Assembly (NCBI GenBank): GCA_963666735.1
Contig: OY762926.1
Coordinates: forward strand, 2,656,001 to 2,720,000
DNA length: 64,000 nucleotides
Origin: Gemmatimonadota bacterium
GTDB lineage: Bacteria; Gemmatimonadota; Gemmatimonadetes; Palauibacterales; Palauibacteraceae
Direction: 5' to 3'
In this document: positions 1 through 64,000 of the stretch, piece after piece
How the letters are laid out: the number at the start of each line of letters is the position of its first letter
Numbering within the stretch: the first letter of the stretch is position 1
Program-made: the position numbers and the translations under genes
The notes under the pieces: model-generated
The model's input: the letters and a program-made list of their open reading frames with translations, nothing else
Told to the model about the DNA's origin: nothing
Databases searched by the model: none

Positions 1-756
1 GCGCACGAAGGTCAGCGTCGCGGCGCGCACGGCGTGGTGCCAGTAGACGTTGCGGAACATCTGGTACTTCGAGAAGAGGAGCGTCTCCAGCGCGCTGAGT
101 CCTTTCTCGCTGACCGCGAGTTCGAGCGGGCGTCCGGCCCCTTCGCGCGCGACCGTGAGGGCCGGAAGCAGCCGGTCCACGTCCACGGCCCCGTACGGCA
201 CACCGCAGAAGAGGGAATCGCGCCGGAGGTAGTCGATCTTGTCGAGGTCCAGCGATCCCGAGATCAGCCCCTGCAACGGGTGGCCGGACTGTCCGCGAAT
301 GAGGGCGCCGATGCGGGCGCCGGCATCCGAACCGTACCGCTCGAGGACCCGGCGGATGGGGTCCGCCGCCATGAAGCGCGCCGCGATCTCCTCGTGGTCT
401 CCCGGGGTCGCTCCCGGATCGAGTTCCTCCACCGCGTGCGAGAATGCGTAATGCCCGACATCGTGCAGGAGCGCGCCGAGACGAACGACCGGCAGTTCGC
501 CCATGTCCTCCGCGTCCAGCGCGTCGAGGTGTCCGTCGCGCTCGAGGCAGGAGATGGCCCGCGAAACGAGATGGTAGACCCCGAGGGCGTGCAGGAAGCG
601 GTTGTGGACGCCGCCGGGATACACGAGGTGCGCGAAGCCGAGTTGCTTGACGCGCCGCAGTCGCTGGAACTGGGGCGTGTCGAGAATCTCCGCCGCGTCC
701 TCGTCCAGGCGGACGTTCCCCCACAGGGGATCACGGATCGTGCGTATTCTGGCCAT
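1..756 (-). CDS. HD-domain phosphohydrolase (YdhJ/SAMHD1-like dNTPase family), 3' end outside window
   Basis: Manual translation from ATG 756 (not in ORF track): MARIRTIRDPLWGNV...FQRLRRVKQLG...YPGGVHNRFLHALGV...LLHDVGHYAFSH...LDLDKIDYLRRD, the hallmark motifs of this HD family. Confidence 0.9.
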   Translation of the reverse strand, partial: MARIRTIRDPLWGNVRLDEDAAEILDTPQFQRLRRVKQLGFAHLVYPGGVHNRFLHALGVYHLVSRAISCLERDGHLDALDAEDMGELPVVRLGALLHDVGHYAFSHAVEELDPGATPGDHEEIAARFMAADPIRRVLERYGSDAGARIGALIRGQSGHPLQGLISGSLDLDKIDYLRRDSLFCGVPYGAVDVDRLLPALTVAREGAGRPLELAVSEKGLSALETLLFSKYQMFRNVYWHHAVRAATLTFVR

Positions 757-984
757 GGGTGTCGCTGAACATGTTCGGCGGAGCCGTCAACGGGCAATCA
801 ACGGCCGCCGCCGCATGCCACCTTAGGCCGCCCCAAGCCGCCGCATGCCGCCAGTTCGGGCGGGCGGCGGTGTTGCGGCGCGGACGGGGCCCTTGCGAGC
901 TTGCCAGACCTTGGCTGTCGGGTTCCTCCGCCCCGGGCGCCCTCGAGGATCTCCGAGGCGGGAACATGCTGAACGGGAGGCGGC

Positions 985-1368
985 GTGGAGATCAAACGCG
1001 ACCGGATGGTCCACCTCGGATACGCGAAGTACTGGCGCTCCGACCAGATCGTGGGACTGCTCCCGATCGAGGAAGACCGGGGACCCGGCAGGCGGACGGA
1101 GGTCTTCGTCGCCAGCAGCCCCGAGCCCGTGACCGCGTCTCGATCCGAGGCTTCCATCCTCCGGGACATGGCGTCGCTCCCGGACGAAGCCCGGGTCGCC
1201 GAGGCCGGCTCCATCGCCGAGGACCTCGTGGGCGCGCTGCGCGACCTGTCGCCCGTACTCAAGCGGATGCTGAAGAACGAAGAGGGGTTCGACGTCGAGT
1301 ACTGGGCCGGCAGACTCCGCCGGGTCATGGAGTCGGATGATGACGGGCAGGAGGACCTCTTCGGCTGA
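985..1368 (+). CDS. Hypothetical protein, N-terminal half resembles RemA/DUF370
   Basis: GGGAGG RBS before GTG. Pattern MVHLGYAKYWRSDQIVGL...GRRTEVFV...VTASRSEASILRDM recalls RemA (IGFGN..IVAI..GRRTRAVI..VILSA). Confidence 0.7.
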   Translation: MEIKRDRMVHLGYAKYWRSDQIVGLLPIEEDRGPGRRTEVFVASSPEPVTASRSEASILRDMASLPDEARVAEAGSIAEDLVGALRDLSPVLKRMLKNEEGFDVEYWAGRLRRVMESDDDGQEDLFG

Positions 1369-1511
1369 CGCGTCCGCACGGCAGAACCGATGCGGCGGTA
1401 TCAACGGGATGTTTAGATGATGCCGCTGGGAAAAGTTCAAGCTCAGGGCGACGGGGATGAGGCTCAGGCGACGCCCCGGGCCGACAGTTGCGTTCGACGC
1501 CACGGTTGAGG

Positions 1512-1573
1512 GTCTTGCGCAACCACGCCCATATGGCTAAAGGTTTCGGGAGATAGTCCCCTGACCCGGGAGG
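1512..1573 (+). promoter_or_regulatory. Conserved upstream element of Cys-rich peptide cassette (copy 1)
   Basis: GTCTTGCG-N16-GCTAnnGnTT-N9-AGTCCCCT-N4-CGGGAGG. The same blocks with identical spacing of the first three occur at 15559-15624. Confidence 0.7.
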
Positions 1574-1578
1574 ACCAA

Positions 1579-1818
1579 ATGTTGCGCCTCAAGTCGTTCC
1601 TTCGCCCGCCTCTGTACCTCTTGCTCCTCGTGCTCGCGCTTCCGGTTACCGTGCGGGAAGTTACCGCCGCGAACCTGCTGGACTGTGAATCCCAGTGCTC
1701 GCACATGAGCGCGATAGTGTATCGGGAAGCGCTGGACGACGGCCACACTCCTACAGGTGCCAGAGCCATAGCCCGGCGTGCGTACAACAGGTGTATGAAA
1801 AACTGCGGCCCCGAATGA
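1579..1818 (+). CDS. Small secreted Cys-rich peptide (signal peptide + CX3C-X31-CX3C)
   Basis: GGGAGG RBS; hydrophobic signal ending ...EVTA; four Cys as CESQC and CMKNC; stop overlaps next start (ATGA). Confidence 0.8.
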   Translation: MLRLKSFLRPPLYLLLLVLALPVTVREVTAANLLDCESQCSHMSAIVYREALDDGHTPTGARAIARRAYNRCMKNCGPE

Positions 1819-2912
1819 GATACTGCGGCCGCTTCGTGACAGGCCGGAGCCCGGCGCTTATCGTCCTGCTCACCACTGCCTGTGGTGGGCCGGGCGATTT
1901 GCCCGCCCCCCAGTACGTCGAGCCCATCGCTTCCACGGAGGTCCCGGCGAGTCTATCCCGGTCACTTGTTCTGCTTGAAGGCGGTATCGCCTGTGTAACA
2001 GAGACGTACTGGCACCGCATCGTCTGTACGCATCCCCGTGGCGAATCGCTTGCGTTCGGCACGAAGGGTGAGGGTCCGGGCGAACTCCTTTTCCCCGAGG
2101 TCGTGTTACGGGCACAAGACGGGATGATCGGTGTGCTGGACACCGAACTGCACCGCCTGTCTCTGTTCACGGAAGCGGGCGAGTTCGTGAAGGCCACATC
2201 AGATTTTCCTTTGGGGTTCCGTGGATACGAGCGGAAGGTGGTAGGGGAGACGTTAGTCGGCTCCTATCGCGATCAATCGCGGAATCTGATGTTCGCGGAG
2301 ATTGAGTTAGCGACGGGTCGTGTCCTTCGGGAGCGGATTTTTCCCCTCGAGAACGATGTTGTCGACTGCTCGACGCAAAGTGCGACAAATAGGCGGCTTA
2401 GCGCTGGATACTCAGGATCCGACCGAAGCCTCCTGTTCGTAGCGTGCCACGGTGAGTTTCTGGTGTGGTACGCCGACCGTAAGGATGCGGAACCGGCGGC
2501 CATCGTCCGATCAACCTACGTTGAGCGGTATCCGTCCGACCGTGAAGTGGCCTCGGTTGTACGTACGCTGCAAACGGAGCCCTGGATTGCCACTAGCGAA
2601 GAAGAGGTAAGGGCAACACCCAAGGTTTGGTACGGGCCGAGGGTCGTGGATGACAGGGGACGGTTCTGGGCGGTGTCGCGCTGGGAGTATCTTGAAGACG
2701 TGATTCCGCGTACGAGCTACATCGATTTGTTCGACCTTACGAGCGAGGGTCCACGGTACGCGCTCACGCTGGAGTTGCAGGACAAGGTGATCGGGATGGA
2801 TGTCCTCGACGATACGCTTGCCGTCCTCGTTGAGCGTGATGCTGGCAACGTGCAAGCGGAGCGGCGCGTGGACTGGTACGATATTTTGACCGTGGGTGAT
2901 CTCAAGTTTTAG
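1815..2912 (+). CDS. 6-bladed beta-propeller lipoprotein (NHL/TolB-like)
   Basis: Lipobox-like LLTTAC; FGTKGEGPGEL; VDDRGRFWA; ATG at 1815 coupled to peptide stop. Confidence 0.85.
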   Translation: MRYCGRFVTGRSPALIVLLTTACGGPGDLPAPQYVEPIASTEVPASLSRSLVLLEGGIACVTETYWHRIVCTHPRGESLAFGTKGEGPGELLFPEVVLRAQDGMIGVLDTELHRLSLFTEAGEFVKATSDFPLGFRGYERKVVGETLVGSYRDQSRNLMFAEIELATGRVLRERIFPLENDVVDCSTQSATNRRLSAGYSGSDRSLLFVACHGEFLVWYADRKDAEPAAIVRSTYVERYPSDREVASVVRTLQTEPWIATSEEEVRATPKVWYGPRVVDDRGRFWAVSRWEYLEDVIPRTSYIDLFDLTSEGPRYALTLELQDKVIGMDVLDDTLAVLVERDAGNVQAERRVDWYDILTVGDLKF

Positions 2913-5202
2913 CCGAGGATCGCGCGTGCGCGCGGACGTCGGCTACGAGTCGCCCGTGAGCGTCGAGCGGGTGAGACGGAAAGGCGGCGTGATTCTCCCA
3001 GGGCGAAATCTACGCCGCCACACTTTCGGTGCGGGGTGCGCTTCCGACCCCCCGGGGCTGGCCCGGGGAGAGAACGCCACGACTCGCGACCGGCCGCGAA
3101 GACGGAGTAAGTCTACCGCAAGGGCGGCGGTCGCTGCGGCGCTGTCTATGCCGATCGCCCTTGGAGGCCAGGAAATCCCCGCAGCGTCGGCCGCGGCTCC
3201 GCAGGCCGGGGTCTCCGATGGTTGGAACTCCGAGGCGGCCCTTCTCCTCATCGAGCGCGCGATCGAGGCGCGGCGGCACGCCTGGGCCGACAGTTCCCTG
3301 CAACGATTACGGGCCGACGTGCAGGGGCATGTCTACTACCTGGGCGACATCCTCGGGGAACGGCACGTCATCCGGGCGGACCAGCTCGCGCTGGATGTCC
3401 GCTGGCAGAACCCGGACCGGACGATGCAGACGATCGTCGGGCGCCGGCACGAACGCCGGCTGCCGACGACCATCCATTATCACCTCGACCACCTCTTTCT
3501 CGTCCTCGACAACTTCGGGGATCGGATCCGGCTCGGAGACGGCCTCGAGATCCGCAACGTGCTCCATCCCGCGGGGGCGGGCGCGCGTACGTTCTACGAA
3601 TACCGGCTCGCGGACTCGCTCGAGATCCGGCTCCGCGACCGAACCGCCCGGGTCTTCGAGTTGGAGGTCCGCCCGCAGGAAGCGACGGCCGCGGGCGCGG
3701 TGGGGTCGCTCTTCGTCGAACGGGAGACGGGGGCCATCGCGCGCATGCGGCTCACGTTCACCCGTGCCGCCTATCGCGATCCGCAGATCGTGCGGCTCGT
3801 CGTCGACCTGCGCTCGGCGCTGTGGGAAGGCCGTTACTGGCTGCCCGACGAGCAGGAGGTCGAGATCGCGCGATCGCTTCCGTGGTTCGACTTTCCGCTC
3901 GAGACGCTGATCCGGACCCGCCTCCGCGTCCTCGACTACGAATTCGACGAGGAGGCGCTCTTCAGCCTGGGCGCCGGCCAGCTCATCTACAGCTATCGCG
4001 AGGAGGAACTGGCCCGCTTCGATGCATGGGAAGACCCGCTCTACGGGGGGCCCCTCGAGGAGGGAGGCGCCGACGGCGATCCGGAGGCGGCGGTCGCGAA
4101 GGCCCGCGAGCTTCTGCGGCGGCAGACGCTGCTCGGCGGCCGACGCTGGCAACTCGCGCTTCCGAACGCGTCGGGGGGAATCCGCGCGCGGCGTTCCGAG
4201 GGCCTGTTCATCGGGGCCGGCGGCGCCTACCGGCCGGACGATCTCACGCGGGTGTCGTTCGGGGGCGGCCACGCGGTCGGGGCGGCGCGGCCCCAGGCGA
4301 GCCTCGGAGTTCGGCGCCGGCTGGGAGGGGTCGACATCGAGATCGACGGGTGGCTCAGGACTCATCGCGACGCGGGACCGACCGCGGGCGCGGGGGTGCT
4401 GCGCACGCTCGCGCTCCTCGCCGAGGGAGAGGACTACGAGGACCCGTACCTCGCCACCGGCGGACGGATCGGGATCGCGCGCCGCGGCGGCCCCGTGCGC
4501 TGGCGCGTGGGCGCGTCCTTCGAGAGCCACGAGCGGGCGGATCTCGTCGTCGGGACCGAACTGTTCGGCGACCGGCCGCTTCGCCCCGTGCGTCCCGTCG
4601 ACGAGGGGGAACTCGCACGGCTCGATGCGGGCGTGACGGTGGACCTCGCGAGCGGCCCGGGCGCGCGCTGGGGGCTGGAACTCGCGGGCGAAGCGGCGGC
4701 GAGCGGCGTCGGGAACTTCGGCTACACGCGCGCCACCGTCGCGCTGCGGGCCGCCCGCGGCGGCTCGGACGGCGCGTGGGACTGGGCGAGTGGCGTGGAA
4801 TTCGGTCTCGCCGGCGGGGAGTTGCCGGCCCAGCGGCTCTTTCTGCTCGGCGGACGCGGTTCGCTGCCCGGCTACGAGTTCCGCGGCTGGGGCGGGGACC
4901 GCATGGCGCTGTGGCGCGCCGAGGTGTCCCGCGCCATCGCCTCCCCCTGGGTGCGGTTGCGCGCCGTCGGCGCCATCGGCTGGGCCGGACTCGGGAGCCC
5001 GGGGGAGGACGCCGCCCGCCGCTTCGGCGTGAGCGGAACCGAGGGGCTGCGCGCCTCGGCCGGAGTGGGCCTGGGCCTCTTCTACGACATCCTACGCCTC
5101 GACGTCATGCGCGGCCTGCGCGGCGGTCCGGCACCCGACGGGAGCGAAGGGAACTGGGTCGTCCTCCTCTCCGTGGACCCCCGATTCCTCAGGATCCTGT
5201 GA
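2896..5202 (+). CDS. Large exported/outer-membrane protein with C-terminal beta-barrel-like region (start uncertain, probably downstream of 2896)
   Basis: Signal-like AAVAAALSMPIALGGQ; C-terminal LPAQRLFLLGGRGSLPGYEF...GVGLGLFYDILRLDV resembles Omp85/BamA-type barrels. Confidence 0.7.
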   Translation: MISSFSRGSRVRADVGYESPVSVERVRRKGGVILPGRNLRRHTFGAGCASDPPGLARGENATTRDRPRRRSKSTARAAVAAALSMPIALGGQEIPAASAAAPQAGVSDGWNSEAALLLIERAIEARRHAWADSSLQRLRADVQGHVYYLGDILGERHVIRADQLALDVRWQNPDRTMQTIVGRRHERRLPTTIHYHLDHLFLVLDNFGDRIRLGDGLEIRNVLHPAGAGARTFYEYRLADSLEIRLRDRTARVFELEVRPQEATAAGAVGSLFVERETGAIARMRLTFTRAAYRDPQIVRLVVDLRSALWEGRYWLPDEQEVEIARSLPWFDFPLETLIRTRLRVLDYEFDEEALFSLGAGQLIYSYREEELARFDAWEDPLYGGPLEEGGADGDPEAAVAKARELLRRQTLLGGRRWQLALPNASGGIRARRSEGLFIGAGGAYRPDDLTRVSFGGGHAVGAARPQASLGVRRRLGGVDIEIDGWLRTHRDAGPTAGAGVLRTLALLAEGEDYEDPYLATGGRIGIARRGGPVRWRVGASFESHERADLVVGTELFGDRPLRPVRPVDEGELARLDAGVTVDLASGPGARWGLELAGEAAASGVGNFGYTRATVALRAARGGSDGAWDWASGVEFGLAGGELPAQRLFLLGGRGSLPGYEFRGWGGDRMALWRAEVSRAIASPWVRLRAVGAIGWAGLGSPGEDAARRFGVSGTEGLRASAGVGLGLFYDILRLDVMRGLRGGPAPDGSEGNWVVLLSVDPRFLRIL

Positions 5203-5232
5203 CGCCCCCACTGGTGCAGGAGCGTAGCCTCA

Positions 5233-5509
5233 TTGGCGATCCCGCAGCGGACGACCGAGTGTCGTACCGGAGCGGCCCGCCTAACCGCCGCCGAGCGCGT
5301 CGCGCTGACGGATGTGCTCACGAACGCTATCTTAGGCGGCGATGGCGACGGGGGCGGTCCTGGCGCGGAATCTTGCTCTGTAAACTGCAAGTTCGCGCAT
5401 GATGATTGCTCGGTTACCTGCCAGGATGGGTATTATGCTTGCTGCGACCACAAGTTTCTGGTTCGGTACCAGCTGTGGCTGCGAAGAGCAGACTCCGACC
5501 ATAATGTGA
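5233..5509 (+). pseudogene. Cys-rich peptide gene, 5'-truncated and carrying a +1 frameshift (or sequencing error)
   Basis: Reads ...GGPGAESCSVNCKFAHDDCSVTCQDGYYACCDHK. Removing one T from TTT at 5455-5457 continues FWFGTSCGCEEQTPTIM-TGA(5507-5509), just before the next gene. No signal peptide or RBS is visible. Confidence 0.65.
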
Positions 5510-5518
5510 GCGGTCCCG

Positions 5519-6676
5519 ATGATTATATCACCTATGAGGATACGGCGTTGGCTATGCGGTTGCGGCGCGCTCGGCGCGATGTGGAGCGGCAGTGCCGCAG
5601 ATCCCGCAAGCGCGCTCCAAGCGGAGTGGCATTTGGCGGTCGCGCCGGTCTCGGAGTTTGGCCTTCGGGAAGGGCTGCCGCTGCACCGTGTCACCGGCGC
5701 GGTGGTTCTAGCGGATGGCCGCCTTGTTATCGCCGACGCCGGGAACCACCGTTTGCTGCATGTCTCGGCACAGGGTGAGTTGGTTCGTACGCTCGGACGC
5801 AAAGGCGGCGGACCTGGTGAATTCGAGTCGATCACCGCTCTGTTCGCGACGGACACGACCGTGTTGGCTTACGACGCTATGCAGTCGCGCGTAACCGTGT
5901 GGAACCTCGACGGGAACCCCACAGTATATCGATTGCCGGCGCCGCAGCAGCGACCCACGGCACTTGCCGCCATAGCTTCCGCTTCGGAATGGATATTGAC
6001 CGGCAATGAACCCCTTGAGACCACGAGTAGGGGATTGGTGACGCAGGAGGCATCGATCCTAACGTACGATCCGGTGGAGGATCGGTCCGTGAGGGTGGAT
6101 CGCCGACCGGTGAGATACGGATACGTCAGGTGGAGCGGGGACCGCTATTCACAGGGGTCTACACAGTTCCGGATGGGCTTCCTGGGATCGGCTCACATCG
6201 CGGGGAAGGCCGGCAGATGGTTTTTCGTTCCTATCGACAGCGCGGTTGTGGAGATCCGCGATGCAACGGAAGAGGCGGACCCCACAAAGATGCACCTGCC
6301 CATGGAGAGCGGGCCCTACTCGGTGCGGAAACTGAGGGAAGCGCGAGACGGTCTCATCTCCATCTCTTCAAGTTCGCACGCGAACCGGCTCAGGCAAGTG
6401 TATGACGATGTGGAGAGGAACCTGCCGCCGCGGACGCCGCCCGCTCGGCGAGTGCTAATGCTTGGCGAGAGTCTGTGGGTTGAGCGGTTTGAGTCCCGTA
6501 CGGACGGCAGTTCTGTTTGGCTGGTGGTCGATCCGAGTGAGCGCAAGGTCTTGGCTACGGCAGTCATCGCGCCGGGAATCACTTTGCTCGGCGGGAACGG
6601 GAGCGTGGCGGTCGTACTCACGCGGACGGAGCTGGGGGAAGAGGTAGTGAGTGTTCGGTCGATCCTACGCCCCTGA
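5519..6676 (+). CDS. 6-bladed beta-propeller, exported
   Basis: DGRLVIADAGNHRL...LGRKGGGPGEF; C-terminal ELGEEVVSV; start 5519 or 5534. Confidence 0.85.
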   Translation: MIISPMRIRRWLCGCGALGAMWSGSAADPASALQAEWHLAVAPVSEFGLREGLPLHRVTGAVVLADGRLVIADAGNHRLLHVSAQGELVRTLGRKGGGPGEFESITALFATDTTVLAYDAMQSRVTVWNLDGNPTVYRLPAPQQRPTALAAIASASEWILTGNEPLETTSRGLVTQEASILTYDPVEDRSVRVDRRPVRYGYVRWSGDRYSQGSTQFRMGFLGSAHIAGKAGRWFFVPIDSAVVEIRDATEEADPTKMHLPMESGPYSVRKLREARDGLISISSSSHANRLRQVYDDVERNLPPRTPPARRVLMLGESLWVERFESRTDGSSVWLVVDPSERKVLATAVIAPGITLLGGNGSVAVVLTRTELGEEVVSVRSILRP

Positions 6677-6988
6677 GCACGCCGGGTTGGAGGTGCCCAG
6701 GCCGTCTCAACCGATCCAATAGCCGCCCCTCTTCGGACCTGCGCCTGTTCGTGGCCGGTGCGTTGAGACCGTTGGACCAACCTGGTCGAACACCCGACCC
6801 TCGCCGCCACCTCGGCGGGTGTTTGCCCGCTCCCGATTCAGTCCCCGGCCTCGAACCCGTACCGCTTCGATCAGGCTTCGTACGCTCCTCGCTGGCCCAT
6901 CGTGGCCGGGAGTCTTGTTTCCCCGGGCGGGCGATGTAAGGATTCACCGTGAATCGTTGTGTCTCCAGCTCTTGCTTGAGGTTCGCCC

Positions 6989-7621
6989 ATGAGTGACGCC
7001 GAGATCACGACCGAGACGCCAACCGGTCATTCCCGAAGGACGTTCATCAAGGGGGTCATCGCGACCGGCGCGGTGGTCTCCTCCTCCAGCCATCTCTTTC
7101 GGGCCCGGAGCCTGTCGGCCAGCGCCGCGGTGCGGGCGTCGATGCCCCGCATGATCTCGCTGAACGTGAACGGCGTGTCGCGTTCGGTGGATGTCATGCC
7201 GCAGGAGACGCTGGCGATGACGCTGCGCTACAAGCTCGGGCTCACCGGCACGAAGCTCGGGTGCGACCGCGCGGAGTGCGGTGCCTGCACGGTGCTCATC
7301 GACGGGGTCTCCCACTACGCGTGCTCGATGCTGACGAACGTGGTGCGCGACCGGTCGGTGACGACGATCGAGGGACTCGAGGGCGCGGACGGCACGCTGC
7401 ACCCGGTGCAGCAGGCGGTGATCGACGAGGGTGGATTCCAGTGCGCCTTCTGCGCGCCCGGCTTCATCATGAGCATGGTCGCGCTCACGAACGAGAATCC
7501 CGAGCCCACGCGCCAGGAGACGGCGGAGGCGCTCTCCGGCAATCTCTGCCGCTGCGGGGACTACAACAAAATCCTGAACTCCGCCATGCGTGCCGCCGAG
7601 TACGCGCGGCGCACGGTGTGA
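6989..7621 (+). CDS. Xanthine-oxidase-family 2x[2Fe-2S] subunit with Tat signal (PaoA/CoxS-like)
   Basis: SRRTFIK Tat motif; GTKLGCDRAECGACTV; QCAFCAPG; NLCRCG. Confidence 0.93.
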   Translation: MSDAEITTETPTGHSRRTFIKGVIATGAVVSSSSHLFRARSLSASAAVRASMPRMISLNVNGVSRSVDVMPQETLAMTLRYKLGLTGTKLGCDRAECGACTVLIDGVSHYACSMLTNVVRDRSVTTIEGLEGADGTLHPVQQAVIDEGGFQCAFCAPGFIMSMVALTNENPEPTRQETAEALSGNLCRCGDYNKILNSAMRAAEYARRTV

Positions 7622-7634
7622 GGGGAGGACGGTC

Positions 7635-10031
7635 ATGGCGCTAATCGGACAGGACATTTCGCCGCCGGATCTGCGCGCGAAAGTCACGGGACGAGCGAAG
7701 TACGCGGAGGACTTCCGGGCGGAGGGCATGGTGTTCGCCAAGCTCCTCCTCAGCCCCATGCCGCACGCCCGCGTGCGCAGCGTGGACGCGAGCGGCGCGC
7801 TCGCGATGCCCGGCGTGCTCGGGATTCTGCGGGCGAGCGAGGTCAACCAGCCCGACGCACCGGGCGAAGCCGCGCTCACGGATGAGCCGAAGTACGTGGG
7901 CGAGCCGATCCTCGCGCTGGCGGCGGTCGACGAGACGACGGCGGCGGACGCGATCGAGGCGATCGACATCGACCTTGAGCCGCTCCCCTTCGCGATCGAC
8001 CCGCTCGACAGCCTGCGGCCCGGCGGCCCGGACGCCCGTCTCGAGGGGAACGTGATGCGTGCCGGCGAGAGCGGGCGGGAATTCGTCTCCATGAAGTGGC
8101 CGCAGGCGGAGTTCGACGCGGCAGAAGCCGAGGGCCGGCTGCCGATGGGCGAGCCGGACTTCACCTGGGACCATGGCGACCTCGACGCCGCCTTCGACGC
8201 GGCGGACTACGTGCTCGAAGACACCGTGGTGCATCAGTCGCTGACCCACCATCCGATGGAGCCCCGCAGCTCCATGGCGTACTGGGACAACGGCCGCTGC
8301 TACCTGTACGGGTCCACGCAGAGCACGCAGCGCACGCACGGCGCACTGGCGGCGCAGCTCGACCTCGACCCCGAGAACCTCGTCTTCGTCGGACAGTACT
8401 GCGGCGGCGGCTTCGGATCCAAGATCGCCGGCGCCCCCATCTACCAGGTCACGGCCCTCCTCGCGAGGAAGATCCAGCGGCCGGTGATGATGCGGATCAA
8501 CCGCTACGAGGAAAACTACATCGGCCGCGGCCGACCGGGGTTCCAAGCTTGGACGAGGATGGGCTTCCGCAACGATGGGAAGATCACGGGGATCGATCTC
8601 TACATCGTGCAGGACCACGGACCGTACGGACGGTCCGGGGACTACATCCAGGCCGGGAACGTCGCCGACCTCATGTATCAGCCCGACGCGATGCGTTTCC
8701 GCGGCCTCACGCTCTACACGAACACCCCACCCCGGGCGGCGCAGCGGGGGCCGGGCGGCGCCCAGATCGTCGCCATGCTCGAGCCGCTCGTCGACAAGGC
8801 GGCGCGCGAACTGGGGCTGGACCGGGTGGAGGTCCGCAAGATCAACGCCCCGTCGCACGACTCCGAGTTCGGGCCGCAGCGGGCGACGACGACGAGCGCC
8901 TTCGTGCGCGAAGCGATCGATGCCGGCGCGGCGCAGTTCGACTGGGCCGGGAAGCAGGCGCTCAGCGGTCAGCGGAACGGTACGAAAGTCACGGGGGTCG
9001 GCGTGGGCCTCAGCCCCTATGTCGGCGGTTCCTCCGGCTTCGACGGGCTCCTCCTCATCCGCCCGGACGGGAAGCTGTACATCCACCAGGGGATCGGGAA
9101 CCTCGGCACGCACTCGATGGCGGACACGGCCCGCGCCGCGGCGGACGAACTCGGGCTCGAGTGGGACGACTGCGCGGTCATCTGGGGCGACAGCTCGCAG
9201 CACCATCCATACAGCTCGGTGCAGGCGGGAAGCCAGACGATCCACGCGCACACGCGCGCCAACTACGCCGCCGCACTCGACATGAAGCGGAAGCTGCAGG
9301 AGGTCGCGACCGCCGCGCTGGGCGGCTCGGCGAGCGCGTACCGGGTCGGTGGCGCGCGCGTGACCGGGCCGGGGGGCTCCATGAGCTTCTCGCAGGCTTC
9401 GGAGCGCGCGATCGCCATGGGCGGCGAATACTCCGGCGAGGAGTTGCCGGAGGACATCAACGACTACACTCGGGCTTCCGCGACGCAGCTTGCGGGCCAG
9501 GGCCTGATGGGCGTCGCCCGGGACAACTTCTCGCACGAGGGTTCGACGTGGTCGTGGGTCATGGGCTTCGCGGTCGTCGAACTCGACACCGAGACGGGCG
9601 ATGTGCGGCTCGTCGACTACACGGGGTCGGCCGACTGCGGGATCGTGGTGCACCCGCGCAGCCTCGCGGCGCAGATCCACGGCGGCAGCGTGCAGGGCTT
9701 CGGCCAGGCGCGCAGCCAAAAGTGGGTGTTCGACCCGAAGTGGGGCGTGCCCTTCGCCCACCGGCTCTATACCGCGAGACCTCCCGGCATCCTCGACGTG
9801 CCGCTCAGCATGGACTGGGCGGCGGCGGGCGAGCCGGACCCGCAGACGCCGATCGGCGCCAAGGGGATCGGAGAACCTCCGGTCGGGGCCGGGTCCGCGG
9901 CGGTCACCTCCGCGATCGCGGACGCGCTCGGCGGGCGCTGCCTGTGCCGGATCCCGCTGACGACGGACGTGATCCTGGCCGAACTCGAGGGCCGGGCGCA
10001 GCCGCACGCACTCACCGAGATCCACAGCTAG
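7635..10031 (+). CDS. Xanthine-oxidase-family molybdopterin subunit (PaoC/XdhA-like)
   Basis: KVTGRAKYAED, GGGFGSK, AQRGPG, AKGIGEPP; GGGGAGG RBS before ATG 7635. Confidence 0.93.
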   Translation: MALIGQDISPPDLRAKVTGRAKYAEDFRAEGMVFAKLLLSPMPHARVRSVDASGALAMPGVLGILRASEVNQPDAPGEAALTDEPKYVGEPILALAAVDETTAADAIEAIDIDLEPLPFAIDPLDSLRPGGPDARLEGNVMRAGESGREFVSMKWPQAEFDAAEAEGRLPMGEPDFTWDHGDLDAAFDAADYVLEDTVVHQSLTHHPMEPRSSMAYWDNGRCYLYGSTQSTQRTHGALAAQLDLDPENLVFVGQYCGGGFGSKIAGAPIYQVTALLARKIQRPVMMRINRYEENYIGRGRPGFQAWTRMGFRNDGKITGIDLYIVQDHGPYGRSGDYIQAGNVADLMYQPDAMRFRGLTLYTNTPPRAAQRGPGGAQIVAMLEPLVDKAARELGLDRVEVRKINAPSHDSEFGPQRATTTSAFVREAIDAGAAQFDWAGKQALSGQRNGTKVTGVGVGLSPYVGGSSGFDGLLLIRPDGKLYIHQGIGNLGTHSMADTARAAADELGLEWDDCAVIWGDSSQHHPYSSVQAGSQTIHAHTRANYAAALDMKRKLQEVATAALGGSASAYRVGGARVTGPGGSMSFSQASERAIAMGGEYSGEELPEDINDYTRASATQLAGQGLMGVARDNFSHEGSTWSWVMGFAVVELDTETGDVRLVDYTGSADCGIVVHPRSLAAQIHGGSVQGFGQARSQKWVFDPKWGVPFAHRLYTARPPGILDVPLSMDWAAAGEPDPQTPIGAKGIGEPPVGAGSAAVTSAIADALGGRCLCRIPLTTDVILAELEGRAQPHALTEIHS

Positions 10032-10044
10032 GGGAGATAGAACG

Positions 10045-11043
10045 ATGGCCGTGATTCGCGACATGATGCCCGCGTTCGAGCTCTTCCAGCCGACGAGCGT
10101 GGACGAGGCGCTGGACGTGCTCGAGCGCCACGACAACACCTGGGTCCTGGCCGGCGGCCTCGACTCGATGGACTGGTTCAAGGACCGCATCAAGCGGCCC
10201 GACGTCGTCGTCGAACTGGGCTCCGTGAGCGAGCTGAGCGGGATCCGCGCCAGCGGAGACGGGCTCGAGATCGGCGCCATGACCTCGCTGCGCGACGTGG
10301 TGTCGAACGAGGAGGTGCGGTCCCGCTTCGGAATCCTCGCCGACGCCGCCGCCGAGGTGGCGACGCCGCAGATCCGGAACCAGGGGACGCTGGGCGGCAA
10401 CCTCATCCAGGACACGCGCTGCTGGTACTACCGGGGCGGGTGGCCGTGCTACCGCGCGGGCGGGAACATCTGCTACGCGGGGACGCCGCAGTCCATGAAC
10501 CGCGAGCACGCCGTGACCGGACAGAGCCGCTGCGTGGCCGTCAACGGGGCGGACACGGCCGGGGCGCTGGTCGCCCTCGGCGCACAGATGATGGTGCGCA
10601 GTTCGAGCGGCGAGCGCGTCTACGAGGCCGAGGACTTCTTCGTCGGCCCGGAGATCGACATCCAGCGCATGACCGTGCTGGAGCCGGGAGACCTCCTGAC
10701 GCACGTGCGCATCCCCGGCGACTGGGCGGGCGCGCGCTTCTACTGGGAGAAGGTCCGCGACCGGAAGTCGTGGGACTGGGCGCTGGCCAGCGTGGCCGCC
10801 GCGATCGTGGAGTCGAACGGCACGATCGAGCGCGCCCGGATCGCGATCAACGGCGTGGCCCCGACGCCCGTGCGGCTGACCGATGTCGAGCGCCTCGTAC
10901 AGGGGATGCCGGCGGACGACGACACCGGCATGGCGGCCGGCGAACTCGCCACGCGCGGCTTCAAGCCGCTGCGCCACAACGACTACAAGGTGCCGCTCGC
11001 GCGGAATCTCGTCCGGCGCGCGGTGCGGGGAGACATGGCCTAA
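10045..11043 (+). CDS. FAD-binding subunit with [4Fe-4S] insert (PaoB/HcrB-like)
   Basis: LAGGLD, PQIRNQGTLGGN, Cys insert RCWYYR..CYRAGGNIC..RC. Confidence 0.92.
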   Translation: MAVIRDMMPAFELFQPTSVDEALDVLERHDNTWVLAGGLDSMDWFKDRIKRPDVVVELGSVSELSGIRASGDGLEIGAMTSLRDVVSNEEVRSRFGILADAAAEVATPQIRNQGTLGGNLIQDTRCWYYRGGWPCYRAGGNICYAGTPQSMNREHAVTGQSRCVAVNGADTAGALVALGAQMMVRSSSGERVYEAEDFFVGPEIDIQRMTVLEPGDLLTHVRIPGDWAGARFYWEKVRDRKSWDWALASVAAAIVESNGTIERARIAINGVAPTPVRLTDVERLVQGMPADDDTGMAAGELATRGFKPLRHNDYKVPLARNLVRRAVRGDMA

Positions 11044-11919
11044 ATGGAGATCCTCAGAACGGCGCCGAATCCCTGGGGCCAGGAGGTACTCGTCGGCGTC
11101 GCCTGGGATCTGCTCTGGGCCGCCGCCATCGCCGGCTTCGTGTTCGTGGTCGGACACCATCTATACGTCTGGATCATGGCGCCCAGGGCTCCGAAAAGCG
11201 CGCCGAAGGCGGCTCCCGAGGTGCCCGAGCGCGTGGAGCGCCACTCACAGGCGTCCCGGACGTTCCACTGGCTCATGGCGGCGACCATGCTCACGCTGCT
11301 CGTCACGGCGTTCTTCCCCGTGATCGGCGTCCAGTTCGCCTGGGTCACCATTCACTGGATCGCCGGCGTCGTCCTCACCCTCCTCATCATCTACCACATC
11401 ATCCACGCGACGACGAAACAGGATTTCTGGTCCGTGTGGACCGGGACGAAGGAACTCGGGCAGGCGTTCCAGGCGATCGGGAAGTTCCTGCGTCGCGAGC
11501 CGGCCAAGGAGGAGCGGTCCGGGAAGTACCCCCTCGACCAGCGCGCCTACCACAACGCCGTGACGCTCGTCTCGGGCGGCGTGATCGTCACGGGGATCCT
11601 CATGATGGTGGGCGTCGACACCTGGTTCTGGGCGAGTAATCCGTACTTCCTCGCCGACTCCACGTGGGGGCTCGTGTTCGTCATGCACGGGCTGTGCGGG
11701 GTCGGGCTCGTCACGATGGTCATCGCCCACGTCTACTTCGCCATCCGGCCCGAGAAGCGCTGGATGACCCGCTCCATGATCAAGGGCTGGATCACGCGCG
11801 AGGAATACCTCGAGCACTACGACCCGGACCTCTGGAAGCTGGGGACGGAGCCCGCCGGGGCCGAGTCGGCCGGAGGGAGCGCGTCGTCCGCGGATCCCGA
11901 CGGGGTCGTGCCCGCTTGA
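11044..11919 (+). CDS. Cytochrome b membrane subunit (formate dehydrogenase gamma-like)
   Basis: Multiple TM helices with His in RTFHW, IHWIAG, MHGLCG, IAHVYFA; SMIKGWI...EHY tail. Confidence 0.88.
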   Translation: MEILRTAPNPWGQEVLVGVAWDLLWAAAIAGFVFVVGHHLYVWIMAPRAPKSAPKAAPEVPERVERHSQASRTFHWLMAATMLTLLVTAFFPVIGVQFAWVTIHWIAGVVLTLLIIYHIIHATTKQDFWSVWTGTKELGQAFQAIGKFLRREPAKEERSGKYPLDQRAYHNAVTLVSGGVIVTGILMMVGVDTWFWASNPYFLADSTWGLVFVMHGLCGVGLVTMVIAHVYFAIRPEKRWMTRSMIKGWITREEYLEHYDPDLWKLGTEPAGAESAGGSASSADPDGVVPA

Positions 11920-12302
11920 GCCGCGAGGAGCTGAAGGCTCACATCGAGGTCCTCGAGAAGGCGTACGAGTTCCTCCTCTCCTACGCCGCGCTCGGCGCCG
12001 AGCAGGAGGAAGCCTCGAAGGTCGGCGGCCAGTTGCGGGAATACCTGAGCCGGACGGATGCCGCGCTCCGGGCGCTGGCGAACGACCTCGGCGGCCTCGT
12101 CGCGGCGGAGGGACTCGAGCCGGCCGGCGCCTACGGAGAGATGATCGGCGTCACGTCCGCGGACGCCGCCCGGGCCGGGGCCGCCGTGCGGCTGGTCCTC
12201 ACCCAGGAGACGATCAGCTCGCAGTTGATCGACAACCTCAACGCCTCCTCCCACCTGCGGGCGCTCCTCACCGACCTCTTCCTCCTCGACGACGTCGTCT
12301 GA
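11916..12302 (+). CDS. Conserved hypothetical helical protein, last gene of molybdoenzyme operon
   Basis: TTG overlaps the upstream TGA. Reads LSREELKAHIEVLEKAYEFLLSYAA...ISSQLIDNLNASSHLRALLTDLFLLDDVV with native codon usage. Confidence 0.75.
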   Translation: MSREELKAHIEVLEKAYEFLLSYAALGAEQEEASKVGGQLREYLSRTDAALRALANDLGGLVAAEGLEPAGAYGEMIGVTSADAARAGAAVRLVLTQETISSQLIDNLNASSHLRALLTDLFLLDDVV

Positions 12303-12312
12303 CCGAAACGCG
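12243..12312. repeat. 70-bp direct repeat, left copy (3' end and stop of the upstream gene)
   Basis: 68/70 identical to 13828-13897. Confidence 0.95.
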
Positions 12313-12348
12313 GCGGATTCGTTACCGCGTCTCTATCGCCTGAGTCCG

Positions 12349-13617
12349 TCAGGGGGTTCCGGCGCGGTCGGGGCAGTTGCGGTTGACCCGGTAGCGGTGG
12401 ACGTAGGGGACGCCGAATTCGCCGGGCGCCGTCGCCCAGACCTCGGTGCGACCGGCCCGGAGGATTCGCAGCCGCGGCTCCCAGTCTTTGTGGTCCGGCG
12501 GTCCCTCAATGCGCACCGAGCCCTCGAGTTCCCCGCCTTCAGCGTAGATCTCCCACACGTCGGCCGGGTCCGGCCACGCCTCGCGGAGGAGCCAGATCGA
12601 ACCGTCTCCGCCGGCCACGATCCGGCGCACGGGGGGATAATGCTCGGGAAAGGTGATGATTTCGCGTCCGATCCGCCGCTTGCGCCCGGGGTTGCCCGTG
12701 TCCCACGGAGACCCGCCCCGGGCCAGCTGGTCCGCCTTGAGTTCCCGCTGCAGCGATGCCTCGGCGCGCGTGACCGGCCGAGGTTCGTACGGGACCGCGC
12801 GATGGAGCAGGGTGTCGCCGTCGAACCGGATCTTCAGGAGATCGAAGCTCGCATCCGCCCGATCCTCCCTGACCTCCCCGATGAGGACGACGGCGGAGCC
12901 GTCCGGGGTCGCGGCAACCGGCAACCAGGACTCGCCCGCCCACGGACCGAGCGGATGCGAGGTCATCACTCCCCACCCGTACCGGTCCGTCTCGTGCTCG
13001 AGGGTGCGGGATGCCAGATGGCGTTCGACGATCGCGAGCGTGTCCACGACCTCGCCGGACGCCGAGACGCGGCGCAGGGCGGCCCGGTCGGCCTTCAGGA
13101 AGCGGTCCAGGTCCTCGTTCACGGTCCGGGAGGGCAGGAAGGCGCCGCCGGGTAGCGGCCTGCCGGGATTCAGGTTCGACCCCTCCTCCGGAAGCCGGAT
13201 CCGGAAGCTCACGCGATCGATCTCGGACCCATCGGCCGACAGGAACTGCGTACCGAGTCTGTGGCTTATCCACAACGTATCCCCCAGCCAGCCCACTTGG
13301 CGGGGCGGCGCGGGGAACTCGCCGGGTCCCTGGCCCTCGCGTCCGATCGTGCCCGCGGGTCGGCCGTCCGGCCAGAAGACGCGGATGGGATCCCAGGACT
13401 GGAGGAGGTACACTCTGCCGTCGGGCCCGATTGCCAAGTCCCGCACATAGGTGAGGGCCCCGTCACCGTCCACGGACCCCAGACGGAGCGTCTCCTCCAG
13501 TTCCCAGGGTCGTTCGCACACTTCCTGCCCCGCGAGCGGAGCCGCACCGAACGCCACGTACCCAGCCGCGACGCCGACCAGGGCGGCCGCCGCGCGGATC
13601 CGGCGGAGGCGCGTCAC
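12349..13617 (-). CDS. 6-bladed beta-propeller, exported
   Basis: Signal (V)TRLRRIRAAAALVG...LAGQ; IGREGQGPGEF; DGSIWL; EFGVPYVHRYRV. Start uncertain (GTG 13617 preferred). Confidence 0.85.
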   Translation of the reverse strand: MTRLRRIRAAAALVGVAAGYVAFGAAPLAGQEVCERPWELEETLRLGSVDGDGALTYVRDLAIGPDGRVYLLQSWDPIRVFWPDGRPAGTIGREGQGPGEFPAPPRQVGWLGDTLWISHRLGTQFLSADGSEIDRVSFRIRLPEEGSNLNPGRPLPGGAFLPSRTVNEDLDRFLKADRAALRRVSASGEVVDTLAIVERHLASRTLEHETDRYGWGVMTSHPLGPWAGESWLPVAATPDGSAVVLIGEVREDRADASFDLLKIRFDGDTLLHRAVPYEPRPVTRAEASLQRELKADQLARGGSPWDTGNPGRKRRIGREIITFPEHYPPVRRIVAGGDGSIWLLREAWPDPADVWEIYAEGGELEGSVRIEGPPDHKDWEPRLRILRAGRTEVWATAPGEFGVPYVHRYRVNRNCPDRAGTP

Positions 13618-13827
13618 GCGCCGGCGTGCCGGGCGGCGAGGACCCCGGCTTCCAGCGAGACCTGGCTCATTGCGAGCGTCTCCCCCCCCCCCGCGGCGTC
13701 CAGTGGTCATATGCATCCACGGCGTCACCTCGTGCCCTCGGGTTTCGGCGACGCGCACGGGCCAGCAGGTCCAAGGGTCCGGGTCGTCCCCAAGCCCGAT
13801 GATGAGCCCCGGGCGCGACAGTCACAA

Positions 13828-13897
13828 GCCTCGTCCCACCTGCGGGCGCTCCTCACCGACCTCTTCCTCCTCGACGACGTCGTCTGACGGAAACGCG
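13828..13897. repeat. 70-bp direct repeat, right copy
   Basis: GCCTCGTCCCACCTGCGGGCGCTCC...GTCTGACGGAAACGCG, 2 mismatches to 12243-12312. Confidence 0.95.
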
Positions 13898-13957
13898 TCA
13901 ACACTCCTCCCCGAGCGGCATCAGCCTGGTCAGGTTCGGCTGCCGATCCGCTGATCA

Positions 13958-14004
13958 TTGATCGACCAGTCCCGATGGCATAACGTTGCACCAATTGATG
14001 CCAT
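13958..14004 (+). promoter_or_regulatory. sigma70-type promoter and operator of vapBC
   Basis: TTGATC-N17-TAACGT (13958-13986), overlapped by inverted repeat ATGGCAT(13975)...ATGCCAT(13998). Confidence 0.7.
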
Positions 14005-14029
14005 GAAGTGAATGCACAGGGAGCGACCG

Positions 14030-14275
14030 TTGAAAACCCTCACCGTACGGAAGATCCCTCCGGAACTTGCCCGCGCGCTGGATGCCGAAAAGCGACGCCG
14101 AGGCCGGTCGCTCAACCAGACCGTCATCGATCTCCTCCGCCAGAGCCTCGGGGTCGGGAGACGGAGGTCCAACGGCCTCGCGCGGTTCGCCGGCGACTGG
14201 ACCGAGGAGGAGTACCGGGAATTCAAGGAAGCGACGAGGGTGTTCGAGGAAATCGACGAGGAGATGTGGCGGTGA
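14030..14275 (+). CDS. Ribbon-helix-helix antitoxin (FitA/VapB-like)
   Basis: LKTLTVRKIPPELARAL...SLNQTVIDLL; acidic tail; GTGA overlap with PIN gene. Confidence 0.85.
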   Translation: MKTLTVRKIPPELARALDAEKRRRGRSLNQTVIDLLRQSLGVGRRRSNGLARFAGDWTEEEYREFKEATRVFEEIDEEMWR

Positions 14276-14667
14276 CTCGCTACTGCCTGGACACGTCGGC
14301 CTACAGTCGTTTTCGTCGCGGGCACCGCCGGCTGGCCGAGGTGCTGGACTCGGGCGCGTGGATCGGTGTGCCCGCGACCGTGATTGGCGAGTTGCGCTAT
14401 GGCTTCCAGGTGGGCGGACGCCGGGCGTACAACGAGGCGAAGCTGTCGGACTTTCTTGCCAGTCCGGCGGTCGAGGTGCTGGAGGTGAATGAGGATGTGG
14501 CGGCGTGTTACGCCGACATCGTGGCGGCGTTGCGCCGGGCCGGCACACCCGTACCCGCGAACGACGCCTGGATCGCAGCCTGCGCGGCGCACACCGGTTC
14601 AACGGTGCTCACCGCAGACGCGCACTTCGAACGCATCCGGCGCATCGGCGTTCTCACGGTCTCGTGA
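14272..14667 (+). CDS. vapC: VapC PIN-domain toxin
   Basis: LDTSAY...VIGEL...NDAWIAA...TADAHF: all four acidic PIN residues present. Confidence 0.92.
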   Translation: MTRYCLDTSAYSRFRRGHRRLAEVLDSGAWIGVPATVIGELRYGFQVGGRRAYNEAKLSDFLASPAVEVLEVNEDVAACYADIVAALRRAGTPVPANDAWIAACAAHTGSTVLTADAHFERIRRIGVLTVS

Positions 14668-14679
14668 GCCGCCTCGGGG

Positions 14680-15387
14680 TTATCCTTCCGTGCGGGTGAA
14701 GGTAAAGGTGCCGATGGGTTCGTCGGAGAAGGGAGTCACGCCCCGCAGGCTGTGAATCGGTTCCCTCGGCTGGGTATCGTCGTTGGCCGAATTGTAGGAA
14801 GGCCCGCTGTCCGTCCCCGCGTCGTAGGGGTAGAGGACGACCTCGAGTTCGCCGACCCAGTTGCCCGCGGCGTCGCGCAGCGGCAGGTCCGACACTCCCA
14901 CGAACCAGTCCGGGCTCGGGGCAATCATCGTGACGAGGGTGACGAGCGGGAAGTCCTCGCGAAGCGTGACCGCCTGAATCGTCGTGCTTCCGGGACTGCG
15001 GATCCCGGACCCGTTGATGACCGCCAGCGCGTTCGCCGGGATTTCGGCCCGGATCTCATTCGTCAGAGCACTGGTGCTTCCGGTTTCCGCCATGCTCTCG
15101 ATCCCCGGCGTGGCGGTGCCCTCCGGTGCCCAGAAGGTCGCGTCTTCGTCGTGCACGGCGCCGATCAGCGGCGAGAAGTGCGCCCCTCCCGGGAAGTTGG
15201 CCGGGTGCGTGGAGGCACTCCACGTCGCCTCGAAGACCACGCGGTACGTCGCCGTGGTCGCCGTTGCCGGGGGCGGCTCCGGGTCGGGCCTCGGCGCCGG
15301 GTCGGTCCCGGCGCCGCCGCACGCGAGCGTGGCGAGGACCGCAACCGCCAGCGGTCCGATCCAAGTGTTCGAGAACGTCGGCAACAT
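14680..15387 (-). CDS. Spondin_N (F-spondin/mindin-like) domain lipoprotein
   Basis: Lipobox-like LATLAC; HFSPLIGAVH, MIAPSPDWFVGV, LYPYDAGTDSG. Confidence 0.9.
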   Translation of the reverse strand: MLPTFSNTWIGPLAVAVLATLACGGAGTDPAPRPDPEPPPATATTATYRVVFEATWSASTHPANFPGGAHFSPLIGAVHDEDATFWAPEGTATPGIESMAETGSTSALTNEIRAEIPANALAVINGSGIRSPGSTTIQAVTLREDFPLVTLVTMIAPSPDWFVGVSDLPLRDAAGNWVGELEVVLYPYDAGTDSGPSYNSANDDTQPREPIHSLRGVTPFSDEPIGTFTFTRTEG

Positions 15388-15440
15388 TGGGTTCACGGTG
15401 GCTCTAACCCGTGAAGTCCCGCCAGGTTCCGGCGGCAATC

Positions 15441-15473
15441 TCAGGCTTTCGCGTGCCAGGCGGAGTGAGCCTC
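15441..15473. repeat. Degenerate copy of the 3' end of the epimerase gene (17926-17958)
   Basis: TCAG-N6-GCGTGCCAGGCGG-N6-CCTC in both places, 24/33 ungapped. Minus strand reads AWHAKA* versus AWHARV*. Confidence 0.65.
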
Positions 15474-15558
15474 CGTCTCTCGCTTGGCGGGGCAACCGAC
15501 CTGGGGCTCCGCAGGTAATGAGGGAATCAACGTAATTCCGATACCGATACTCTCAGTA

Positions 15559-15624
15559 GTCTTGCGTAGAGTAGCATCACGTGCTACGGCTTCTTCGAGC
15601 GAGTCCCCTTCCAATCTCGGGAGG
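15559..15624 (+). promoter_or_regulatory. Conserved upstream element of Cys-rich peptide cassette (copy 2)
   Basis: GTCTTGCG-N16-GCTAnnGnTT-N9-AGTCCCCT-N8-CGGGAGG; matches 1512-1573. Confidence 0.7.
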
Positions 15625-15631
15625 CGCCAGA

Positions 15632-16120
15632 ATGTCCTGCTTCAACTACTTCCAGAGGTCCGCAGTATTCGTCACGCGGGTCGTCGCCCTGCGGGTGCCG
15701 TCTGTCACCGCCACCACGCCGGGAGCACCGCTGTTCCGCCGAATCGTGGCCTCGGTGCTCGTTGCCACGATAGCAGTTCCTTCGCTGGCAAATGCTCGCG
15801 AACTCCCCGAGGACGAGGGACTGGAGCACGCTCTGCCACCCGCGGCAGCTCCCGTTGCCCAAGCGGGCATGAGTCTCAACGGCTGCCCTTCGCTAAACGG
15901 AGTCCCCGGGGCGGGAGGCTGCGTGACGGTGTGGCTGACGTGGGACGTCGCCATGAGTACGCCGGGCCCCGTCAGCGTCACCATCACCTTGCTCGAGCGT
16001 CGGATCGAATGTGTAAGCTGCGACTGCATATGGACCTACGAGGACAGCAATGGGCATCTGCGGCTCTTGCGGGACACGTGGCTTGACTGCGGAAGCAGCC
16101 ACGACGACGACTTGATGTGA
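15632..16120 (+). CDS. Small secreted Cys-rich protein (long leader, 6 Cys in mature part)
   Basis: GGGAGG RBS; RRIVASVLVATIAVPSLANA signal; GCP..GGC..ECVSCDC..LDC; GTGA overlap with next gene. Confidence 0.75.
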   Translation: MSCFNYFQRSAVFVTRVVALRVPSVTATTPGAPLFRRIVASVLVATIAVPSLANARELPEDEGLEHALPPAAAPVAQAGMSLNGCPSLNGVPGAGGCVTVWLTWDVAMSTPGPVSVTITLLERRIECVSCDCIWTYEDSNGHLRLLRDTWLDCGSSHDDDLM

Positions 16121-17264
16121 AGTCGATTCTCCGAAATGGCACGGTCGCGGTAGCACTCACGTTCCTCGCGGTGGCATGTGGGGACGGGGGCGGCGAGGTG
16201 GATCCGATAAGGGTGGCCGGATACCGCGTTTGGATACCCGGCCCGCTCGTTGAGCGGTACCCCCCGGACCCACACGACCTTCAGGCGGAGGACATCGTTG
16301 AAGGCGGCCTGGATCTTGCGGTGGGTGTAGGGGAGGGGGAAGGGATATACGTCCTCGATGCGGGGGCGAGGCACGTCCTGCGCCTGGACGGTGACGCAAC
16401 GCTGCAAGCCGTGATCGGCCGTCCCGGTGGTGGCCCCGGAGAGTTAGGAGCGCCGGTCTCGATCGAGGCGGACCTGCGGGGTGGTGTTTGGGTGGCGGAC
16501 AGGCAACACCATCGGCTGTCGCGCTTCGATTCAGACGGAGAACTCCTGGAGGAAACGCCGGTACCCTCGACGGTGCGTGGCTTCACGGTGCTGCCGAACG
16601 GCACGTTGCTGTACCGCAAGTTTGAGAACGGGGTGGCCACGCTGGCGCTGCACTCGGGGCGAGGGGCCGTGGATCTAGCCGCGGATCTTCCGGCGGAGTT
16701 GGCGCCGCAGGACTTGGCCTCCTACCTGGCTGAGTACGACCTTGAGTTTGCAGTGCTCGCCCCGGACACCGTCATCGCTTTCCGGAATTCGGGTCTTCGC
16801 GCCTACGGGGCATGGCGGATGGCGCTCGACACCTCGTCAGCTCGGATCACCGACATCGCCCGGGTGCCCATGCCCGTTTGGCTCTCAGAGGCGATTCGCG
16901 CCCAAGCGGAGGAAATCGAAGCATCCGCCCCCGAACGGGCCGAGGGATTCCGCCATCCGCTCGCAGATCGATCATCCCGTTCTCCAGGGGCGCGCGTATG
17001 GCCTCAGGCGATTTCTGGATCGTGCCGCATGTCATCGGCGGCACCGTGACTGCCACGACGATCCCTCTCCTGTCGGGCGATTCCGTTACCATCGTCCTAC
17101 GGTCGAGACCCTTGCGGGAGATAGATCGTTGCAACGGCAAGGTGGACTATGCGGTGTTCGGGGAAAGGTTGGCGATGCTCTGCAGCGACGAATTGCGCGT
17201 CTATGCGTTGCAGCGCGTCGAACCGGAAAGGTTGCCATTCGATACGAACCCGGCTGACGGGTGA
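16117..17264 (+). CDS. 6-bladed beta-propeller lipoprotein, frameshifted near 16945
   Basis: Lipobox FLAVAC; IGRPGGGPGEL; VWVAD. C-terminus continues in the 16812-17264 frame (GDFWIVP...ELRVYAL), whose stop overlaps the next start. Confidence 0.75.
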
Positions 17265-17920
17265 GGGAGGACCGGCTCCCAACCCGAACCCTCCCCCTCT
17301 ATCGGCGTCTTCTGCTGCTGCTCTTGAGACCGGGGCGTCTCTTCACGATGCTGCGGGAGGAACCCGTTTGGAAGGATGCGCTCGCGTGGCAGGTTCTTCT
17401 TGGCGCGCTGCTCTCCATCGCAGCGGCCATCGACACGCTCCCTCGCGTCTTCGAGTTCGGATCCGTGGCCCCGGTCGCCAGCCTTGCGACCCTTGGCATC
17501 GCCGCGGGGCTCGCCGTCTTGGTGGCCAGCCTCGCTGTTCCGCTGTTCTACGCTTCGGTGGCGGCCGTCCTGTTCATCGGCGTGAGATTCGTCATGCGGT
17601 GCGCCGTGTCCTTCGCCGAGATCTTCAGCGCCACGGTGCATGCGGCGTATGTCCTGCTCCTGGGCAGAATGATCACGTCGCTCCCGCCTCTTTCCGGGGC
17701 ATCTCTCATGGGCCCTCCGCAGCTTGGCTTTCGGCAACCCGCTCCCGACACCTCTTTCGGACCCTTACTGGTCGCGGGAGTCGTGGAGGCAGCGTTCTTC
17801 GCGCTGTTGGGCGTTGCGTTATGCCGGGTTTGTGGCCGTCGCCGGGTCGCCGTGGCGGCTGCGTTGGGAATTGCACTCTACGTGGCGACTATCGCGCTGA
17901 CGTTCGTGTTCCGGCTTTAG
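17261..17920 (+). CDS. Yip1-like multi-pass membrane protein
   Basis: LLLRPGRLFTMLREEP N-terminal motif, about 5 TM segments, GTGA coupling. Confidence 0.7.
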   Translation: MREDRLPTRTLPLYRRLLLLLLRPGRLFTMLREEPVWKDALAWQVLLGALLSIAAAIDTLPRVFEFGSVAPVASLATLGIAAGLAVLVASLAVPLFYASVAAVLFIGVRFVMRCAVSFAEIFSATVHAAYVLLLGRMITSLPPLSGASLMGPPQLGFRQPAPDTSFGPLLVAGVVEAAFFALLGVALCRVCGRRRVAVAAALGIALYVATIALTFVFRL

Positions 17921-17925
17921 AGTCT

Positions 17926-19047
17926 TCAGACGCGGGCGTGCCAGGCGGCGAGGACCTCGGCTTCCAGCTCGGCGGGAAGGCCGGCCACGGGGGCGGCGCG
18001 GCGCGCCTCGGGGAGCGAGTTCCACCACTCGACCGTGTCGCGGGCGGTGTCCGCGAGGGGACGGAAGGTGAGCCCTGCCTGCATGGCGGCCGCCACCGCA
18101 ACCTGGTTCATCCCGACCGTCTCCCCTTCGGGCGGCGTCCAGTTCGTCATGTGGCCCCACGGCGCCACCTCGTGCTCGCGCATGAACTCCGTCGACACCC
18201 AGGTGAAGGTGGCGTCGGCGCCGAGGGCACCCCGGATCTCCTCCAGCATGTCGCCGAACTGCTGCACCTCGCCCGTCGCGTTGTACGTACCTCCGTTCCC
18301 GGGCGTCTCGACGAGGCGCACGATCCACTCGGAGAGGTCGCGGGCGTCGACGTTCTGCACCGGATCGGCGGGGGTGTTGGGGGCCAGGACCTCGCCGCCG
18401 CGGCCGACCCGCACCGGCCAGTAGGTCCAGCGGTCCGTGTTGTCTCCGGGCCCGATGATGAGCCCCGGGCGCACGATGATCGCGTCCTCGCCGAAGGCGT
18501 CGCGCGCGTACGCTTCGCAGCGCGCCTTCCTCGGCCCGTACGCGCCGTCGTCCTCGGCCTCGTCCGGGGACAGTTGTCCGACGTGGTAGTCCTCATCGAT
18601 CCCGACCGTGGCGAAGTCGGCGTAGGCGGAGATGGACGAGACGAAGAGGTAGCGGTCGACCTGGTCGCGCAGGAGTTCCGCGGTCGAGGCGACCCAGCTT
18701 GGGTAGGAAGCGGAGTTGTCGATGACGGCGTCCCACTCCCGACCCTCGAGCGCGGACAGGTCGCTCGTCCGGTCGCCGATCAGGTGTTCGACGCGCTCGA
18801 AGTAGTCGTGATAGAAGGGCGGTTCGGTCTGCCCGCGCGTGAAGATCGAGATCTCGTGGCCCCGGTCGATCGCGTACTTCACCTGGTGAGGGCCGATGAA
18901 ACGGGTCCCGCCCAGGATGAGGATGCGGAGAGGCCGGTCGGCGGCGCCCGCGCAGGCGGCGGAGCCGAAGGCGCCGAGTACGCCGAGCGCGCCACCGGCG
19001 CGGGCGGACGTCTGCACGAACTCTCGGCGGGTCTGGTTCCATGTCAT
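17926..19047 (-). CDS. NAD-dependent epimerase/isoflavone-reductase-like SDR with Tat signal
   Basis: TRREFV Tat motif; ILILGGTRFIG; YGPRK; RPGLIIGPGD. Confidence 0.9.
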   Translation of the reverse strand: MTWNQTRREFVQTSARAGGALGVLGAFGSAACAGAADRPLRILILGGTRFIGPHQVKYAIDRGHEISIFTRGQTEPPFYHDYFERVEHLIGDRTSDLSALEGREWDAVIDNSASYPSWVASTAELLRDQVDRYLFVSSISAYADFATVGIDEDYHVGQLSPDEAEDDGAYGPRKARCEAYARDAFGEDAIIVRPGLIIGPGDNTDRWTYWPVRVGRGGEVLAPNTPADPVQNVDARDLSEWIVRLVETPGNGGTYNATGEVQQFGDMLEEIRGALGADATFTWVSTEFMREHEVAPWGHMTNWTPPEGETVGMNQVAVAAAMQAGLTFRPLADTARDTVEWWNSLPEARRAAPVAGLPAELEAEVLAAWHARV

Positions 19048-19102
19048 CGTGATCTGCCCTTTCCTGTGCTTTCCTGCCTGTGCTTTCCCGTGCTGTCTTC
19101 CG

Positions 19103-20311
19103 TTATCTCTCTTCGGGGCGCGGCCCGGACCAGCCGTATGCGTGCGCGACGGTGATCGCGATCTCGGCCGCAAGCTCGCCCCCCGAGTCGGAGTTCGTCA
19201 TCACGAAGACGCCGTCGTCCCCCTCGATGTACGCCGCGAACGTGCAGCGGAACCCCTGGTTCGAGCCGCCGTGCCGAAAGCGTTCGCCGTCCTCGGAGAT
19301 CGCGGGGCCCAACCCCCAGTCGTCCGCGTCGGGCGTCAGCATCTCGCGGGCGAGCGCCTCTCCCAGCACGAGGTCCGACTCGCCCCTCCACGCGCGCTGC
19401 ATCTCGCGGGCGTAGAGCGCGAGTTCGCTCGGCGTCGTCCACAGGCCGGCGGCCGCCTGTTCGGGATAGGTGTGCCGCCCGCCCGGGACGCGCTCGCCGT
19501 CCGCCCGGTAGCCCGTCGCGATGTCGTCCTGCCGCTCGGGCGGGATCGGCTGCTCGTACGTCGAGCGCGACATCCCGATCGGGTCGAGGACTTCCTCTCG
19601 CATGACGGTGGCGAACGGCGCGCCGCGGACGTCCGCTACGAGTTGCTGCATCACGGTGTATCCGCCGCCGGAGTAGCGCCAACTCTCCCCCGGCGCCTTG
19701 TAGACGCGCACGGGGTCCGTGTTGCCGCGGCCATCGAGGACGCCCGACCCGTCCGGCGCCTCCTCATCCGGACCGTAGCCCGGGAAGCCCCACACGGTGA
19801 GGCCGGCCCGGTGCGTGAGAAGCCCTCGCAGGGTGACGGGCGCCCCCTCCGTGAACTCGTTCCCCGGCAACCGCCAACTCGTGAGATGGGCGTTGACATC
19901 GCCATCGAGATCGACGCGGCCCGATTCCACGAGCCGCAGGGCCGCGAGCGCCGCCACGGGCTTGGAGATGGACGCGGCCTGGAACAGCGTGTTCGGCGTC
20001 ACCGGGCGACCCGACTCGACATCGGCGAGTCCGTAGCCGCGGGCCCAGGCGATCTCGCCGTCGACCAGGACCGCAACGCTGACGCCGGGTACGCCCAGTT
20101 CGGCCATGCGGTCGGCGAGCGAGCGTCGCGCGACGGGCGCGCCGCGAATCGTGAAGGTCGGCAGCAGCGCCGACTCGACGAGCGCCTGCGGGGATCCGTC
20201 CGCCGCCCCCACCGGCAAGGATCGGTCGGGCGTGGACGGCGGCGCGCACGCGAGCGCGGACACGAGCGCATACATCGTACAGGCGATGAGGGCGGTCCGG
20301 GCTGCGTTCAC
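19103..20311 (-). CDS. Serine hydrolase, AmpC/beta-lactamase-related lipoprotein
   Basis: FQAASISK (SxxK), LLTHRAG, YSGGGY, HGGSNQGF; lipobox-like ALAC. Confidence 0.9.
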   Translation of the reverse strand: MNAARTALIACTMYALVSALACAPPSTPDRSLPVGAADGSPQALVESALLPTFTIRGAPVARRSLADRMAELGVPGVSVAVLVDGEIAWARGYGLADVESGRPVTPNTLFQAASISKPVAALAALRLVESGRVDLDGDVNAHLTSWRLPGNEFTEGAPVTLRGLLTHRAGLTVWGFPGYGPDEEAPDGSGVLDGRGNTDPVRVYKAPGESWRYSGGGYTVMQQLVADVRGAPFATVMREEVLDPIGMSRSTYEQPIPPERQDDIATGYRADGERVPGGRHTYPEQAAAGLWTTPSELALYAREMQRAWRGESDLVLGEALAREMLTPDADDWGLGPAISEDGERFRHGGSNQGFRCTFAAYIEGDDGVFVMTNSDSGGELAAEIAITVAHAYGWSGPRPEER

Positions 20312-23100
20312 GGTCCCTTCCCGAATTTGCAGTCGTACCAGCTGCGGCCGATGCCGAGATCGACGCGCAGGGGGACCGTCAGTTCGATAGCCCCCTCCAT
20401 CTCCTCGCGCACGATCCGGCCGATGGCTTCAACCTCGGCCTCCGGGGCCTCGATGAGCAACTCGTCGTGCACCTGCAGGAGCATGCGGGCCTCGGTTTCC
20501 TCGAGACGTTCGTGCAGGCGGATCATCGACACCTTGATGAGGTCCGCCGCGGATCCCTGGATGGGAGAGTTCGTCGCGGTCCGTTCGCCGTAGCCGCGAA
20601 TCCCGGGGTTCCTGGACCGGATCTCGGGGATGTACCGCCGACGCCCGAACAGCGTCTCGACGTAGTTCCGGTCCCGCGCCACTTCCTTCATCTCCTCGAG
20701 GTAGGCCGCGACGCCCGCGAACCTCTCGAAGTATCCGGCGATGAACTCGCCCGCCTGCGTCCGTGAGATGCCGAGTTGCTGGGCGAGCGCGAACGGACCC
20801 TGGCCGTAGATGGTCGCGAAGTTGATCGTCTTCGCCTGCTCGCGCATGGTCGGCGTCACGTCATCCGCCTCGACGCCGAAGATCCGGGCTGCGGTCTCCC
20901 GGTGGATGTCGCGCTCCGCCCGGAACGCTTCCACGAACGCCTCATCCCCGGAGAGATGGGCCATCACCCGGAGTTCGATCTGGGAGTAGTCCGCCCCCAC
21001 GAACCGGTGGCCGGGGGCGGCGACGAACCCCTTCCGGATCTCGCGCCCCAGGGCGCGCCGGATCGGGATGTTCTGGAGGTTCGGGTCCGAGGAGGAGAGT
21101 CGGCCCGTCGCGGCGACGGTCTGGTTGAAGCGGGTGTGGATGCGCCCCTCGGCGTCGATCAGCCTCGGGAGCACCTTCACGTACGTGCCGTCCAGCTTGT
21201 CGAGTTCCCGGTGTTCGAGGATGAGGCGCGGCAGATCGTGGCCCATGGCCGCGAGTTGTTCGAGCACGGACTCGTCCGTCGAGGGACCGGTCTTCGTCTT
21301 CTTGAGGACGGGCAGCGCGAGCTGGTCGAAGAGAAGCGCCCGCATCTGCGGCACGGAGCGGAGGTTGACCTCGGTCCCGGCGATCTTGTGGATCTCCGAG
21401 CGCACGGCGTCGAGATCGCGGCGCAGGCGGTCCCGGAGATCGCCGAAGAAGTCGAGGTCGATCGCGATGCCGGCCCGCTCCATGCTCGCGAGGACCGTGA
21501 CCAGCGGCATCTCGACCTCGCGGAAGAGGCGGCCCATGCCCGTGCGCACGAGGTCGGCTTCGTCGACCTTCGCGAGGCGGTGCAGGAGGGCGGCGCGGGG
21601 GCCGGCCCATTCGGCGGCTCGCGCGGGCTCGACCGATGCCACGGGCAGACGGTTCCGTCCGGTGCCCGTGATGGCGTCGCCCGTCTCGAGCGCGACGCTC
21701 AGGCGATCGGGGCCGAGGGTGGAGAGGGCGCGGTCGCGGCGGGCCGGATCCAGGCAGTAGGAGGAGATCCGCGTGTCGAACGAGCCGTCGGCGTCGAGAC
21801 CCCCCAACTCGACGCCGTGCCGGCGCAGGAGCTGGGCGGCGTACTTCAGATCGTGCCCGAGTTTCGGCGTGTCCGAGGCCAGCAGGTCGCGCAGGCCTCG
21901 CATGCCGGACGACGTCAGCTCCGGCAGGCCGACGGTCTCGCCCGCGTCGAAGGCGAGCGTCGGGTTCCCCGCCGCATCGTGCTGGACTTCCGGGGCCCGG
22001 TGTCCGAGGGGCAGGTAGAAGGCGCGGTCCTCGGAGGCGGCGAGCGCCAGGCCGACGAGGTCGGCGCTCAGCGGGTCGTCCGAACTGCCGGCCACGAACA
22101 GCCCGATCCGCGGTACTCCGGCGCATGCGGCCAGCACGTCGCCCAGCCCGTCCGTGCCGGCCACGACGTTCACCCGCGGCGCGTAACGCTCGGCTTCGGT
22201 CGCCGGAGCCTCCAGTTCCCTGAGCAGGTTGTGGAATTCCAGTTCGCGGAAGACGGACGCCGCCTTTTCAGTGTCCAGCGTCCGGGACCGGAGGCTGTCG
22301 AGATCCAGGCTCACGGGCGCATCGGTCCGGATCGTCACCAGCTGCCGGGAGCGCCGCGCGTCATCCGCATGCTTGAGGAGCGCGTTGCGCGCTCGCGCGG
22401 CCGTGATCTCTTCCGCGCGCGTCAGGATCGACTCGAGGTCGCCGAACTGCCGGATGAGGGCGGGCGCCGTCTTCTTCCCGATGCCGGGCACGCCGGGGAC
22501 GTTGTCCGACGAGTCGCCGAGGAGCGCCAGGAAGTCGGTCACGCGCTCCGGCGGCACGCCGAGCCGCTCCTCCGCATTGTCCGGCGTCACCCACACCTGA
22601 TCCACGCCGGCGGGTCCGCCGCGCCCCGGATTGAGCAACGCGGTGCGATCGTCTACGAGCTGATGGAAGTCCTTGTCTCCGGAGACGATGACGGTGTTCA
22701 GACCGCGGCTTGCGGCCTCCTGCGCGAGGGTTCCGATCACGTCGTCCGCCTCCCACCCGTCCGCCTCGATCACGGGCACCCGGAAGGCGTCGAAGACCTC
22801 CCGGCACCTGGGGAGGGATGCCCGGAGTTCGTCGGGCATCTTTTCTCGCGTGGCCTTGTATTCCGGGTAGATGTCGGTGCGGAAGCTGTCGCCGGCATCG
22901 AACGCGACGCCGAGATAGTCGGGTGCGTGATCGCCGATCAGCCGCATGAGGAAGCGGGCGATGCCGTACGGAGCCGACGTGTTCTCGCCGCTCGAGGTGG
23001 TGAGCGGCCGGTTGATCATGGCGAAGAACGCGCGGTAGATGAGCGCGTAACCGTCGAGCAGGAAGAGCGACGGACCCGCGGCGTGTGACGGCTTCACCAT
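20308..23100 (-). CDS. polA: DNA polymerase I
   Basis: LLDGYALIYRAFFA, SGDKD, TGRLSSSDPNLQNIP, DYSQIELR, LQVHDEL. Confidence 0.98.
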   Translation of the reverse strand: MVKPSHAAGPSLFLLDGYALIYRAFFAMINRPLTTSSGENTSAPYGIARFLMRLIGDHAPDYLGVAFDAGDSFRTDIYPEYKATREKMPDELRASLPRCREVFDAFRVPVIEADGWEADDVIGTLAQEAASRGLNTVIVSGDKDFHQLVDDRTALLNPGRGGPAGVDQVWVTPDNAEERLGVPPERVTDFLALLGDSSDNVPGVPGIGKKTAPALIRQFGDLESILTRAEEITAARARNALLKHADDARRSRQLVTIRTDAPVSLDLDSLRSRTLDTEKAASVFRELEFHNLLRELEAPATEAERYAPRVNVVAGTDGLGDVLAACAGVPRIGLFVAGSSDDPLSADLVGLALAASEDRAFYLPLGHRAPEVQHDAAGNPTLAFDAGETVGLPELTSSGMRGLRDLLASDTPKLGHDLKYAAQLLRRHGVELGGLDADGSFDTRISSYCLDPARRDRALSTLGPDRLSVALETGDAITGTGRNRLPVASVEPARAAEWAGPRAALLHRLAKVDEADLVRTGMGRLFREVEMPLVTVLASMERAGIAIDLDFFGDLRDRLRRDLDAVRSEIHKIAGTEVNLRSVPQMRALLFDQLALPVLKKTKTGPSTDESVLEQLAAMGHDLPRLILEHRELDKLDGTYVKVLPRLIDAEGRIHTRFNQTVAATGRLSSSDPNLQNIPIRRALGREIRKGFVAAPGHRFVGADYSQIELRVMAHLSGDEAFVEAFRAERDIHRETAARIFGVEADDVTPTMREQAKTINFATIYGQGPFALAQQLGISRTQAGEFIAGYFERFAGVAAYLEEMKEVARDRNYVETLFGRRRYIPEIRSRNPGIRGYGERTATNSPIQGSAADLIKVSMIRLHERLEETEARMLLQVHDELLIEAPEAEVEAIGRIVREEMEGAIELTVPLRVDLGIGRSWYDCKFGKGP

Positions 23101-23209
23101 GCGTGGCGCCGCCGCGCGGCGTTCACGGGCTGTCGGCGATGGTCAACATGGCATCTATGTATGGCCGGGGGGCGGTCCGTGGCAAAGCCCGGTGACAACC
23201 CGCTGACAG

Positions 23210-23240
23210 AAAAAAACGCCCCGCCGGGCGGGGCGGGGCG
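23210..23240 (-). terminator. Intrinsic terminator of csp
   Basis: CGCCCCGCC/GGCGGGGCG stem plus T7 on the minus strand. Confidence 0.8.
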
Positions 23241-23266
23241 CGTGAAGCTCCGGCTGTGGCGTCCGG

Positions 23267-23473
23267 TCAGGCGGTGCGCACGACGCGGGTCGCATGCAGG
23301 CCCTTCTCGCCCTGCGTGAACTCGTAGTCCACTTCCATCCCTTCCACGAGCGTCTTGTACCCGTCCATATCGATGGAAGAATAATGCACGAAAACGTCAG
23401 CGCCGCCGTCGGGCTGCTCGATGAAACCGTACCCCTTGGAGTCGTTGAACCACTTTACCGTACCTGATGGCAT
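23267..23473 (-). CDS. cspA: Cold-shock protein
   Basis: GTVKWFNDSKGYGFI, DVFVHYSSI. Confidence 0.95.
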   Translation of the reverse strand: MPSGTVKWFNDSKGYGFIEQPDGGADVFVHYSSIDMDGYKTLVEGMEVDYEFTQGEKGLHATRVVRTA

Positions 23474-23619
23474 CCTGCCTCCTGCGAGCCTCGGTGATGG
23501 GTGTTGCGGGCGCGTCGCGCGGCTGGCCGTGCATCGTGTTTCGCTCCGCCGGACATGAGAGAAAACCTATGCTATGGGAGCAATTTGGATGCGTCAACAC
23601 GTCGCCGGGGACGGTCGTT

Positions 23620-26010
23620 TCAGGGCTTCGAGGCGCCCAGGTCCGGGTACAGGAAGCGGTAGATTTCGGCGAGTTCCGTGACCGCGCGCACGTACTCGCG
23701 CGTCTCCCGGTAGGGGATCCGCTCGACCAGTTCCTCGTCATCCGAGAACTCGGGAAAGTCGCGCCAGCGCACGTAGCGATGGGGGCCGGCATTGTAGGAG
23801 ATCATCCCCGCGATGTCGAAGCCGTCGAAGCGGCCGAGCACTTCCGACAGATACCGGGTTCCGAGCCTCAGGTTGACCTGGGGGACCGTGAGCTGGTGAC
23901 GGCGGTAACCGGCGAGTCCGGCTCGAGAGGAGACGTCGCGGGCCGTCTCCGGCAGCAGTTGCATGAGACCGATGGCATTCGCCACGGAACGGATCTCGGG
24001 ATCGAACATCGACTCGCGACGCGAGAGTCCGGCAACGAAGTGGGGCGAGAGTCCGTTCCGCTGGGCCGCGGCGACGAGGGCCTCGCGGAACGGAAGCGGA
24101 TAGATCGCTTCGAGCAACGGCCGGGTCCAGCGGCCGCGAATGGCCTGCGCGCGCCACCCCTCGCGAATTCCCTCCCGCGTCCATTCCGCCGCGTTCAGGG
24201 CGTGCGCGAACGCGAGGATCGCGCCGTAGGTGGACGGTCCGCGCTCTCTGGCCCGGCGGTACTCCCGGCGTGCCCGCTCGGGCCACCCCACCTCCCGCAG
24301 CGTGTTCATGCGCCGGAGCGCGGTCGCGTGGATGGGGTCGAGATCGGGCAACGGCTCCGCTTCCCCAAGCCCGACCGTGGCCAGGCGATCCGCACCGGTG
24401 CGGGGCTCCGCGAGGATGGCGTAGTAGTCGAGCGGGTTGTACCGGAGGGCGCGGGCGTAGAACGCGCTCGCGGCCTGGGTGTCGCCCAGCGCCTCCGCCA
24501 CCTTGCCGCTCCAGTAGATGGCGCCCTGGATCCACCCGCCCTCCGGGTAGCGCTCACGGTATTCGGCAAGGAGAGCGCGCGCCTCCGCGTACCGGCCCTC
24601 GTGATACGCGAGGAGGGCGAGCCGCTCCAGCGACCGCGATCCGTAGCTCGCTTCCGGGAACGCGCGGTAGGAGCGCTCGAAGCCCTCCGCCGCGATGTCC
24701 GGGCGGCCGGCGTCGTGCTCGAGGTCCGCGAGCAGGTAGGCGGCGCGGGCGGCGACATCCCCGGAGCCGCGGGCGGCCGTCTCGTGAGCCGTCGCGGCGT
24801 CGCCGTCGCGTCCGAGCGCACGGTAGATGCCGGCGGCGAGCATCCACAGCGACGCCCGGGGTGCGGTGACGGAAGCGGGATCCGCGGTCCACGGGGCCAG
24901 CGTCTCCGCCGCCCGCGCGGGAGCGCCCAGTGCCATGTACGCCGAAGCGAGCGATTCGGCGATGCCGGGGCGTTCGGCCGCGGGTGCGAGCTCGAGCGCT
25001 TCCGAGAGATAGCCGGCGCCGCGGGAGTGACGGCCGGCGCGGGTGTCGGAGCGCCCGACATCCCGCAGCGTCCGCCACGACCGCGTGAGCGCGAGGAGCG
25101 CAGGTCCTGTCTCCGGCGTCTGGAGCCCTCTCGCGATCGCGTCCGCGAAGGCCGACGCCGCCAAGGCGGAATCCCCGGTAGCCAGGTAGTGCGGCCCGAG
25201 GTGCCGGGCGGCGAGGATGTTCCGGACGCCCCTGCCGGCGCGGCTCGCAAGCGCGGCCCCGCGTTCGGGATCATCGAGTTCGAAGGCCAGGCGGGCCGCC
25301 GGGAGGAGCGCGGAATCCGCGGGAACGAGCGCCTCCTGTATGATTGAGTCGGCGAGGGCGAAGGCGTCCCGGTCCTCGGCCTCCGCCAGGGCGTAGAGGC
25401 GGGAGAGCCGCAGCCACGGAGCGAACTCGGGGTATTCGCGCTCGGCGAGGGTGAGCTGGTCCCGCGCTTCGAACCACTGGTAGCGCCGGTAGGACACGCG
25501 GGCGAACTCCACCCGCGCGGCCAGCGGAGGCGTCCCGTCGACCGCGCCCAGATACGCGCGGTAGTGCGCCGCGGACCGGGTCACGCTGTCGAGCCCCGCG
25601 TACGCTCGAGCCCGGAGGAGCATGGCCTGCGCCCGCGCGGCCGGGGTCGAGCCGCCTTCCCGCTCCGAGAGGAGGTCCAGCACGGAACCCCATGCCCGCT
25701 GCTGCGCGAAGGCCTGCGCCGCCAGCAGCACGGCGGCCTCGTCCCCCCGCGCCGCGCCCGCGGCGAGCTCGCGCGCCAGCAGCGCCGATGCCGACACCGG
25801 CATCCGGACATCGAGGAGGCGCCGCGCCCGCTCCAGCACAGCGGGGTCTGCCGTCCGGGCCGCGGCGTCGCCGGGGTTGGGGGGCCGTGCCGCGTTCCCG
25901 GCCTGCGCGCCAAGCGCGGACGCCAGGACGAGCGTCAGCAGCGACCCCAGCCCGGGACCGCGTACGCAATGGAAGCGCACAAGGCGCTGAATTCGCCGTC
26001 GAACCTGCAC
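23620..26010 (-). CDS. Soluble lytic transglycosylase (Slt70-like) with TPR repeats
   Basis: RRESMF, AIGLMQL, SYNAG, ERIPYRETREYV; GGAGG before GTG 26010. Confidence 0.9.
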   Translation of the reverse strand: MQVRRRIQRLVRFHCVRGPGLGSLLTLVLASALGAQAGNAARPPNPGDAAARTADPAVLERARRLLDVRMPVSASALLARELAAGAARGDEAAVLLAAQAFAQQRAWGSVLDLLSEREGGSTPAARAQAMLLRARAYAGLDSVTRSAAHYRAYLGAVDGTPPLAARVEFARVSYRRYQWFEARDQLTLAEREYPEFAPWLRLSRLYALAEAEDRDAFALADSIIQEALVPADSALLPAARLAFELDDPERGAALASRAGRGVRNILAARHLGPHYLATGDSALAASAFADAIARGLQTPETGPALLALTRSWRTLRDVGRSDTRAGRHSRGAGYLSEALELAPAAERPGIAESLASAYMALGAPARAAETLAPWTADPASVTAPRASLWMLAAGIYRALGRDGDAATAHETAARGSGDVAARAAYLLADLEHDAGRPDIAAEGFERSYRAFPEASYGSRSLERLALLAYHEGRYAEARALLAEYRERYPEGGWIQGAIYWSGKVAEALGDTQAASAFYARALRYNPLDYYAILAEPRTGADRLATVGLGEAEPLPDLDPIHATALRRMNTLREVGWPERARREYRRARERGPSTYGAILAFAHALNAAEWTREGIREGWRAQAIRGRWTRPLLEAIYPLPFREALVAAAQRNGLSPHFVAGLSRRESMFDPEIRSVANAIGLMQLLPETARDVSSRAGLAGYRRHQLTVPQVNLRLGTRYLSEVLGRFDGFDIAGMISYNAGPHRYVRWRDFPEFSDDEELVERIPYRETREYVRAVTELAEIYRFLYPDLGASKP

Positions 26011-26159
26011 AGGAAGGCCTCCTTCCCACGTCGTCCCCACCCCATTCACGCCGGACCCGCCCTGCGGGCCCGACACCGAACTTCGATCCTCCGGTGGCCC
26101 CGATGCAAGCGGAGGGGCAGGCGGAGGGGGCAGGCGGAAGGCCGCCCGGGGCCCCATGC

Positions 26160-26187
26160 AAGAACGGCCCGCCGAGATGGCGGGCCG
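26160..26187 (-). terminator. Probable terminator hairpin after exbB-like gene
   Basis: CGGCCCGCC-GAGAT-GGCGGGCCG followed by TTCTT on the minus strand. Confidence 0.55.
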
Positions 26188-26251
26188 CTTGTTCGGAACC
26201 TCTTGTGTGCGCCGCGAACGCCGCGGCGACGGGCTCCTCTTCGAGCTGGTC

Positions 26252-26926
26252 CTAGCTGCCCACGCGCTCGTGCAGCGCGTCGATGAGACGCTGGGCGCTC
26301 TCTTCCATGTCGATCACGAGGCGGTCGATCTTCGTCACGAAGTAATTGTGGAAGATGTTGATCGGAATCGCGATCGTGAGACCGGTGGCGGTGGTGATGA
26401 GCGCGACCTTGATCCCGCCGGCGACCAGCGTCGCCTCCACTTCGCCCGCGATCTCGATCGCCTGGAAGGCCATGATCATCCCGATCACGGTTCCGAGGAA
26501 GCCGAGGAGCGGAGCGACGTTCGACAGCGTCGCCAGCCACACGAGACCCTTTTCGAGCCCCGCGACTTCGATGGCGCCGGCGTTCTCCACCGCCTGCGTC
26601 GCGCGCTCGGTCCCTTCGTTGTAGCGGGAGAGCCCGGCGCTGAGGACGTTCCCGGCCGGAGCCCCGGACTCGGTGCAGACTTCGAGCGCCTCCTCGAGGT
26701 GGCCGGAGGCGATCTGTTCGTCGGCCTCCCGGAGAACGTTCTTGTTCTTGCTGCCCTTCAGCTGCAGGTCGACCAGCTTCCAGACGATGATGAGGATCCC
26801 AATGGCCAGCGCGGCGCCGAGCGGCCACATCATCCACCCGCCGGCTTCCCAGATCTCCGCGAGGTTGAGCGTCTGTCCTTCGCCCAGCGTCAGTGTCTCC
26901 TGCAACCAGAGTGTGGACGCGATCAA
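26252..26926 (-). CDS. MotA/TolQ/ExbB proton channel protein
   Basis: APLLGFLGTVIGMI, GIKVALITTATGL. Confidence 0.93.
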   Translation of the reverse strand: MIASTLWLQETLTLGEGQTLNLAEIWEAGGWMMWPLGAALAIGILIIVWKLVDLQLKGSKNKNVLREADEQIASGHLEEALEVCTESGAPAGNVLSAGLSRYNEGTERATQAVENAGAIEVAGLEKGLVWLATLSNVAPLLGFLGTVIGMIMAFQAIEIAGEVEATLVAGGIKVALITTATGLTIAIPINIFHNYFVTKIDRLVIDMEESAQRLIDALHERVGS

Positions 26927-27032
26927 GGTGGGCCTCCCGGTAAGGTTGATCGATTTGACTGACTCGCGGCAACCGATGCACGGAGGCGTCGGAGTGCGAG
27001 CGGAACCAAGCTAGAAGCGGTCTGCGGGACCG

Positions 27033-27929
27033 TCAAGCGGTAGGGCAAGGCCGTTCCCGGAGCCAGAGCCAGGCGCGCGAGCGGTGGATGCGCTCGTAGC
27101 GGGCGGCGAGGCGGATCAGAGCCGGGGAGGTCGCGGTCCCCGCGGAAGCGCCCGTCGCGGCGGGGCCGGGCGCACCGAAAGCGCCGGCCACGCGGTCCGC
27201 GAGGCGCTCGACGATGAGGCGAGGATCGGGCGCCGGGTCGAGCAATTCGTTCAGGCCGATCGCGGGTCCCTTCCCGGAGACCCCCGCCACGGCGCCCTCG
27301 TCCGGCCCGACGTCGCCTCCGCCCAGGTCCCCGAGGCGCTGCCTGTCCTCGAGGAGGATGGACCCGTGCTGAAGCACGGCCCCGCGGCGGCGGCACTGCG
27401 CGCTGCCGACGAGCTTGCGGCCCCGCGCGGTGAGTTCTCCCGGGGCGGGATCGCGAAAGCAGCTCGCGGCGGAGATCCGGGAGGCCTCCGCGAGACTCGC
27501 CTCCGCCGCGTCGCCGCCAACCGTGTCGAGGGGGACACCCAGGGAGCGCAGCCCCTCGTCCAGCGCGCGGTGCACAGTCTGCAGGACGCCCCGGGGCCCG
27601 CCCCACGCCCGGGCCGGACAGGCGAAGGCGTACGTGATCTCCGGTCCATGGAAGACGGACCGGCCACCCGTCGGCCGCCGAACGGCGTCGACGCCGGGGC
27701 GGAGGTCGTCGGGAGCGCGCCCGAGCAGCCGGTCCGGCGCCGCCTGATGCCGGCCGAGCGACAGACACCAGGGCTCCCAGCCATAGAAGCGGAGGAGCGT
27801 CGAACCGTCCGCGGCGAGTTCGAGCATCGCCTCGTCCACGGCCATGTTGCGGGCGCCGTCCGCCACGGCCCAGGGGAGAGCGATGCAGGGAGGCCCCCCG
27901 GGCCGGACACGCGCGCGCCGCGCGGTCAC
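27033..27929 (-). CDS. Lipoate-protein ligase A family (LipM-like octanoyltransferase)
   Basis: NMAVDEA, LSLGRHQ, VRRPTGGRSVFH, KLVGSAQ, LQHGSI; GTGA overlap. Confidence 0.9.
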   Translation of the reverse strand: MTARRARVRPGGPPCIALPWAVADGARNMAVDEAMLELAADGSTLLRFYGWEPWCLSLGRHQAAPDRLLGRAPDDLRPGVDAVRRPTGGRSVFHGPEITYAFACPARAWGGPRGVLQTVHRALDEGLRSLGVPLDTVGGDAAEASLAEASRISAASCFRDPAPGELTARGRKLVGSAQCRRRGAVLQHGSILLEDRQRLGDLGGGDVGPDEGAVAGVSGKGPAIGLNELLDPAPDPRLIVERLADRVAGAFGAPGPAATGASAGTATSPALIRLAARYERIHRSRAWLWLRERPCPTA

Positions 27930-28618
27930 AACTCCAGAGCCTCTCCGGGCTCGAGGATCACGACATCGGCGGCATCGCCCACGGCGTCCGTGAAGCGCGC
28001 CGGATCGACGTCGATCAACTCCCAGGTGCCGTAGTGGTTCGGCACGGCGATGCGGGGTTCGATCATCCTTATCGCGCGCGCGGCGTCCTCCGGGCCCATC
28101 GTGAAGTTGTCTCCGATCGGCACCAGCGCCACGTCCACTTCCCCGTTCAGAAGCTCCATGTCGCGCGTGAGCGCCGTATCTCCGGCGTGGTAGACGCGCG
28201 TGCCGTCCACGGTGAGGAGGATGCCGGCCGGAGTCGTCGTATACGCCTCGGCGCCCGGCGCGTCGATCTTTCCGCCGTGGATCGCCGGGGTGAGCTTGAC
28301 GCGCCCGAACGGGAACTCGTGGGCGCCGCCGATGTGCATGGCGTGGGCGTTCCCGTGGCCCTGCACTTCCCCGGCGTACGACACGATCTCGTAGGTGGCG
28401 ATGAGCTTCGCGTTCGTCGCCTGGAGGATGTCCCAGGTGTCCGCGATGTGGTCGCCGTGCCCGTGCGTGAGGAGGAGATAGTCGAGGCGGTCGGTGAAGT
28501 GTTCCGGTCCGACGTCCGCCACCGGATTCCCGGTCAGAAACGGGTCGATGAGGATCCGCGTTCCGTCCGCCGTCTCGATCTCGTAGCAGCTCTGGCCGTG
28601 AAAGACGAGCCGTGCCAT
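27926..28618 (-). CDS. Metal-dependent hydrolase, MBL fold (UPF0173-like)
   Basis: IDPFLTGNP, THGHGDH, YHAGDT, PIGDNFTM. Confidence 0.92.
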   Translation of the reverse strand: MARLVFHGQSCYEIETADGTRILIDPFLTGNPVADVGPEHFTDRLDYLLLTHGHGDHIADTWDILQATNAKLIATYEIVSYAGEVQGHGNAHAMHIGGAHEFPFGRVKLTPAIHGGKIDAPGAEAYTTTPAGILLTVDGTRVYHAGDTALTRDMELLNGEVDVALVPIGDNFTMGPEDAARAIRMIEPRIAVPNHYGTWELIDVDPARFTDAVGDAADVVILEPGEALEL

Positions 28619-28663
28619 CCGCTTCCTCCTGGTCGCGTAGCTGGTCCCGTGGGTCCCGTACGC

Positions 28664-31579
28664 CTATACCGCCGCCGTGCCGGCGCTCTCGTTTTCGTAG
28701 CTCTCGATCGGCGGACAGGCGCAGACGAGGTTCCGGTCCCCGTACGCGTTGTTCACGCGGCGCACGGGCGGCCAGAACTTCCACTCCCGGGTCGAAGGCG
28801 CCGGCCAGGCCGCTTCCCGCCGCGTGTAGGCGTGCTCCCATGCGTCGGCCGTGACCATCTCCGCGGTGTGGGGCGCGTTCTTCAGCGGATTGTCCTTCGC
28901 ATCCAGCGTCCCGTCCGCGATCCTTCCGATCTCCTCCCGAATCGAGATCAGCGCGTCGACGAGTCGGTCCAGTTCCCGCTTCGACTCGCTCTCGGTGGGC
29001 TCGATCATGATCGTGCCCGCCACCGGGAAGGACATCGTGGGCGCGTGGAATCCGTAGTCCATGAGCCGTTTCGCGACATCCTCGTCCGTCACGCCCGTCC
29101 CCCGCCTGAGCGGACGCAGATCGAGGATGAACTCGTGCGCGACCCGCCCGTGCTCGCCGCGATAGAGCACCTCGAAGTGCTCGCTCAGAAGGCTGGCCAT
29201 GTAGTTGGCGTTGAGCACGGCCGCCTCGGTTGCGGCGCGCACGCCGTCCCGGCCGAGCATGGCGATGTAGGCCCATGAGATCAGGAGAATCGAGGCGCTC
29301 CCCCACGGCGCCGCCGAGACCGGCGGGATCGCCGCTTCGCCGCCGACGTCGATGAGGGGGTGCCCCGGCAGGTACGGCGCGAGTTCATCGGTCACGCAGA
29401 TCGGACCCATCCCCGGGCCCCCGCCGCCGTGCGGAATCGCAAACGTCTTGTGGAGGTTGATGTGGATGACGTCGGCACCGTAGTCGCCCGGCCGGCAGAG
29501 GCCGACCTGGGCGTTGAGGTTGGCGCCATCGAGATATACGAGTCCGCCGTGCTCATGGACGATGTCCGTGACCTCGCGGATGGCCGACTCGAACACGCCG
29601 TGGGTGGACGGATACGTGATCATCGTCGCCGCGAGCCGGTCGGCGTGTTTCTCCGCCTTGGCGCGCAGATCGTCGACGTCGATGTTCCCGTTCTGGTCGC
29701 AGCGGACGACGACGACCTTCATCCCGGCCATCACCGCGCTCGCCGGGTTCGTCCCGTGCGCCGACGAAGGGATGAGGCACACGTCCCGGTGTCCCTCGCC
29801 CCGGTGCGCGTGCCGGGCCGCGATCACGAGGAGGCCGGTGTACTCCCCCTGTGCCCCCGAGTTCGGCTGCAGCGAGCAGGCGGGCAGTCCGCTCATCTCG
29901 CACAGCCACCGTTCCAGGTCGTCGAACAGGCGCCGATAGCCCCCGGCCTGGTCCACGGGGGCGAACGGGTGCAGGGACCCGAACTCCGGCCAGGTGACGG
30001 GGATCATCTCGGATGTCGCGTTGAGCTTCATCGTGCACGATCCGAGCGGGATCATGCTCGTGTTCAGCGACAGGTCCCGGGTTTCGAGCTTGTGGATGTA
30101 CCGCAGCATCTCGGTCTCGGAATGATACCGGTTGAAGACCGGGTGCTCGAGAACCCTCGAGGTGCGCGCGAGTTCCGCGGGATAGACGGGCTCCGGAATG
30201 TCCGCGACGACGTCCGCGGCGCGGAGTCCCGGTCCCTCCTCGCCCCCGCCACCCCCGAAGACCGCGAACAGGTCCTCGAGGTCCTCGCCCCGCACCGTCT
30301 CATCGAGCGCGATCCCGACGGTCCCATCCTCGAAGTCTCGCAGGTTGATGCCGCGCTCGCGCGCCCTGTCGAGAATCTCGGCGGAGGTGAAGCCGGAGGG
30401 GATGACCTGCAGGGTATCGAAGAACTGCTCGTGAACGATGGTGTGGCCGAGTCGGTCGAGTCCGCGGGCGAGGGCCCACGTCAACTTGCGGACGCGGGTC
30501 GCGATGGCGCGGATACCCTCCGGCCCGTGATACACGGCGTACATCCCGGCCATGATCGCGAGCAGCACCTGCGCGGTGCAGATGTTCGAGGTCGCCTTCT
30601 CTCGCCGAATGTGCTGCTCCCGCGTCTGAAGGGCCATCCGGAGCGCGGGATTCCCGTCCGCGTCGACCGAAACGCCGATAATCCGCCCCGGCAGCTTGCG
30701 CTTGAATGCGTCCGTGGCCGCGAGGTAGGCGGCGTGCGGCCCGCCGTAGCCCATGGGCACGCCGAATCGCTGAGAGTTGCCGACTGCGATGTCCGCGCCG
30801 AACTCGCCCGGCGGCACGAGCAGCGCGAGCGCGAGGAGGTCGGCTGCGACCACGACTCCGGCCCCGTGCTCGTGAAGGGCGTCGCAGAGACCCCGGTAGT
30901 CGAAAACCGCGCCTTCCGTGGTCGGGTACTGCAGCAGCGCGCCGAAGGCATCGTCCGGATCGTGGGCGGCGATGTCGCCGTGCTGGAAGAGCCGAACCTG
31001 GATTCCCAGCGGCCGGGCGCGGCCGCGGACGACGGCGACGGTCTGGGGGTGGCAGGCCTCGGATACGAGGAAGACGTTCCGGTCGTCGCTCCCCTTGCCG
31101 CCCCAGAGCATGAGCATCGCTTCCGCCGCGGCGGTGCCCTCGTCAAGGAGCGAGGCGTTCGCGATCGGAAGCCCCGTGAGGTCGATGACCATCGTCTGGA
31201 AGTTGAGCAGGGCCTCGAGGCGCCCCTGGGAGATCTCGGCCTGGTAGGGCGTATACTGTGTATACCAGCCGGGGTTCTCAAGGATGTTCCGGAGGATGAC
31301 GCCGGGCGTCAGCGTCCCGTGGTACCCCAGCCCGAGGTAGGACCGGAAGGGGCGGTTGAGGCGGGCGAGCTCCCCCGCGCGGTCAAGAAGCCTCCGCTCG
31401 GTGACCGCTTCGGGGAGGTCGAGGTCGCGACCCAAGCGGATCGGTTCGGGAACGGTCTCCTCGACAAGCTCGCCCAGGGTCGTCGCGCCCGTCACCTCCA
31501 GCATCGGCTCGATATCCGCGGGCGCCAGGCCTATGTGGCGCCCGGCGAACTCGCCGAACGGCTCCATTTCCAACTGCAT
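28664..31579 (-). CDS. gcvP: Glycine dehydrogenase (P protein)
   Basis: [29 protein letters not shown]. Confidence 0.98.
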
Positions 31580-31595
31580 GTTCAGGAGCGGGCCG

Positions 31596-31997
31596 TCAGA
31601 TCTCGTCCGCGTCGGCGACGAGAGCGGCGTACTGTTCGGCAGTGAGGAGGTCGTCGAAGTCTTCGGGCGCTTCGAGCTCGAGCCGGATCATCCATCCCTC
31701 ACCGTAGGTATCGCTGTTGACGAGACCGGGGTCGGCCTCCAGAGCGTCGTTCACCGCCACGATCGTTCCCGCGGCGGGGCAGAAGAGTTCGGAGACGGTC
31801 TTCACGGCCTCGACGGTCCCGAAGGCCTCCATCTGTCCGAACTCCTCGCCGGGCGCGGGGAGTTCGACGTAGACCACATCGCCCAGTTCGCCCTGGGCGT
31901 AGTCCGTGACCCCGATCAAGACCTCGCCGTCGACATCGGTTTCCCGCACGTACTCGTGCTCGGGCGTGTATCTGAGGTCTTCCGGAATGTCCGACAT
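31596..31997 (-). CDS. gcvH: Glycine cleavage H protein
   Basis: [28 protein letters not shown] (lipoyl Lys), YGEGWM. Confidence 0.97.
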
Positions 31998-32048
31998 GCG
32001 TACCTTGCCTTGCTTCGGATCGAACGTCTCTGGGCTGGCGGCGTGGAG

Positions 32049-32078
32049 ACTATACCCGAGCCGCGAGCCGGGCGTCAA
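32049..32078 (-). promoter_or_regulatory. sigma70-type promoter of gcvH-gcvP
   Basis: TTGACG-N18-TATAGT on the minus strand, about 50 nt upstream of gcvH. Confidence 0.7.
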
Positions 32079-32089
32079 GCAACCCGCCG

Positions 32090-32815
32090 CTAGTCGCCGG
32101 AAGCGAGTCTTCGCCGGGCCTTGCGGTCCTTTCTGATCCGCTTCCGCGCGTCCCTCGCGCTCTCGCCCGGGTGTCGCTCGACGACGTCGACGCCTCCCAT
32201 GCAAACGAGACCGGTGAGGCGGATGACCGGGGCGTCCGGGGCCGGCGGCGTGTCGCGTTCCGGCGTGCTCACGCCCCCCATCAGCGCGATGCCGCCCCAC
32301 TCGACGCGGACCCCCGGCGGAACGACGATGTCCACGCCTCCCATCAGCGCGAGGAGCCGGACCGAAACCGTGCCCGTCGCGAACGTCGCCTGCCGGAAAT
32401 CGAGGTCCGTACCGCCCATCACGGCGATCGCGGTGAGCTGGCGGGGGGGGACCCAGCTTCCCTTGCGCTCCGTCGCCCCCCAGATCGAGACGATGAGGTC
32501 GTTCTCCTGGACGGGTCGCGACGGGTCCACCGGCACGGAGGGAGCCGCCGGGGATGCGGCGACGTCCGCTGCGACGGACGCTGCGTCGGGCGTCGTCGCG
32601 GGCACGGGGACGGCGGGGCGCCTCTCGCTCCGCAGCGCGGGCAGGTCCTGCTCGAGCGCAACGAGTTCGGCCCGGGTGCGCGCGGCGTACGCGATGTCCA
32701 GGCGGCGTTCCAACTCCGTCGTGTTCATGGCGTCGCGCGCGAAATGGGCGCAGAGACGGTCCACCGTCGCCTGCCGCTCCTCCGGCGACAACGCCCGCTG
32801 TTGGCTGTCCGTCAT
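32090..32815 (-). CDS. DUF1707 (SHOCT-like) + LiaF/DUF2154-like protein
   Basis: ERQATVDRL...ELERRL..A..ARTRAEL...DLP; MGGTDLDFR, MGGVDIVVP. Confidence 0.85.
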   Translation of the reverse strand: MTDSQQRALSPEERQATVDRLCAHFARDAMNTTELERRLDIAYAARTRAELVALEQDLPALRSERRPAVPVPATTPDAASVAADVAASPAAPSVPVDPSRPVQENDLIVSIWGATERKGSWVPPRQLTAIAVMGGTDLDFRQATFATGTVSVRLLALMGGVDIVVPPGVRVEWGGIALMGGVSTPERDTPPAPDAPVIRLTGLVCMGGVDVVERHPGESARDARKRIRKDRKARRRLASGD

Positions 32816-32903
32816 CTCCTCCTCGCCGTCTGGCCGGCCTGATTCTCACGCAAGGTGACAGGTCGAGCAACAGGTCGAGCAACGCGAAAAAGCTTGAAAA
32901 AAC

Positions 32904-32932
32904 TTGCAGCACGGGCGGACGGACGGCATCAT
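32904..32932 (+). promoter_or_regulatory. sigma70-type promoter of stand-alone small transcript
   Basis: TTGCAG-N17-CATCAT preceded by two phased A-tracts (AAAAAGCTTG AAAAAACTTG). Confidence 0.65.
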
Positions 32933-32990
32933 GGCGTACAACAGGTGCTTTCATGCCCTATCCGTGAACCCCTTGGAAGGAGGTGATCTA

Positions 32991-33056
32991 GTGTCTGAAG
33001 GATGTAGAACCGGGTCTGACTCGGCACGGGCAAGCGATCGCCTCGAGGCTGCGTAA
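32991..33056 (+). CDS. 21-aa small ORF MSEGCRTGSDSARASDRLEAA
   Basis: GTG lies 7 nt after GGAGG of a maximal Shine-Dalgarno; TAA at 33054-33056. Confidence 0.45.
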   Translation: MSEGCRTGSDSARASDRLEAA

Positions 33057-33152
33057 CCGGTCTTGAACCGGTGGCGCTCGAGACATGCGCCGACCTGAAA
33101 GCTGCGGCGCCTCGCCGGCGTCGCGTCGAGTCAGGTTGCGGTTGAGACAAGA

Positions 33153-33191
33153 GCCGGCCGCGGGCTTCACGCTCGCGGCCGGTTTCCTTTT
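33153..33191 (+). terminator. Intrinsic terminator
   Basis: GCCGGCCGCGGGC-TTCAC-GCTCGCGGCCGGT then TTCCTTTT. Confidence 0.85.
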
Positions 33192-33211
33192 CGCCCTCCC
33201 TCCGCCCTAAG

Positions 33212-34015
33212 ATGTCGTTATTCAGCAAATACACCGGAGCCGGCAACGACTTCGTGATCGTGCGCGGTGAAGAACTGGGCCTCCGGGATGCGGGGGCTCT
33301 GGCCGCCGCGCTGTGCCCCCGCGCGACGGGTGTCGGCGTGGACGGCCTGATCACGGTCCGAAGCCTGAGCGAAGACGTCGTCCGTCTCCGGTTCTTCAAT
33401 CGCGACGGCTCCGAGTTCTCCACCTGCGGGAACGGTTCGCGGTGCGCGGCGCGCTACGCGGTGGACCGGGGGCTCGTGCCCCCCGAACACATCCTCGTGA
33501 CGGACGACGGTGAGATCCTGGCGCGGGTACGGGAGGACGGCGTGGCCCTCGAATACGCGCTCGATGCCCGCGTGGAACGCGAGTTGAGCGCGCGCGTCGG
33601 TACCGGGAAGCGGCGGGAACGCGACGCGTGGCTCGTGCGGATGGGGACGGCGCACCTCGTGATCCCCGTCCGGTCGGTGGACGTGGAGGATTTCGACAAT
33701 CTCTGCCGGCCCCTGCGGTGGCGAGAAGATGTCGGTCCGGGAGGGGCGAACGTGCACCTTGTCGCCCGCGACGGAGAGACCGCGGTCATCCGTACCTTCG
33801 AACGGGGCGTGGAGGCGGAGACGCTCGCCTGCGGCAGCGGGTGCATGGCGGCTGCGTTCGCGCTTCGGGCCGCGGGCGAGGCGGGGGACCGGGTCGAGTT
33901 CCTCGCCCGGTCCGGGGCCCGGTTGACGGTGGAGTTCATCGAGGCGGAGCGCATCCGCCTCACCGGACCGGCGGTGTTCATCTTCGATGGCGTCTTCCCC
34001 GAAGCCACGCGCTGA
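33212..34015 (+). CDS. dapF: Diaminopimelate epimerase
   Basis: KYTGAGNDF, CGNGSRC, RTFERGVEAETLACGSG. Confidence 0.95.
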   Translation: MSLFSKYTGAGNDFVIVRGEELGLRDAGALAAALCPRATGVGVDGLITVRSLSEDVVRLRFFNRDGSEFSTCGNGSRCAARYAVDRGLVPPEHILVTDDGEILARVREDGVALEYALDARVERELSARVGTGKRRERDAWLVRMGTAHLVIPVRSVDVEDFDNLCRPLRWREDVGPGGANVHLVARDGETAVIRTFERGVEAETLACGSGCMAAAFALRAAGEAGDRVEFLARSGARLTVEFIEAERIRLTGPAVFIFDGVFPEATR

Positions 34016-35120
34016 CCCGGAGGCGCCCGCGGTGGCGGCGCCGCTGCTGGAATGGTTCGACGCCCGGCAGCGGGACGACATCGCCTGGCGCGGAGAGCGG
34101 GACCCCTACGCGATTCTCGTGGCCGAAGTCATGGCGCAGCAGACGCGCGTGGAAACCGCGGCGCCGTACCATCGGCGGTTCATGCATCGCTTTCCCGACG
34201 TGCGGACCCTCGCGGAAGCGGAGGAGGACGAGGTTCTCGGCCTCTGGGAGGGGTTGGGGTACTACGCGCGGGCCCGCAACCTGCGGCGTGCGGCGCGGCG
34301 CGTGGTTTCGGAATTCGGCGGTCGGATCCCGAGGGCGGTGGCGGAGCTGCGGACGCTCCCGGGGGTGGGCCCGTATACGGCGGGCGCCGTCGCCAGTGTG
34401 GCGTTCGGGCTGCCGGAACCCGCCGTCGACGGCAACGCCCGCCGCGTTCTGTCGCGCTTGGGGGATCTTGAGACGGCCTCTCCGTCCGAACTCGATCGCG
34501 CCGCGCGCATCCTCCTCCGCGAGGCCTCGGAGCGACCGGGCGATCTGAACCAGGCGCTGATGGATCTCGGGAGCGCGGTCTGTACGCCGCGCCGCCCGGG
34601 GTGCGGCGTGTGTCCGCTATCGACGCGATGTCTGGCACGGCGGCGGGGCACGATCGGCCAGCGGCCCCCGAGGAAGAGGCGCGCTCGATCTCCGGAGCGG
34701 GTCGAGGCGGCGGCCGTGGTCCGTCGCGGCGGACGGGTGCTCGTGCTGCGGCGGCCGTCGGAGGGGCTCCTGGGTGGCCTGTGGGATTTCCCCTCCGTCG
34801 GGCTGCCCTCGCCGACCCCGCCGACCTCGCCGGCGGCGGTGCTCACGAGCGCTCTCCGGGAGGATCTCGGCCTCGATTGTCGCGTGGCCGGGGAGAGTCG
34901 CGTGCTGCGACATACGTTCAGCCACTTCCGTTTGCGGCTCGCGGTGCACTGGGCCCGGTGGCGGTCCGGCGAGGTCTCGACGCGGCGGCCGCACCGCTGG
35001 GTCGGTCCCGGGGAGTTCGACGACCTCGCTTTTCCCGCCTATCTCCGGCGGCTGATCGATGAGGATGTCTCCCCGAAAGCTGTCTCCTCGAAAGCTGTCT
35101 CCTCGATAAACGCGAGGTAG
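33987..35120 (+). CDS. mutY: A/G-specific adenine glycosylase
   Basis: EVMAQQT, WEGLGYYARARNL, LPGVGPYTA, VDGN, C-X6-C-X2-C-X5-C. Confidence 0.96.
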   Translation: MASSPKPRADPEAPAVAAPLLEWFDARQRDDIAWRGERDPYAILVAEVMAQQTRVETAAPYHRRFMHRFPDVRTLAEAEEDEVLGLWEGLGYYARARNLRRAARRVVSEFGGRIPRAVAELRTLPGVGPYTAGAVASVAFGLPEPAVDGNARRVLSRLGDLETASPSELDRAARILLREASERPGDLNQALMDLGSAVCTPRRPGCGVCPLSTRCLARRRGTIGQRPPRKRRARSPERVEAAAVVRRGGRVLVLRRPSEGLLGGLWDFPSVGLPSPTPPTSPAAVLTSALREDLGLDCRVAGESRVLRHTFSHFRLRLAVHWARWRSGEVSTRRPHRWVGPGEFDDLAFPAYLRRLIDEDVSPKAVSSKAVSSINAR

Positions 35121-35875
35121 GCGCGGATCGTAAGGTCGGCCGCCGCGTGGTGGGAGGCGGGAAGGTCCCCGTAGACGGCGGCCCGGATGCGGGCCGGGGT
35201 TCGGGCGCCGGCCTCCAGCGCCCGCCGGACGGCCGCCACGCGCCGGAGACGGTGCGCGCGGCATTCCTCGAGCCGTGCGAGCGCGTCCCCGACCGGTGGA
35301 CCGTGTCCGGGGAACAGGCGCCCGGGACGGAGGGCCGCGAGACTCGCGAGACTCGCGAGATAGGCCCCCACGGAACCGTCCGGGTGGGCAATCATGGTGC
35401 TTCCCTCTCCGAGCACGAGATCCCCCGTGAAGAGGGCGCGCGAGGGTTCGAGCAGGTAGCAGAGGTGGTCCGCGGAATGTCCGGGCGCCGGGACCGCCCG
35501 CAAACGGATTCCCTCCCCCGTCTCCATGGCCTCGTCATCGGCGAGCGCGCGGCCCGCCAACTCCAGGCGGTCGAGGGTGGCGGCGGCGGCGCGGAGTTCT
35601 CCCCAGCGGGCCGCCGCGGCGGCGGCGGACGCGGAGTGGTCCGCGTGCGCGTGGGTCAGACAGACGGCCGCCACGGATCTTCCGGCGATCACCTCGTCGA
35701 CACGGCCGAGGTGCGCTTCATCCCGCGGCCCGGGGTCCAGCACGACCACGGGGCCGGTCCCGATCACATACGTCTGCGTCCCGGTAAGCGTGAGCGGGCC
35801 CGGGTTGTCGGCGCGAACCGCCGTGATGTCCGATCCGTGCCGGACGATGCGGGACGGGCGCACGCTCGAGATCAC
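35039..35875 (-). CDS. MBL-fold metallo-hydrolase
   Basis: NPGPLTLTGT, THAHADH, PGHSADH, FTGD, PGHG; GTGA overlap with NUDIX gene. Confidence 0.9.
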   Translation of the reverse strand: MISSVRPSRIVRHGSDITAVRADNPGPLTLTGTQTYVIGTGPVVVLDPGPRDEAHLGRVDEVIAGRSVAAVCLTHAHADHSASAAAAAARWGELRAAAATLDRLELAGRALADDEAMETGEGIRLRAVPAPGHSADHLCYLLEPSRALFTGDLVLGEGSTMIAHPDGSVGAYLASLASLAALRPGRLFPGHGPPVGDALARLEECRAHRLRRVAAVRRALEAGARTPARIRAAVYGDLPASHHAAADLTIRAYLAFIEETAFEETAFGETSSSISRRR

Positions 35876-36591
35876 CGGGCTTCGTCGTATCCGGGATCTC
35901 CGGGCGCGAGCGGCGTCTCTCCAATGCCACTGACGCCGAGTCTGACCAGCGCGGGCTCCACTTGCACGTCGCTGAGCGCCGTCATGGCGTCCTCGACCGA
36001 GCGGAAGCCGGCGAGGCGCTCGATCGTCCTCGCCGTCGGGAACATCATCGGCAGCGTACCGGAGGAAGAGCGCCGGAGCGCCGAGGCCGGCGTCGTCCAG
36101 AGGGCCGCGTCGTGTTCCTGCGTCAGACTCACTGGGCGCGGCCGCTCCTCCAGCGAGAGGAGGAAGAAACGGGTGTCGAACCGCAGCGCCGCACCGCGCG
36201 GCGTGATCCAGCGTGAGAAGTACGCGATGCGCGTGGCCGAGAAGTCGAGGTCGAGACGCTCCGCCACGTGCGAGAAGGGGATCCGCTCCGTGAGCAACGC
36301 TCGACGCGCCTCGGCCACCGCGTCCGGGTCGAGGCCGCGCAGCGGCGCCGGCATGATGCCCGTCTCCTCGAACAGTTCCCGCAGCGCCGCCACGCACGCC
36401 GCGGCTTCGCCCACGCCTGGCAGTCGGTTCGCCCACATCGCGCGGGCGTCATCCTCGTCGATCGCACCCCCCGGGAAGGCCCACGCCCCCGCCCCGAACC
36501 TGGCGGCGCCGGGCCGCTGAAGGAGGAGGAACTCCAGCCCGGACGGCGCCCGGGTCGCGACGACGACGGTGGCGGCGGGCCGCGGAGTCAC
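35872..36591 (-). CDS. NUDIX hydrolase (NUDT19-like)
   Basis: PRPAATV, FPGGAID, ALRELFEETG, RWITP..RFDTRFF; start uncertain. Confidence 0.88.
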   Translation of the reverse strand: MTPRPAATVVVATRAPSGLEFLLLQRPGAARFGAGAWAFPGGAIDEDDARAMWANRLPGVGEAAACVAALRELFEETGIMPAPLRGLDPDAVAEARRALLTERIPFSHVAERLDLDFSATRIAYFSRWITPRGAALRFDTRFFLLSLEERPRPVSLTQEHDAALWTTPASALRRSSSGTLPMMFPTARTIERLAGFRSVEDAMTALSDVQVEPALVRLGVSGIGETPLAPGDPGYDEAR

Positions 36592-36641
36592 GGCGACCGG
36601 CCCGGGATTCCTGCCGGACTCATGCCGTCCGGAGGGGGCGC

Positions 36642-37403
36642 TCAAACTCCGCTGGCCACACGGGCGATGACCAGCAGGACCCCCAGCATCAGCAGGGCGA
36701 CCGGGAGGGCGGCCGCCAGCAGCCAGGCCGCCAAGGCTCTGCCGGTCGTCGTCCGGTGCGCTTCCCGCAGACCGATCACCGTCAGCACGACTCCCCAAAC
36801 GCCCGCCACCCAGCCGCCGACGAACGGGATGATGGCGAAGACGCCGGGTCCGCACGCATAGCAGATGGTGCGAACCGTGGCGATGAGGCTTCGACGCCCG
36901 GGCACCACCACCAGGACGAACACATGGAGGAGCAGGCTCGCAATGATGAGGTACAGCACCGCCCAGAAGGGGGTGAGGAAGAAGTCCGCGAGCCTGCCGG
37001 TAGAGCCGGCGCCGTCCGCCGCTTCCGGCAGCACCACGTTCATGATCTCGGCGAGCGTTTCTACGGCGCCCGGCTGTCCCGTCGGCAGCAACGTGCCCCA
37101 GGTCAGCGAGAGCGTCGCCGCGAGGACGCTGACGAGGAGATAGTAGAGGATTGGACGCACGGCGGGACGATCGAAGGGGCCGTCCGCAAAGAACGCCCCG
37201 GGCTCGAACACGCTCCGGCGCCACGTTTCCACCAGGTTGAGCGGGAACGGTACCGCCGGATCCTCCCATGCGGGCAGGTTGACGTCCGTCGCGCTCTCCC
37301 CGCCGCCCGCACGCTCCCCCTTGATGGTGGCCGCAGCCTCTCCACAGAACGGACAGCGGTCGAACGCCGCACTCTCGTGCCCGCACTTCGCGCACGTCAT
37401 CAT
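36642..37403 (-). CDS. YIP1 family membrane protein with N-terminal zinc ribbon
   Basis: CAKC..CPFC; PAWED; VFEPGAFF; about 5 TM segments. Confidence 0.85.
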   Translation of the reverse strand: MMTCAKCGHESAAFDRCPFCGEAAATIKGERAGGGESATDVNLPAWEDPAVPFPLNLVETWRRSVFEPGAFFADGPFDRPAVRPILYYLLVSVLAATLSLTWGTLLPTGQPGAVETLAEIMNVVLPEAADGAGSTGRLADFFLTPFWAVLYLIIASLLLHVFVLVVVPGRRSLIATVRTICYACGPGVFAIIPFVGGWVAGVWGVVLTVIGLREAHRTTTGRALAAWLLAAALPVALLMLGVLLVIARVASGV

Positions 37404-37414
37404 GCGTTCGCGCC

Positions 37415-38542
37415 TCAGTCGAGGATGCGCAGCGGCATGACGAGGCAGAGGTAGTCGGGTTCGTCACTCGCGGGGGAGAAGGTCGCCGCTCGTTCCGGCG
37501 CCTTGAACGTCATCCGAACATCCTCCTCCGGCATGTGACGCAGCACCTCGAGGAGGTACGTCGCATTGAACCCGATCTGGATGTCCTCGCCCTCGTAGTC
37601 CAGCGACAGGGCGTCCTCCGCCTCCCCGAGATCCGGCGTCTGAACCTTGAAACCGAGGTCGCCGGAACGGAAAGAGAGGCGTACGCGCCTCGTCGAATCG
37701 TCCGCCATCACCGCAACGCGCCGCACCGCGGTCTCGAGGGCCGCGCGGTTCACGATCGCAACCTTGTCGTTGTCGCTCGGGATGACCTGCTCGTAGTTCG
37801 GATACGGCCCCTCGATCAGCGACGTGAAGACCTCCCGATCCTCGGACCGGAACGCCAGATGGTTCTCCGAACGCGCGATCTGCAGTACCGTGTCGGCCGG
37901 ATACAGCTTCTGCACCTGGCCCAGCGCTTTCGGCGGGATGATGAGGTCCGCCTCGGCCGGCGGCCCCCTGACATCGAGTTCCCGTGACATCTTCGCGAGG
38001 CGGTGGCCGTTCGTTGCGACCATGACGGTCGCCGCACCGCGCAACTGCCACAGGATCCCGTTGAGAATCGGTCGGCTGTCCTCCGTGGATACGGCGAAAC
38101 TCGTCCGCTCGATCAGCGTCTGGAGCTCGCCGGCGGACATCTCCCAGCTGTCGGCGAAGTCGATCTCCGGGAAGTCCGGGAACTCGTCCGGGGCCTGCCC
38201 GTAGAGGCGGAACTTGCTCCGGCCGCACTCGATATCCACGCCCATGGCGGCTCCGTCGCGATTCCCATCCGCAGCCGCGAACTTAACCGGCGCATCGTCG
38301 AGCACGCGCGAGATCTCCAGGAGTTGTCTCGCGGGCAGCGCCACGACGCCCGCCTCGGAGATTTCGGTCGGTACGGACAGCGAGACGAAGATGGACATGT
38401 CCGTGCCGCTCAGCCGCACGGCGTCGTCCTCCGCATGGATCAGGATGTTCGAGAGAACCGGGAGAGCGGCTCGGGTCGGGACGGCGGCAGCGCTTGCCGC
38501 CAGACCCTTCTGGAGTGCCTCTCGGGTGATGGAGAATCTCAT
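37415..38542 (-). CDS. dnaN: DNA polymerase III beta clamp
   Basis: PVLSNILI, MVATNGHRLA, YPNYEQVIP, IGFNATYL, LVMPLR. Confidence 0.98.
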   Translation of the reverse strand: MRFSITREALQKGLAASAAAVPTRAALPVLSNILIHAEDDAVRLSGTDMSIFVSLSVPTEISEAGVVALPARQLLEISRVLDDAPVKFAAADGNRDGAAMGVDIECGRSKFRLYGQAPDEFPDFPEIDFADSWEMSAGELQTLIERTSFAVSTEDSRPILNGILWQLRGAATVMVATNGHRLAKMSRELDVRGPPAEADLIIPPKALGQVQKLYPADTVLQIARSENHLAFRSEDREVFTSLIEGPYPNYEQVIPSDNDKVAIVNRAALETAVRRVAVMADDSTRRVRLSFRSGDLGFKVQTPDLGEAEDALSLDYEGEDIQIGFNATYLLEVLRHMPEEDVRMTFKAPERAATFSPASDEPDYLCLVMPLRILD

Positions 38543-38855
38543 TTCAACTCCGGCGGTGTCGGTTCGGGTTTTCCACCCTGGGTTCTACGGTGGCGTATGA
38601 TATACGTATCAACGAAGTAGTAGTAGGGCCTGTCGAAGTGTCGAAAATTCGGGGTTTCCCTTGTTTCCCGTGGCCTGCGACGCAGCCGGCCGCTGTCGAC
38701 ACCTGTCGAGACGCGGACACGGGTTGTGGAAGCTCCGGCGAAACCCCGCCGCCGCCGCGGAGACCCTGCACCCGATGGTGCGCATGAGGAGCGAGTCTTC
38801 GTCCGGTTTTGCACAAATGGTGGCACATGTGGGACATGGTAATGGACGGGGGGCC
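38543..38855. other. Replication origin oriC
   Basis: dnaA-dnaN intergenic. AT-rich 38596-38612, DnaA-trios GAAG-TAG-TAG-TAG, GGCC spacer, tandem boxes TGTCGAAG/TGTCGAAAA (38631-38647). Further boxes at 38694, 38704, 38725, 38807 (TTTTGCACA) and 38828. Confidence 0.88.
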
Positions 38856-40237
38856 TCAGGTTCGGAATAACTCTTGCTGCAGCTGGCCGACGCGGCCGCG
38901 AAGCGTGGGATCGGAAGCCATGTCCGCCTCGACCTTGTTGACGGAGTGGATGACGGTGGAGTGATTCCTGCCGCCGAAGAGGTGGCCGATGTCGGAGTAG
39001 GGAAGGTCGAGATGTGTTTTGATGAGGTACATCGCGACCTGCCGCGGCACGGTCACGGTCCGGTTCCGCCGTTTTGAAACGAGCGCTTCCACGGAGACGC
39101 CCCACGAAGCGGCGATGCGGGCACGGACTTCCTCCGCGGACACTTCGATCACCTGCTCATCGGTGCCGTTGCCCTCCGGCCCCAGCGCGTCGCGTGCCAT
39201 GTCGAGCGAAATCTCGCGGCGCGTGAGCGAGCTGAAGGCGAGGAGCTTGATCAGGGCCCCCTCGAGTTGCCGCACGGACGTCCGCCGACTCCGCGCCACA
39301 TACTCGATGACATCGTCGTCGATCTCGATCCCGTCCTCCTCGGCCTTCTTCCGCAGGATGGCGGAGCGCGTCTCGAGGTCCGGGGGCTGGATGTCGGTGA
39401 CGAGACCCCACTCGAAACGGGAAACGAGGCGCTCCTGGAGCCCGGGGATGTCCTGCGGAGGCCGGTCGCTCGTGATGACGATCTGTTTCTTGGCGTCGTA
39501 GAGCGCGTTGAACGTGTGGAAGAACTCCTCCTGAGTCCTTCCTTGTTCGCGATGAAGTGGACGTCGTCGATGAGCAGGACGTCGATCCGGCGATAGCGCT
39601 CGCGGAAAAGGGCGGTCTGCCCGGTCCTGATCGCATCGATCATCTCGTTAGTGAACTGCTCCGAGGGGACGTAGGCGACCCGGCAATCGGGGAGTCGGTC
39701 GAGAATCGTGTTGCCGATGGCGTGCATCAGGTGTGTCTTGCCGAGACCCGTGCCGCCCCAGATGAAGAGCGGGTTGTATGTCGTGGCCGGTGCGGCGGCC
39801 ACGCGGTCCGACGCCGCGGCGGCGAGTTCGTTGCTGCCGCCGATGACGAAACGCGCAAAGGTGTAACGTTCGTTCAGCGCCGCCGCCGCCGGCAGGCCGC
39901 CGCGATTCGGCGTCTGCGAAGCCAGCGCGTGACCCGGGTCGCCGGGGTAGGGTTCCGTGATTTCGGGGAAGTCGAGACGCTCCTCGGCTCCCTTGTGCTC
40001 GAAGCGGAGTCGAAAGCTCGCGCCGAGCTCTCGCTCGGAGATCTCCCGCAGCAGCGGCCCGTACTTATCCTCGACCCATTCGACCGCGAACCTGGTCGGG
40101 GCGGAAACGACGAGCGTGTCGTCGGATAGCGAGACAGCCTCGGTCGATCCGAGCCAGGTGCGATAGGTCTGCTCCGGGAGCACGAGCTTCGCCGATGCGC
40201 GAATCTTGATCCAGGCCTCGTGTGCAGTCAGCTCCAT
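38856..40237 (-). CDS. dnaA: Chromosomal replication initiator; 1-nt frameshift near 39537 (likely assembly error)
   Basis: YNPLFIWGGTGLGKTHL, LLIDDVHF. Adding one base restores KEGTQEEFFHTFN...RLVSRFEWGL; domain IV FGGRNHSTVIH. Confidence 0.95.
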
Positions 40238-40283
40238 CCGTGACGCGCCGGCATGAGAAAAAGACGGTGGGATAGGGGTTCTG

Positions 40284-40313
40284 ATCTTAGGCGAAACCGC
40301 CGACGAGTGTCAA
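40284..40313 (-). promoter_or_regulatory. sigma70-type promoter of dnaA
   Basis: TTGACA-N18-TAAGAT. Confidence 0.75.
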
Positions 40314-40401
40314 CGAAGGGGAAGGGGCTCGCGCCGCGCCGCGTGGAGGGCTGGCGGCAGACGGCGGAGGCGGGTGCCGGGGCCGGCGTCGACGGGCCGA
40401 A

Positions 40402-40430
40402 TTGACAGTATCCGGCGTCACGTCTAGACT
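40402..40430 (+). promoter_or_regulatory. sigma70-type promoter of rpmH operon
   Basis: TTGACA-N17-TAGACT. Confidence 0.8.
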
Positions 40431-40486
40431 CCCGGGCTGGCCTCGAAAACTTGACGAGATGACCGGAAAGCCTCGGGTGATGTGAG

Positions 40487-40660
40487 ATGGGAAAGCCCAC
40501 ATACAGCAAGCCGACCAACAGGAAGCGCGTTCGCGATCATGGATTCCGGGCGCGCATGAAGACGAAGGCGGGCCGCCGCACGCTGTCGCGCCGCAGAAGG
40601 AAGGGTCGAACTCGGCTCACCGTCAGTGACGCGTTCCGTCGCAAGCGACGAAGCCGCTAG
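40487..40660 (+). CDS. rpmH: 50S ribosomal protein L34
   Basis: Manual translation [57 protein letters not shown]; divergent from dnaA. Confidence 0.95.
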
Positions 40661-41030
40661 CGGGCGTCCGCCCGAAGGCTTTCGACGGCCTCGCGCGGCT
40701 CGGCTGCGCACAGCACGGGAGATTCGCCGAACCATCCGTGGGGGCCGATGCAGCCGGGGCCGCATCGTGGACGTGTTCTTCGTTCCGTCTCCCGCCGGTC
40801 GCTCCAGAGTCGGGGTTGTGACGCCTCGCCACGGGCGCGACGCGGTCGCGCGAAACCTTGTACGCCGACGTCTGACCGAGATCGCTCGCATTCACATCTT
40901 GCCCGCCCTTGAAGCCCGCCGGCTCGACCTCGATCTGGTCGTGAGAGCGAAACCGGCCGCCTATGACGCCTCGTATCAGAGGCTTCAAGTGACGTTGATG
41001 GATTCGCTGGAGGCCGTATGCGCAGGATGA
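40626..41030 (+). CDS. rnpA: RNase P protein component
   Basis: [19 protein letters not shown] motif; synteny; start uncertain. Confidence 0.92.
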
Positions 41031-41239
41031 TCATCGGAGCGATTCGCGGCTACCAGCTGGTCGTTTCTCCCTGGTTGCCGCCCGCCTGCCGATACGAGCC
41101 GAGTTGCTCGGAATACGCCTTGACCGCGGTGCGGCGCTTCGGCGCCGGCCGGGGGGCGTGGCTGTGCGTGCGGCGTCTTCTTCGCTGTCACCCCCTCGGG
41201 TCGTGCGGCTACGACCCGGTTCCCGCACGGGAGCACTGA
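41018..41239 (+). CDS. yidD: Membrane protein insertion efficiency factor
   Basis: CRYEPSCSEY, RCHPLG.GYDPVP. Confidence 0.95.
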   Translation: MRRMIIGAIRGYQLVVSPWLPPACRYEPSCSEYALTAVRRFGAGRGAWLCVRRLLRCHPLGSCGYDPVPAREH

Positions 41240-42960
41240 TGGAACGCAGGCTCCTTCTGGCCATAGCGCTGATGGTCGGCGTGATGATCCTCTCCAACGT
41301 GTTCTTCCCGCCGGCCGAAAGGCCGCTGGAACCGGTGTCGCCCGACCGCGTGGAGACGCCGGAAACCCCGAGCGTGGAGGACGAGGTGAGCCGTCTTTCC
41401 GCCGAGGAAAGGGCGGCCCGGGAGGTGACGGCGGCTCTGGCCGAGGCGGAGGAAACACCCGCAGTGGTGCAGGGGACGGAGGAAGCCGCTCCCGCAGCCG
41501 GGGAAAGCTCGATCGTCACGGTTCGGTCGGAACTGTACGAGTACCGGTTCGACACGCGGGGCGCGCGACTCGTGGGCGCGACGATGCTCGCGCACGAGAA
41601 CTTCGCCGAGGGTGGACACGGCGGCCGCAACGTCGAGCTGGTGCGGCCCGACGATTCGATCCTCGCCTACGCGTTGACGCTGCGTGGCGACACCGTCTCT
41701 CTTGCCGCGCTTGCGTTCACTGCGTCGACGTCCAGGCTCGAGGTGAGGGACGGACCCGCGGAACTGCGTTTCGAGACGGTCATCGGCGAGGTCACCTTCG
41801 ATGTTTCGTATCGCTTCCAACCGGACGATTACCGGATCGACGCGAGCGGCGGTCTGCGCGGAGTGGGAGACGTGGGGCACGTCGTTCTCGTAGGCCTCGG
41901 CCGCGGGATCGAGCGAAACGAGGCCGTGCCCCGGGACGACAGGGCCGCGATGTCGCTCGTCACCCGCAGCCGCTCGGGACAGATCGCGGCCGAGCGACTG
42001 GACCGCGTGGACAGCGACGAGACGAGGCCGGCCTCCGGCGCTCCCTTCAGTTGGGCCGCGTCGAAATCGAAGTACTGGCTCGCCGCCGTTGTGGCGGCCC
42101 CGGAGGGCCCGGGCATCGGCGGGGTGATGCTGCAGGGCGCGCCCGAGGAGGACGCAGCGGAGATGCACGCGGCGCTGCCGGTACCCGCGGGCAGTTCCGG
42201 CTTCGAGTACGCGGCGTACGTCGGGCCACAGGATTTCGCGCGGCTACAGGCCATGGGGCAGGAACTCCACAACGTGAACCCCGTCGGCTGGCGCTGGCTC
42301 CGGTGGTTCACCCGGCCGTTCGGGAACCTGATCGTCGGGATCCTGATCTGGATGCACGAGTCGTTCTCGCTGGCGTACGGCTGGGTTCTGATCCTGTTCG
42401 GCATAGGGTCGCGGATCATCCTGTCGCCGCTGTTCCACATCTCGGGCCGCGCGCAGATGAAGCAGATGGCGCTGCAGCCGGAGGTCGAGAAGCTGAAGGA
42501 ACGTTACAAGGGCGACCCGCAGCGACTGCAGCAGGAGCAGATGAAGCTCTTCCGGGAACACGGGGTCAACCCGCTGGGCGGCTGTCTGCCCATGTTCCTG
42601 CCTCTCCCGATCCTGATCACGCTGTTCTTCGTGTTCCAGAACACGATCGAGTTCCGGGGCGTCCCCTTCCTGTGGCTTACCGACCTGTCGCTGAGAGATC
42701 CGCTCTTCATCGTCCCGGTCCTGATGGGCGGCTCAATGCTCGGGTTGAACTGGATCACCCAGCGGGGCATACAGACGAACGCGCAGATGAAGATGATCTC
42801 CTACGTGCTGCCCGTCGTCTTCACCTTCTTCTTCGCGAACCTCGCGGCCGGGCTGAACCTGTACTACACGGCCTCCAACATCATGTCGCTCCCGCAGCAG
42901 ATGTACCTCTCCCGGGCACGAAGGAACGCACAGCCGCCGTCAGCCCGAAAGAAGGGATAG
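41239..42960 (+). CDS. yidC: Membrane protein insertase
   Basis: MERRLLLA, LQPEV..LKERYK, VNPLGGCLP, FLWLTDLS.DP, GLNLYY. Confidence 0.97.
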   Translation: MERRLLLAIALMVGVMILSNVFFPPAERPLEPVSPDRVETPETPSVEDEVSRLSAEERAAREVTAALAEAEETPAVVQGTEEAAPAAGESSIVTVRSELYEYRFDTRGARLVGATMLAHENFAEGGHGGRNVELVRPDDSILAYALTLRGDTVSLAALAFTASTSRLEVRDGPAELRFETVIGEVTFDVSYRFQPDDYRIDASGGLRGVGDVGHVVLVGLGRGIERNEAVPRDDRAAMSLVTRSRSGQIAAERLDRVDSDETRPASGAPFSWAASKSKYWLAAVVAAPEGPGIGGVMLQGAPEEDAAEMHAALPVPAGSSGFEYAAYVGPQDFARLQAMGQELHNVNPVGWRWLRWFTRPFGNLIVGILIWMHESFSLAYGWVLILFGIGSRIILSPLFHISGRAQMKQMALQPEVEKLKERYKGDPQRLQQEQMKLFREHGVNPLGGCLPMFLPLPILITLFFVFQNTIEFRGVPFLWLTDLSLRDPLFIVPVLMGGSMLGLNWITQRGIQTNAQMKMISYVLPVVFTFFFANLAAGLNLYYTASNIMSLPQQMYLSRARRNAQPPSARKKG

Positions 42961-43007
42961 CGCCGGGGCATGCCGGAGGGGGTCGTCGCCGGGTCGTCAG
43001 CGCCTCG

Positions 43008-43859
43008 TCACCGCACGTGGGAGACGGAGAGCCCGATCAGGCGCTCGGACTGCCGGAGGAACTGCTCCGCGCGGGACGGACCGAAGCCCAGGAGCAATCC
43101 GACGCGCGTCCCCCGACCCAGCCCGGCCCCGAGTTCCGCCGCAATGGCGGGCTCCCACTCCAGTTCCGCCCAGCCGAAGTAGTCGACCGAAGCGTGGAAA
43201 CGCGCCCGCGCACCCGGCGCCGATTCCCAGACGGCGCCCGCGCGCAGCGACAGGGGCTCGAAGTCCGGGGTGGCGCGCAGCAGCACTCCCGGGCCTCCGT
43301 AGACGGTGAGGCCGGATGCCGGAGATCCCTGGAGCATGAGCTCCAGCCCCTCGCGGCTCGTGCTGATGGGACGGGCGCCCGTGTCCAGGAGGAATTCGTC
43401 TCCGAGATGCGAACTCACGTGATAGAGTTCGGCACGAGCCGCAACCTCCCCGAAACGCGCGCGGAAGAGAGCCCCGATCCGGTAATGCACTTCGATGAGG
43501 GCCTGATCCGGACCGCCGAGGTCGAAGCGGGAGAACGCACCTCCGTGAATCGCTCCCGCGTACTCCACCTCCCCGGTCGGATCGCGCCGGATCCAGAACG
43601 CGAGGCGGTCGCCGACATCGGCGAGAGCAATGCCGTCACGGAGCGAGTCACGCGTCGCGCCCAGCAGCGCGAGACGATGCACGGGCTCGAGGGGGGAGCC
43701 CGCAGGGGTGCGGAACGGGTGGCCGCTCGCGTCCCGGATGCCGCTTGCCGCACCGCGGTGCGCCTGCCCGGCAAGCGGGCGCACCGCGGCGACGGGCACG
43801 GCCAGCAGGAACAAGCCGACCGCGAGACCGCGCTGGAGCTTCAAGCGGCGCGCTGACAC
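43008..43859 (-). CDS. DUF1207-like exported protein
   Basis: Signal peptide; YHVSSHLGDEF motif. Confidence 0.7.
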   Translation of the reverse strand: MSARRLKLQRGLAVGLFLLAVPVAAVRPLAGQAHRGAASGIRDASGHPFRTPAGSPLEPVHRLALLGATRDSLRDGIALADVGDRLAFWIRRDPTGEVEYAGAIHGGAFSRFDLGGPDQALIEVHYRIGALFRARFGEVAARAELYHVSSHLGDEFLLDTGARPISTSREGLELMLQGSPASGLTVYGGPGVLLRATPDFEPLSLRAGAVWESAPGARARFHASVDYFGWAELEWEPAIAAELGAGLGRGTRVGLLLGFGPSRAEQFLRQSERLIGLSVSHVR

Positions 43860-44638
43860 CTCGGGCAGAGCACGGTTTTCCGGCCGGTCACGCGGACGGA
43901 CGTCAACTCATGTCGGCACCGCGGGCAGGCGCCCCCCGACGAGCGTGAGTTGATCAGCCACCCGGGATCGGAATGGGCCGCACTCCAGTGAAGTGTGGCC
44001 CGCCTCAAAACCCGCTTCAGGTAGCGGTGAAGCCGATCGAGCTGCGCAGGCTCCAGTTGGCCGACCCGACGGTCGGGGCGGACGCCGGCCTGGAAGCAGA
44101 TTTCGTCCGCGTAGTCGTTGCCGATCCCCGCAATCGCTTTCTGGTTCAGGAGAAAGCCCTTGACGCTGGCGCGGGCATTCCCCTCCGCAAGCGCCTCGAA
44201 GCGCGCAAGCGTCAGGTCGTCGCTCAGCGGGTCTACCCCCAAGCTCTGGAGCGTCCCCTTCTCGTTGAATTCGCTTCCCGCTACGGCCTGGACCGTCCCC
44301 TGCGAGCCGGATGACGAAAAGCGGAGTTCTCTGCCGGCCGCAAACTGGAAGCGGATCCGCGTCCGATCGGTGGGAGGAGCCGTCTGGGATTCGAGGCGCA
44401 AGAGACCGTCATCCCCCATGTCGAACATGAGGCTGTAGTCCGAACGGAAGCGGAGGACGACGTAGCGACCGTGGCGTTCAACGGAGTCTACGGCGTGGTT
44501 CTCAAGGTGATTCTCGACGATATCGCGCTCGATCGAGGCGACATCCGGATCGTCGATCCGGATTATGGAGATCGTCTTGCCGGTCGTGTAACCGGCAATG
44601 CGCTCGATCATTCTCTCAACATCGGGAAGTTCTATCAT
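43841..44638 (-). CDS. Fpg/Nei-family DNA glycosylase-like protein with atypical N-terminus
   Basis: MIELPDVE; H2TH LLNQKAIAGIGNDYADE; zinc finger CPRC..CPRCQ. Confidence 0.85.
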   Translation of the reverse strand: MIELPDVERMIERIAGYTTGKTISIIRIDDPDVASIERDIVENHLENHAVDSVERHGRYVVLRFRSDYSLMFDMGDDGLLRLESQTAPPTDRTRIRFQFAAGRELRFSSSGSQGTVQAVAGSEFNEKGTLQSLGVDPLSDDLTLARFEALAEGNARASVKGFLLNQKAIAGIGNDYADEICFQAGVRPDRRVGQLEPAQLDRLHRYLKRVLRRATLHWSAAHSDPGWLINSRSSGGACPRCRHELTSVRVTGRKTVLCPRCQRAA

Positions 44639-44852
44639 TGCATCACGGCTCCGGTAGGCAAGACTGAGTGCAGATAGCCGTACCCCCGTACGGAAGAAAA
44701 GTGCCCCGTGCTTCACGAGAGGCCGAGCAACGAGTATCGCCATCGGGTCTCAACGCCGTGTCAACGCTGCCGCGAAACTCCGGGCGTCCGGAGTTTCGGT
44801 AATGTCCATAACCGTAGGTACAATAACGGGTTATGGTACTTGCGATGCGCGA

Positions 44853-45590
44853 TTAGGGGACCCGTCGAAACCAGGCGGATATTCTCTCCTGAACCGACGC
44901 CGCGGCCCGTGCGGGATCCGCAGCGTTTCGGATGGGTCGGCCCATGACGATGTAGTCGGCCCCGGCCTCGAACGCGGTCTCCACATCCACGGTGCGTTTC
45001 TGGTCATCGGCGCCGGCTTCCGTCGCCGCGCGGATGCCCGGGACGACGATGCGAAACGGATGGGACACCGCCGCGCGAATTGGAGCCGCCTCATGACCGG
45101 AACTGATGACACCGGCGCAGCCGACACTCTCCGCCCGACGGGCGCGCGAGAGGACGACGGCCCCAATGTCGGCTTCAAAGCCCAGGTCCTCCATGTCCGC
45201 CCGGTCGAGACTCGTGAGAACGGTCACCGCCAGGATTCCGAGGTCGCCGTCCGCGGCGTCGCAGGCCGCACGCAGGATTGCATCGTTGCCGTGCACGGTG
45301 ACGAAATCCACGTCCCGGGTTCGCAGCTGTCGGACAGCGGAGCGGACCGTCTGGGGAACATCGAAGAGTTTGAGGTCGGCAAACACTCTCTTGTCCCTGG
45401 AGCGAAGCCAGTCGGCCAGCTCGAAGTACCCGCCGGAAAGGAAGAGCTCCAAGCCGATCTTGTAGAAGGAAACGGTGTCGGCCAGCGAATCGACGATCTC
45501 ACGCGCCTCCGAGGCAGTGGGAACATCGAGCGCGAGGATCAAGCGGTCGGTCGCGGGGATGGTTGTGGAGATGTCGGCCTCCCGAAACAA
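44853..45590 (-). CDS. pyrF: Orotidine-5'-phosphate decarboxylase
   Basis: LILALD, DLKLFDVPQTV, VTVLTS, PGIR, DDQKR, MGRPI. Confidence 0.96.
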   Translation of the reverse strand: MFREADISTTIPATDRLILALDVPTASEAREIVDSLADTVSFYKIGLELFLSGGYFELADWLRSRDKRVFADLKLFDVPQTVRSAVRQLRTRDVDFVTVHGNDAILRAACDAADGDLGILAVTVLTSLDRADMEDLGFEADIGAVVLSRARRAESVGCAGVISSGHEAAPIRAAVSHPFRIVVPGIRAATEAGADDQKRTVDVETAFEAGADYIVMGRPIRNAADPARAAASVQERISAWFRRVP

Positions 45591-45703
45591 GTTGCCGCGG
45601 TGGTGGTTGCCGGTGGAGCCAAAGAGCCAACCAGGGCGAGTGGAGGACGAAGCTCTTTCTCGGCGTGCATGCCTGCAAGGGGCCGACGCCGATGTCGAGT
45701 CAT

Positions 45704-45719
45704 GGTTTCACGTGAAACA
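45704..45719. promoter_or_regulatory. parS centromere site
   Basis: GGTTTCACGTGAAACA, 15/16 to TGTTTCACGTGAAACA, about 200 bp upstream of parA. Confidence 0.9.
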
Positions 45720-45920
45720 TGTCCCCGGGCCTGATTCCCGGTCGCCCGGGTTGCGAGAGCGCCGTATATTGGATTTCTCATGGGAGATGACGTTCCGTAG
45801 CGCGATGACCCCACTCCCCGCGCTCGATCGTCATGGCACTAATTCGTTACGAAGTATACGCTTACAAGTGCATGTCGGTTCACATCGCCACGTGCGGCGA
45901 TCAGCAGGGGGCGGATTGAT

Positions 45921-46694
45921 TTGGGTCGGGTGATCGCGATTGCAAATCAGAAGGGTGGGGTCGGCAAGACCACCACGGCGATCAACCTCGGCGCCTCGCT
46001 GGCGATCGCGGAGCGCAGCACGCTCGTCATCGATTGCGATCCGCAGGGGAACGCGACGTCCGGGTTCGGACTGCGCAAGGATGGGGATGTCCCCAGCGTG
46101 TACGACTGCCTCGTAAACGGACAGCCGCTTCAGGCTGCGGTGCGGCCGGAAGTCCACTTCCCGTGCCTGTCCGTGGTGTCCGCGAGCCGGGACCTGACCG
46201 GTGCCGAAGTGGAGCTGATCGACCGGTCGGATCGCCAGCGAATCCTCGGCCGGAAGATCGAAGCGCTGCGGGATGACTTCGAATACATCCTGATCGACTC
46301 ACCGCCGTCCCTCGGACTCCTCACGCTGAACGCGCTGGCCGCCGCGGACGCCGTGCTCATCCCGATTCAGTGCGAGTTCTACGCGCTGGAAGGGCTCAGC
46401 CAGCTCCTGAACACCGTGCGGCTGGTGCAACGCAGCATCAACCCCGAACTCGAGATCGAAGGGGTGCTGCTGACGATGTACGATTCGCGCCTCAACCTCG
46501 CCAAACAGGTCGCCGCCGAGGCGCGCGAGTACTTCGGGGGCAAGGTCTTCGACACCATGATCCCGAGGAACATTCGGCTCGCCGAGGCCCCGAGTTTCGG
46601 AGAGCCGATCGCCCTGTACGACGTCCTGTCGAGTGGGGCCCGGGGATACCTGAGTCTGGCCCGGGAACTGATCGATCGGCACAGGAGTTCGTAG
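45921..46694 (+). CDS. parA: ParA/Soj ATPase
   Basis: NQKGGVGKTT, DPQGNA, QCEFYALEG, IPRNIRLAEAPSFG. Confidence 0.97.
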   Translation: MGRVIAIANQKGGVGKTTTAINLGASLAIAERSTLVIDCDPQGNATSGFGLRKDGDVPSVYDCLVNGQPLQAAVRPEVHFPCLSVVSASRDLTGAEVELIDRSDRQRILGRKIEALRDDFEYILIDSPPSLGLLTLNALAAADAVLIPIQCEFYALEGLSQLLNTVRLVQRSINPELEIEGVLLTMYDSRLNLAKQVAAEAREYFGGKVFDTMIPRNIRLAEAPSFGEPIALYDVLSSGARGYLSLARELIDRHRSS

Positions 46695-46695
46695 G

Positions 46696-47592
46696 TTGGC
46701 CAGGAACGAACGCCGGCTGGGCAAGGGCCTTGCGGCCCTGTTGAGCGAAAACCTCGGAGCGGAGCGCGTCGCGGGGGAAGCGGAAATTCCCGTGGAGGCC
46801 ATCCAGGCGAATCCGTTCCAGCCTCGCGGCGACTTCGATCCGGCCCGCCTCGCGGAACTCGCGGACTCCATCCGCGAAAACGGTCTGCTGCAGCCGGTCG
46901 TCGTCAGGCCCGTGGGGGAAGCGTTCGAGATCGTCGTGGGCGAGCGACGATTCCGGGCGGTTCAGAGTCTTGGATGGACCTCGATTCCGGCCCTGGTTCG
47001 GACGCTGGACGATGAGCAAATGCTTGTGGTCGCTCTCGTCGAAAACCTGCAACGTCATGACCTGTCAGCACTTGAAGAAGCTCATGGGTATCGTCGACTG
47101 ATGGAGGACTTCGGTCTGACGCAGGAGGAAGTGGGGCGGCACGTGGGGCGGGACAGGTCGACCGTGTCGAACGCTCTTCGACTGCTCGCCCTGCCGGAGG
47201 CGGTGCTGGGTTTGCTCGCGAATGGGCAACTCTCCGCGGGTCACGGCCGCGCCCTCCTGACGTTGTCCACACCGGAAGAGCAAGCCCGGGTCGCGCTGGC
47301 AGCGGTGGAGCAGGGGTGGTCGGTACGGGAGACGGAACGTCGTGTGCGCCAGGGCCGCCCGGCGCGACGGGGGCGGAGGAAGATCGGGAAGAAAGGGCCG
47401 GCGGGGTCGGGCGATCCCTTTGTGAGACGGGCCGAACTGGGGCTGGAGCGGGGCTTCGGAACCCAGGTGCGGATCCGGACGCGACCGGATGGGGCCGGCG
47501 AAGTTGTCGTGCGTTTCCACGATACGGATGATTTTCTGCGGCTCGTCGCCTTGATGGGCGGGGACGAACTCGCGGCGGAGCTTCGTGAATGA
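46696..47592 (+). CDS. parB: ParB/Spo0J
   Basis: LGKGLAALL, NPFQPR, GERRFRA, ENLQR, RSTVSNALRLL. Confidence 0.97.
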   Translation: MARNERRLGKGLAALLSENLGAERVAGEAEIPVEAIQANPFQPRGDFDPARLAELADSIRENGLLQPVVVRPVGEAFEIVVGERRFRAVQSLGWTSIPALVRTLDDEQMLVVALVENLQRHDLSALEEAHGYRRLMEDFGLTQEEVGRHVGRDRSTVSNALRLLALPEAVLGLLANGQLSAGHGRALLTLSTPEEQARVALAAVEQGWSVRETERRVRQGRPARRGRRKIGKKGPAGSGDPFVRRAELGLERGFGTQVRIRTRPDGAGEVVVRFHDTDDFLRLVALMGGDELAAELRE

Positions 47593-48401
47593 CCGTTTTC
47601 CGGCGATGGACGCTGCAGTTGGTCCGGCGGGATGGCCGGCGGGTGCGGTCTCTGTCGCTCGGCCGCGCGCGGCTGCTTCTCTCGGTGGCGGGCACGATCA
47701 TCGGCCTGGCAGGCCTGGGGTTTCTGGGAGGTTTCCTGACGGCTTCGCGGGCCGAGTCCAGGCGGGTCCTCGAACTGGAGGCGGAAGTCGCGACGCTCGA
47801 GAGCGAGCGCGAACGGACGAACCGGTTGGCGGTCCGTTTGAACGAACTCGAGGAAGAGTTCGGTCTCCTGCAGGATGCGGTAACCGCGGGACGCCCCGCC
47901 GAATCCCCTGCGGTGAACGTCGTCCTCGGGAGAGGTATCGAAGTGAGGTCGCGGACCTCGGCCGAGGCGGCGACCCCCGCCTGGCCCCTCACGCAGCGCG
48001 GCTTCATCACCCGGCATTTCGGCTCACGGCCTGCCGATTCACGCGAAGGCCACACGGGGTTGGACATTGCGGTATCGACGGGCTCGTACGTGCGGGCGAT
48101 TCAGGCGGGACGGGTCGAGGAGGCGGGCGAAGACCCGATCTACGGAAAATTCCTGCGGATTGCGCACGCCGACGGGCTAACGTCATTGTATGGCCACAAC
48201 GCTTGGCTGTTCGCCGCGGCCGGGGACGCAGTGGAGCGGCTCGAGGTTATCGCCCTCACGGGGAACACGGGAAGATCCTCGGCCCCTCATCTGCACTTGG
48301 AACTGGCCCGGAACGGCGTACTATTGGACCCGCTCTCGCTGGTGGCGGACCACAGCGGTCGCGACAACACCGGGGCCCCGGCGGTGAGGCAACCGGAATA
48401 A
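47589..48401 (+). CDS. M23 peptidase with TM and coiled coil
   Basis: HTGLDIA, YGH, GNTGRSSAPHLHLE. Confidence 0.92.
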   Translation: MTVFRRWTLQLVRRDGRRVRSLSLGRARLLLSVAGTIIGLAGLGFLGGFLTASRAESRRVLELEAEVATLESERERTNRLAVRLNELEEEFGLLQDAVTAGRPAESPAVNVVLGRGIEVRSRTSAEAATPAWPLTQRGFITRHFGSRPADSREGHTGLDIAVSTGSYVRAIQAGRVEEAGEDPIYGKFLRIAHADGLTSLYGHNAWLFAAAGDAVERLEVIALTGNTGRSSAPHLHLELARNGVLLDPLSLVADHSGRDNTGAPAVRQPE

Positions 48402-48413
48402 GGATTGGAGCAA

Positions 48414-48848
48414 ATGGCTAGAGATTCTCGACATGGCGGGCACACCCGTGAGCTGAGCGACGTCGTTTCGGTCATCGCGCCCGGAATGACGATCCTCGGG
48501 GACGTAAAGTGCGATGGTACGGTCCGGGTCGAAGGCAAGATCGAAGGGTCGATCAAGGCAACGAAGTCCGTTGTCGTCGGCAAGGGCGGACGTATTACCG
48601 GGGATATCGAGACGCAGGACGTCGTGGTCGCCGGCACCGTGGTGGGCACCGTGGTGGGAGCCAGCCGCGTGGAATTACAGGAAACCTGCAAGATCGAGGG
48701 TGACATCCGGAGCCGCCGGGTGAAGCTCGAGGAGGGTGGCCAGATCGAGGGTCGTCTCCAGATGACGGTCAAGGCAGCTGACAAGAAGCCGACTGCCGCT
48801 CCATCGATCCAGCCGAAGAAGCCTCAACACTCGGCCGGGCGCAGCTGA
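48414..48848 (+). CDS. Bactofilin (polymer-forming cytoskeletal protein)
   Basis: VIAPGMTILGDV..DGTVRVEGKIEG..IEGDI beta-helix repeats. Confidence 0.92.
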   Translation: MARDSRHGGHTRELSDVVSVIAPGMTILGDVKCDGTVRVEGKIEGSIKATKSVVVGKGGRITGDIETQDVVVAGTVVGTVVGASRVELQETCKIEGDIRSRRVKLEEGGQIEGRLQMTVKAADKKPTAAPSIQPKKPQHSAGRS

Positions 48849-48934
48849 AGCGAGGCTTCCACCCGGCCTCCCGACCGCCGGGGTCGCGCCGAACCGGGGC
48901 GGGCGATCCGGTTGACGGAATTCCGTAATCGCGG

Positions 48935-49930
48935 ATGAGGGACACCCTCCTCTTCGCCTTCGCGCTCCTGCCCCTCACACTCGGCGCGGACTGGCTCGTC
49001 CGCGGCGCCTCCGGCCTGGCGCAGAGATTCGGCGTCAGCCCGCTCGTCGTGGGCCTTACCGTGGTCGCTTTCGGCACCTCGGCCCCGGAGTTGGTCGTCA
49101 GCGCAATTGCATCGCTGGAGGGTCAACCGGACGTAGCCGTCGGCAACATAATGGGCTCCACGGCGGCGAACGTAGGCTTGATCGTGGGGGTCGGCGCCCT
49201 GATTCGGCCGATCGAGGTCCACCGTCGCGTCATCGTGCGCGAGACGCCGCTCGTCATCATCGTACTCTCTCTCGTGATGGTGCTGTCCCTAAACGATGCC
49301 GTCGGGCGCCTGGACGGATTCGTGCTCGTATCCGGATGGGCGCTCTACCTGTTCTTCCTCCTGAGGTGGGAACGAGTAGGCCTGTTCGGGAAGGCAGGTC
49401 GCGCGCAGGATTCGGGCGATCCGGACCCGTCTCCGCCGGGTGGCGGCGCCGACCCCGAAGCGGCCGCCGCGGCGGCGCCGGGAGTCTGGTGGTTGCTCGT
49501 ACGGATCGGCCTCGGCCTGACCTGCCTCACCTACGGCGCGACCTGGCTGCTGGAGGGCGCGGAGGGAATCGCCAGGTCGCTGGCCGTCCCGGAGGCGGTG
49601 ATCGCCGCCACCATGATCGCGGTCGGCACTTCTCTTCCGGAATTGGCTTCCACGCTGGTCGCCGCCTTCCGGCGAATGGAAGACATTGCGATCGGAAACG
49701 TGATTGGCTCGAACGTGTTCAATCTCGGCCTCGTGCTCGGGACCGCCGCGCTCGTCCGCCCGCTCGTACTCCATCCAAGCATTGTGGTCGGCTACGTGCT
49801 TCCGGCCCTCGCCTTCTCCGTTATCCTCATCCCCCTCGCGCTGCACCGGGGAACGGTGCAGAGGTGGGAGGGCGGACTGCTCCTGCTCCTGTACCTCGCC
49901 TACATCGTGCTCGTCTGGTTGTTCAACTGA
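48935..49930 (+). CDS. Calcium/sodium antiporter (YrbG-like)
   Basis: GTSAPE/GTSLPE and GNIMGS/GNVIGSN alpha repeats. Confidence 0.94.
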   Translation: MRDTLLFAFALLPLTLGADWLVRGASGLAQRFGVSPLVVGLTVVAFGTSAPELVVSAIASLEGQPDVAVGNIMGSTAANVGLIVGVGALIRPIEVHRRVIVRETPLVIIVLSLVMVLSLNDAVGRLDGFVLVSGWALYLFFLLRWERVGLFGKAGRAQDSGDPDPSPPGGGADPEAAAAAAPGVWWLLVRIGLGLTCLTYGATWLLEGAEGIARSLAVPEAVIAATMIAVGTSLPELASTLVAAFRRMEDIAIGNVIGSNVFNLGLVLGTAALVRPLVLHPSIVVGYVLPALAFSVILIPLALHRGTVQRWEGGLLLLLYLAYIVLVWLFN

Positions 49931-50003
49931 CCTGAAACGTCCCCCCAGGTCCGCTTTGGGCATCCGGTTGCCAAGCGACACCGTAAAGGGCTAGCGTTGC
50001 CGC

Positions 50004-50228
50004 ATGGTCGTCTCGGTAAAGATGAGCAGCAAGAACCAGATCGTGGTTCCGAAAGCCGCCAGAGAAGCGCTGGACCTGGCGCCCGGCGACCGGCTCGCGG
50101 TGTCCGTGGACGGGGACACCGTAAGGATGGAAAAGCTGCCGCCGGACCGGGAGGATCGCCTGCGGGGCATGCTTCGGGATGTGGTGGTGGACGCCGGAGA
50201 CCTCTGGCCCGAACTCGAGGAGGCCTGA
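50004..50228 (+). CDS. AbrB/MazE-type antitoxin
   Basis: VKMSSKNQIVVPKAAREALDLAPGD; possible leaderless promoter TTGCCA-N18-TAGCGT at 49968-49997. Confidence 0.9.
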   Translation: MVVSVKMSSKNQIVVPKAAREALDLAPGDRLAVSVDGDTVRMEKLPPDREDRLRGMLRDVVVDAGDLWPELEEA

Positions 50229-50699
50229 ATGGCGGACGCCCCGAACCACGCCGGCCTCGAGGAACGCCTGACCCGGGCCGCGCTGGTTCACGTCGACGCT
50301 CGCGTGTTCGCACTTCACCTGATCGGCCGAGGTCCGACGAGACAGACGAGACAAACGGATCTCGCCTTCTCGGGCATTGCGAGCGGCAGCATCAGGGCCC
50401 AGACGTCGAGCCTGACGCTGTACCAGATCCTCGTGGAAGTGTATCGGCAGGGAAGACCGGCATCGGCTCGCGATGTGGCGCGGAACGTGCGGCTCTACCC
50501 TCGGTTGGACATCGTCGAGGCCAGCGCCGAGATCGCCGTTCAGGCCGCCGAAGTGCGCGCGCGGCTTGGCGGTCGGCCGGAACGAGCCCTGCAGATTGCA
50601 ACGGCGCTCGTTGCGGGCGCCGAGGTGTACCTCACATCAGGTTCGGGACTCCGCCGGATTGCCGGAATGCACGTATTGAACGTCGAAGATTTCGGCTAG
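50229..50699 (+). CDS. PIN-domain (VapC-like) protein with degenerate active site
   Basis: VHVDARVF..SSLTLYQIL..AAEVRAR..ERALQIATA..YLTSG; directly after AbrB gene. Confidence 0.8.
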   Translation: MADAPNHAGLEERLTRAALVHVDARVFALHLIGRGPTRQTRQTDLAFSGIASGSIRAQTSSLTLYQILVEVYRQGRPASARDVARNVRLYPRLDIVEASAEIAVQAAEVRARLGGRPERALQIATALVAGAEVYLTSGSGLRRIAGMHVLNVEDFG

Positions 50700-50710
50700 C
50701 ACGACACTAG

Positions 50711-52584
50711 CCCTAAAACAAGCGAGTAGGGCTGGCGAGGCGTCACTTGGATTTCGGGCGGCGGATTATGGGCGGAGGAGGCCGCCGGGAAGCCGTGTTT
50801 CCGTGGTTCCGAGGCGGGGATTCGGGGTTTGTCGCTCGGCGGAAGGAGGGTGCGGGGCCGGCGTTTTGCGCGGGGAGACACCGGTCCCCGGGGAGGCGGT
50901 TGACGCCTTCGGGCGAGCCGGGCCCGGCGGCGGGTGCTACGTGAAGCCGGTCCGCTCGATGGTGTTCCAGGTGCTGAACAGGCGGGTCCACCGAGGGCCG
51001 CCAGCCGATGATGCGCAGGGTCGTGCGGCGGGCGCGGCGGATGACTTGGCAGGGCACGAGGATCATCTCGCGGACGAAGCGCCTGAACTCCATGGCGGTG
51101 TATTTCCGGCGGTCGGCCTTCAGGTGCATCATCATCGCCAGGAAGCTCTTGAGGTTCCACGCCAAGGCCGCCATCACCATGTAGGCCCAGTTGCTCACCA
51201 GGTCGTAGACGGGCACGCGCAGCGCGTTCACCCCGTTCTTGAGCTGCGCGATCACGTTCTCCTGGCCGCACCGGGCGTTGGCCAGCCGGACGACCTCGGC
51301 CGCGCTCACGTCCCTCCGGGTGGTGATGTGGAAGAAGTGGCGGATCTCCTCGATGAGGGCGAGTTCGCCCCTCATCTCGCTGATGTTCTTGCGCACCACC
51401 ACCATCCGGTACGTCTTGCGGCACTTGACGGGCCGGTGGTCGAACTCGGCCACCTCCTCGAAGTTGAGCCGCTTGTTCACGTAACCGCGCTCGCGCACGA
51501 TCCGCCCCTTCACGTCCTCCCGCCCACTCCGCGTCTTCCCCGTCCGGGACACGTGGCGGGGCTTGCGCTCCAGAGGCTTCCAGTCGTCCTCCTCCAGCGC
51601 CTCGGCCCGCCGCACCAGCGCCGAATGGGCGTCGTAGCCGAAGATGAAGTCCGCCCGCTCGCTCCAGCGGTCGAAGTTGACGGTCAGCGAGAAGTCCGTG
51701 TCCCCGCGCACGCACACCCGCTCCGCGTACGGCGCCACCAGGTCGATGGCCCGGTCGATCCACTCCGCCGCGCCGGCGTGGCTCACCGCGTTGCCCGGCC
51801 GGTTCACCACGTAGAGCACCTCGGCCGTGTTGGCCAGCGACACGACCAGCGGGTGGTAGCCCCACACCTTCTTGTAGGACATGTCCATGCCCGCCTTCTT
51901 GCGGCCCAGCGTGGGCGCCAGCGTCCCGTCCACGTCGATATGGGCCACCGGCTCCAGCAGATCCCGGCCCCGGCCCCGCCACAGCTTGGGCCTGACCGCG
52001 TTGACGCACTCCATGAGCTCGACCACGTCCGACTCGGAGAAGCGCCGCGTGAAGTCGCCCGCCGCCGTCGGACTGGGGATCACGTCCGCGCCCAGGGCGT
52101 CCATGTACGCCGCGTCGTGGCGCAGGCCGTTCAGATCCTCCAGCCGCGCGCCCCCGCACAGCAGGTTGTAGGCGATGTTCAGCACGTGGTCCGACTCGTG
52201 GTACGGCAGGTGCCGCTTCAGAAGATCCAGTCGCCGGTCGATCTCCCGCGCCAGCGAAAGCTTCGACACCAGGCGCCGCACGGCGCCGATGCCCCCGAAG
52301 CTCATCGCGCTCGTCCGCGCCCCGATCTCGTAGCGGAGCCCGCCCGCCGAAAACACGGGCTTCGGCCGGGAGCCCCGCCGCCTCGCCCCCGCCCGCCGCG
52401 ACTCCACTCTCCGCTTCCGCCGGGCACTGTTCCTTCGGCTCTGCCTGTGCGATATTCCGTTCACCGGAAAGGCCTCCTGGTTGGGATCGGGCGTCCATCG
52501 TTCGAATCCGCTATCGACAATCAGGATAAGCCTTTCCGGTACCTTTTAACAAGGGTTCGCGCGTGGATCGCGCCTGTTTTAGGA
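50711..52584 (-). mobile_element. IS1380-family insertion sequence (about 1.87 kb)
   Basis: Terminal IRs CCTAAAACAAGCG / CCTAAAACAGGCG; CTAG on both flanks (50707-10, 52585-88). Confidence 0.9.
50937..52464 (-). CDS. IS1380-family DDE transposase (+1 frameshift near 50985)
   Basis: IDVDGT, GYHPL, RPGN, VRGDTDF, QENVIAQLK. Removing one C gives DRLFSTWNTIERTGFT-TAG. Confidence 0.88.
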
Positions 52585-53325
52585 CTAGCGTCTCCGCACG
52601 AGTCTCACGAGCGCCTTCACCGGGTCGTAGAAGCGGTCGACCACGCGCTCCTTGAGGGGGATGATCGCGTTGTCCGTGATCGTGATGTGCTCGGGGCACA
52701 CTTCCGTGCAGCACTTCGTGATGTTGCAGTAGCCGATTCCCGCCGCGTCCCGGAGGAACTCGCTGCGGTCCTCCACGTCGATCGGATTGAGGCTGTATCC
52801 GGCCGTCCTCACAAGGTAGGTGGGGCCGATGAACTCCTCGTGCTTGCTGTGCGACCGGAGGACGTGGCAGACGTCCTGGCAGAGGAAACACTCGATGCAC
52901 TTCCGCATCTCCTGCGCCCGGTCGACCTCGAACTGCTGCATGCGCCAGCCGTCGTCCGCATCGCGCGGGCGCGGTTTGAAACGCGGGATGGAGGCGTTGT
53001 TTCGGTACGCCTGAGAGACGTCGGTGACGAGGTCCTTGATGACGGGAAAGGCCTTCATCGGCGTGACCGTGATCGGTTCTTCGTCCTCGTAGTCCGAGAG
53101 CCGCGTCATGCAGGTCAGGCGGGGCCGGCCGTTGACCTCGCAACTGCAGGATCCGCACTTGCCGGCCTTGCAGTTCCAGCGCACCGCGAGATCCGGCGCG
53201 TGCTCCGCCTGGATGCGGTGGATCGCGTCGAGCACAACCATGCCCTGATCGATCTCGACCGTATAGGATTCGAGCTGACCGTCGTCGTCGGACCCGCGGT
53301 AAACCTGGAAAGTTCGTTCCGCCAC
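52585..53325 (-). CDS. sdhB: Succinate dehydrogenase/fumarate reductase Fe-S subunit
   Basis: WNCKAGKCGSC, CIECFLCQDVC, CNITKCCTEVCP. Confidence 0.95.
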   Translation of the reverse strand: MAERTFQVYRGSDDDGQLESYTVEIDQGMVVLDAIHRIQAEHAPDLAVRWNCKAGKCGSCSCEVNGRPRLTCMTRLSDYEDEEPITVTPMKAFPVIKDLVTDVSQAYRNNASIPRFKPRPRDADDGWRMQQFEVDRAQEMRKCIECFLCQDVCHVLRSHSKHEEFIGPTYLVRTAGYSLNPIDVEDRSEFLRDAAGIGYCNITKCCTEVCPEHITITDNAIIPLKERVVDRFYDPVKALVRLVRRR

Positions 53326-53329
53326 CTCG

Positions 53330-55126
53330 CTACACCCCTTCCTCGATGAGCTGCGTCAGATCGGCCGGCGGTTCCGATACCGGTTCCGGTTCCGTCACCA
53401 TACGACCGTCTGACGCCTTGATGACGAGATTGACCCGCCCGAGCGAGGCGTCCGAGTCCGGATAATCGATCCGTGTGTGCGCGCCGCGGCTCTCCCGGCG
53501 TTCGAGCGCGGAAAGGACGACCGCCTCGGCCACGGTGAGCATGGCGTGGAGATCGACCCAGGTGTGCCAACCGGGGTTGAAGGCTCGTCCGCCGTGGAGC
53601 GAGCAAATGTCGAGCGCCCCGCGCAGTCGGCGTACATCCTCGAGGGCTTCGCGGAGTGCGCCCTCCGTGCGGGCGATTCCGACCTTGTCCTGCATGATCT
53701 GCTGCAGCTCCTCCTGCACGCCGAACGGATTGCGGCCGTCCTCGCGCGCGAACGGCGCCGTGGCGGCGTCGGCGGCGTCGGACAACTCCGAGGCCGGAAT
53801 GTCGGCAAGTTCCACTCCCTTCGCCTCTTCCGCCGCCGCCGCGCCCGCCCGCTGCCCGAACACGATGAGATCCGAGAGCGAATTCCCGCCCAGCCGGTTT
53901 CCGCCGTGCAGGCCCGCGGCGACTTCGCCCGCGGCGTACAGGCCGGGAACGCGTGTCGCGGCGGTCTCCGGGTGGACCTTCACGCCGCCCATCGCGTAGT
54001 GGGTCGTCGGCCCCACCTCCATGGCGTCGGTCGTGATGTCGACGCCCGCGAGTTCCCTGAACTGGTGATACATGCTCGGGAGCTTGGCCTTGATGTATTC
54101 GGGGCTCCGCTTCTCCGAGATATTCAGGAAAACGCCGCCGTGCGGACTCCCGCGCCCGGCCTCGACCTCCGCGACGATCGCCTTTGCCACGACATCCCGC
54201 GTGAGCAGTTCGGGCGGGCGGCGGTTGGCCACGCGGTCGCCTTCCACCCACCGGTCGGCCTCTTCCTCGCTCTCCGCGTAGTCCCCTTCGAACATCTCCG
54301 GGACGTACCGGAACATGAAGCGGTCGCCGTCCCGGTTCGTGAGCACGCCGCCCTCGCCGCGGACCCCCTCGGTCACGAGAGTGCCGCGCACGCTGGGCGG
54401 CCACACCATGCCCGTGGGGTGAAACTGGACGAACTCCATCCCCATGAGGTCGGCCCCCGCGTCGTACGCGAGCGCCACCCCGTCGCCGGTGCACTCCCAG
54501 GAGTTGGAGGTCACCTTCCAGGCCTTCCCCAGTCCCCCGGTGGCGAGAATGACGGTCCGGGCCCGGAAGAGCACGAACTCCCCCGTTGCACGCCAGTACG
54601 CGAGCGCGCCCGCCACGCGGCCATCCACCACGATCAGCCGGAAGACCGTGCACTCCATGAAGACGTCGGCGCCTTCGTGCACGGCGTGGTCCTGGAGCGT
54701 CCGGATCATTTCCAACCCGGTCCGGTCGCCGACATGCGCCAGCCGTCCGTAGGTGTGGCCTCCGAACGGGCGCTGATTCATGCGTCCGTCTTCCGCCCGG
54801 TCGAAAAGAGCGCCCCAGGCCTCGAGCTCTCGCACGCGGTCCGGCGCCTCCCTGGCGTGGGCCCGGGCCATGCGCCAATCGCACAAGCCCTTTCCGCCCC
54901 GCATCGTATCGCGGAAGTGTACCTGCCAGTTGTCTTCCGGGCGGTTGTTGCCGAGCGCGGCGGCCATGCCGCCCTCGGCCATGACCGTGTGCGCCTTGCC
55001 GAGCAGCGACTTGCCGACGAGTCCCACCGATGCGCCGGCCTCGATGGCCGCGATCGCGGCGCGAAGCCCCGCCCCCCCGGCTCCGATCACGAGGACGTCA
55101 TGCTCGTGGCGTTCTGAAATCTCCAT
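53330..55126 (-). CDS. sdhA: Succinate dehydrogenase/fumarate reductase flavoprotein
   Basis: GAGGAG, AHTVMAEGG, QFHPT, HGGNRLGGNSL, ESRGAH. Confidence 0.96.
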   Translation of the reverse strand: MEISERHEHDVLVIGAGGAGLRAAIAAIEAGASVGLVGKSLLGKAHTVMAEGGMAAALGNNRPEDNWQVHFRDTMRGGKGLCDWRMARAHAREAPDRVRELEAWGALFDRAEDGRMNQRPFGGHTYGRLAHVGDRTGLEMIRTLQDHAVHEGADVFMECTVFRLIVVDGRVAGALAYWRATGEFVLFRARTVILATGGLGKAWKVTSNSWECTGDGVALAYDAGADLMGMEFVQFHPTGMVWPPSVRGTLVTEGVRGEGGVLTNRDGDRFMFRYVPEMFEGDYAESEEEADRWVEGDRVANRRPPELLTRDVVAKAIVAEVEAGRGSPHGGVFLNISEKRSPEYIKAKLPSMYHQFRELAGVDITTDAMEVGPTTHYAMGGVKVHPETAATRVPGLYAAGEVAAGLHGGNRLGGNSLSDLIVFGQRAGAAAAEEAKGVELADIPASELSDAADAATAPFAREDGRNPFGVQEELQQIMQDKVGIARTEGALREALEDVRRLRGALDICSLHGGRAFNPGWHTWVDLHAMLTVAEAVVLSALERRESRGAHTRIDYPDSDASLGRVNLVIKASDGRMVTEPEPVSEPPADLTQLIEEGV

Positions 55127-55162
55127 GCAGAGTCCGCTGTGCCTCAGTTGTGCCTCAGTTAG

Positions 55163-55945
55163 TCAGAAGAGCCGGGGGTCCTCGAACACGCCCATGGCGA
55201 CCAGCCGGATGTACAGATCCGTAACGCAGACGAAGACGAGGCTCAACCAGGCCCAACCCATGTGACGCCTGTTGAACCAGCTCACGCCCTTCCACGCCTT
55301 GTATCGAGCCTTGCCGCCGAGCGTGCACGAGTAGCAGTCGACGTTGCCGCCGATCAGATGACGGAGCGAATGGCAGCCGAACCAGTAACCCGACAGCAGG
55401 ACAAGGTTTATGAGCAGGACGACCGACCCGAGCCCGATGCCGAAGCCGTCCTCGAAGAAGAAGCCGTGCACCGTGTCGTACGTCAGGAAGAGCCAGATGA
55501 TGATCGAGGCGTACAGGAAGTACCGGTGCAGGTTCTGGAGAACCCACGGCAGCCGGTTCTCGCCCGCATACCTGTCGCCGCGGAACTCGCCCACGGCGCA
55601 GGCCGGCGGGTCGAGGAAGTAGGCGCGGTAGTACGCCTTCCGGTAGTAGTAGCAGGTCCCCCGGAACCCGAGGATCACGCCCATCATCAGTATGGCCGGA
55701 GAGAACGGCCACCACTCGATGCCCAGCAGGCGGATCTGCTCCGGACAGCTGGCGGCGATGCACGGCGAGTAGAGGGGGGACAGGTACGGGTCGGCGAAAT
55801 AGTTGCCGCCCTGCAGGACCGACCAGGTGGCATAGCCTCCGAAGAGGCCGAGCCCCAGCGCTACGCTCAGGGGCGGTACCCACCAGCGATCCCTGCGGAG
55901 GGTCTTGCCGAACCCGCGCTCTCGAACCGCGACCGAGCTTTCCAT
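55163..55945 (-). CDS. SDH membrane anchor, actinobacterial Sdh1 (Rv0249c-like) type
   Basis: YLSPLYSPC, FRGTCYYYRKAYYR, QNLHRYF, GCHSLRH. Confidence 0.88.
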   Translation of the reverse strand: MESSVAVRERGFGKTLRRDRWWVPPLSVALGLGLFGGYATWSVLQGGNYFADPYLSPLYSPCIAASCPEQIRLLGIEWWPFSPAILMMGVILGFRGTCYYYRKAYYRAYFLDPPACAVGEFRGDRYAGENRLPWVLQNLHRYFLYASIIIWLFLTYDTVHGFFFEDGFGIGLGSVVLLINLVLLSGYWFGCHSLRHLIGGNVDCYSCTLGGKARYKAWKGVSWFNRRHMGWAWLSLVFVCVTDLYIRLVAMGVFEDPRLF

Positions 55946-56023
55946 CGTCTATCGTCGACTCTTCGTGGGGTGGGGCGGGACCTTGGAGGACGCGGCCAGC
56001 CTACCGGGCCGTCAGGATGACTG

Positions 56024-57481
56024 TCAAGCGGAGTCGTCCGGGAAAGCTTCGAGGTATTCCTGGATCCGGTTGAGGAAAAACGCCGCCATGGCGCCGTCCA
56101 CCACGCGATGGTCGTAGGAAAGACCGAAGTAGGCCCGGTTGCGGATCGCGATCACGTCGTTGCCTAATTGGTCCTGAACGACGACCGGCCGCTTCTCGAT
56201 CACCCCGGTGCCGAGGATGGCCACCTGAGGCTGGTTGATGATCGGGGTCCCGAACAGGTTTCCGAAGACGCCCACGTTCGTGATGGTGAACGTCCCGCCC
56301 TGGATGTCGTCGAAATCCAGGGCCTTGCCGCGGGCCTTCTCGGCGAGCTCGTTGGAGCGCTGCGCGAGTCCCAGCAAGCTGAGCTGGTCCGCGTCCTTGA
56401 GCACGGGCACGATGAGTTCGCGGCCGTCGTTGATCGCCACCGCGATCCCGAGATTGATGTTGCCGTGATACACGATCCGCGATCCGTCGACGGACGAGTT
56501 GAGGATCGGGTATTCGCCCAGGGCCTCGATCACGGCGCGATAGATGAAGGGGCCGTAGGTGAGCTTCACGCCCTGATCGGCGAAGCGCGACTTGAGTGAA
56601 CGCCGGAGTTTGACGATCCGCTCGAAGTCCACCTCGGTCACCGACGTCACATGCGCGGAAACGCGCTTGGACATGAGCATGTGTTCCATCGTCCGCAGGC
56701 GGACTCTGCTCATCTCCTCGACCCGGTCGCGCTCCCGAATCGGCACGGAACCGAGCCGGACATCGAGCGTGGCCCCGTGGATCGGGATCCGAAGCGTGCC
56801 GGGGGTCGCCGGCGCGGGCGCCGACGTCTCGGGCAGCGCCGGCGCCGGCGCCTTCACATCGGGGGCCGGGGCCGGCGGCGGGACCACGGCGGGCGCCGCG
56901 GTGGCAACGGGCGCCGCCTCCGGCCCGCCGGCCGAGATGAACGCCAGAATGTCATCCCGGGTTACCCGGCCGGAGGTACCCGTCCCGGGCACCTGGTGGA
57001 TGTCGACCCCGTGCTCCGCGGCGATTTTCCGCACCAGCGGCGTCGATCGTGTCCGCAGCCGCTCATCCCGGCTGGCCGGTGGCGCCTCCGCCGGCGACTC
57101 CGGGGATACGGGCGTGGCGCCCGCTGGCCGTACGGCGGGGATTGCCGCCGCCGCGGTCGAGGTCACGGGGTCCGCGACCCTCGCCTCCGCCGGCGGGTCG
57201 GCCGCGGGCGCCGACGGTGCGGCGGATGTCGCGACCGCGGCGTCGGTCTCGATGCGGGCGACCACGGTGTTGATCTCCACCGTCTCCCCGCTCTGCACCA
57301 GAACCTCGGCCAGCACCCCTCCCGCCGGGGACGGAATGTCCGCGTCCACCTTGTCGGTGGATATCTCGAACAGATCCTCGTCCCGCTCGACCGCATCCCC
57401 GACCCTCTTGAGCCAGCGCGTCAACGTCCCCTCCGCGATGGACTCCCCCATCTGCGGCATGATGACATCCACTTTGGACAT
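56024..57481 (-). CDS. 2-oxoacid dehydrogenase E2 dihydrolipoamide acyltransferase
   Basis: MPQMGES, EISTDKVD, GTGTSGRVTRDD, YDHRVVDG. Confidence 0.95.
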   Translation of the reverse strand: MSKVDVIMPQMGESIAEGTLTRWLKRVGDAVERDEDLFEISTDKVDADIPSPAGGVLAEVLVQSGETVEINTVVARIETDAAVATSAAPSAPAADPPAEARVADPVTSTAAAAIPAVRPAGATPVSPESPAEAPPASRDERLRTRSTPLVRKIAAEHGVDIHQVPGTGTSGRVTRDDILAFISAGGPEAAPVATAAPAVVPPPAPAPDVKAPAPALPETSAPAPATPGTLRIPIHGATLDVRLGSVPIRERDRVEEMSRVRLRTMEHMLMSKRVSAHVTSVTEVDFERIVKLRRSLKSRFADQGVKLTYGPFIYRAVIEALGEYPILNSSVDGSRIVYHGNINLGIAVAINDGRELIVPVLKDADQLSLLGLAQRSNELAEKARGKALDFDDIQGGTFTITNVGVFGNLFGTPIINQPQVAILGTGVIEKRPVVVQDQLGNDVIAIRNRAYFGLSYDHRVVDGAMAAFFLNRIQEYLEAFPDDSA

Positions 57482-57513
57482 GGTGTTCTTCCCCGGCGTA
57501 AAGCCGCGTGGTT

Positions 57514-58488
57514 TCAGTAACTCAATTGCAGGCGCGCCATCGAGACGACGTCCGCGACCTGGGGCAGATGAGCCTCCTCCAGCTCCGCCGCATAGGGCAC
57601 CGGCGTGTCGAGCGCGGCGACGCGCCGGATCGGAGCGTCGAGCCACTCGAACGCATGCTCGGAAACGAGCGCGGCCACCTCGCCGCCGAACCCGCCGAAC
57701 TGCGGCGCTTCGTGCAGGAGGAGAAGTCTCCCCGTCTTCTTCACGCTCTCGAGGATCGCCGCGCTATCAAGCGGTTGCAGCGTCCTCAAGTCGATGATCT
57801 CGATCTCTGCGCCATCCTCCGCGGCCAACTGCGCCGCAGCCTCCTGCGCCGTGTGGACCATGGCGCCATACGTGACCAGCGTCAGGTCCGTTCCTCCGCG
57901 GTGCGTTCGGGCCTTCCCCAGCGGAGTCAGGAACTCCTCGCCTTCCTCCAGCTCTTCACGGAGTCTTCGATACAGGTACTTGTGCTCGAAGAAGAGAACC
58001 GGATCAGGGTCCCGAATCGCGGCTTTGAGCAGTCCTTTCGCATCCCTCACGGTGGCCGGGGCCACCAGCTTGAGGCCCGGCACGTTGGCGAAGTACGACT
58101 CGACATTCTGGGAGTGAAACGGCCCTGCGCGTACACCCGCGCCGCAGGGTCCCCGAATCACCAGCCCGGCCCCCGCCCCCGTCCGGTACCGGACCTTGGC
58201 GGCGAAGTTGACGATCACGTTGAACGCCGGCGCGATGAAGTCGATGAACTGCATCTCGCACACCGGCTTGAGGCCCATCTGCGCGGCCCCGATCGCCGCG
58301 CCCACGATCGCTGCCTCGCTGATCGGCGTGTCGATGACGCGATCCTCACCGAATTCCGCGAGCAGGCCCTCCGTAATCTTGAAGGCGCCGCCGTAGGCGC
58401 CAATGTCCTCGCCCATGACAAAGACATCGTCGTCCGCCCGCATCTCCTCACGGATCGCCTGTCGGATCGCCTCAAGATAGGTAGCCAC
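57514..58488 (-). CDS. 2-oxoacid dehydrogenase E1 beta subunit
   Basis: GEDIG.YGG.F, DTPISE, EMQFIDF, PFHSQ, FFEHK. Confidence 0.95.
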   Translation of the reverse strand: MATYLEAIRQAIREEMRADDDVFVMGEDIGAYGGAFKITEGLLAEFGEDRVIDTPISEAAIVGAAIGAAQMGLKPVCEMQFIDFIAPAFNVIVNFAAKVRYRTGAGAGLVIRGPCGAGVRAGPFHSQNVESYFANVPGLKLVAPATVRDAKGLLKAAIRDPDPVLFFEHKYLYRRLREELEEGEEFLTPLGKARTHRGGTDLTLVTYGAMVHTAQEAAAQLAAEDGAEIEIIDLRTLQPLDSAAILESVKKTGRLLLLHEAPQFGGFGGEVAALVSEHAFEWLDAPIRRVAALDTPVPYAAELEEAHLPQVADVVSMARLQLSY

Positions 58489-58544
58489 GGCGCAAAGAAT
58501 AACCGCGCGCCGTCCGCATCAGCAACGCCTCGCGTTGCGTCCCT

Positions 58545-59633
58545 TTACCCGTGAGTAAAGGGCACATCCGTCACACGCAGCGCAACTCCGGGATGGTCTA
58601 TCGGCTCGAGTACGGCGCCGAGGGCGATCTCCCGCCGAACGTAGCCCAGGCCGATGGGGCCGAATCGTGGAGAGTGAACCGCGGACGTGACGACCCCGAC
58701 GGGCCTGGCGCCATCGGAGGGCGCGTGAAGGTCGGCCCCCACGAGGTCGCCTGCCTGGCGGAGGGCGTCCGGGGCCCAGCGGAGCCCCCTCAGATGACGG
58801 TTCACATGGCCGCGGTAGTGGATGCGGGCGACGACCTCCTGCCCCGTGAAGCACCCCTTGGAGAAGCTGATCGCCCGGCCATCCTGGCCCGCTTCCTGCG
58901 CCAGCCGCTCCGCGCCCAGCTCGGACCCGAAGACCGGCAATCCTCGCTCCAGGCGCAGGATCTCCCAGTCTCCGCAACCGGCGGCGGCTCCCCCGGCCCG
59001 CGTAACGGCCTCGTCCAGCTGTCTCAAGAGCGGTCTGGCGTCGCGCGCGTCGCCAGCGTGACCGACATACAGGTCGAACCCGACTCCCTCGATTTCCTCC
59101 CGGCGAGCCGCGAGGGCTGCCTTGCCCCCGACATGTACGGTGGTCGCTTCGAGAGGGGCCAATTCGCCGGCGGGGCGCAGGAACGAGACTCCCGCAGCCG
59201 CTCGCCAGCGGTCGAGCGCCTCGGTCGCCCGGGGTCCGATGAGCGAATGCACGGCAACGTTCGTCATGCCGTGCTTTGCAAGCATCGGGGGCACGTACTT
59301 CCGAAGGTGATCTTCAAGGGCCGGCAAGGCATCGCCCGGGGTATCCAGCCACAGCGTCTCCGTTGCCGGTGCCGAGTCTCCGGCGCCGCGCTCGAAGCCC
59401 GGCGCGGGGAGAATCCGGAGATCGACGACGACGCGGCCGCGGCGATCCAGAAGGAAGGAATAGACGCCCCGGCCCGACGGGACATCCTTCACATCGTTCG
59501 AGGCGAGGCCGTTCACGACTTGCAGCGCCCCCGGACCCGATACCGCGACGACACCGCGCCGAGAGCTCGAGAACAGTCCCACGCGTTCGACCGCGGCACG
59601 ATACCCTTCCGACCCGGAGCCCCCCCGCATCAC
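58545..59633 (-). CDS. ygfZ: YgfZ/GcvT-like folate-binding protein
   Basis: SFSKGCFTGQEVVAR signature. Confidence 0.88.
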   Translation of the reverse strand: MMRGGSGSEGYRAAVERVGLFSSSRRGVVAVSGPGALQVVNGLASNDVKDVPSGRGVYSFLLDRRGRVVVDLRILPAPGFERGAGDSAPATETLWLDTPGDALPALEDHLRKYVPPMLAKHGMTNVAVHSLIGPRATEALDRWRAAAGVSFLRPAGELAPLEATTVHVGGKAALAARREEIEGVGFDLYVGHAGDARDARPLLRQLDEAVTRAGGAAAGCGDWEILRLERGLPVFGSELGAERLAQEAGQDGRAISFSKGCFTGQEVVARIHYRGHVNRHLRGLRWAPDALRQAGDLVGADLHAPSDGARPVGVVTSAVHSPRFGPIGLGYVRREIALGAVLEPIDHPGVALRVTDVPFTHG

Positions 59634-59666
59634 GTCGACGCAGCCCGCCGGGTCAGGCGATGCGGC

Positions 59667-59697
59667 AAAAAAAGCTCCCGGGCCGAAACCCGGGAGC
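59667..59697 (-). terminator. Intrinsic terminator after OmpA-family gene
   Basis: GCTCCCGGG/CCCGGGAGC stem plus T7 on the minus strand. Confidence 0.85.
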
Positions 59698-59742
59698 CTG
59701 ACTCCGACCTGGCCATGAAGTGCAGCTCAGGACATCGCCGAT

Positions 59743-60381
59743 CTAGTTCGAGCCTGATCCGGCCCACTCGACCACGAACGTCGCACGTCGGTTCTCGATC
59801 CCGCTCTGGCGATCGTCGACCCCGGTGTCCTCGTTTATGAGGCGGGTTTCACCCATGGCCGCAATGCCGATGTTGTCGGCGTTCATTCCCGCGGTCTGCA
59901 CGAGATAGTCCCTCACGCTCTCGGCGCGCTCCCGAGCCAGGCTCAGGTTGTACGCCTCGGATCCGGCCCGGTCGGCAGAGCCTTCCACGGTGACTCGGGC
60001 TTGAGGGAAGGACCCCAGGATCGCCGCCGCGAACGCATCCAGAATCGGGCGGTCGACCGACCGCACCTCGGAACTGTTGAAGTCGAAATGCACCGGCAGG
60101 GAAACGGCGAGTCCCGCCCCGTGCATGTCGTCGTCGCTGACGTGTCCTCCGAACTCCTGCTGCAGACGATCAAGCTGACTCCGCAACTCCTCTATGTCGC
60201 CCTGAAGCGCCTCCACCGCAGCCGTATTCGCGGCGATGCGGGTCTCATGATCGGCAAGTTGCCCGTGCACGGGCTCCATGACGCGATCGAGTTCCCATTG
60301 GCGTACGAGCTGCATGCAGCCCGCAGACAGGAAGGCTAGAGTCACCACAACCATCGGGACCCACACCCTGTTCTGGCGCAT
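59743..60381 (-). CDS. OmpA/Pal-family lipoprotein with coiled coil
   Basis: Lipobox LSAGC; VHFDFNSS, EGSAD..G...YNL.L...RA.SV..YL, NRRA. Confidence 0.92.
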   Translation of the reverse strand: MRQNRVWVPMVVVTLAFLSAGCMQLVRQWELDRVMEPVHGQLADHETRIAANTAAVEALQGDIEELRSQLDRLQQEFGGHVSDDDMHGAGLAVSLPVHFDFNSSEVRSVDRPILDAFAAAILGSFPQARVTVEGSADRAGSEAYNLSLARERAESVRDYLVQTAGMNADNIGIAAMGETRLINEDTGVDDRQSGIENRRATFVVEWAGSGSN

Positions 60382-60406
60382 CCTTACTACTCCTTCTTTT
60401 CTCGAC

Positions 60407-61078
60407 TCAAGGGAAGTTGACCCGGAGGCCAACGGAGAGCGGTATTTCCATTATGGAGCTGAACCCGGGCGAGTTGTTGAGTGCACCGTACACGGCCGTC
60501 GCCGACGCGTCGGCCATGACGTAGCGAAGGTCGGCCGACGCGAAGAGCGTGACCATCGGAACTCCGCTCTCGGCGTGTCGGGCGAGGTTGAACCCCGCCT
60601 TGATGCCGGCGTTGACGGAGGGATACGACCCGTTTACGAGACCCACCTTATGGCGTCCCGGACCCGGGTTGTTCAGCAGCAGAATCGGGTCCGAGTCGAG
60701 CGTCGAAGCACCCACGCCGAAATCGACCGCCACGGTGGCGCTCCCCATCGGATCCGTGAGGTGATATTCGATCCCGCCGGTCAGGTGCAGGATCTGAAAG
60801 TTCGGGTCGACCGCTCCCTTCGTGCCGAGCATGTCCAGCGCTCCCTCGGCCCGCAGCGCCAGCCGCGGACGCAGGAAGTAGGATGCCGCGCCCGAGAACG
60901 AGGGACCCGACTCGGCGGCATCGGCGATGTCGCCCATCGGCATGGCCAACCCGACTCCGCCCTCGAAAGACCAGAACATTGGAGAGTAGGGACTCTGGGC
61001 CTCGGCCCGGATCGGCAGAAAAGCGAACGCAGCCATCGCGCCAACCGCCAACACCAGCTTCTTGAACACATCCTTCAT
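60407..61078 (-). CDS. Small outer-membrane beta-barrel protein
   Basis: GGAGG RBS, signal ending AEA, alternating beta-strands, terminal VGLRVNFP. Confidence 0.8.
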   Translation of the reverse strand: MKDVFKKLVLAVGAMAAFAFLPIRAEAQSPYSPMFWSFEGGVGLAMPMGDIADAAESGPSFSGAASYFLRPRLALRAEGALDMLGTKGAVDPNFQILHLTGGIEYHLTDPMGSATVAVDFGVGASTLDSDPILLLNNPGPGRHKVGLVNGSYPSVNAGIKAGFNLARHAESGVPMVTLFASADLRYVMADASATAVYGALNNSPGFSSIMEIPLSVGLRVNFP

Positions 61079-61322
61079 ATCGACCTCCTGCGAGTTGTGA
61101 GGCCGCCGAGGAACGCGCGGGCTGTCTGATTCGCCACGCAAACCAAGCACGAACATCCAACTGCAACCAACGGCACCCGGCCTCCGATGTCGCTGGAAAA
61201 ATCAATCCAAGCTAAGCCCTATGTCGAATAACATGCAAGATATCCAACGCGTACTCCGGCGCGTGCCGAAGCCTCGTTCGGGGATGGCCGGCCAGGCTTC
61301 CGAACATGCGAAGATCCGCGGT

Positions 61323-62237
61323 TCAGGTGCGGGAGACGTACTCCGCCAATCCCGTCGCGAAGTCGCGCGGACGGAACGCCGGAAAGCGCCGCCGGGCCAG
61401 GTCTGAATCGGCGACCCCATCCTGGGTTACGAAGTCCACGGCGTCGCGCGACAGGATCTGGCCGGGGAGAAGCTCCGCACACGCGGCCGCGAGCCTTGCG
61501 AGACCCGCCGGGATGTGGAGAATCGCCCGGCGCCGTCCGAGCGCCGCCATGGCCGTTCGAACGACGTCGTCCAGCGACAGGACATGCGGACCGCCCGCCT
61601 CCAGCGTGAGTCCGTCTCCGGCCGAACCCAGCGTCGCCTCGCACACGAGGTCCGCCAGATCATCCACGTGGATCGGGGTGATCCGCCCGGAGCCGTCCCC
61701 GAGCTGGGGAAAAACGAGCGGAATCCCGCGAATGAGCGCGATGAAGCGATTCAGGCTCCGGTCCTCGGGGCCGTAGACCCATGAGGGTCGGACAATGACG
61801 TGGTCGAGGCCCGAGTCCCGCACGGACGCCTCCGCCAGCCCCTTCGCGCGATACCAGGTCCGCGCGGAGCCGGGATCGGCACCGACCCCGGACAAATAGA
61901 CGAGCTTGCGCACGCCCGCCTCCGCGGCGGCCTCCACCAGGGCGGCGGTGCCGCGGGCGTCGACCTCCATGAACGTCCGGCCCCGCGCGGGCGCCTCCAC
62001 CGGATAGCCCGGGAACTGGACGGAAAGGATGGCTGCGTCCACGCCGCGCATCGCCGCTGCGAGCGCGCCGGCCCGACGCACGTCCCCCCGGGCGTATTCC
62101 GCCGGGAGCCCGAGGCGCCCCGCGCCGGCGGGGTTTCGGGTCAGCACGGCAACCCGCGCCCCGCGATGGTGCAGCCCCCGGACAAAGGCCCGCCCGAGGA
62201 AGCCGGTCCCGCCCGCGACGAGGACCCGCGGCATCAC
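61323..62237 (-). CDS. Atypical SDR (NDUFA9-like NAD-dependent epimerase)
   Basis: VAGGTGFLG, YRAK, RPSWVYGPED. Confidence 0.88.
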   Translation of the reverse strand: MMPRVLVAGGTGFLGRAFVRGLHHRGARVAVLTRNPAGAGRLGLPAEYARGDVRRAGALAAAMRGVDAAILSVQFPGYPVEAPARGRTFMEVDARGTAALVEAAAEAGVRKLVYLSGVGADPGSARTWYRAKGLAEASVRDSGLDHVIVRPSWVYGPEDRSLNRFIALIRGIPLVFPQLGDGSGRITPIHVDDLADLVCEATLGSAGDGLTLEAGGPHVLSLDDVVRTAMAALGRRRAILHIPAGLARLAAACAELLPGQILSRDAVDFVTQDGVADSDLARRRFPAFRPRDFATGLAEYVSRT

Positions 62238-62285
62238 TTCACCTCCCGACTGGCGCCGGGGCGCGCATCACCTGAACATCCTCCG

Positions 62286-64000
62286 ATGACGTTCGACATC
62301 GTATTCGTGCTGGCATTGGCGCTCGCGGCCCTGGTCCTGTTCGCGATCGACCGGCTCCGCCTCGACCAGGTCGCCATGGCGATTCCCGTCGCCCTGCTCC
62401 TCGGCGGCATCCTCACGCCGGCGGAGGCGGTGTCGGGCCTTTCCTCCACCGCCACGGTCACGGTCGGCGCGATGCTCGTCCTCGGTCTGGGGCTCCGCAA
62501 GACCGGCCTTGTGGCCGCCATCGGGACCTGGGCGCGGACCGCCCCGCTCGGCGGGCCGCACCGCCGCATGTTCGTCCTCTGTCTCATCGTCGCCCTCCTG
62601 TCCCCCTTCCTCAACAACACCGCCGTGGTGATGGTGTTCATCCCCGTCTTCGTTTCGCTCGCGGAACAGGCGGAGGAACCGGCGTCAATGTACCTCATGC
62701 CGCTGTCGTTCGTCTCGATCCTCGGGGGCACGGTCACGCTCATCGGCACCTCCACGAACCTCGTCGTCCACGGAGAGGCGGTGCGGAGGGGATACGACGA
62801 CCTCGGCATGTTCTCCATCGCGCCGCTGGGGCTGATCATGCTCGCGATAGGTCTCCTCTACATGTTCACGATTGGCCGGGCCCAGATGCCGCGGCGCACG
62901 CGGCCGCCCGACCTGTCCAGCAAGTACGACGTCCGGCGCTTCGTCACCGAACTCCTCGTGACGCCGGACTCGCCCGCCGAGGGTCGGTCGCTGGCGGACC
63001 TGAAGTGGGGTGAACGGTACGGCGTCACGGTGCTGGGGATCGAGAGGGGTGAGCAGGACATCACCACGCCGCGCGGCGAACGCCACATCCGGCCGGACGA
63101 CATCCTCTATGTACAGGGCGCGGCCGATCGACTGCTGGACCTTGCGCGTCGGCAGCGCCTCGTGACCCCGAGGGAGCGCACGCGGCGCCAGCTCAAGCTC
63201 ACGTCCGGCGGCGGCCGCATGGTGGAGGTCATCGTCGCCCCGGGCTCGCCCCTTGTGGGCCGAACCCTGCGAGACCAGGGCTTCGCGCAGCGCTACGATG
63301 CGACGGTGCTCGCGATTCAGCAGCACGGCGTCACCGTGACCGAACGGCTCGCAGAGATCGAGTTCGGCGTCGGCGATCTCCTCCTCGTGCATGGTACCAC
63401 GGCGTCCCTCGAGCGCCTCGCGGACGACCCGGCCTTCATCCCGATGTCGGAGGTAAAGACGCCTTCGGGAGACCGGCCGCGCGCCGCCGTGGCCGCCGCG
63501 ATCATGGTCGGGGTCGTCGCGATGGCGGGGTTCGGCGTTCTCAACATCATGACCGCCGCCCTGACGGGCGTGGGTCTGATGGTGTTCACCAGCTGCGTGA
63601 AGGTCGAGGAGATCTACGAGGAGGTGGACTGGCTCGTGATCTTCGTCCTCGCGGGGCTGATCCCCCTGGGCGTAGCCCTCGAGTCCACCGGAGCGGCCTC
63701 GTGGCTGGCCGGGTGGGTGGTGATACTCACCGCGAACCTGGGCGAGGTCGGTCTCATCGCCGCCTTCTACCTGGTGACCGCGATCCTCACGGCCATCGTC
63801 TCCAACGCGGCGACCGCCGTCATGCTCACGCCGGTCGCGATCCTCACCGCAATAGAAGCGGGCGTGAATCCGTACGCCCTGCTCGTCGCCGTGATGTTCG
63901 GGGCTTCGGCCTCCTTCGTCACACCGTTCGGGTACCAGACGAACGTCATGATCTACGCGCCGGGCGGGTACCGTTTCTCGGACTTCGTGAAGGTGGGCGG
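62286..64000 (+). CDS. SLC13/CitMHS permease with TrkA-C domains, 3' end outside window
   Basis: Manual translation MTFDIVFVL...SPFLNNTAVV...LGGTVTLIGTSTNL...FVTPFGYQTN. Confidence 0.92.
   Translation, partial: MTFDIVFVLALALAALVLFAIDRLRLDQVAMAIPVALLLGGILTPAEAVSGLSSTATVTVGAMLVLGLGLRKTGLVAAIGTWARTAPLGGPHRRMFVLCLIVALLSPFLNNTAVVMVFIPVFVSLAEQAEEPASMYLMPLSFVSILGGTVTLIGTSTNLVVHGEAVRRGYDDLGMFSIAPLGLIMLAIGLLYMFTIGRAQMPRRTRPPDLSSKYDVRRFVTELLVTPDSPAEGRSLADLKWGERYGVTVLGIERGEQDITTPRGERHIRPDDILYVQGAADRLLDLARRQRLVTPRERTRRQLKLTSGGGRMVEVIVAPGSPLVGRTLRDQGFAQRYDATVLAIQQHGVTVTERLAEIEFGVGDLLLVHGTTASLERLADDPAFIPMSEVKTPSGDRPRAAVAAAIMVGVVAMAGFGVLNIMTAALTGVGLMVFTSCVKVEEIYEEVDWLVIFVLAGLIPLGVALESTGAASWLAGWVVILTANLGEVGLIAAFYLVTAILTAIVSNAATAVMLTPVAILTAIEAGVNPYALLVAVMFGASASFVTPFGYQTNVMIYAPGGYRFSDFVKVG

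Follow-up and report, generated by a model that had tools for sequence, protein, structure and literature searches.

The window analysed here, a 64,000-nucleotide stretch of contig OY762926.1 from a Gemmatimonadota bacterium, contains four genes for six-bladed beta-propellers (B1 to B4), three of which lie in cassettes behind a gene for a small, cysteine-rich protein (Table 1). Three such pairs were described in the initial annotation; cassette 1 is intact, whereas cassettes 2 and 3 each have one broken member. The fourth propeller, B3, was described as standing alone, and at this locus it does lack a peptide; elsewhere its sub-family occurs beside an 8-Cys peptide, at some loci together with a DsbA-like gene.

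Table 1. Features of the propeller cassettes and adjoining sequence (window coordinates)
Feature	Position	Strand	Description
Peptide 1	1579..1818	+	79 aa including a hydrophobic signal (about 54 aa when mature), intact
Propeller B1	1815..2912	+	365 aa, intact; six-bladed beta-propeller of NHL-like fold, predicted to be a lipoprotein and to bind peptide 1
Decayed IS3-type element end	2939..3004		Marks the right edge of cassette 1; 81% match to 8 copies in the genome
Peptide 2 remnant	5233..5509	+	Cys-rich C-terminal domain of a ~225-aa secreted protein family
Propeller B2	5519..6676	+	385 aa, intact; passes DUF5128 (PF17170) cut-off
3′ end of conserved 128-aa gene	12243..12312	+	First copy of a 70-nt direct repeat
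Propeller B3	12349..13617	-	422 aa, peptide absent at this locus
Seam	13614..13897		Three stubs of an epimerase-like gene (17926-19047), then second 3′ end of the 128-aa gene
Peptide 3	15632..16120	+	162 aa, signal, low-complexity linker, 6-Cys core, intact
Propeller B4	16117..17264	+	Predicted lipoprotein, frame broken near 16943, open reading frame stops at 17049 in this strain
Yip1/YknW-like membrane protein	17261..17920	+	Overlaps B4 end; third, coupled gene of cassette 3

The two reading frames of cassette 1 and their ATGA overlap were borne out on re-reading. The ATG of peptide 1 is preceded by GGAGG, and its mature part has the pattern CxxxC...CxxxC and is predicted to form a two-helix hairpin (pLDDT 86), for which a fold search returned generic helical hairpins only (best Z 7.9). 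The peptide gene, like that of its propeller, is under purifying selection (dN/dS 0.13-0.67 within the peptide 1 family). The genes of the IS3-type element whose decayed end lies at the right edge match Pfam rve/HTH_Tnp_1.

In cassette 2, the interval 5233-5509 had been taken for a single open reading frame; however, the frame from 5233 continues to 5778, the last two cysteines are in another frame, and there is neither a signal peptide nor a ribosome-binding site. The N-terminal part and the signal are gone, and the frame is broken near 5452. In the family to which this remnant belongs, the N-terminal part is conserved and the Cys-rich tip varies more; tandem paralogues occur. A double-glycine RiPP precursor (with ILGG before the core) was considered and rejected, because the homologues show the tail of a 225-aa signal-peptide protein. 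The ESM Atlas gave one lead (0.78) for a peptide 2 relative and no usable match for peptide 3.

In cassette 3, the overlap at 16117 stands as described, but the propeller frame stops before 17264. The 6-Cys core of peptide 3 contains a variable hairpin-like segment. Many of the 21 Cys2-Cys3 segments in this family (12-29 residues, at most 6 charged) alternate polar and apolar residues, a weak lead, from sequence, that the family may form a membrane pore. Matches in NCBIfam were sub-threshold only, and the third gene scored 24.5 bits against NF052650, far under the cut-off of 110. Assembly errors were rejected as the source of the frame breaks in peptide 2 and B4, since both breaks are also present in independent short-read contigs (X1, X7). 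The seam beside B3 records the head-to-tail joining of two alleles of a single variable site.

The propeller family and its insertion sites

All four window propellers carry the G-x-x-G-x-G-P-G-E motif and are otherwise very divergent, as first noted: they are barely alignable (best pairwise BLAST E 1e-5), and the Cys patterns of the three peptides are likewise unrelated. B2 is the only one above the PF17170 gathering cut-off (26.4 versus 22.9 bits); B4 falls below it (12.2 bits), no Pfam match was found for B1 or B3, and only 4 of 67 B1 relatives have a weak PF17170 match. B1, B3 and B4 were joined to B2 only through iterative search within the genome. The best Foldseek matches of the B1 model (pLDDT 72.6) are NHL domains (E about 2e-9; TM 0.47-0.57 by query). 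Columns common to at least half of the 82 family propellers in this genome are mostly Gly, Pro, Asp, Trp or apolar, and none at 50% or more is His or Cys, as expected of a scaffold; several Asp, Glu and Arg columns also exist, among which catalytic or metal-binding residues like those of lyase- or lactonase-type propeller enzymes may lie. Among 151 Gemmatimonadota genomes, 73 encode propellers of the PF17170 family.

Cassettes 1, 2 and 3 have GC contents of 61.4, 63.0 and 64.5%, compared with 69-73% in flanking genes, so the AT-richness claimed for the cassettes holds for these three but not for the lone propeller (71.1% GC). Each cassette starts at a gene junction or close behind it, as had been proposed, and congeners lack the cassettes at the same sites. 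Gain and loss of cassettes occurs at fixed gene junctions. The insertion sites also gather other cargo (a toxin-antitoxin pair and a spondin gene), and a search for an integron-type recombination site found no repeat family common to the cassette edges.

Pairing of peptides with propellers

The pairing of peptide and propeller is genuine and genome-wide. In this sponge-associated genome, an automatic filter found an exported, Cys-rich small open reading frame just 5′ of 17 of the 82 family propellers. Among control genes coding for 250-600 aa, 2 of 1495 had one (p 4e-21), and among genes of low GC3, 3 of 265 (p 3e-9). The enrichment that had been proposed as a check was found, with about 65 of the 82 propellers lacking a peptide by the same filter. 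Each of the four window propellers is a member of a sub-family that pairs with one particular peptide family, unrelated to the others; specificity is shown at the family-to-family level, over four separate pairings.

The association is asymmetric: peptides almost always have a propeller 3′, whereas roughly half, if not more, of the homologous propellers lack one 5′. Peptide-first searches found a B1-family propeller, or a broken one, 3′ of the peptide at 13 of 13 peptide-1-family places (4 of them new to both the seed and the propeller search), and a propeller at 18 of 20 peptide-3-family loci, the remaining 2 stopping at a contig edge; of the 16 loci outside the seed, all 14 testable ones have a propeller. 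In propeller-first searches the family peptide was missing 5′ of the propeller at 12 of 23 B1 places, 10 of 13 B3 places and 7 of 13 B4 places (1 untestable), and 4 of the 13 genomes that have B1 lack a peptide-1 match. Orphan propellers of the B1 clade are kept under purifying selection (dN/dS 0.21-0.42 over 21 pairs); the tree of 80 propellers was quick, with long branches, and was used for close clades only. Exceptions on the peptide side are four intact-looking peptides without a propeller directly 3′ in genome G000, which also has a large propeller clade (13 rows) with no peptides at all, and a truncated propeller directly after an intact peptide in genome G010. Other families of the phylum also have pairs, at 3 of 29 PF17170 loci taken without selection; a JGI metagenome scan with B1 gave 1 locus out of 58 stretches. 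Peptide similarity tracks propeller similarity, for which co-duplication alone suffices.

Possible functions of the peptide-propeller module

Modelling supports the binding of peptide 1 to B1. The predicted complex scores 0.80, with 0.01 for the best control; the score mark is reached by 116 of 157 solved pairs and 2 of 215 mismatched pairs, at least 92% of contacts recur between runs, and partner pLDDT is at least 77. The predicted pocket is the most variable part of the propeller: conservation at the 39 predicted contact positions is 0.50, compared with 0.73 at other loop or helix positions, and they change about 2.4 times faster (dN 0.24 versus 0.10, six disjoint pairs). Pocket dN/dS is about 0.7, i.e., below 1, which relaxed constraint fits as well as positive selection. 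The proposal that each peptide family has a cognate propeller, and that the pairs are diversifying and mobile, is thus supported in part, by enrichment, family-to-family pairing, the binding model and the fast-changing predicted pocket.

The preferred reading, to which a probability of about 0.4 is given, is that these pairs are cognate binder modules, most likely for toxin and immunity. Toxin-immunity loci commonly have the peptide before its partner with overlap, lipoprotein partners and orphan partners; here, the second gene is coupled behind the first and is also present as an orphan. The mobile two-gene module would encode an exported, likely disulfide-bonded mini-protein and its own six-bladed propeller, in whose variable pocket the mini-protein is predicted to be held; the propeller would most likely neutralise it, as an immunity protein does a toxin. 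The mini-protein would be exported by Sec, acquire its disulfides (at times by a linked DsbA-like gene) and leave the producer cell, neighbouring bacteria without the matching propeller would be harmed, and orphan propellers would be retained as protection against the peptides of other strains. Peptide 3 is intact while B4 is broken in the window, and G010 is in a like state, which counts against a toxin-immunity role, although a paralogue may cover both; the G000 peptides without a propeller and the peptide-free G000 clade count against it too. Thirteen of the 17 peptide cores have a net charge of -4 or lower, unlike typical membrane-active antimicrobials, and the 134 neighbouring genes scanned include no dedicated exporter and no peptidase-ABC gene; lacking such an exporter, the peptides may never leave the periplasm.

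If the propeller instead served as carrier, folding aid or display partner, an intact peptide beside a broken B4 would be harmless. The propeller would mature, shield or deliver the mini-protein, or the peptide would cap a propeller that targets a host (sponge) or foreign surface molecule. The binding model suits any stable complex, several G000 loci have a DsbA-like gene between the pair members or one fused to the propeller (none occurs in the window cassettes), the B1 fold is NHL-like, and an NHL-domain protein of a sponge symbiont is among the proteins tested for effects on sponge uptake (PMC13747020). A pure chaperone, however, would be expected to degenerate once its client is lost, whereas the orphan B1 clade is under purifying selection, and the pairs in other families of the phylum make a sponge-only role doubtful; this reading is unlikely. 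Strain-specific signalling or kin recognition, with the peptide as signal, the propeller as periplasmic receptor and orphans that listen to other strains, would give the same asymmetry and the same variable pocket. Acidic peptides are compatible with it, the cassette 3 membrane protein could relay a signal, and in G000 a row of seven propellers is preceded by the gene of an ECF sigma factor and by two genes that are unannotated or encode HEAT repeats. It is judged unlikely to a similar degree: no regulator or kinase was found in any of the four window cassettes, and the propellers share little beyond scaffold residues, so that a common transducer-binding face is not evident. Very improbable is a mere co-travelling of genes, with the propeller family the real feature and the peptides hitch-hiking in insertion hot spots: the other cargo and the many propellers that the filter left without a peptide would fit, but the start and stop codons of coupled genes overlap, four separate family-to-family pairings exist, peptides nearly always come with a propeller, and a complex of peptide 1 with B1 is predicted.

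If the toxin-immunity reading is extended, Gemmatimonadota, and probably other phyla, may have a highly expanded, so far undescribed conflict system. Dozens of disulfide mini-proteins with unrelated folds would each have a propeller of their own that captures them in a hypervariable pocket; a single scaffold would act as a general antidote or receptor library, and strains would collect orphan propellers as protection. This extension is tentative, and slightly less likely than the reading on which it builds. The module offers a testable job for one of the largest unannotated protein expansions in such genomes, with about 82 copies in this one, and points to numerous new families of disulfide mini-proteins missed by gene callers and Pfam. 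With a toxin-immunity function, the mini-proteins would form a new antibacterial class countered by one antidote scaffold; with a receptor function, the pairs would amount to a new peptide signalling code. On either reading one propeller scaffold would bind unrelated folds (a helical hairpin and Cys-rich beta cores), which is relevant to binder design and to competition in sponge microbiomes.

Comparison with known systems

The literature searched (subscription papers and supplements being outside its scope) contains no description of a peptide-propeller pairing, nor of a partner peptide for the DUF5128/6-bladed beta-propeller or NHL families. The words propeller, NHL, RiPP, bacteriocin and cysteine occur in no passage of the Palauibacterales paper (PMC10469786), and the portion consulted of a further paper has nothing on such a system (PMC12419801). 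The propellers resemble DUF5128 and NHL propellers in that B2 passes the family cut-off and the B1 model is closest to NHL domains, and differ in that B1 and B3 are without a Pfam match.

Bacteroidetocins are, in the portion of the source consulted, small disulfide-bonded toxins of Gram-negatives with double-glycine leaders, a peptidase-ABC exporter and a linked thiol oxidoreductase and membrane protein, no immunity protein, and no mention of a propeller (PMC6671954). DsbA-like genes are present at some G000 loci and at none of the window cassettes; the present peptides have hydrophobic signal peptides and no double-glycine leader.

Small NVEALA (PF14055) proteins of Bacteroidota reportedly adjoin TolB-like propellers, and the cassettes are alike in having a small secreted Cys protein directly 5′ of a six-bladed propeller lipoprotein; the NVEALA label itself was not upheld, PF14055 matching 0 of 29 peptides and 0 of the 3 window reading frames.

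From polymorphic toxin-immunity loci the cassettes differ in their mini-protein size, their propeller partner and the lack of a known toxin domain or secretion-system marker: profile, PDB sequence and fold searches matched no toxin domain of known kind among the peptides, and PDB sequence searches with two peptide alignments gave nothing under E 0.5. They resemble such loci in their coupled pairs, orphan second genes, rows of second genes and strain-level turnover, and the peptide 2 family may do so in its conserved N-terminus, variable Cys-rich tip and tandem paralogues.

Peptide genes upstream of propeller genes

The window's genome (G000) is a single contig of 3.98 Mb with 68% GC; for propeller B1 as for peptide 1, named homologues belong to Candidatus Palauibacter or Gemmatimonadota, and several sponge metagenomes are among the runs containing window DNA. 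The pairing of small Cys-rich peptide genes with propeller genes is real, and no description of it was found in the open-access papers searched. An iterative search yielded 89 ORFs matched by three or all four of the window propellers; removal of 7 that resembled other NHL proteins or fragments left 82. Small ORFs had to pass a preset filter requiring a start codon, a hydrophobic segment and four or more Cys behind the segment; it overlooks remnants, peptides with two Cys and those with a DsbA-like gene between them and the propeller. On gene calls from a simple in-house codon model, 39 small ORFs passed, 17 of them directly upstream of one of the 82 propellers. For comparison, such an ORF precedes 2 of 1495 other genes 250-600 aa long (p = 4e-21) and 3 of 265 genes of low GC3 (p = 3e-9). 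Across the phylum, PF17170 matches occur in 73 of 151 genomes, and by eye a Cys-rich small ORF lies upstream at 3 of the 29 top PF17170 loci outside G000.

The pairing runs from family to family. Relatives of B1 have a CxxxC...CxxxC peptide at 11 of 23 places, those of B4 a CxxCxC peptide at 5 of 13, and those of B3 an 8-Cys peptide, with or without DsbA, at 3 of 13; the partner of B2 is a 225-aa family. Searching from the peptides, a propeller stands behind the peptide 1 family at 13 of 13 places and behind the peptide 3 family at 18 of 20 loci, the other two stopping at contig edges. Within G000, six propeller pairs score above 300 bits and in all six the peptides are related, for which co-duplication alone would suffice; one pair of related peptides has unrelated propellers. 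Variants of this arrangement are listed in the table; in addition, the peptide 2 family has four paralogues (P0103-P0106) on a single 12-kb contig.

Coordinates of features in the window and in related sequences
Feature	Sequence	Position	Strand	Remark
Peptide 1	window	1579-1818
B1	window	1815-2912	+
Peptide 2 remnant	window	5233-5509
B2 signal region	window	5513-5569		many differences in strain X9; rest of cassette 2 near-identical
B2	window	5519-6676	+
134-nt stretch	window	6769-6902		right edge of cassette 2
B3 (lone propeller)	window	12349-13617	-
FitA/PIN toxin-antitoxin pair	window	14012-14667		congeners have it whole, partly deleted or not at all
Spondin_N lipoprotein	window	14680-15387
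Peptide 3	window	15632-16120
B4	window	16117-17264	+
Yip1/YknW-like gene	window	17261-17920		overlaps B4 end
Epimerase-like gene	window	17926-19047
Peptide-DsbA-like-propeller modules	G000	2420532-2422558; 2414673-2417131; 2942088-2944345		in one, thioredoxin-like part apparently fused to propeller
Propeller clade	G000	1473333; 2499028; 2887779		preceding small proteins PDZ-like by eye, not Cys-rich peptides
Row of seven tandem propellers (L013)	G000	2382507-2391171		after ECF sigma factor, unannotated and HEAT-repeat genes; no peptides seen in the row
Secreted four-Cys protein	G000	163729-164211		cationic Gly/Ala/Lys-rich amphipathic middle, by eye bacteriocin-like; alone between insertion sequences, no propeller near
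Four tandem paralogues of the peptide 3 family ahead of one propeller (L111)	G046:C1	1917836-1920650

The window pairs and their variable sites

Three pairs had been described in the initial annotation. Pair 1 is as described, with both genes intact. Pair 2 is less tidy than described: the 5233 frame continues to 5778, a different frame encodes the final two cysteines, and a signal peptide is lacking. Among 121 genomes it has a single close relative; there, the gene before the propeller encodes a protein of about 225 aa that has a signal peptide and a similar Cys-rich tail. Thus, the window keeps just the tail of peptide 2. Pair 3 combines an intact peptide with a B4 frame that stops at 17049. 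Both breaks are real alleles, as contigs from two independent short-read runs (X1 and X7) match the window across them; a contig of another strain (X9) has a one-base indel relative to the window at each. GC content is 61-65% in the three cassettes and 71% in B3. The Yip1/YknW-like membrane gene (sub-threshold profile match) follows 9 of 13 B4-family propellers, namely the nine closest, peptide-less ones included; in this close clade it is a steadier companion than the peptide (9/9 closest loci).

Cassettes 1 and 2 are missing from these sites in 5 of 5 congeners aligned, the five being drawn from 12 in which the gene between the two cassettes has a long match. Cassette 3 is missing at 6 of 6 congener loci aligned, three of which carry a B3 orthologue directly behind the epimerase-like gene in its stead. 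Upstream of B3 in G000 lie three stubs of the epimerase-like gene, then the 3' end of the 128-aa gene for the second time; strain X9 has this block between the spondin gene and B4 and lacks the front of peptide 3. We infer that one variable site has alternative alleles here, stacked via recombination at conserved flanks. This site also holds the FitA/PIN pair and the Spondin_N lipoprotein gene. Cassette 1 terminates with the decayed end of an IS3-type element, and no repeat common to the cassette edges was found. The 134-nt stretch, with copies of about 80% identity (six in G013, one each in G017 and G000), is possibly a small mobile repeat.

Predicted binding and possible roles

The B1 model is a propeller (pLDDT 72.6) with NHL domains as its best structural matches; mature peptide 1 is predicted to fold into a two-helix hairpin (pLDDT 86), for which the fold search found no specific structural relative. 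Their complex scores 0.80 (median of three runs) versus 0.01 for the best control, the controls being unrelated proteins rather than sister propellers; the score mark is reached by 116 of 157 solved pairs and 2 of 215 mismatched ones, counts that transfer only roughly to the alignments made here. Contact agreement between runs is at least 92% and partner pLDDT at least 77, with the best-defined contacts at residues 27-33 of the mature peptide, the tip of the hairpin. In B1, the 39 positions predicted to make contact show lower conservation (0.50) than other loop/helix positions (0.73) or strands (0.81; 56 relatives); Y273, G274 and G213 among them are invariant. At contact positions dN is 0.24, versus 0.10 at other loop/helix positions and 0.07 in strands (six disjoint pairs), and dN/dS is about 0.7. 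In the model, this variability looks like that of a specificity pocket carried by a conserved scaffold, which falls short of proving positive selection. Each propeller probably binds its own peptide family (roughly 80%).

Peptide 1 family pairs above 60% identity have dN/dS of 0.13-0.67 (9 comparisons), so these are genuine genes. The clade of B1 relatives lacking an upstream peptide has dN/dS of 0.21-0.42 (21 non-independent pairs), and a peptide 1 match is absent from 4 of 13 genomes having B1. In the peptide 3 family (L111-L130) the segment between the second and third cysteines varies from 12 to 29 residues, frequently with polar/apolar alternation; as a weak lead from sequence, it might form a membrane-inserting hairpin.

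As to what such binding would serve, toxin-immunity is tentatively ranked first, since peptides are almost always accompanied by a propeller but propellers also persist on their own, and since the gene order and turnover of the pairs are those of toxin-immunity loci; the Yip1/YknW-like product may be the actual resistance or relay component. The intact peptide 3 ahead of a broken B4 speaks against a strict toxin-immunity rule; a 58% identical paralogue is present elsewhere in G000. A propeller acting as a carrier or directed at a host would better fit the acidic peptides, the absence of an exporter among the neighbouring genes scanned and the tolerated break in B4, as would a pair that signals; the former role is judged unlikely and the latter slightly less likely still.

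The cassettes had been likened to NVEALA-type proteins, but none of the peptides compared with the NVEALA profile matches it; tested likewise, they differ from bacteroidetocin clusters and integron cassettes. They would work as toxin-immunity or ligand-receptor cassettes do.

What the first reader, a model, noticed from the sequence alone, without database searches (positions are those of the whole stretch)
32858..33191. Stand-alone structured RNA with extended complementarity to the 16S rRNA 3' end and a 21-codon ORF ending in -AA
Seen: promoter TTGCAG-N17-CATCAT, preceded by phased A-tracts and a 12-bp tandem repeat at 32858-32881. Then AAGGAGGTGATCTAG (32977-32991), the ORF MSEGCRTGSDSARASDRLEAA*, and a strong intrinsic terminator before dapF. 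The ORF is embedded in a long nested fold (TGTCT/AGACA, AACCG/CGGTT, CTGACTCG/CGAGTCAG, closing two inner hairpins), leaving the SD just outside the closing stem. Established: AAGGAGGTGATCCAG is the complement of the typical 16S 3' terminus, so the match is 12 exact and 14/15 overall, far longer than normal SDs. C-terminal Ala-Ala is an ssrA-like ClpXP degron. Inference: an unannotated RNA that binds or titrates 30S subunits, or an mRNA for a disposable peptide in which the RNA is the functional part.
Basis: partly seen in the sequence, partly recalled or inferred. Interest (0 to 1): 0.8.

Follow-up and report, generated by a model that had tools for sequence, protein, structure and literature searches.

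The report
Ribosome-gripping mini-mRNA of Gemmatimonadota
This is a real, conserved, free-standing small RNA gene whose start can pair with the whole free tail of the ribosome's 16S rRNA and which carries a tiny reading frame inside a folded structure; it is a new lineage-specific form of the published but still unexplained 'rre' small mRNAs of Alphaproteobacteria.

Summary
Observation confirmed. The site pairs with this genome's own 16S tail over 17 contiguous bases, the best non-rRNA match in the genome. Promoter spacing, start and terminator are conserved. Helix P1 covaries at 10 of 11 pairs in 56 homologues. The design is published: rreB/rreR of Alphaproteobacteria (PMC5711450), with a 16-17-nt Shine-Dalgarno running into a GTG start, 30S binding and weak translation. 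Rfam CC2171 shares the 5' signature. This scan has met the kind before on other DNA, including Gemmatimonadota.

Here it forms a Gemmatimonadota family: one motif match in each of 55 of 201 genomes, GTG/TTG starts only. Frame and stop position are kept, but codons, not residues, are fixed, so the RNA and its translation look selected rather than the peptide. The -AA degron is not conserved (7 of 134 peptides), nor are the tandem repeat and outer helices. Downstream genes vary, so it is not a dapF leader. A 16S-tail mimic inside the ORF can pair with either the SD or a 3' strand; a ribosome-driven two-state switch is inferred, not shown. New variant of a known kind.

The parts
32858..32881 (+). 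12-bp tandem duplication; strain-specific, not part of the element
   Evidence: present in 1 of 38 family loci
32887..32932 (+). Promoter: A-tract(s), -35 TTGCAG (32904-09), 17-nt spacer, -10 CATCAT (32927-32); start of transcription inferred near 32940
   Evidence: TTGC..-N17-CA(T/A)(C/T)AT-type match in 34 of 38 family loci, always with a 17-nt spacer of variable sequence; A-tract before -35 in 20 of 38; RNA contigs of relatives begin at 32944 and 32950
32955..32958 (+). Leader GCCC; candidate pseudoknot partner of the bulged GGGC at 33028-33031
   Evidence: GCCC in 70 of 70 genome-derived homologues; 94% of cells paired but no two-sided change; unproven
32975..32991 (+). Extended Shine-Dalgarno: 17 contiguous pairs with the 16S 3' tail, including the first G of the start codon
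   Evidence: the variants seen (C>T, A>G) keep pairing as G.U
32991..33056 (+). 21-codon ORF, GTG start, Ser at codon 2
   Evidence: frame kept in 66 of 70 genome-derived and 120 of 120 metagenome homologues
33012..33025 (+). P1 5' strand (codons 8-12), pairs with 33125-33137
   Evidence: 10 of 11 pairs with two-sided changes, 95.6% of cells paired, 56 sequences; recovered by RNAalifold
33034..33044 (+). Conserved core GCGATCGCCTC: P2 5' strand (pairs with 33117-33124) and also a mimic of the 16S tail that can pair with the extended SD (9 bp here)
   Evidence: P2 98% paired, 2 of 5 pairs with two-sided changes; SD:core 7-bp register paired in 56 of 56, one two-sided change in one clade
33056..33116 (+). 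Variable inner domain (hairpins after the stop codon); length and sequence vary
33117..33137 (+). 3' strands of P2 (33117-33124) and P1 (33125-33137)
33151..33191 (+). Intrinsic-terminator-like hairpin and U tract
   Evidence: -30.6 kcal/mol; an equivalent hairpin follows the homologues printed; missed by the consensus scanner
33212..34015 (+). dapF (downstream neighbour in this family only)
   Evidence: Pfam PF01678
32090..32815 (-). Divergent DUF1707-domain gene (upstream neighbour)
   Evidence: Pfam PF08044

Best explanation
A separately transcribed RNA of about 250 nt of the rre type: a mini-mRNA whose job lies in how it engages the ribosome, not in its peptide. Shown by sequence comparison: own promoter and terminator; a 17-bp landing site for the 16S tail ending on a non-AUG start; a covarying P1/P2 stem whose 5' strand is the ORF; a stop about 18 nt after a conserved core. 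Inferred from rreB: it binds 30S tightly, is translated weakly, and is turned over in a start-codon-dependent way. Inferred from folding only (about 40% likely): it has two states. The core GAUCGCC mimics the 16S tail and masks the SD in the nascent or unzipped RNA, and is pulled into P2 in the full-length RNA, which opens the SD. A ribosome that escapes initiation unzips P1/P2 and stops just past the core, so each round of translation can reset the RNA to the masked, degradable state. Its level or state would then track the supply of initiation-competent 30S that accept a weak start. What reads that signal is not known.
For: Best non-rRNA complement of the 16S tail in the genome. One match per genome in 55 of 201 phylum genomes against 7 control hits; 44 TTG and 11 GTG starts, no ATG although allowed. 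Codon 2 is TCN in 43 of 44 examined although not in the pattern; the exception is a CRISPR spacer. P1 covariation: 150 two-sided cells against 50 +/- 7 in shuffles, 0 of 500 as high. Rare codons are fixed: GCA 153 of 161 (3% of Ala codons genome-wide), GAT 127 of 138 Asp (23%). Subfamilies read the same core in different frames. Four frameshifted copies still stop near the core; core-to-stop is 18 nt in 59 of 70 and 15-28 nt in all 70. Predicted SD:core pairing above 0.5 in 45 of 69 nascent and 9 of 69 P1-complete RNAs; median cost of the masked state 4.1 kcal/mol, 3.5 in the window. An anti-SD stretch also scores below shuffles in rreB (14 of 14), rreR (28 of 31) and CC2171-like loci (57 of 66). 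In two studies the only RNA contig laid on 1.4 kb covers just 32944-33131 and 32979-33132. Experimental analogue: PMC5711450.
Against: No experiment in any Gemmatimonadota. RNA evidence is contigs from relatives, without strand or ends; in two other studies the contig runs on into dapF (to 33263 and 33528). The SD:core helix has only one two-sided change, in one clade, not above shuffles by pair count (330 of 500). RNAalifold does not choose it and pairs the core with the neighbouring GGC instead. In the window's own subfamily the anti-SD signal is modest (mean z -0.96; 50 of 163 below -1.5), and 24 of 69 do not favour the masked nascent state. In the ribosome-footprint model SD:core pairing scored 0.00 with the ribosome near the stop, so the reset step is not supported by that test. 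Frame conservation also fits a functional peptide. The element is lacking beside dapF in G019 and G301 and was not found elsewhere in them, so it is dispensable.
Confidence: 0.62

Rival explanations
1. The peptide is the product; the long SD, weak start and fold only keep its output low.
For: Frame kept in 120 of 120 and 66 of 70 homologues; Ser2 in 43 of 44; an [RW]-A-S-[DG]-R motif and 19-22 codons in 130 of 134 peptides. PMC5711450 reports RreB and RreR as conserved within clades.
Against: The motif is fixed at codon level with rare codons; residues 3-13 change freely with P1 covariation; four frameshifted copies exist (some may be assembly errors); 11- and 14-codon subfamilies read the core in another frame; Planctomycetota versions have TC at codon 2 in only 5 of 19.
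Confidence: 0.15
2. A non-translated sponge that holds or titrates 30S subunits.
For: 17-bp match; rreB co-sediments with 30S, and its start-to-stop mutant stays in the ribosome pellet (PMC5711450).
Against: Frame and stop position are under selection; 20-fold rreB overexpression did not affect growth and its authors argue against sequestration.
Confidence: 0.11
3. A translated leader (attenuator) controlling dapF.
For: dapF follows in 6 of the 8 family loci scanned; dapF has no evident SD; two RNA contigs cross the terminator into dapF.
Against: In the sister family the next gene is a convergent mechanosensitive channel (6 loci); elsewhere it is a protease, kinase, hydrolase, antiporter or others, on either strand. 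G019 and G301 have dapF without the element. No amino-acid run in the peptide, and no conserved antiterminator appeared in the folds (terminator not in the alignment).
Confidence: 0.06
4. A guide or quality check for the 16S 3' end: it pairs with the whole tail to test or assist maturation of new 30S subunits.
For: Pairing covers the whole tail, beyond what initiation needs; rreR lies next to an RF-1-domain (arfB-like) gene in 22 alphaproteobacterial loci.
Against: No link to rRNA or maturation genes among the Gemmatimonadota neighbours scanned; does not explain frame and stop conservation; not tested here.
Confidence: 0.06

Closest known systems
rreB (Bradyrhizobiaceae) and rreR (Rhodobacter/Roseobacter) small mRNAs; Hahn et al., RNA Biol 14:1353, PMC5711450
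   Same: Stand-alone small transcript; 16-17-nt complement of the 16S tail ending on the G of a GTG start; short ORF (14 and 18 codons there); context not conserved between lineages; SD able to pair within the RNA. My 14-codon loci next to a tRNA and 18-codon Rhodobacteraceae loci fit their description.
   Different: Other phylum; 19-22 codons; unrelated peptide; longer RNA with its own covarying P1/P2 fold and a leader GCCC; TTG starts are the majority in the phylum (44 of 55). The paper found the type only in Alphaproteobacteria.
Rfam RF01867 CC2171 (Caulobacter sRNA; Northern-validated in Methylorubrum, bioRxiv 10.1101/2022.01.24.477521)
   Same: The consensus begins with the same extended SD plus GUG UCU; loci that pass its gathering score carry 21-25-codon ORFs after that GTG. 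CC2171 thus looks like the Caulobacterales/Rhizobiales form of rre; I did not find that link in print.
   Different: The window scores 23.5 bits against a cut-off of 75, with only the 5' end aligned well; 3 of 10 other Gemmatimonadota loci reach 28-37 bits. In CC2171 the closing stem starts at codon 3.
Extended SD motifs of ordinary mRNAs (S. aureus, PMC13009471)
   Same: Start-proximal extended SD pairing that supports weak non-AUG starts.
   Different: Those front normal genes or uORFs and are shorter; no stand-alone structured RNA. Phage genes with the same motif also mostly front ordinary ORFs (65 of 79).

Membership tests
rre small mRNAs (PMC5711450) | 16-17 nt complementarity to the 16S 3' end including the first base of the start codon | tested here: met
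   17 contiguous pairs, 15 Watson-Crick plus 2 G.U, so not perfectly complementary as in rreB
rre small mRNAs (PMC5711450) | GTG (non-AUG) start and an ORF under 30 codons, conserved in the clade | tested here: met
rre small mRNAs (PMC5711450) | Stand-alone small transcript with own promoter and terminator | tested here: inconclusive
   Conserved promoter spacing and hairpin, variable neighbours; RNA contigs confined to the element in 2 of 4 runs, crossing into dapF in the other 2; no ends or strand
rre small mRNAs (PMC5711450) | Tight binding to 30S, weak translation, start-codon-dependent decay | not testable with these tools
   needs fractionation, reporters and half-life measurements
rre small mRNAs (PMC5711450) | Sequence homology to rreB or rreR beyond the ribosome-binding site | tested here: inconclusive
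   Only a short GRTCGCC core is shared with rreB, which complementarity to the SD could produce independently; the paper itself reports no peptide similarity between RreB and RreR
Rfam RF01867 CC2171 | Covariance-model score at or above 75 bits | tested here: not met
   23.5 bits, E 0.01
tmRNA / ssrA-tagged product | tRNA-like domain and a conserved tag ending in AA | tested here: not met
   No tRNA or tmRNA in the window; the genome's tmRNA is elsewhere; AA ending in 7 of 134 peptides
6S RNA or any other Rfam family | Match at gathering score | tested here: not met
   4 matches up to E 5, none near its cut-off
Ribosome-dependent attenuator leader | Fixed downstream gene on the same strand and sensing codons | tested here: not met

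The most novel reading that the evidence does not exclude
rre-type RNAs (rreB, rreR, Rfam CC2171, and the Gemmatimonadota and Planctomycetota families found here) are one widespread, overlooked class of ribosome-operated RNA switch: a 16S-tail mimic inside a tiny ORF toggles between masking the giant SD and a downstream helix, in this family with a leader pseudoknot that loops out the initiation site, so that each act of translation resets or destroys the RNA and the cell gets a gauge or buffer of initiation-competent 30S subunits.
Probability: 0.27. Interest if true: 0.8.

Novelty: new variant of a known kind. Interest (0 to 1): 0.5.

Why it matters
The function of rre RNAs has been open since 2016, and I saw no follow-up paper in the listings. 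A diverse family with real covariation gives a structure model, separates RNA from peptide constraint, and points to exact mutations (core, P2 partner, frame, stop distance) that can be mirrored in tractable hosts such as Bradyrhizobium or Caulobacter. It also suggests that an Rfam 'non-coding' family, CC2171, is a mini-mRNA of this kind, and extends the type to at least two more phyla.

Tried and rejected
Rfam: no family at cut-off. tmRNA or tRNA: none in the window. Promoter/terminator scanner: missed both signals. Strict GTG patterns first suggested a family-restricted element (20 of 301 and 9 of 201 genomes); allowing TTG and one wobble gave 55 of 201, and exact patterns still miss variants, so the counts are lower bounds. 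Degron, tandem repeat, phased A-tracts and the two outer helices: rejected as conserved features. Leader pseudoknot: no compensatory change found, and the homologue sets were selected on GGGC, so it stays unproven. Ribosome-footprint folding gave SD:core pairing only at codons 8-11, where a ribosome would lie between the strands, so I disregard that result. Phage scan: 65 of 79 matches front ORFs of 35 codons or more, and most short ones are host-type rre loci, so no phage family. Two weak matches (L057, L058) do not appear among the motif-bearing loci. G035 and G025 lack a dapF match too, so their missing element may be an assembly gap. Supplement term searches of PMC5711450 (figures not readable) and PMC4117421 gave nothing on this family or on translation of CC2171. 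Look-ups of earlier findings by sequence and place were blank. No covariance model was built, and no protein homology or structure search was run on the 21-residue peptide.

Full report
What is there. Between a divergent DUF1707 gene and dapF lies a promoter-like TTGCAG-N17-CATCAT, a leader, AAGGAGGTGATCTA, a GTG-started 21-codon ORF (32991-33056), a folded region and a terminator-like hairpin. Taking the 16S tail from the genome itself, 32975-32991 pairs over 17 contiguous bases (two G.U). It is the best site in the genome apart from the rRNA gene; the next best runs are 15. Rfam gives no match at cut-off. The top hit, CC2171 (23.5 bits, cut-off 75), aligns well only over the extended SD and GUG UCU. 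The genome's tmRNA is elsewhere. The phylum is inferred: a record titled Gemmatimonadota (L106) encodes the same peptide as a same-genus genome (L061).

Conservation. 41 of 61 related genomes match the DNA at E up to 0.001. In 38 family loci the promoter pattern is found in 34, always with a 17-nt spacer; the tandem repeat is in 1 and the double A-tract in 2. With a pattern that allows any DTG start and one wobble, 55 of 201 phylum genomes have exactly one match, against 7 hits of the reversed control: 44 TTG, 11 GTG, no ATG (one of the 55, G114, is unpublished and enters only this tally). I examined 44 of the 55, leaving out G114 and ten family members seen earlier: 43 have TCN at codon 2 and an ORF of 11-25 codons followed by hairpins; the 44th lies in a CRISPR array. 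The element is dispensable: G019 (one contig, 95% complete) and G301 have dapF without it.

Structure. From 163 distinct homologues of the window's subfamily (109 after an 88% identity filter) I aligned 56, chosen by likeness to the window and by length, with 3' ends set by a duplex search, which leans towards P1. P1 (33012-25 with 33125-37) has two-sided changes at 10 of 11 pairs and 95.6% paired cells; P2 is 98% paired with two-sided changes at 2 of 5 pairs; no shuffle of 500 reaches the observed 150 two-sided cells. RNAalifold recovers P1 but not P2 as I drew it. A leader GCCC is present in 70 of 70 genome-derived homologues and could pair with the bulged GGGC to loop out the SD and start, but it shows no compensatory change.

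RNA or peptide. Translation is under selection: the distance from start to the GGGC motif is 26, 29 or 32 in 120 of 120 metagenome matches although 18-42 was allowed; 66 of 70 genome-derived copies keep the frame; the stop lies 18 nt after the core in 59 of 70. The peptide sequence looks secondary. The conserved codons are rare ones (GCA 153 of 161; GAT 127 of 138), residues inside P1 change with the pairing, four copies are frameshifted yet stop 16-28 nt from the core (some may be assembly errors), and the 11- and 14-codon subfamilies read the GRTCGCC core in another frame. Only 7 of 134 distinct peptides end in AA, so the degron idea fails.

Neighbours and expression. dapF follows in 6 of 8 family loci scanned; the sister family has a convergent mechanosensitive-channel gene (6 of 7 loci), and other lineages have unrelated genes on either strand (61 of 101 candidate frames were scanned, many without a Pfam match). 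In four RNA runs from four studies (relatives, contigs only), two have a single contig confined to the element (32944-33131; 32979-33132), one a contig 32950-33263 plus one on the upstream gene, and one covers most of the stretch with a contig from 32977 into dapF. This is a weak hint of a discrete transcript; strand and ends are not shown.

What is known. A scan of GTDB contigs stopped at 120 matches, nearly all Alphaproteobacteria; 117 of 120 have a 10-27-codon ORF. Of 20 tested, 4 pass the CC2171 cut-off and 19 hit it at E up to 0.01. Hahn et al. (PMC5711450; I read parts 1-4 of 6, abstract to discussion; supplement only term-searched, figures not seen) describe rreB and rreR: a 17-nt SD ending on GTG, 30S co-sedimentation, weak translation, half-life rising from 10 to 37 min when GUG is changed to UAG, no growth effect of overexpression, analogues only in Alphaproteobacteria, function unknown. 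For CC2171 I saw passages of bioRxiv 10.1101/2022.01.24.477521 (Northern in Methylorubrum) and one table line of PMC11701678; for extended SDs in S. aureus, passages of PMC13009471. Searches for a Gemmatimonadota report or a CC2171-rre link found none; the library lacks most subscription papers, and bioRxiv supplements are closed. In the phylum of the Planctomycetaceae-titled record L076, 19 of 121 genomes match and 18 of the 19 have a 10-22-codon ORF; TC at codon 2 in only 5. In the phylum of L119, 18 of 201 genomes match, with 16 of 20 matches of this kind. The scan's own notes list the kind in several other genomes, one of them Gemmatimonadota with a 'self-masking start'; I saw these after forming my reading (notes) and do not count them as evidence.

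Mechanism. The core GAUCGCC(UC) resembles the 16S tail. It can pair with the SD in 56 of 56 aligned sequences over 7 bp; one clade changes both sides of one pair, which is not significant by pair count. In the window this pairing is predicted at 0.5-0.98 for 7 of 9 transcript lengths ending between 33049 and 33129, falls to 0.01 in the full RNA (with one rebound at 33169, while the terminator is half made), and costs 3.5 kcal/mol there. Across 69 homologues it exceeds 0.5 in 45 nascent and 9 P1-complete forms. An anti-SD stretch is also seen in rreB, rreR and CC2171-like loci (mean z -2.3, -1.9, -1.5) but is weaker in this subfamily (-1.0). I therefore propose an RNA that is masked while made, opens when complete, holds a 30S at a weak start, and is unzipped and reset or degraded when a ribosome does translate it. 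The first two steps rest on folding predictions, the third on analogy with rreB, and the last is inference that my footprint model did not support.

Verdict. Real and conserved; works like rreB/rreR and meets their sequence-level definition, but is not a member of Rfam CC2171, and common ancestry with the alphaproteobacterial RNAs is undecided. New variant of a known kind; interest 0.5.

Noticed in passing
L360 (G117:C1, near 392885): The motif match lies in a spacer of a CRISPR-like array with GC-rich repeats; a false hit for this family.
   Followed up: no
L364, L366, L381 and similar viral contigs: Several recurring phage gene families use the same extended SD with GTG or TTG starts in front of 58-97-codon ORFs.
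   Followed up: no
L479 (G019): Both the RNA and the DUF1707 gene are missing; a gcvH-like gene end lies directly before dapF, a clean loss in a single-contig genome.
   Followed up: partly
L440-L458: Planctomycetota-side versions: several unrelated folds, 10-22 codons, often with an SD-like stretch inside the ORF; Ser2 not kept.
   Followed up: partly
L319-L329, L355-L359, L031/L193: Three further Gemmatimonadota subfamilies (11, 14 and 25 codons) with different folds; the 11-codon type is nearly invariant.
   Followed up: partly
window 33034-33041: The P2 5' strand GCGATCGC is a perfect palindrome, so RNA dimers or a DNA-binding site are possible; one clade breaks the palindrome.
   Followed up: no
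window 33192-33212: dapF has no evident SD; a CCCTCCCTCC stretch precedes its ATG just after the terminator.
   Followed up: no
L063, L081 and 20 more Rhodobacteraceae-type loci: rreR-type elements lie directly upstream of an RF-1-domain (arfB-like; name recalled) gene.
   Followed up: partly
L075: A record titled Cytophagales carries an rreR-type start at a contig end; probably binning contamination.
   Followed up: no
L126: Streptomyces match fronts a 51-residue peptide with a Cys-Cys motif, resembling a RiPP precursor (recalled likeness), not an rre element.
   Followed up: no
G000:C1:2979033 and 3568168 (- strand): Two near-identical copies of another AAGGAGGTGA-containing stretch with downstream hairpin-like sequence elsewhere in the genome, possibly a repeated or mobile-element-linked RNA.
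   Followed up: no
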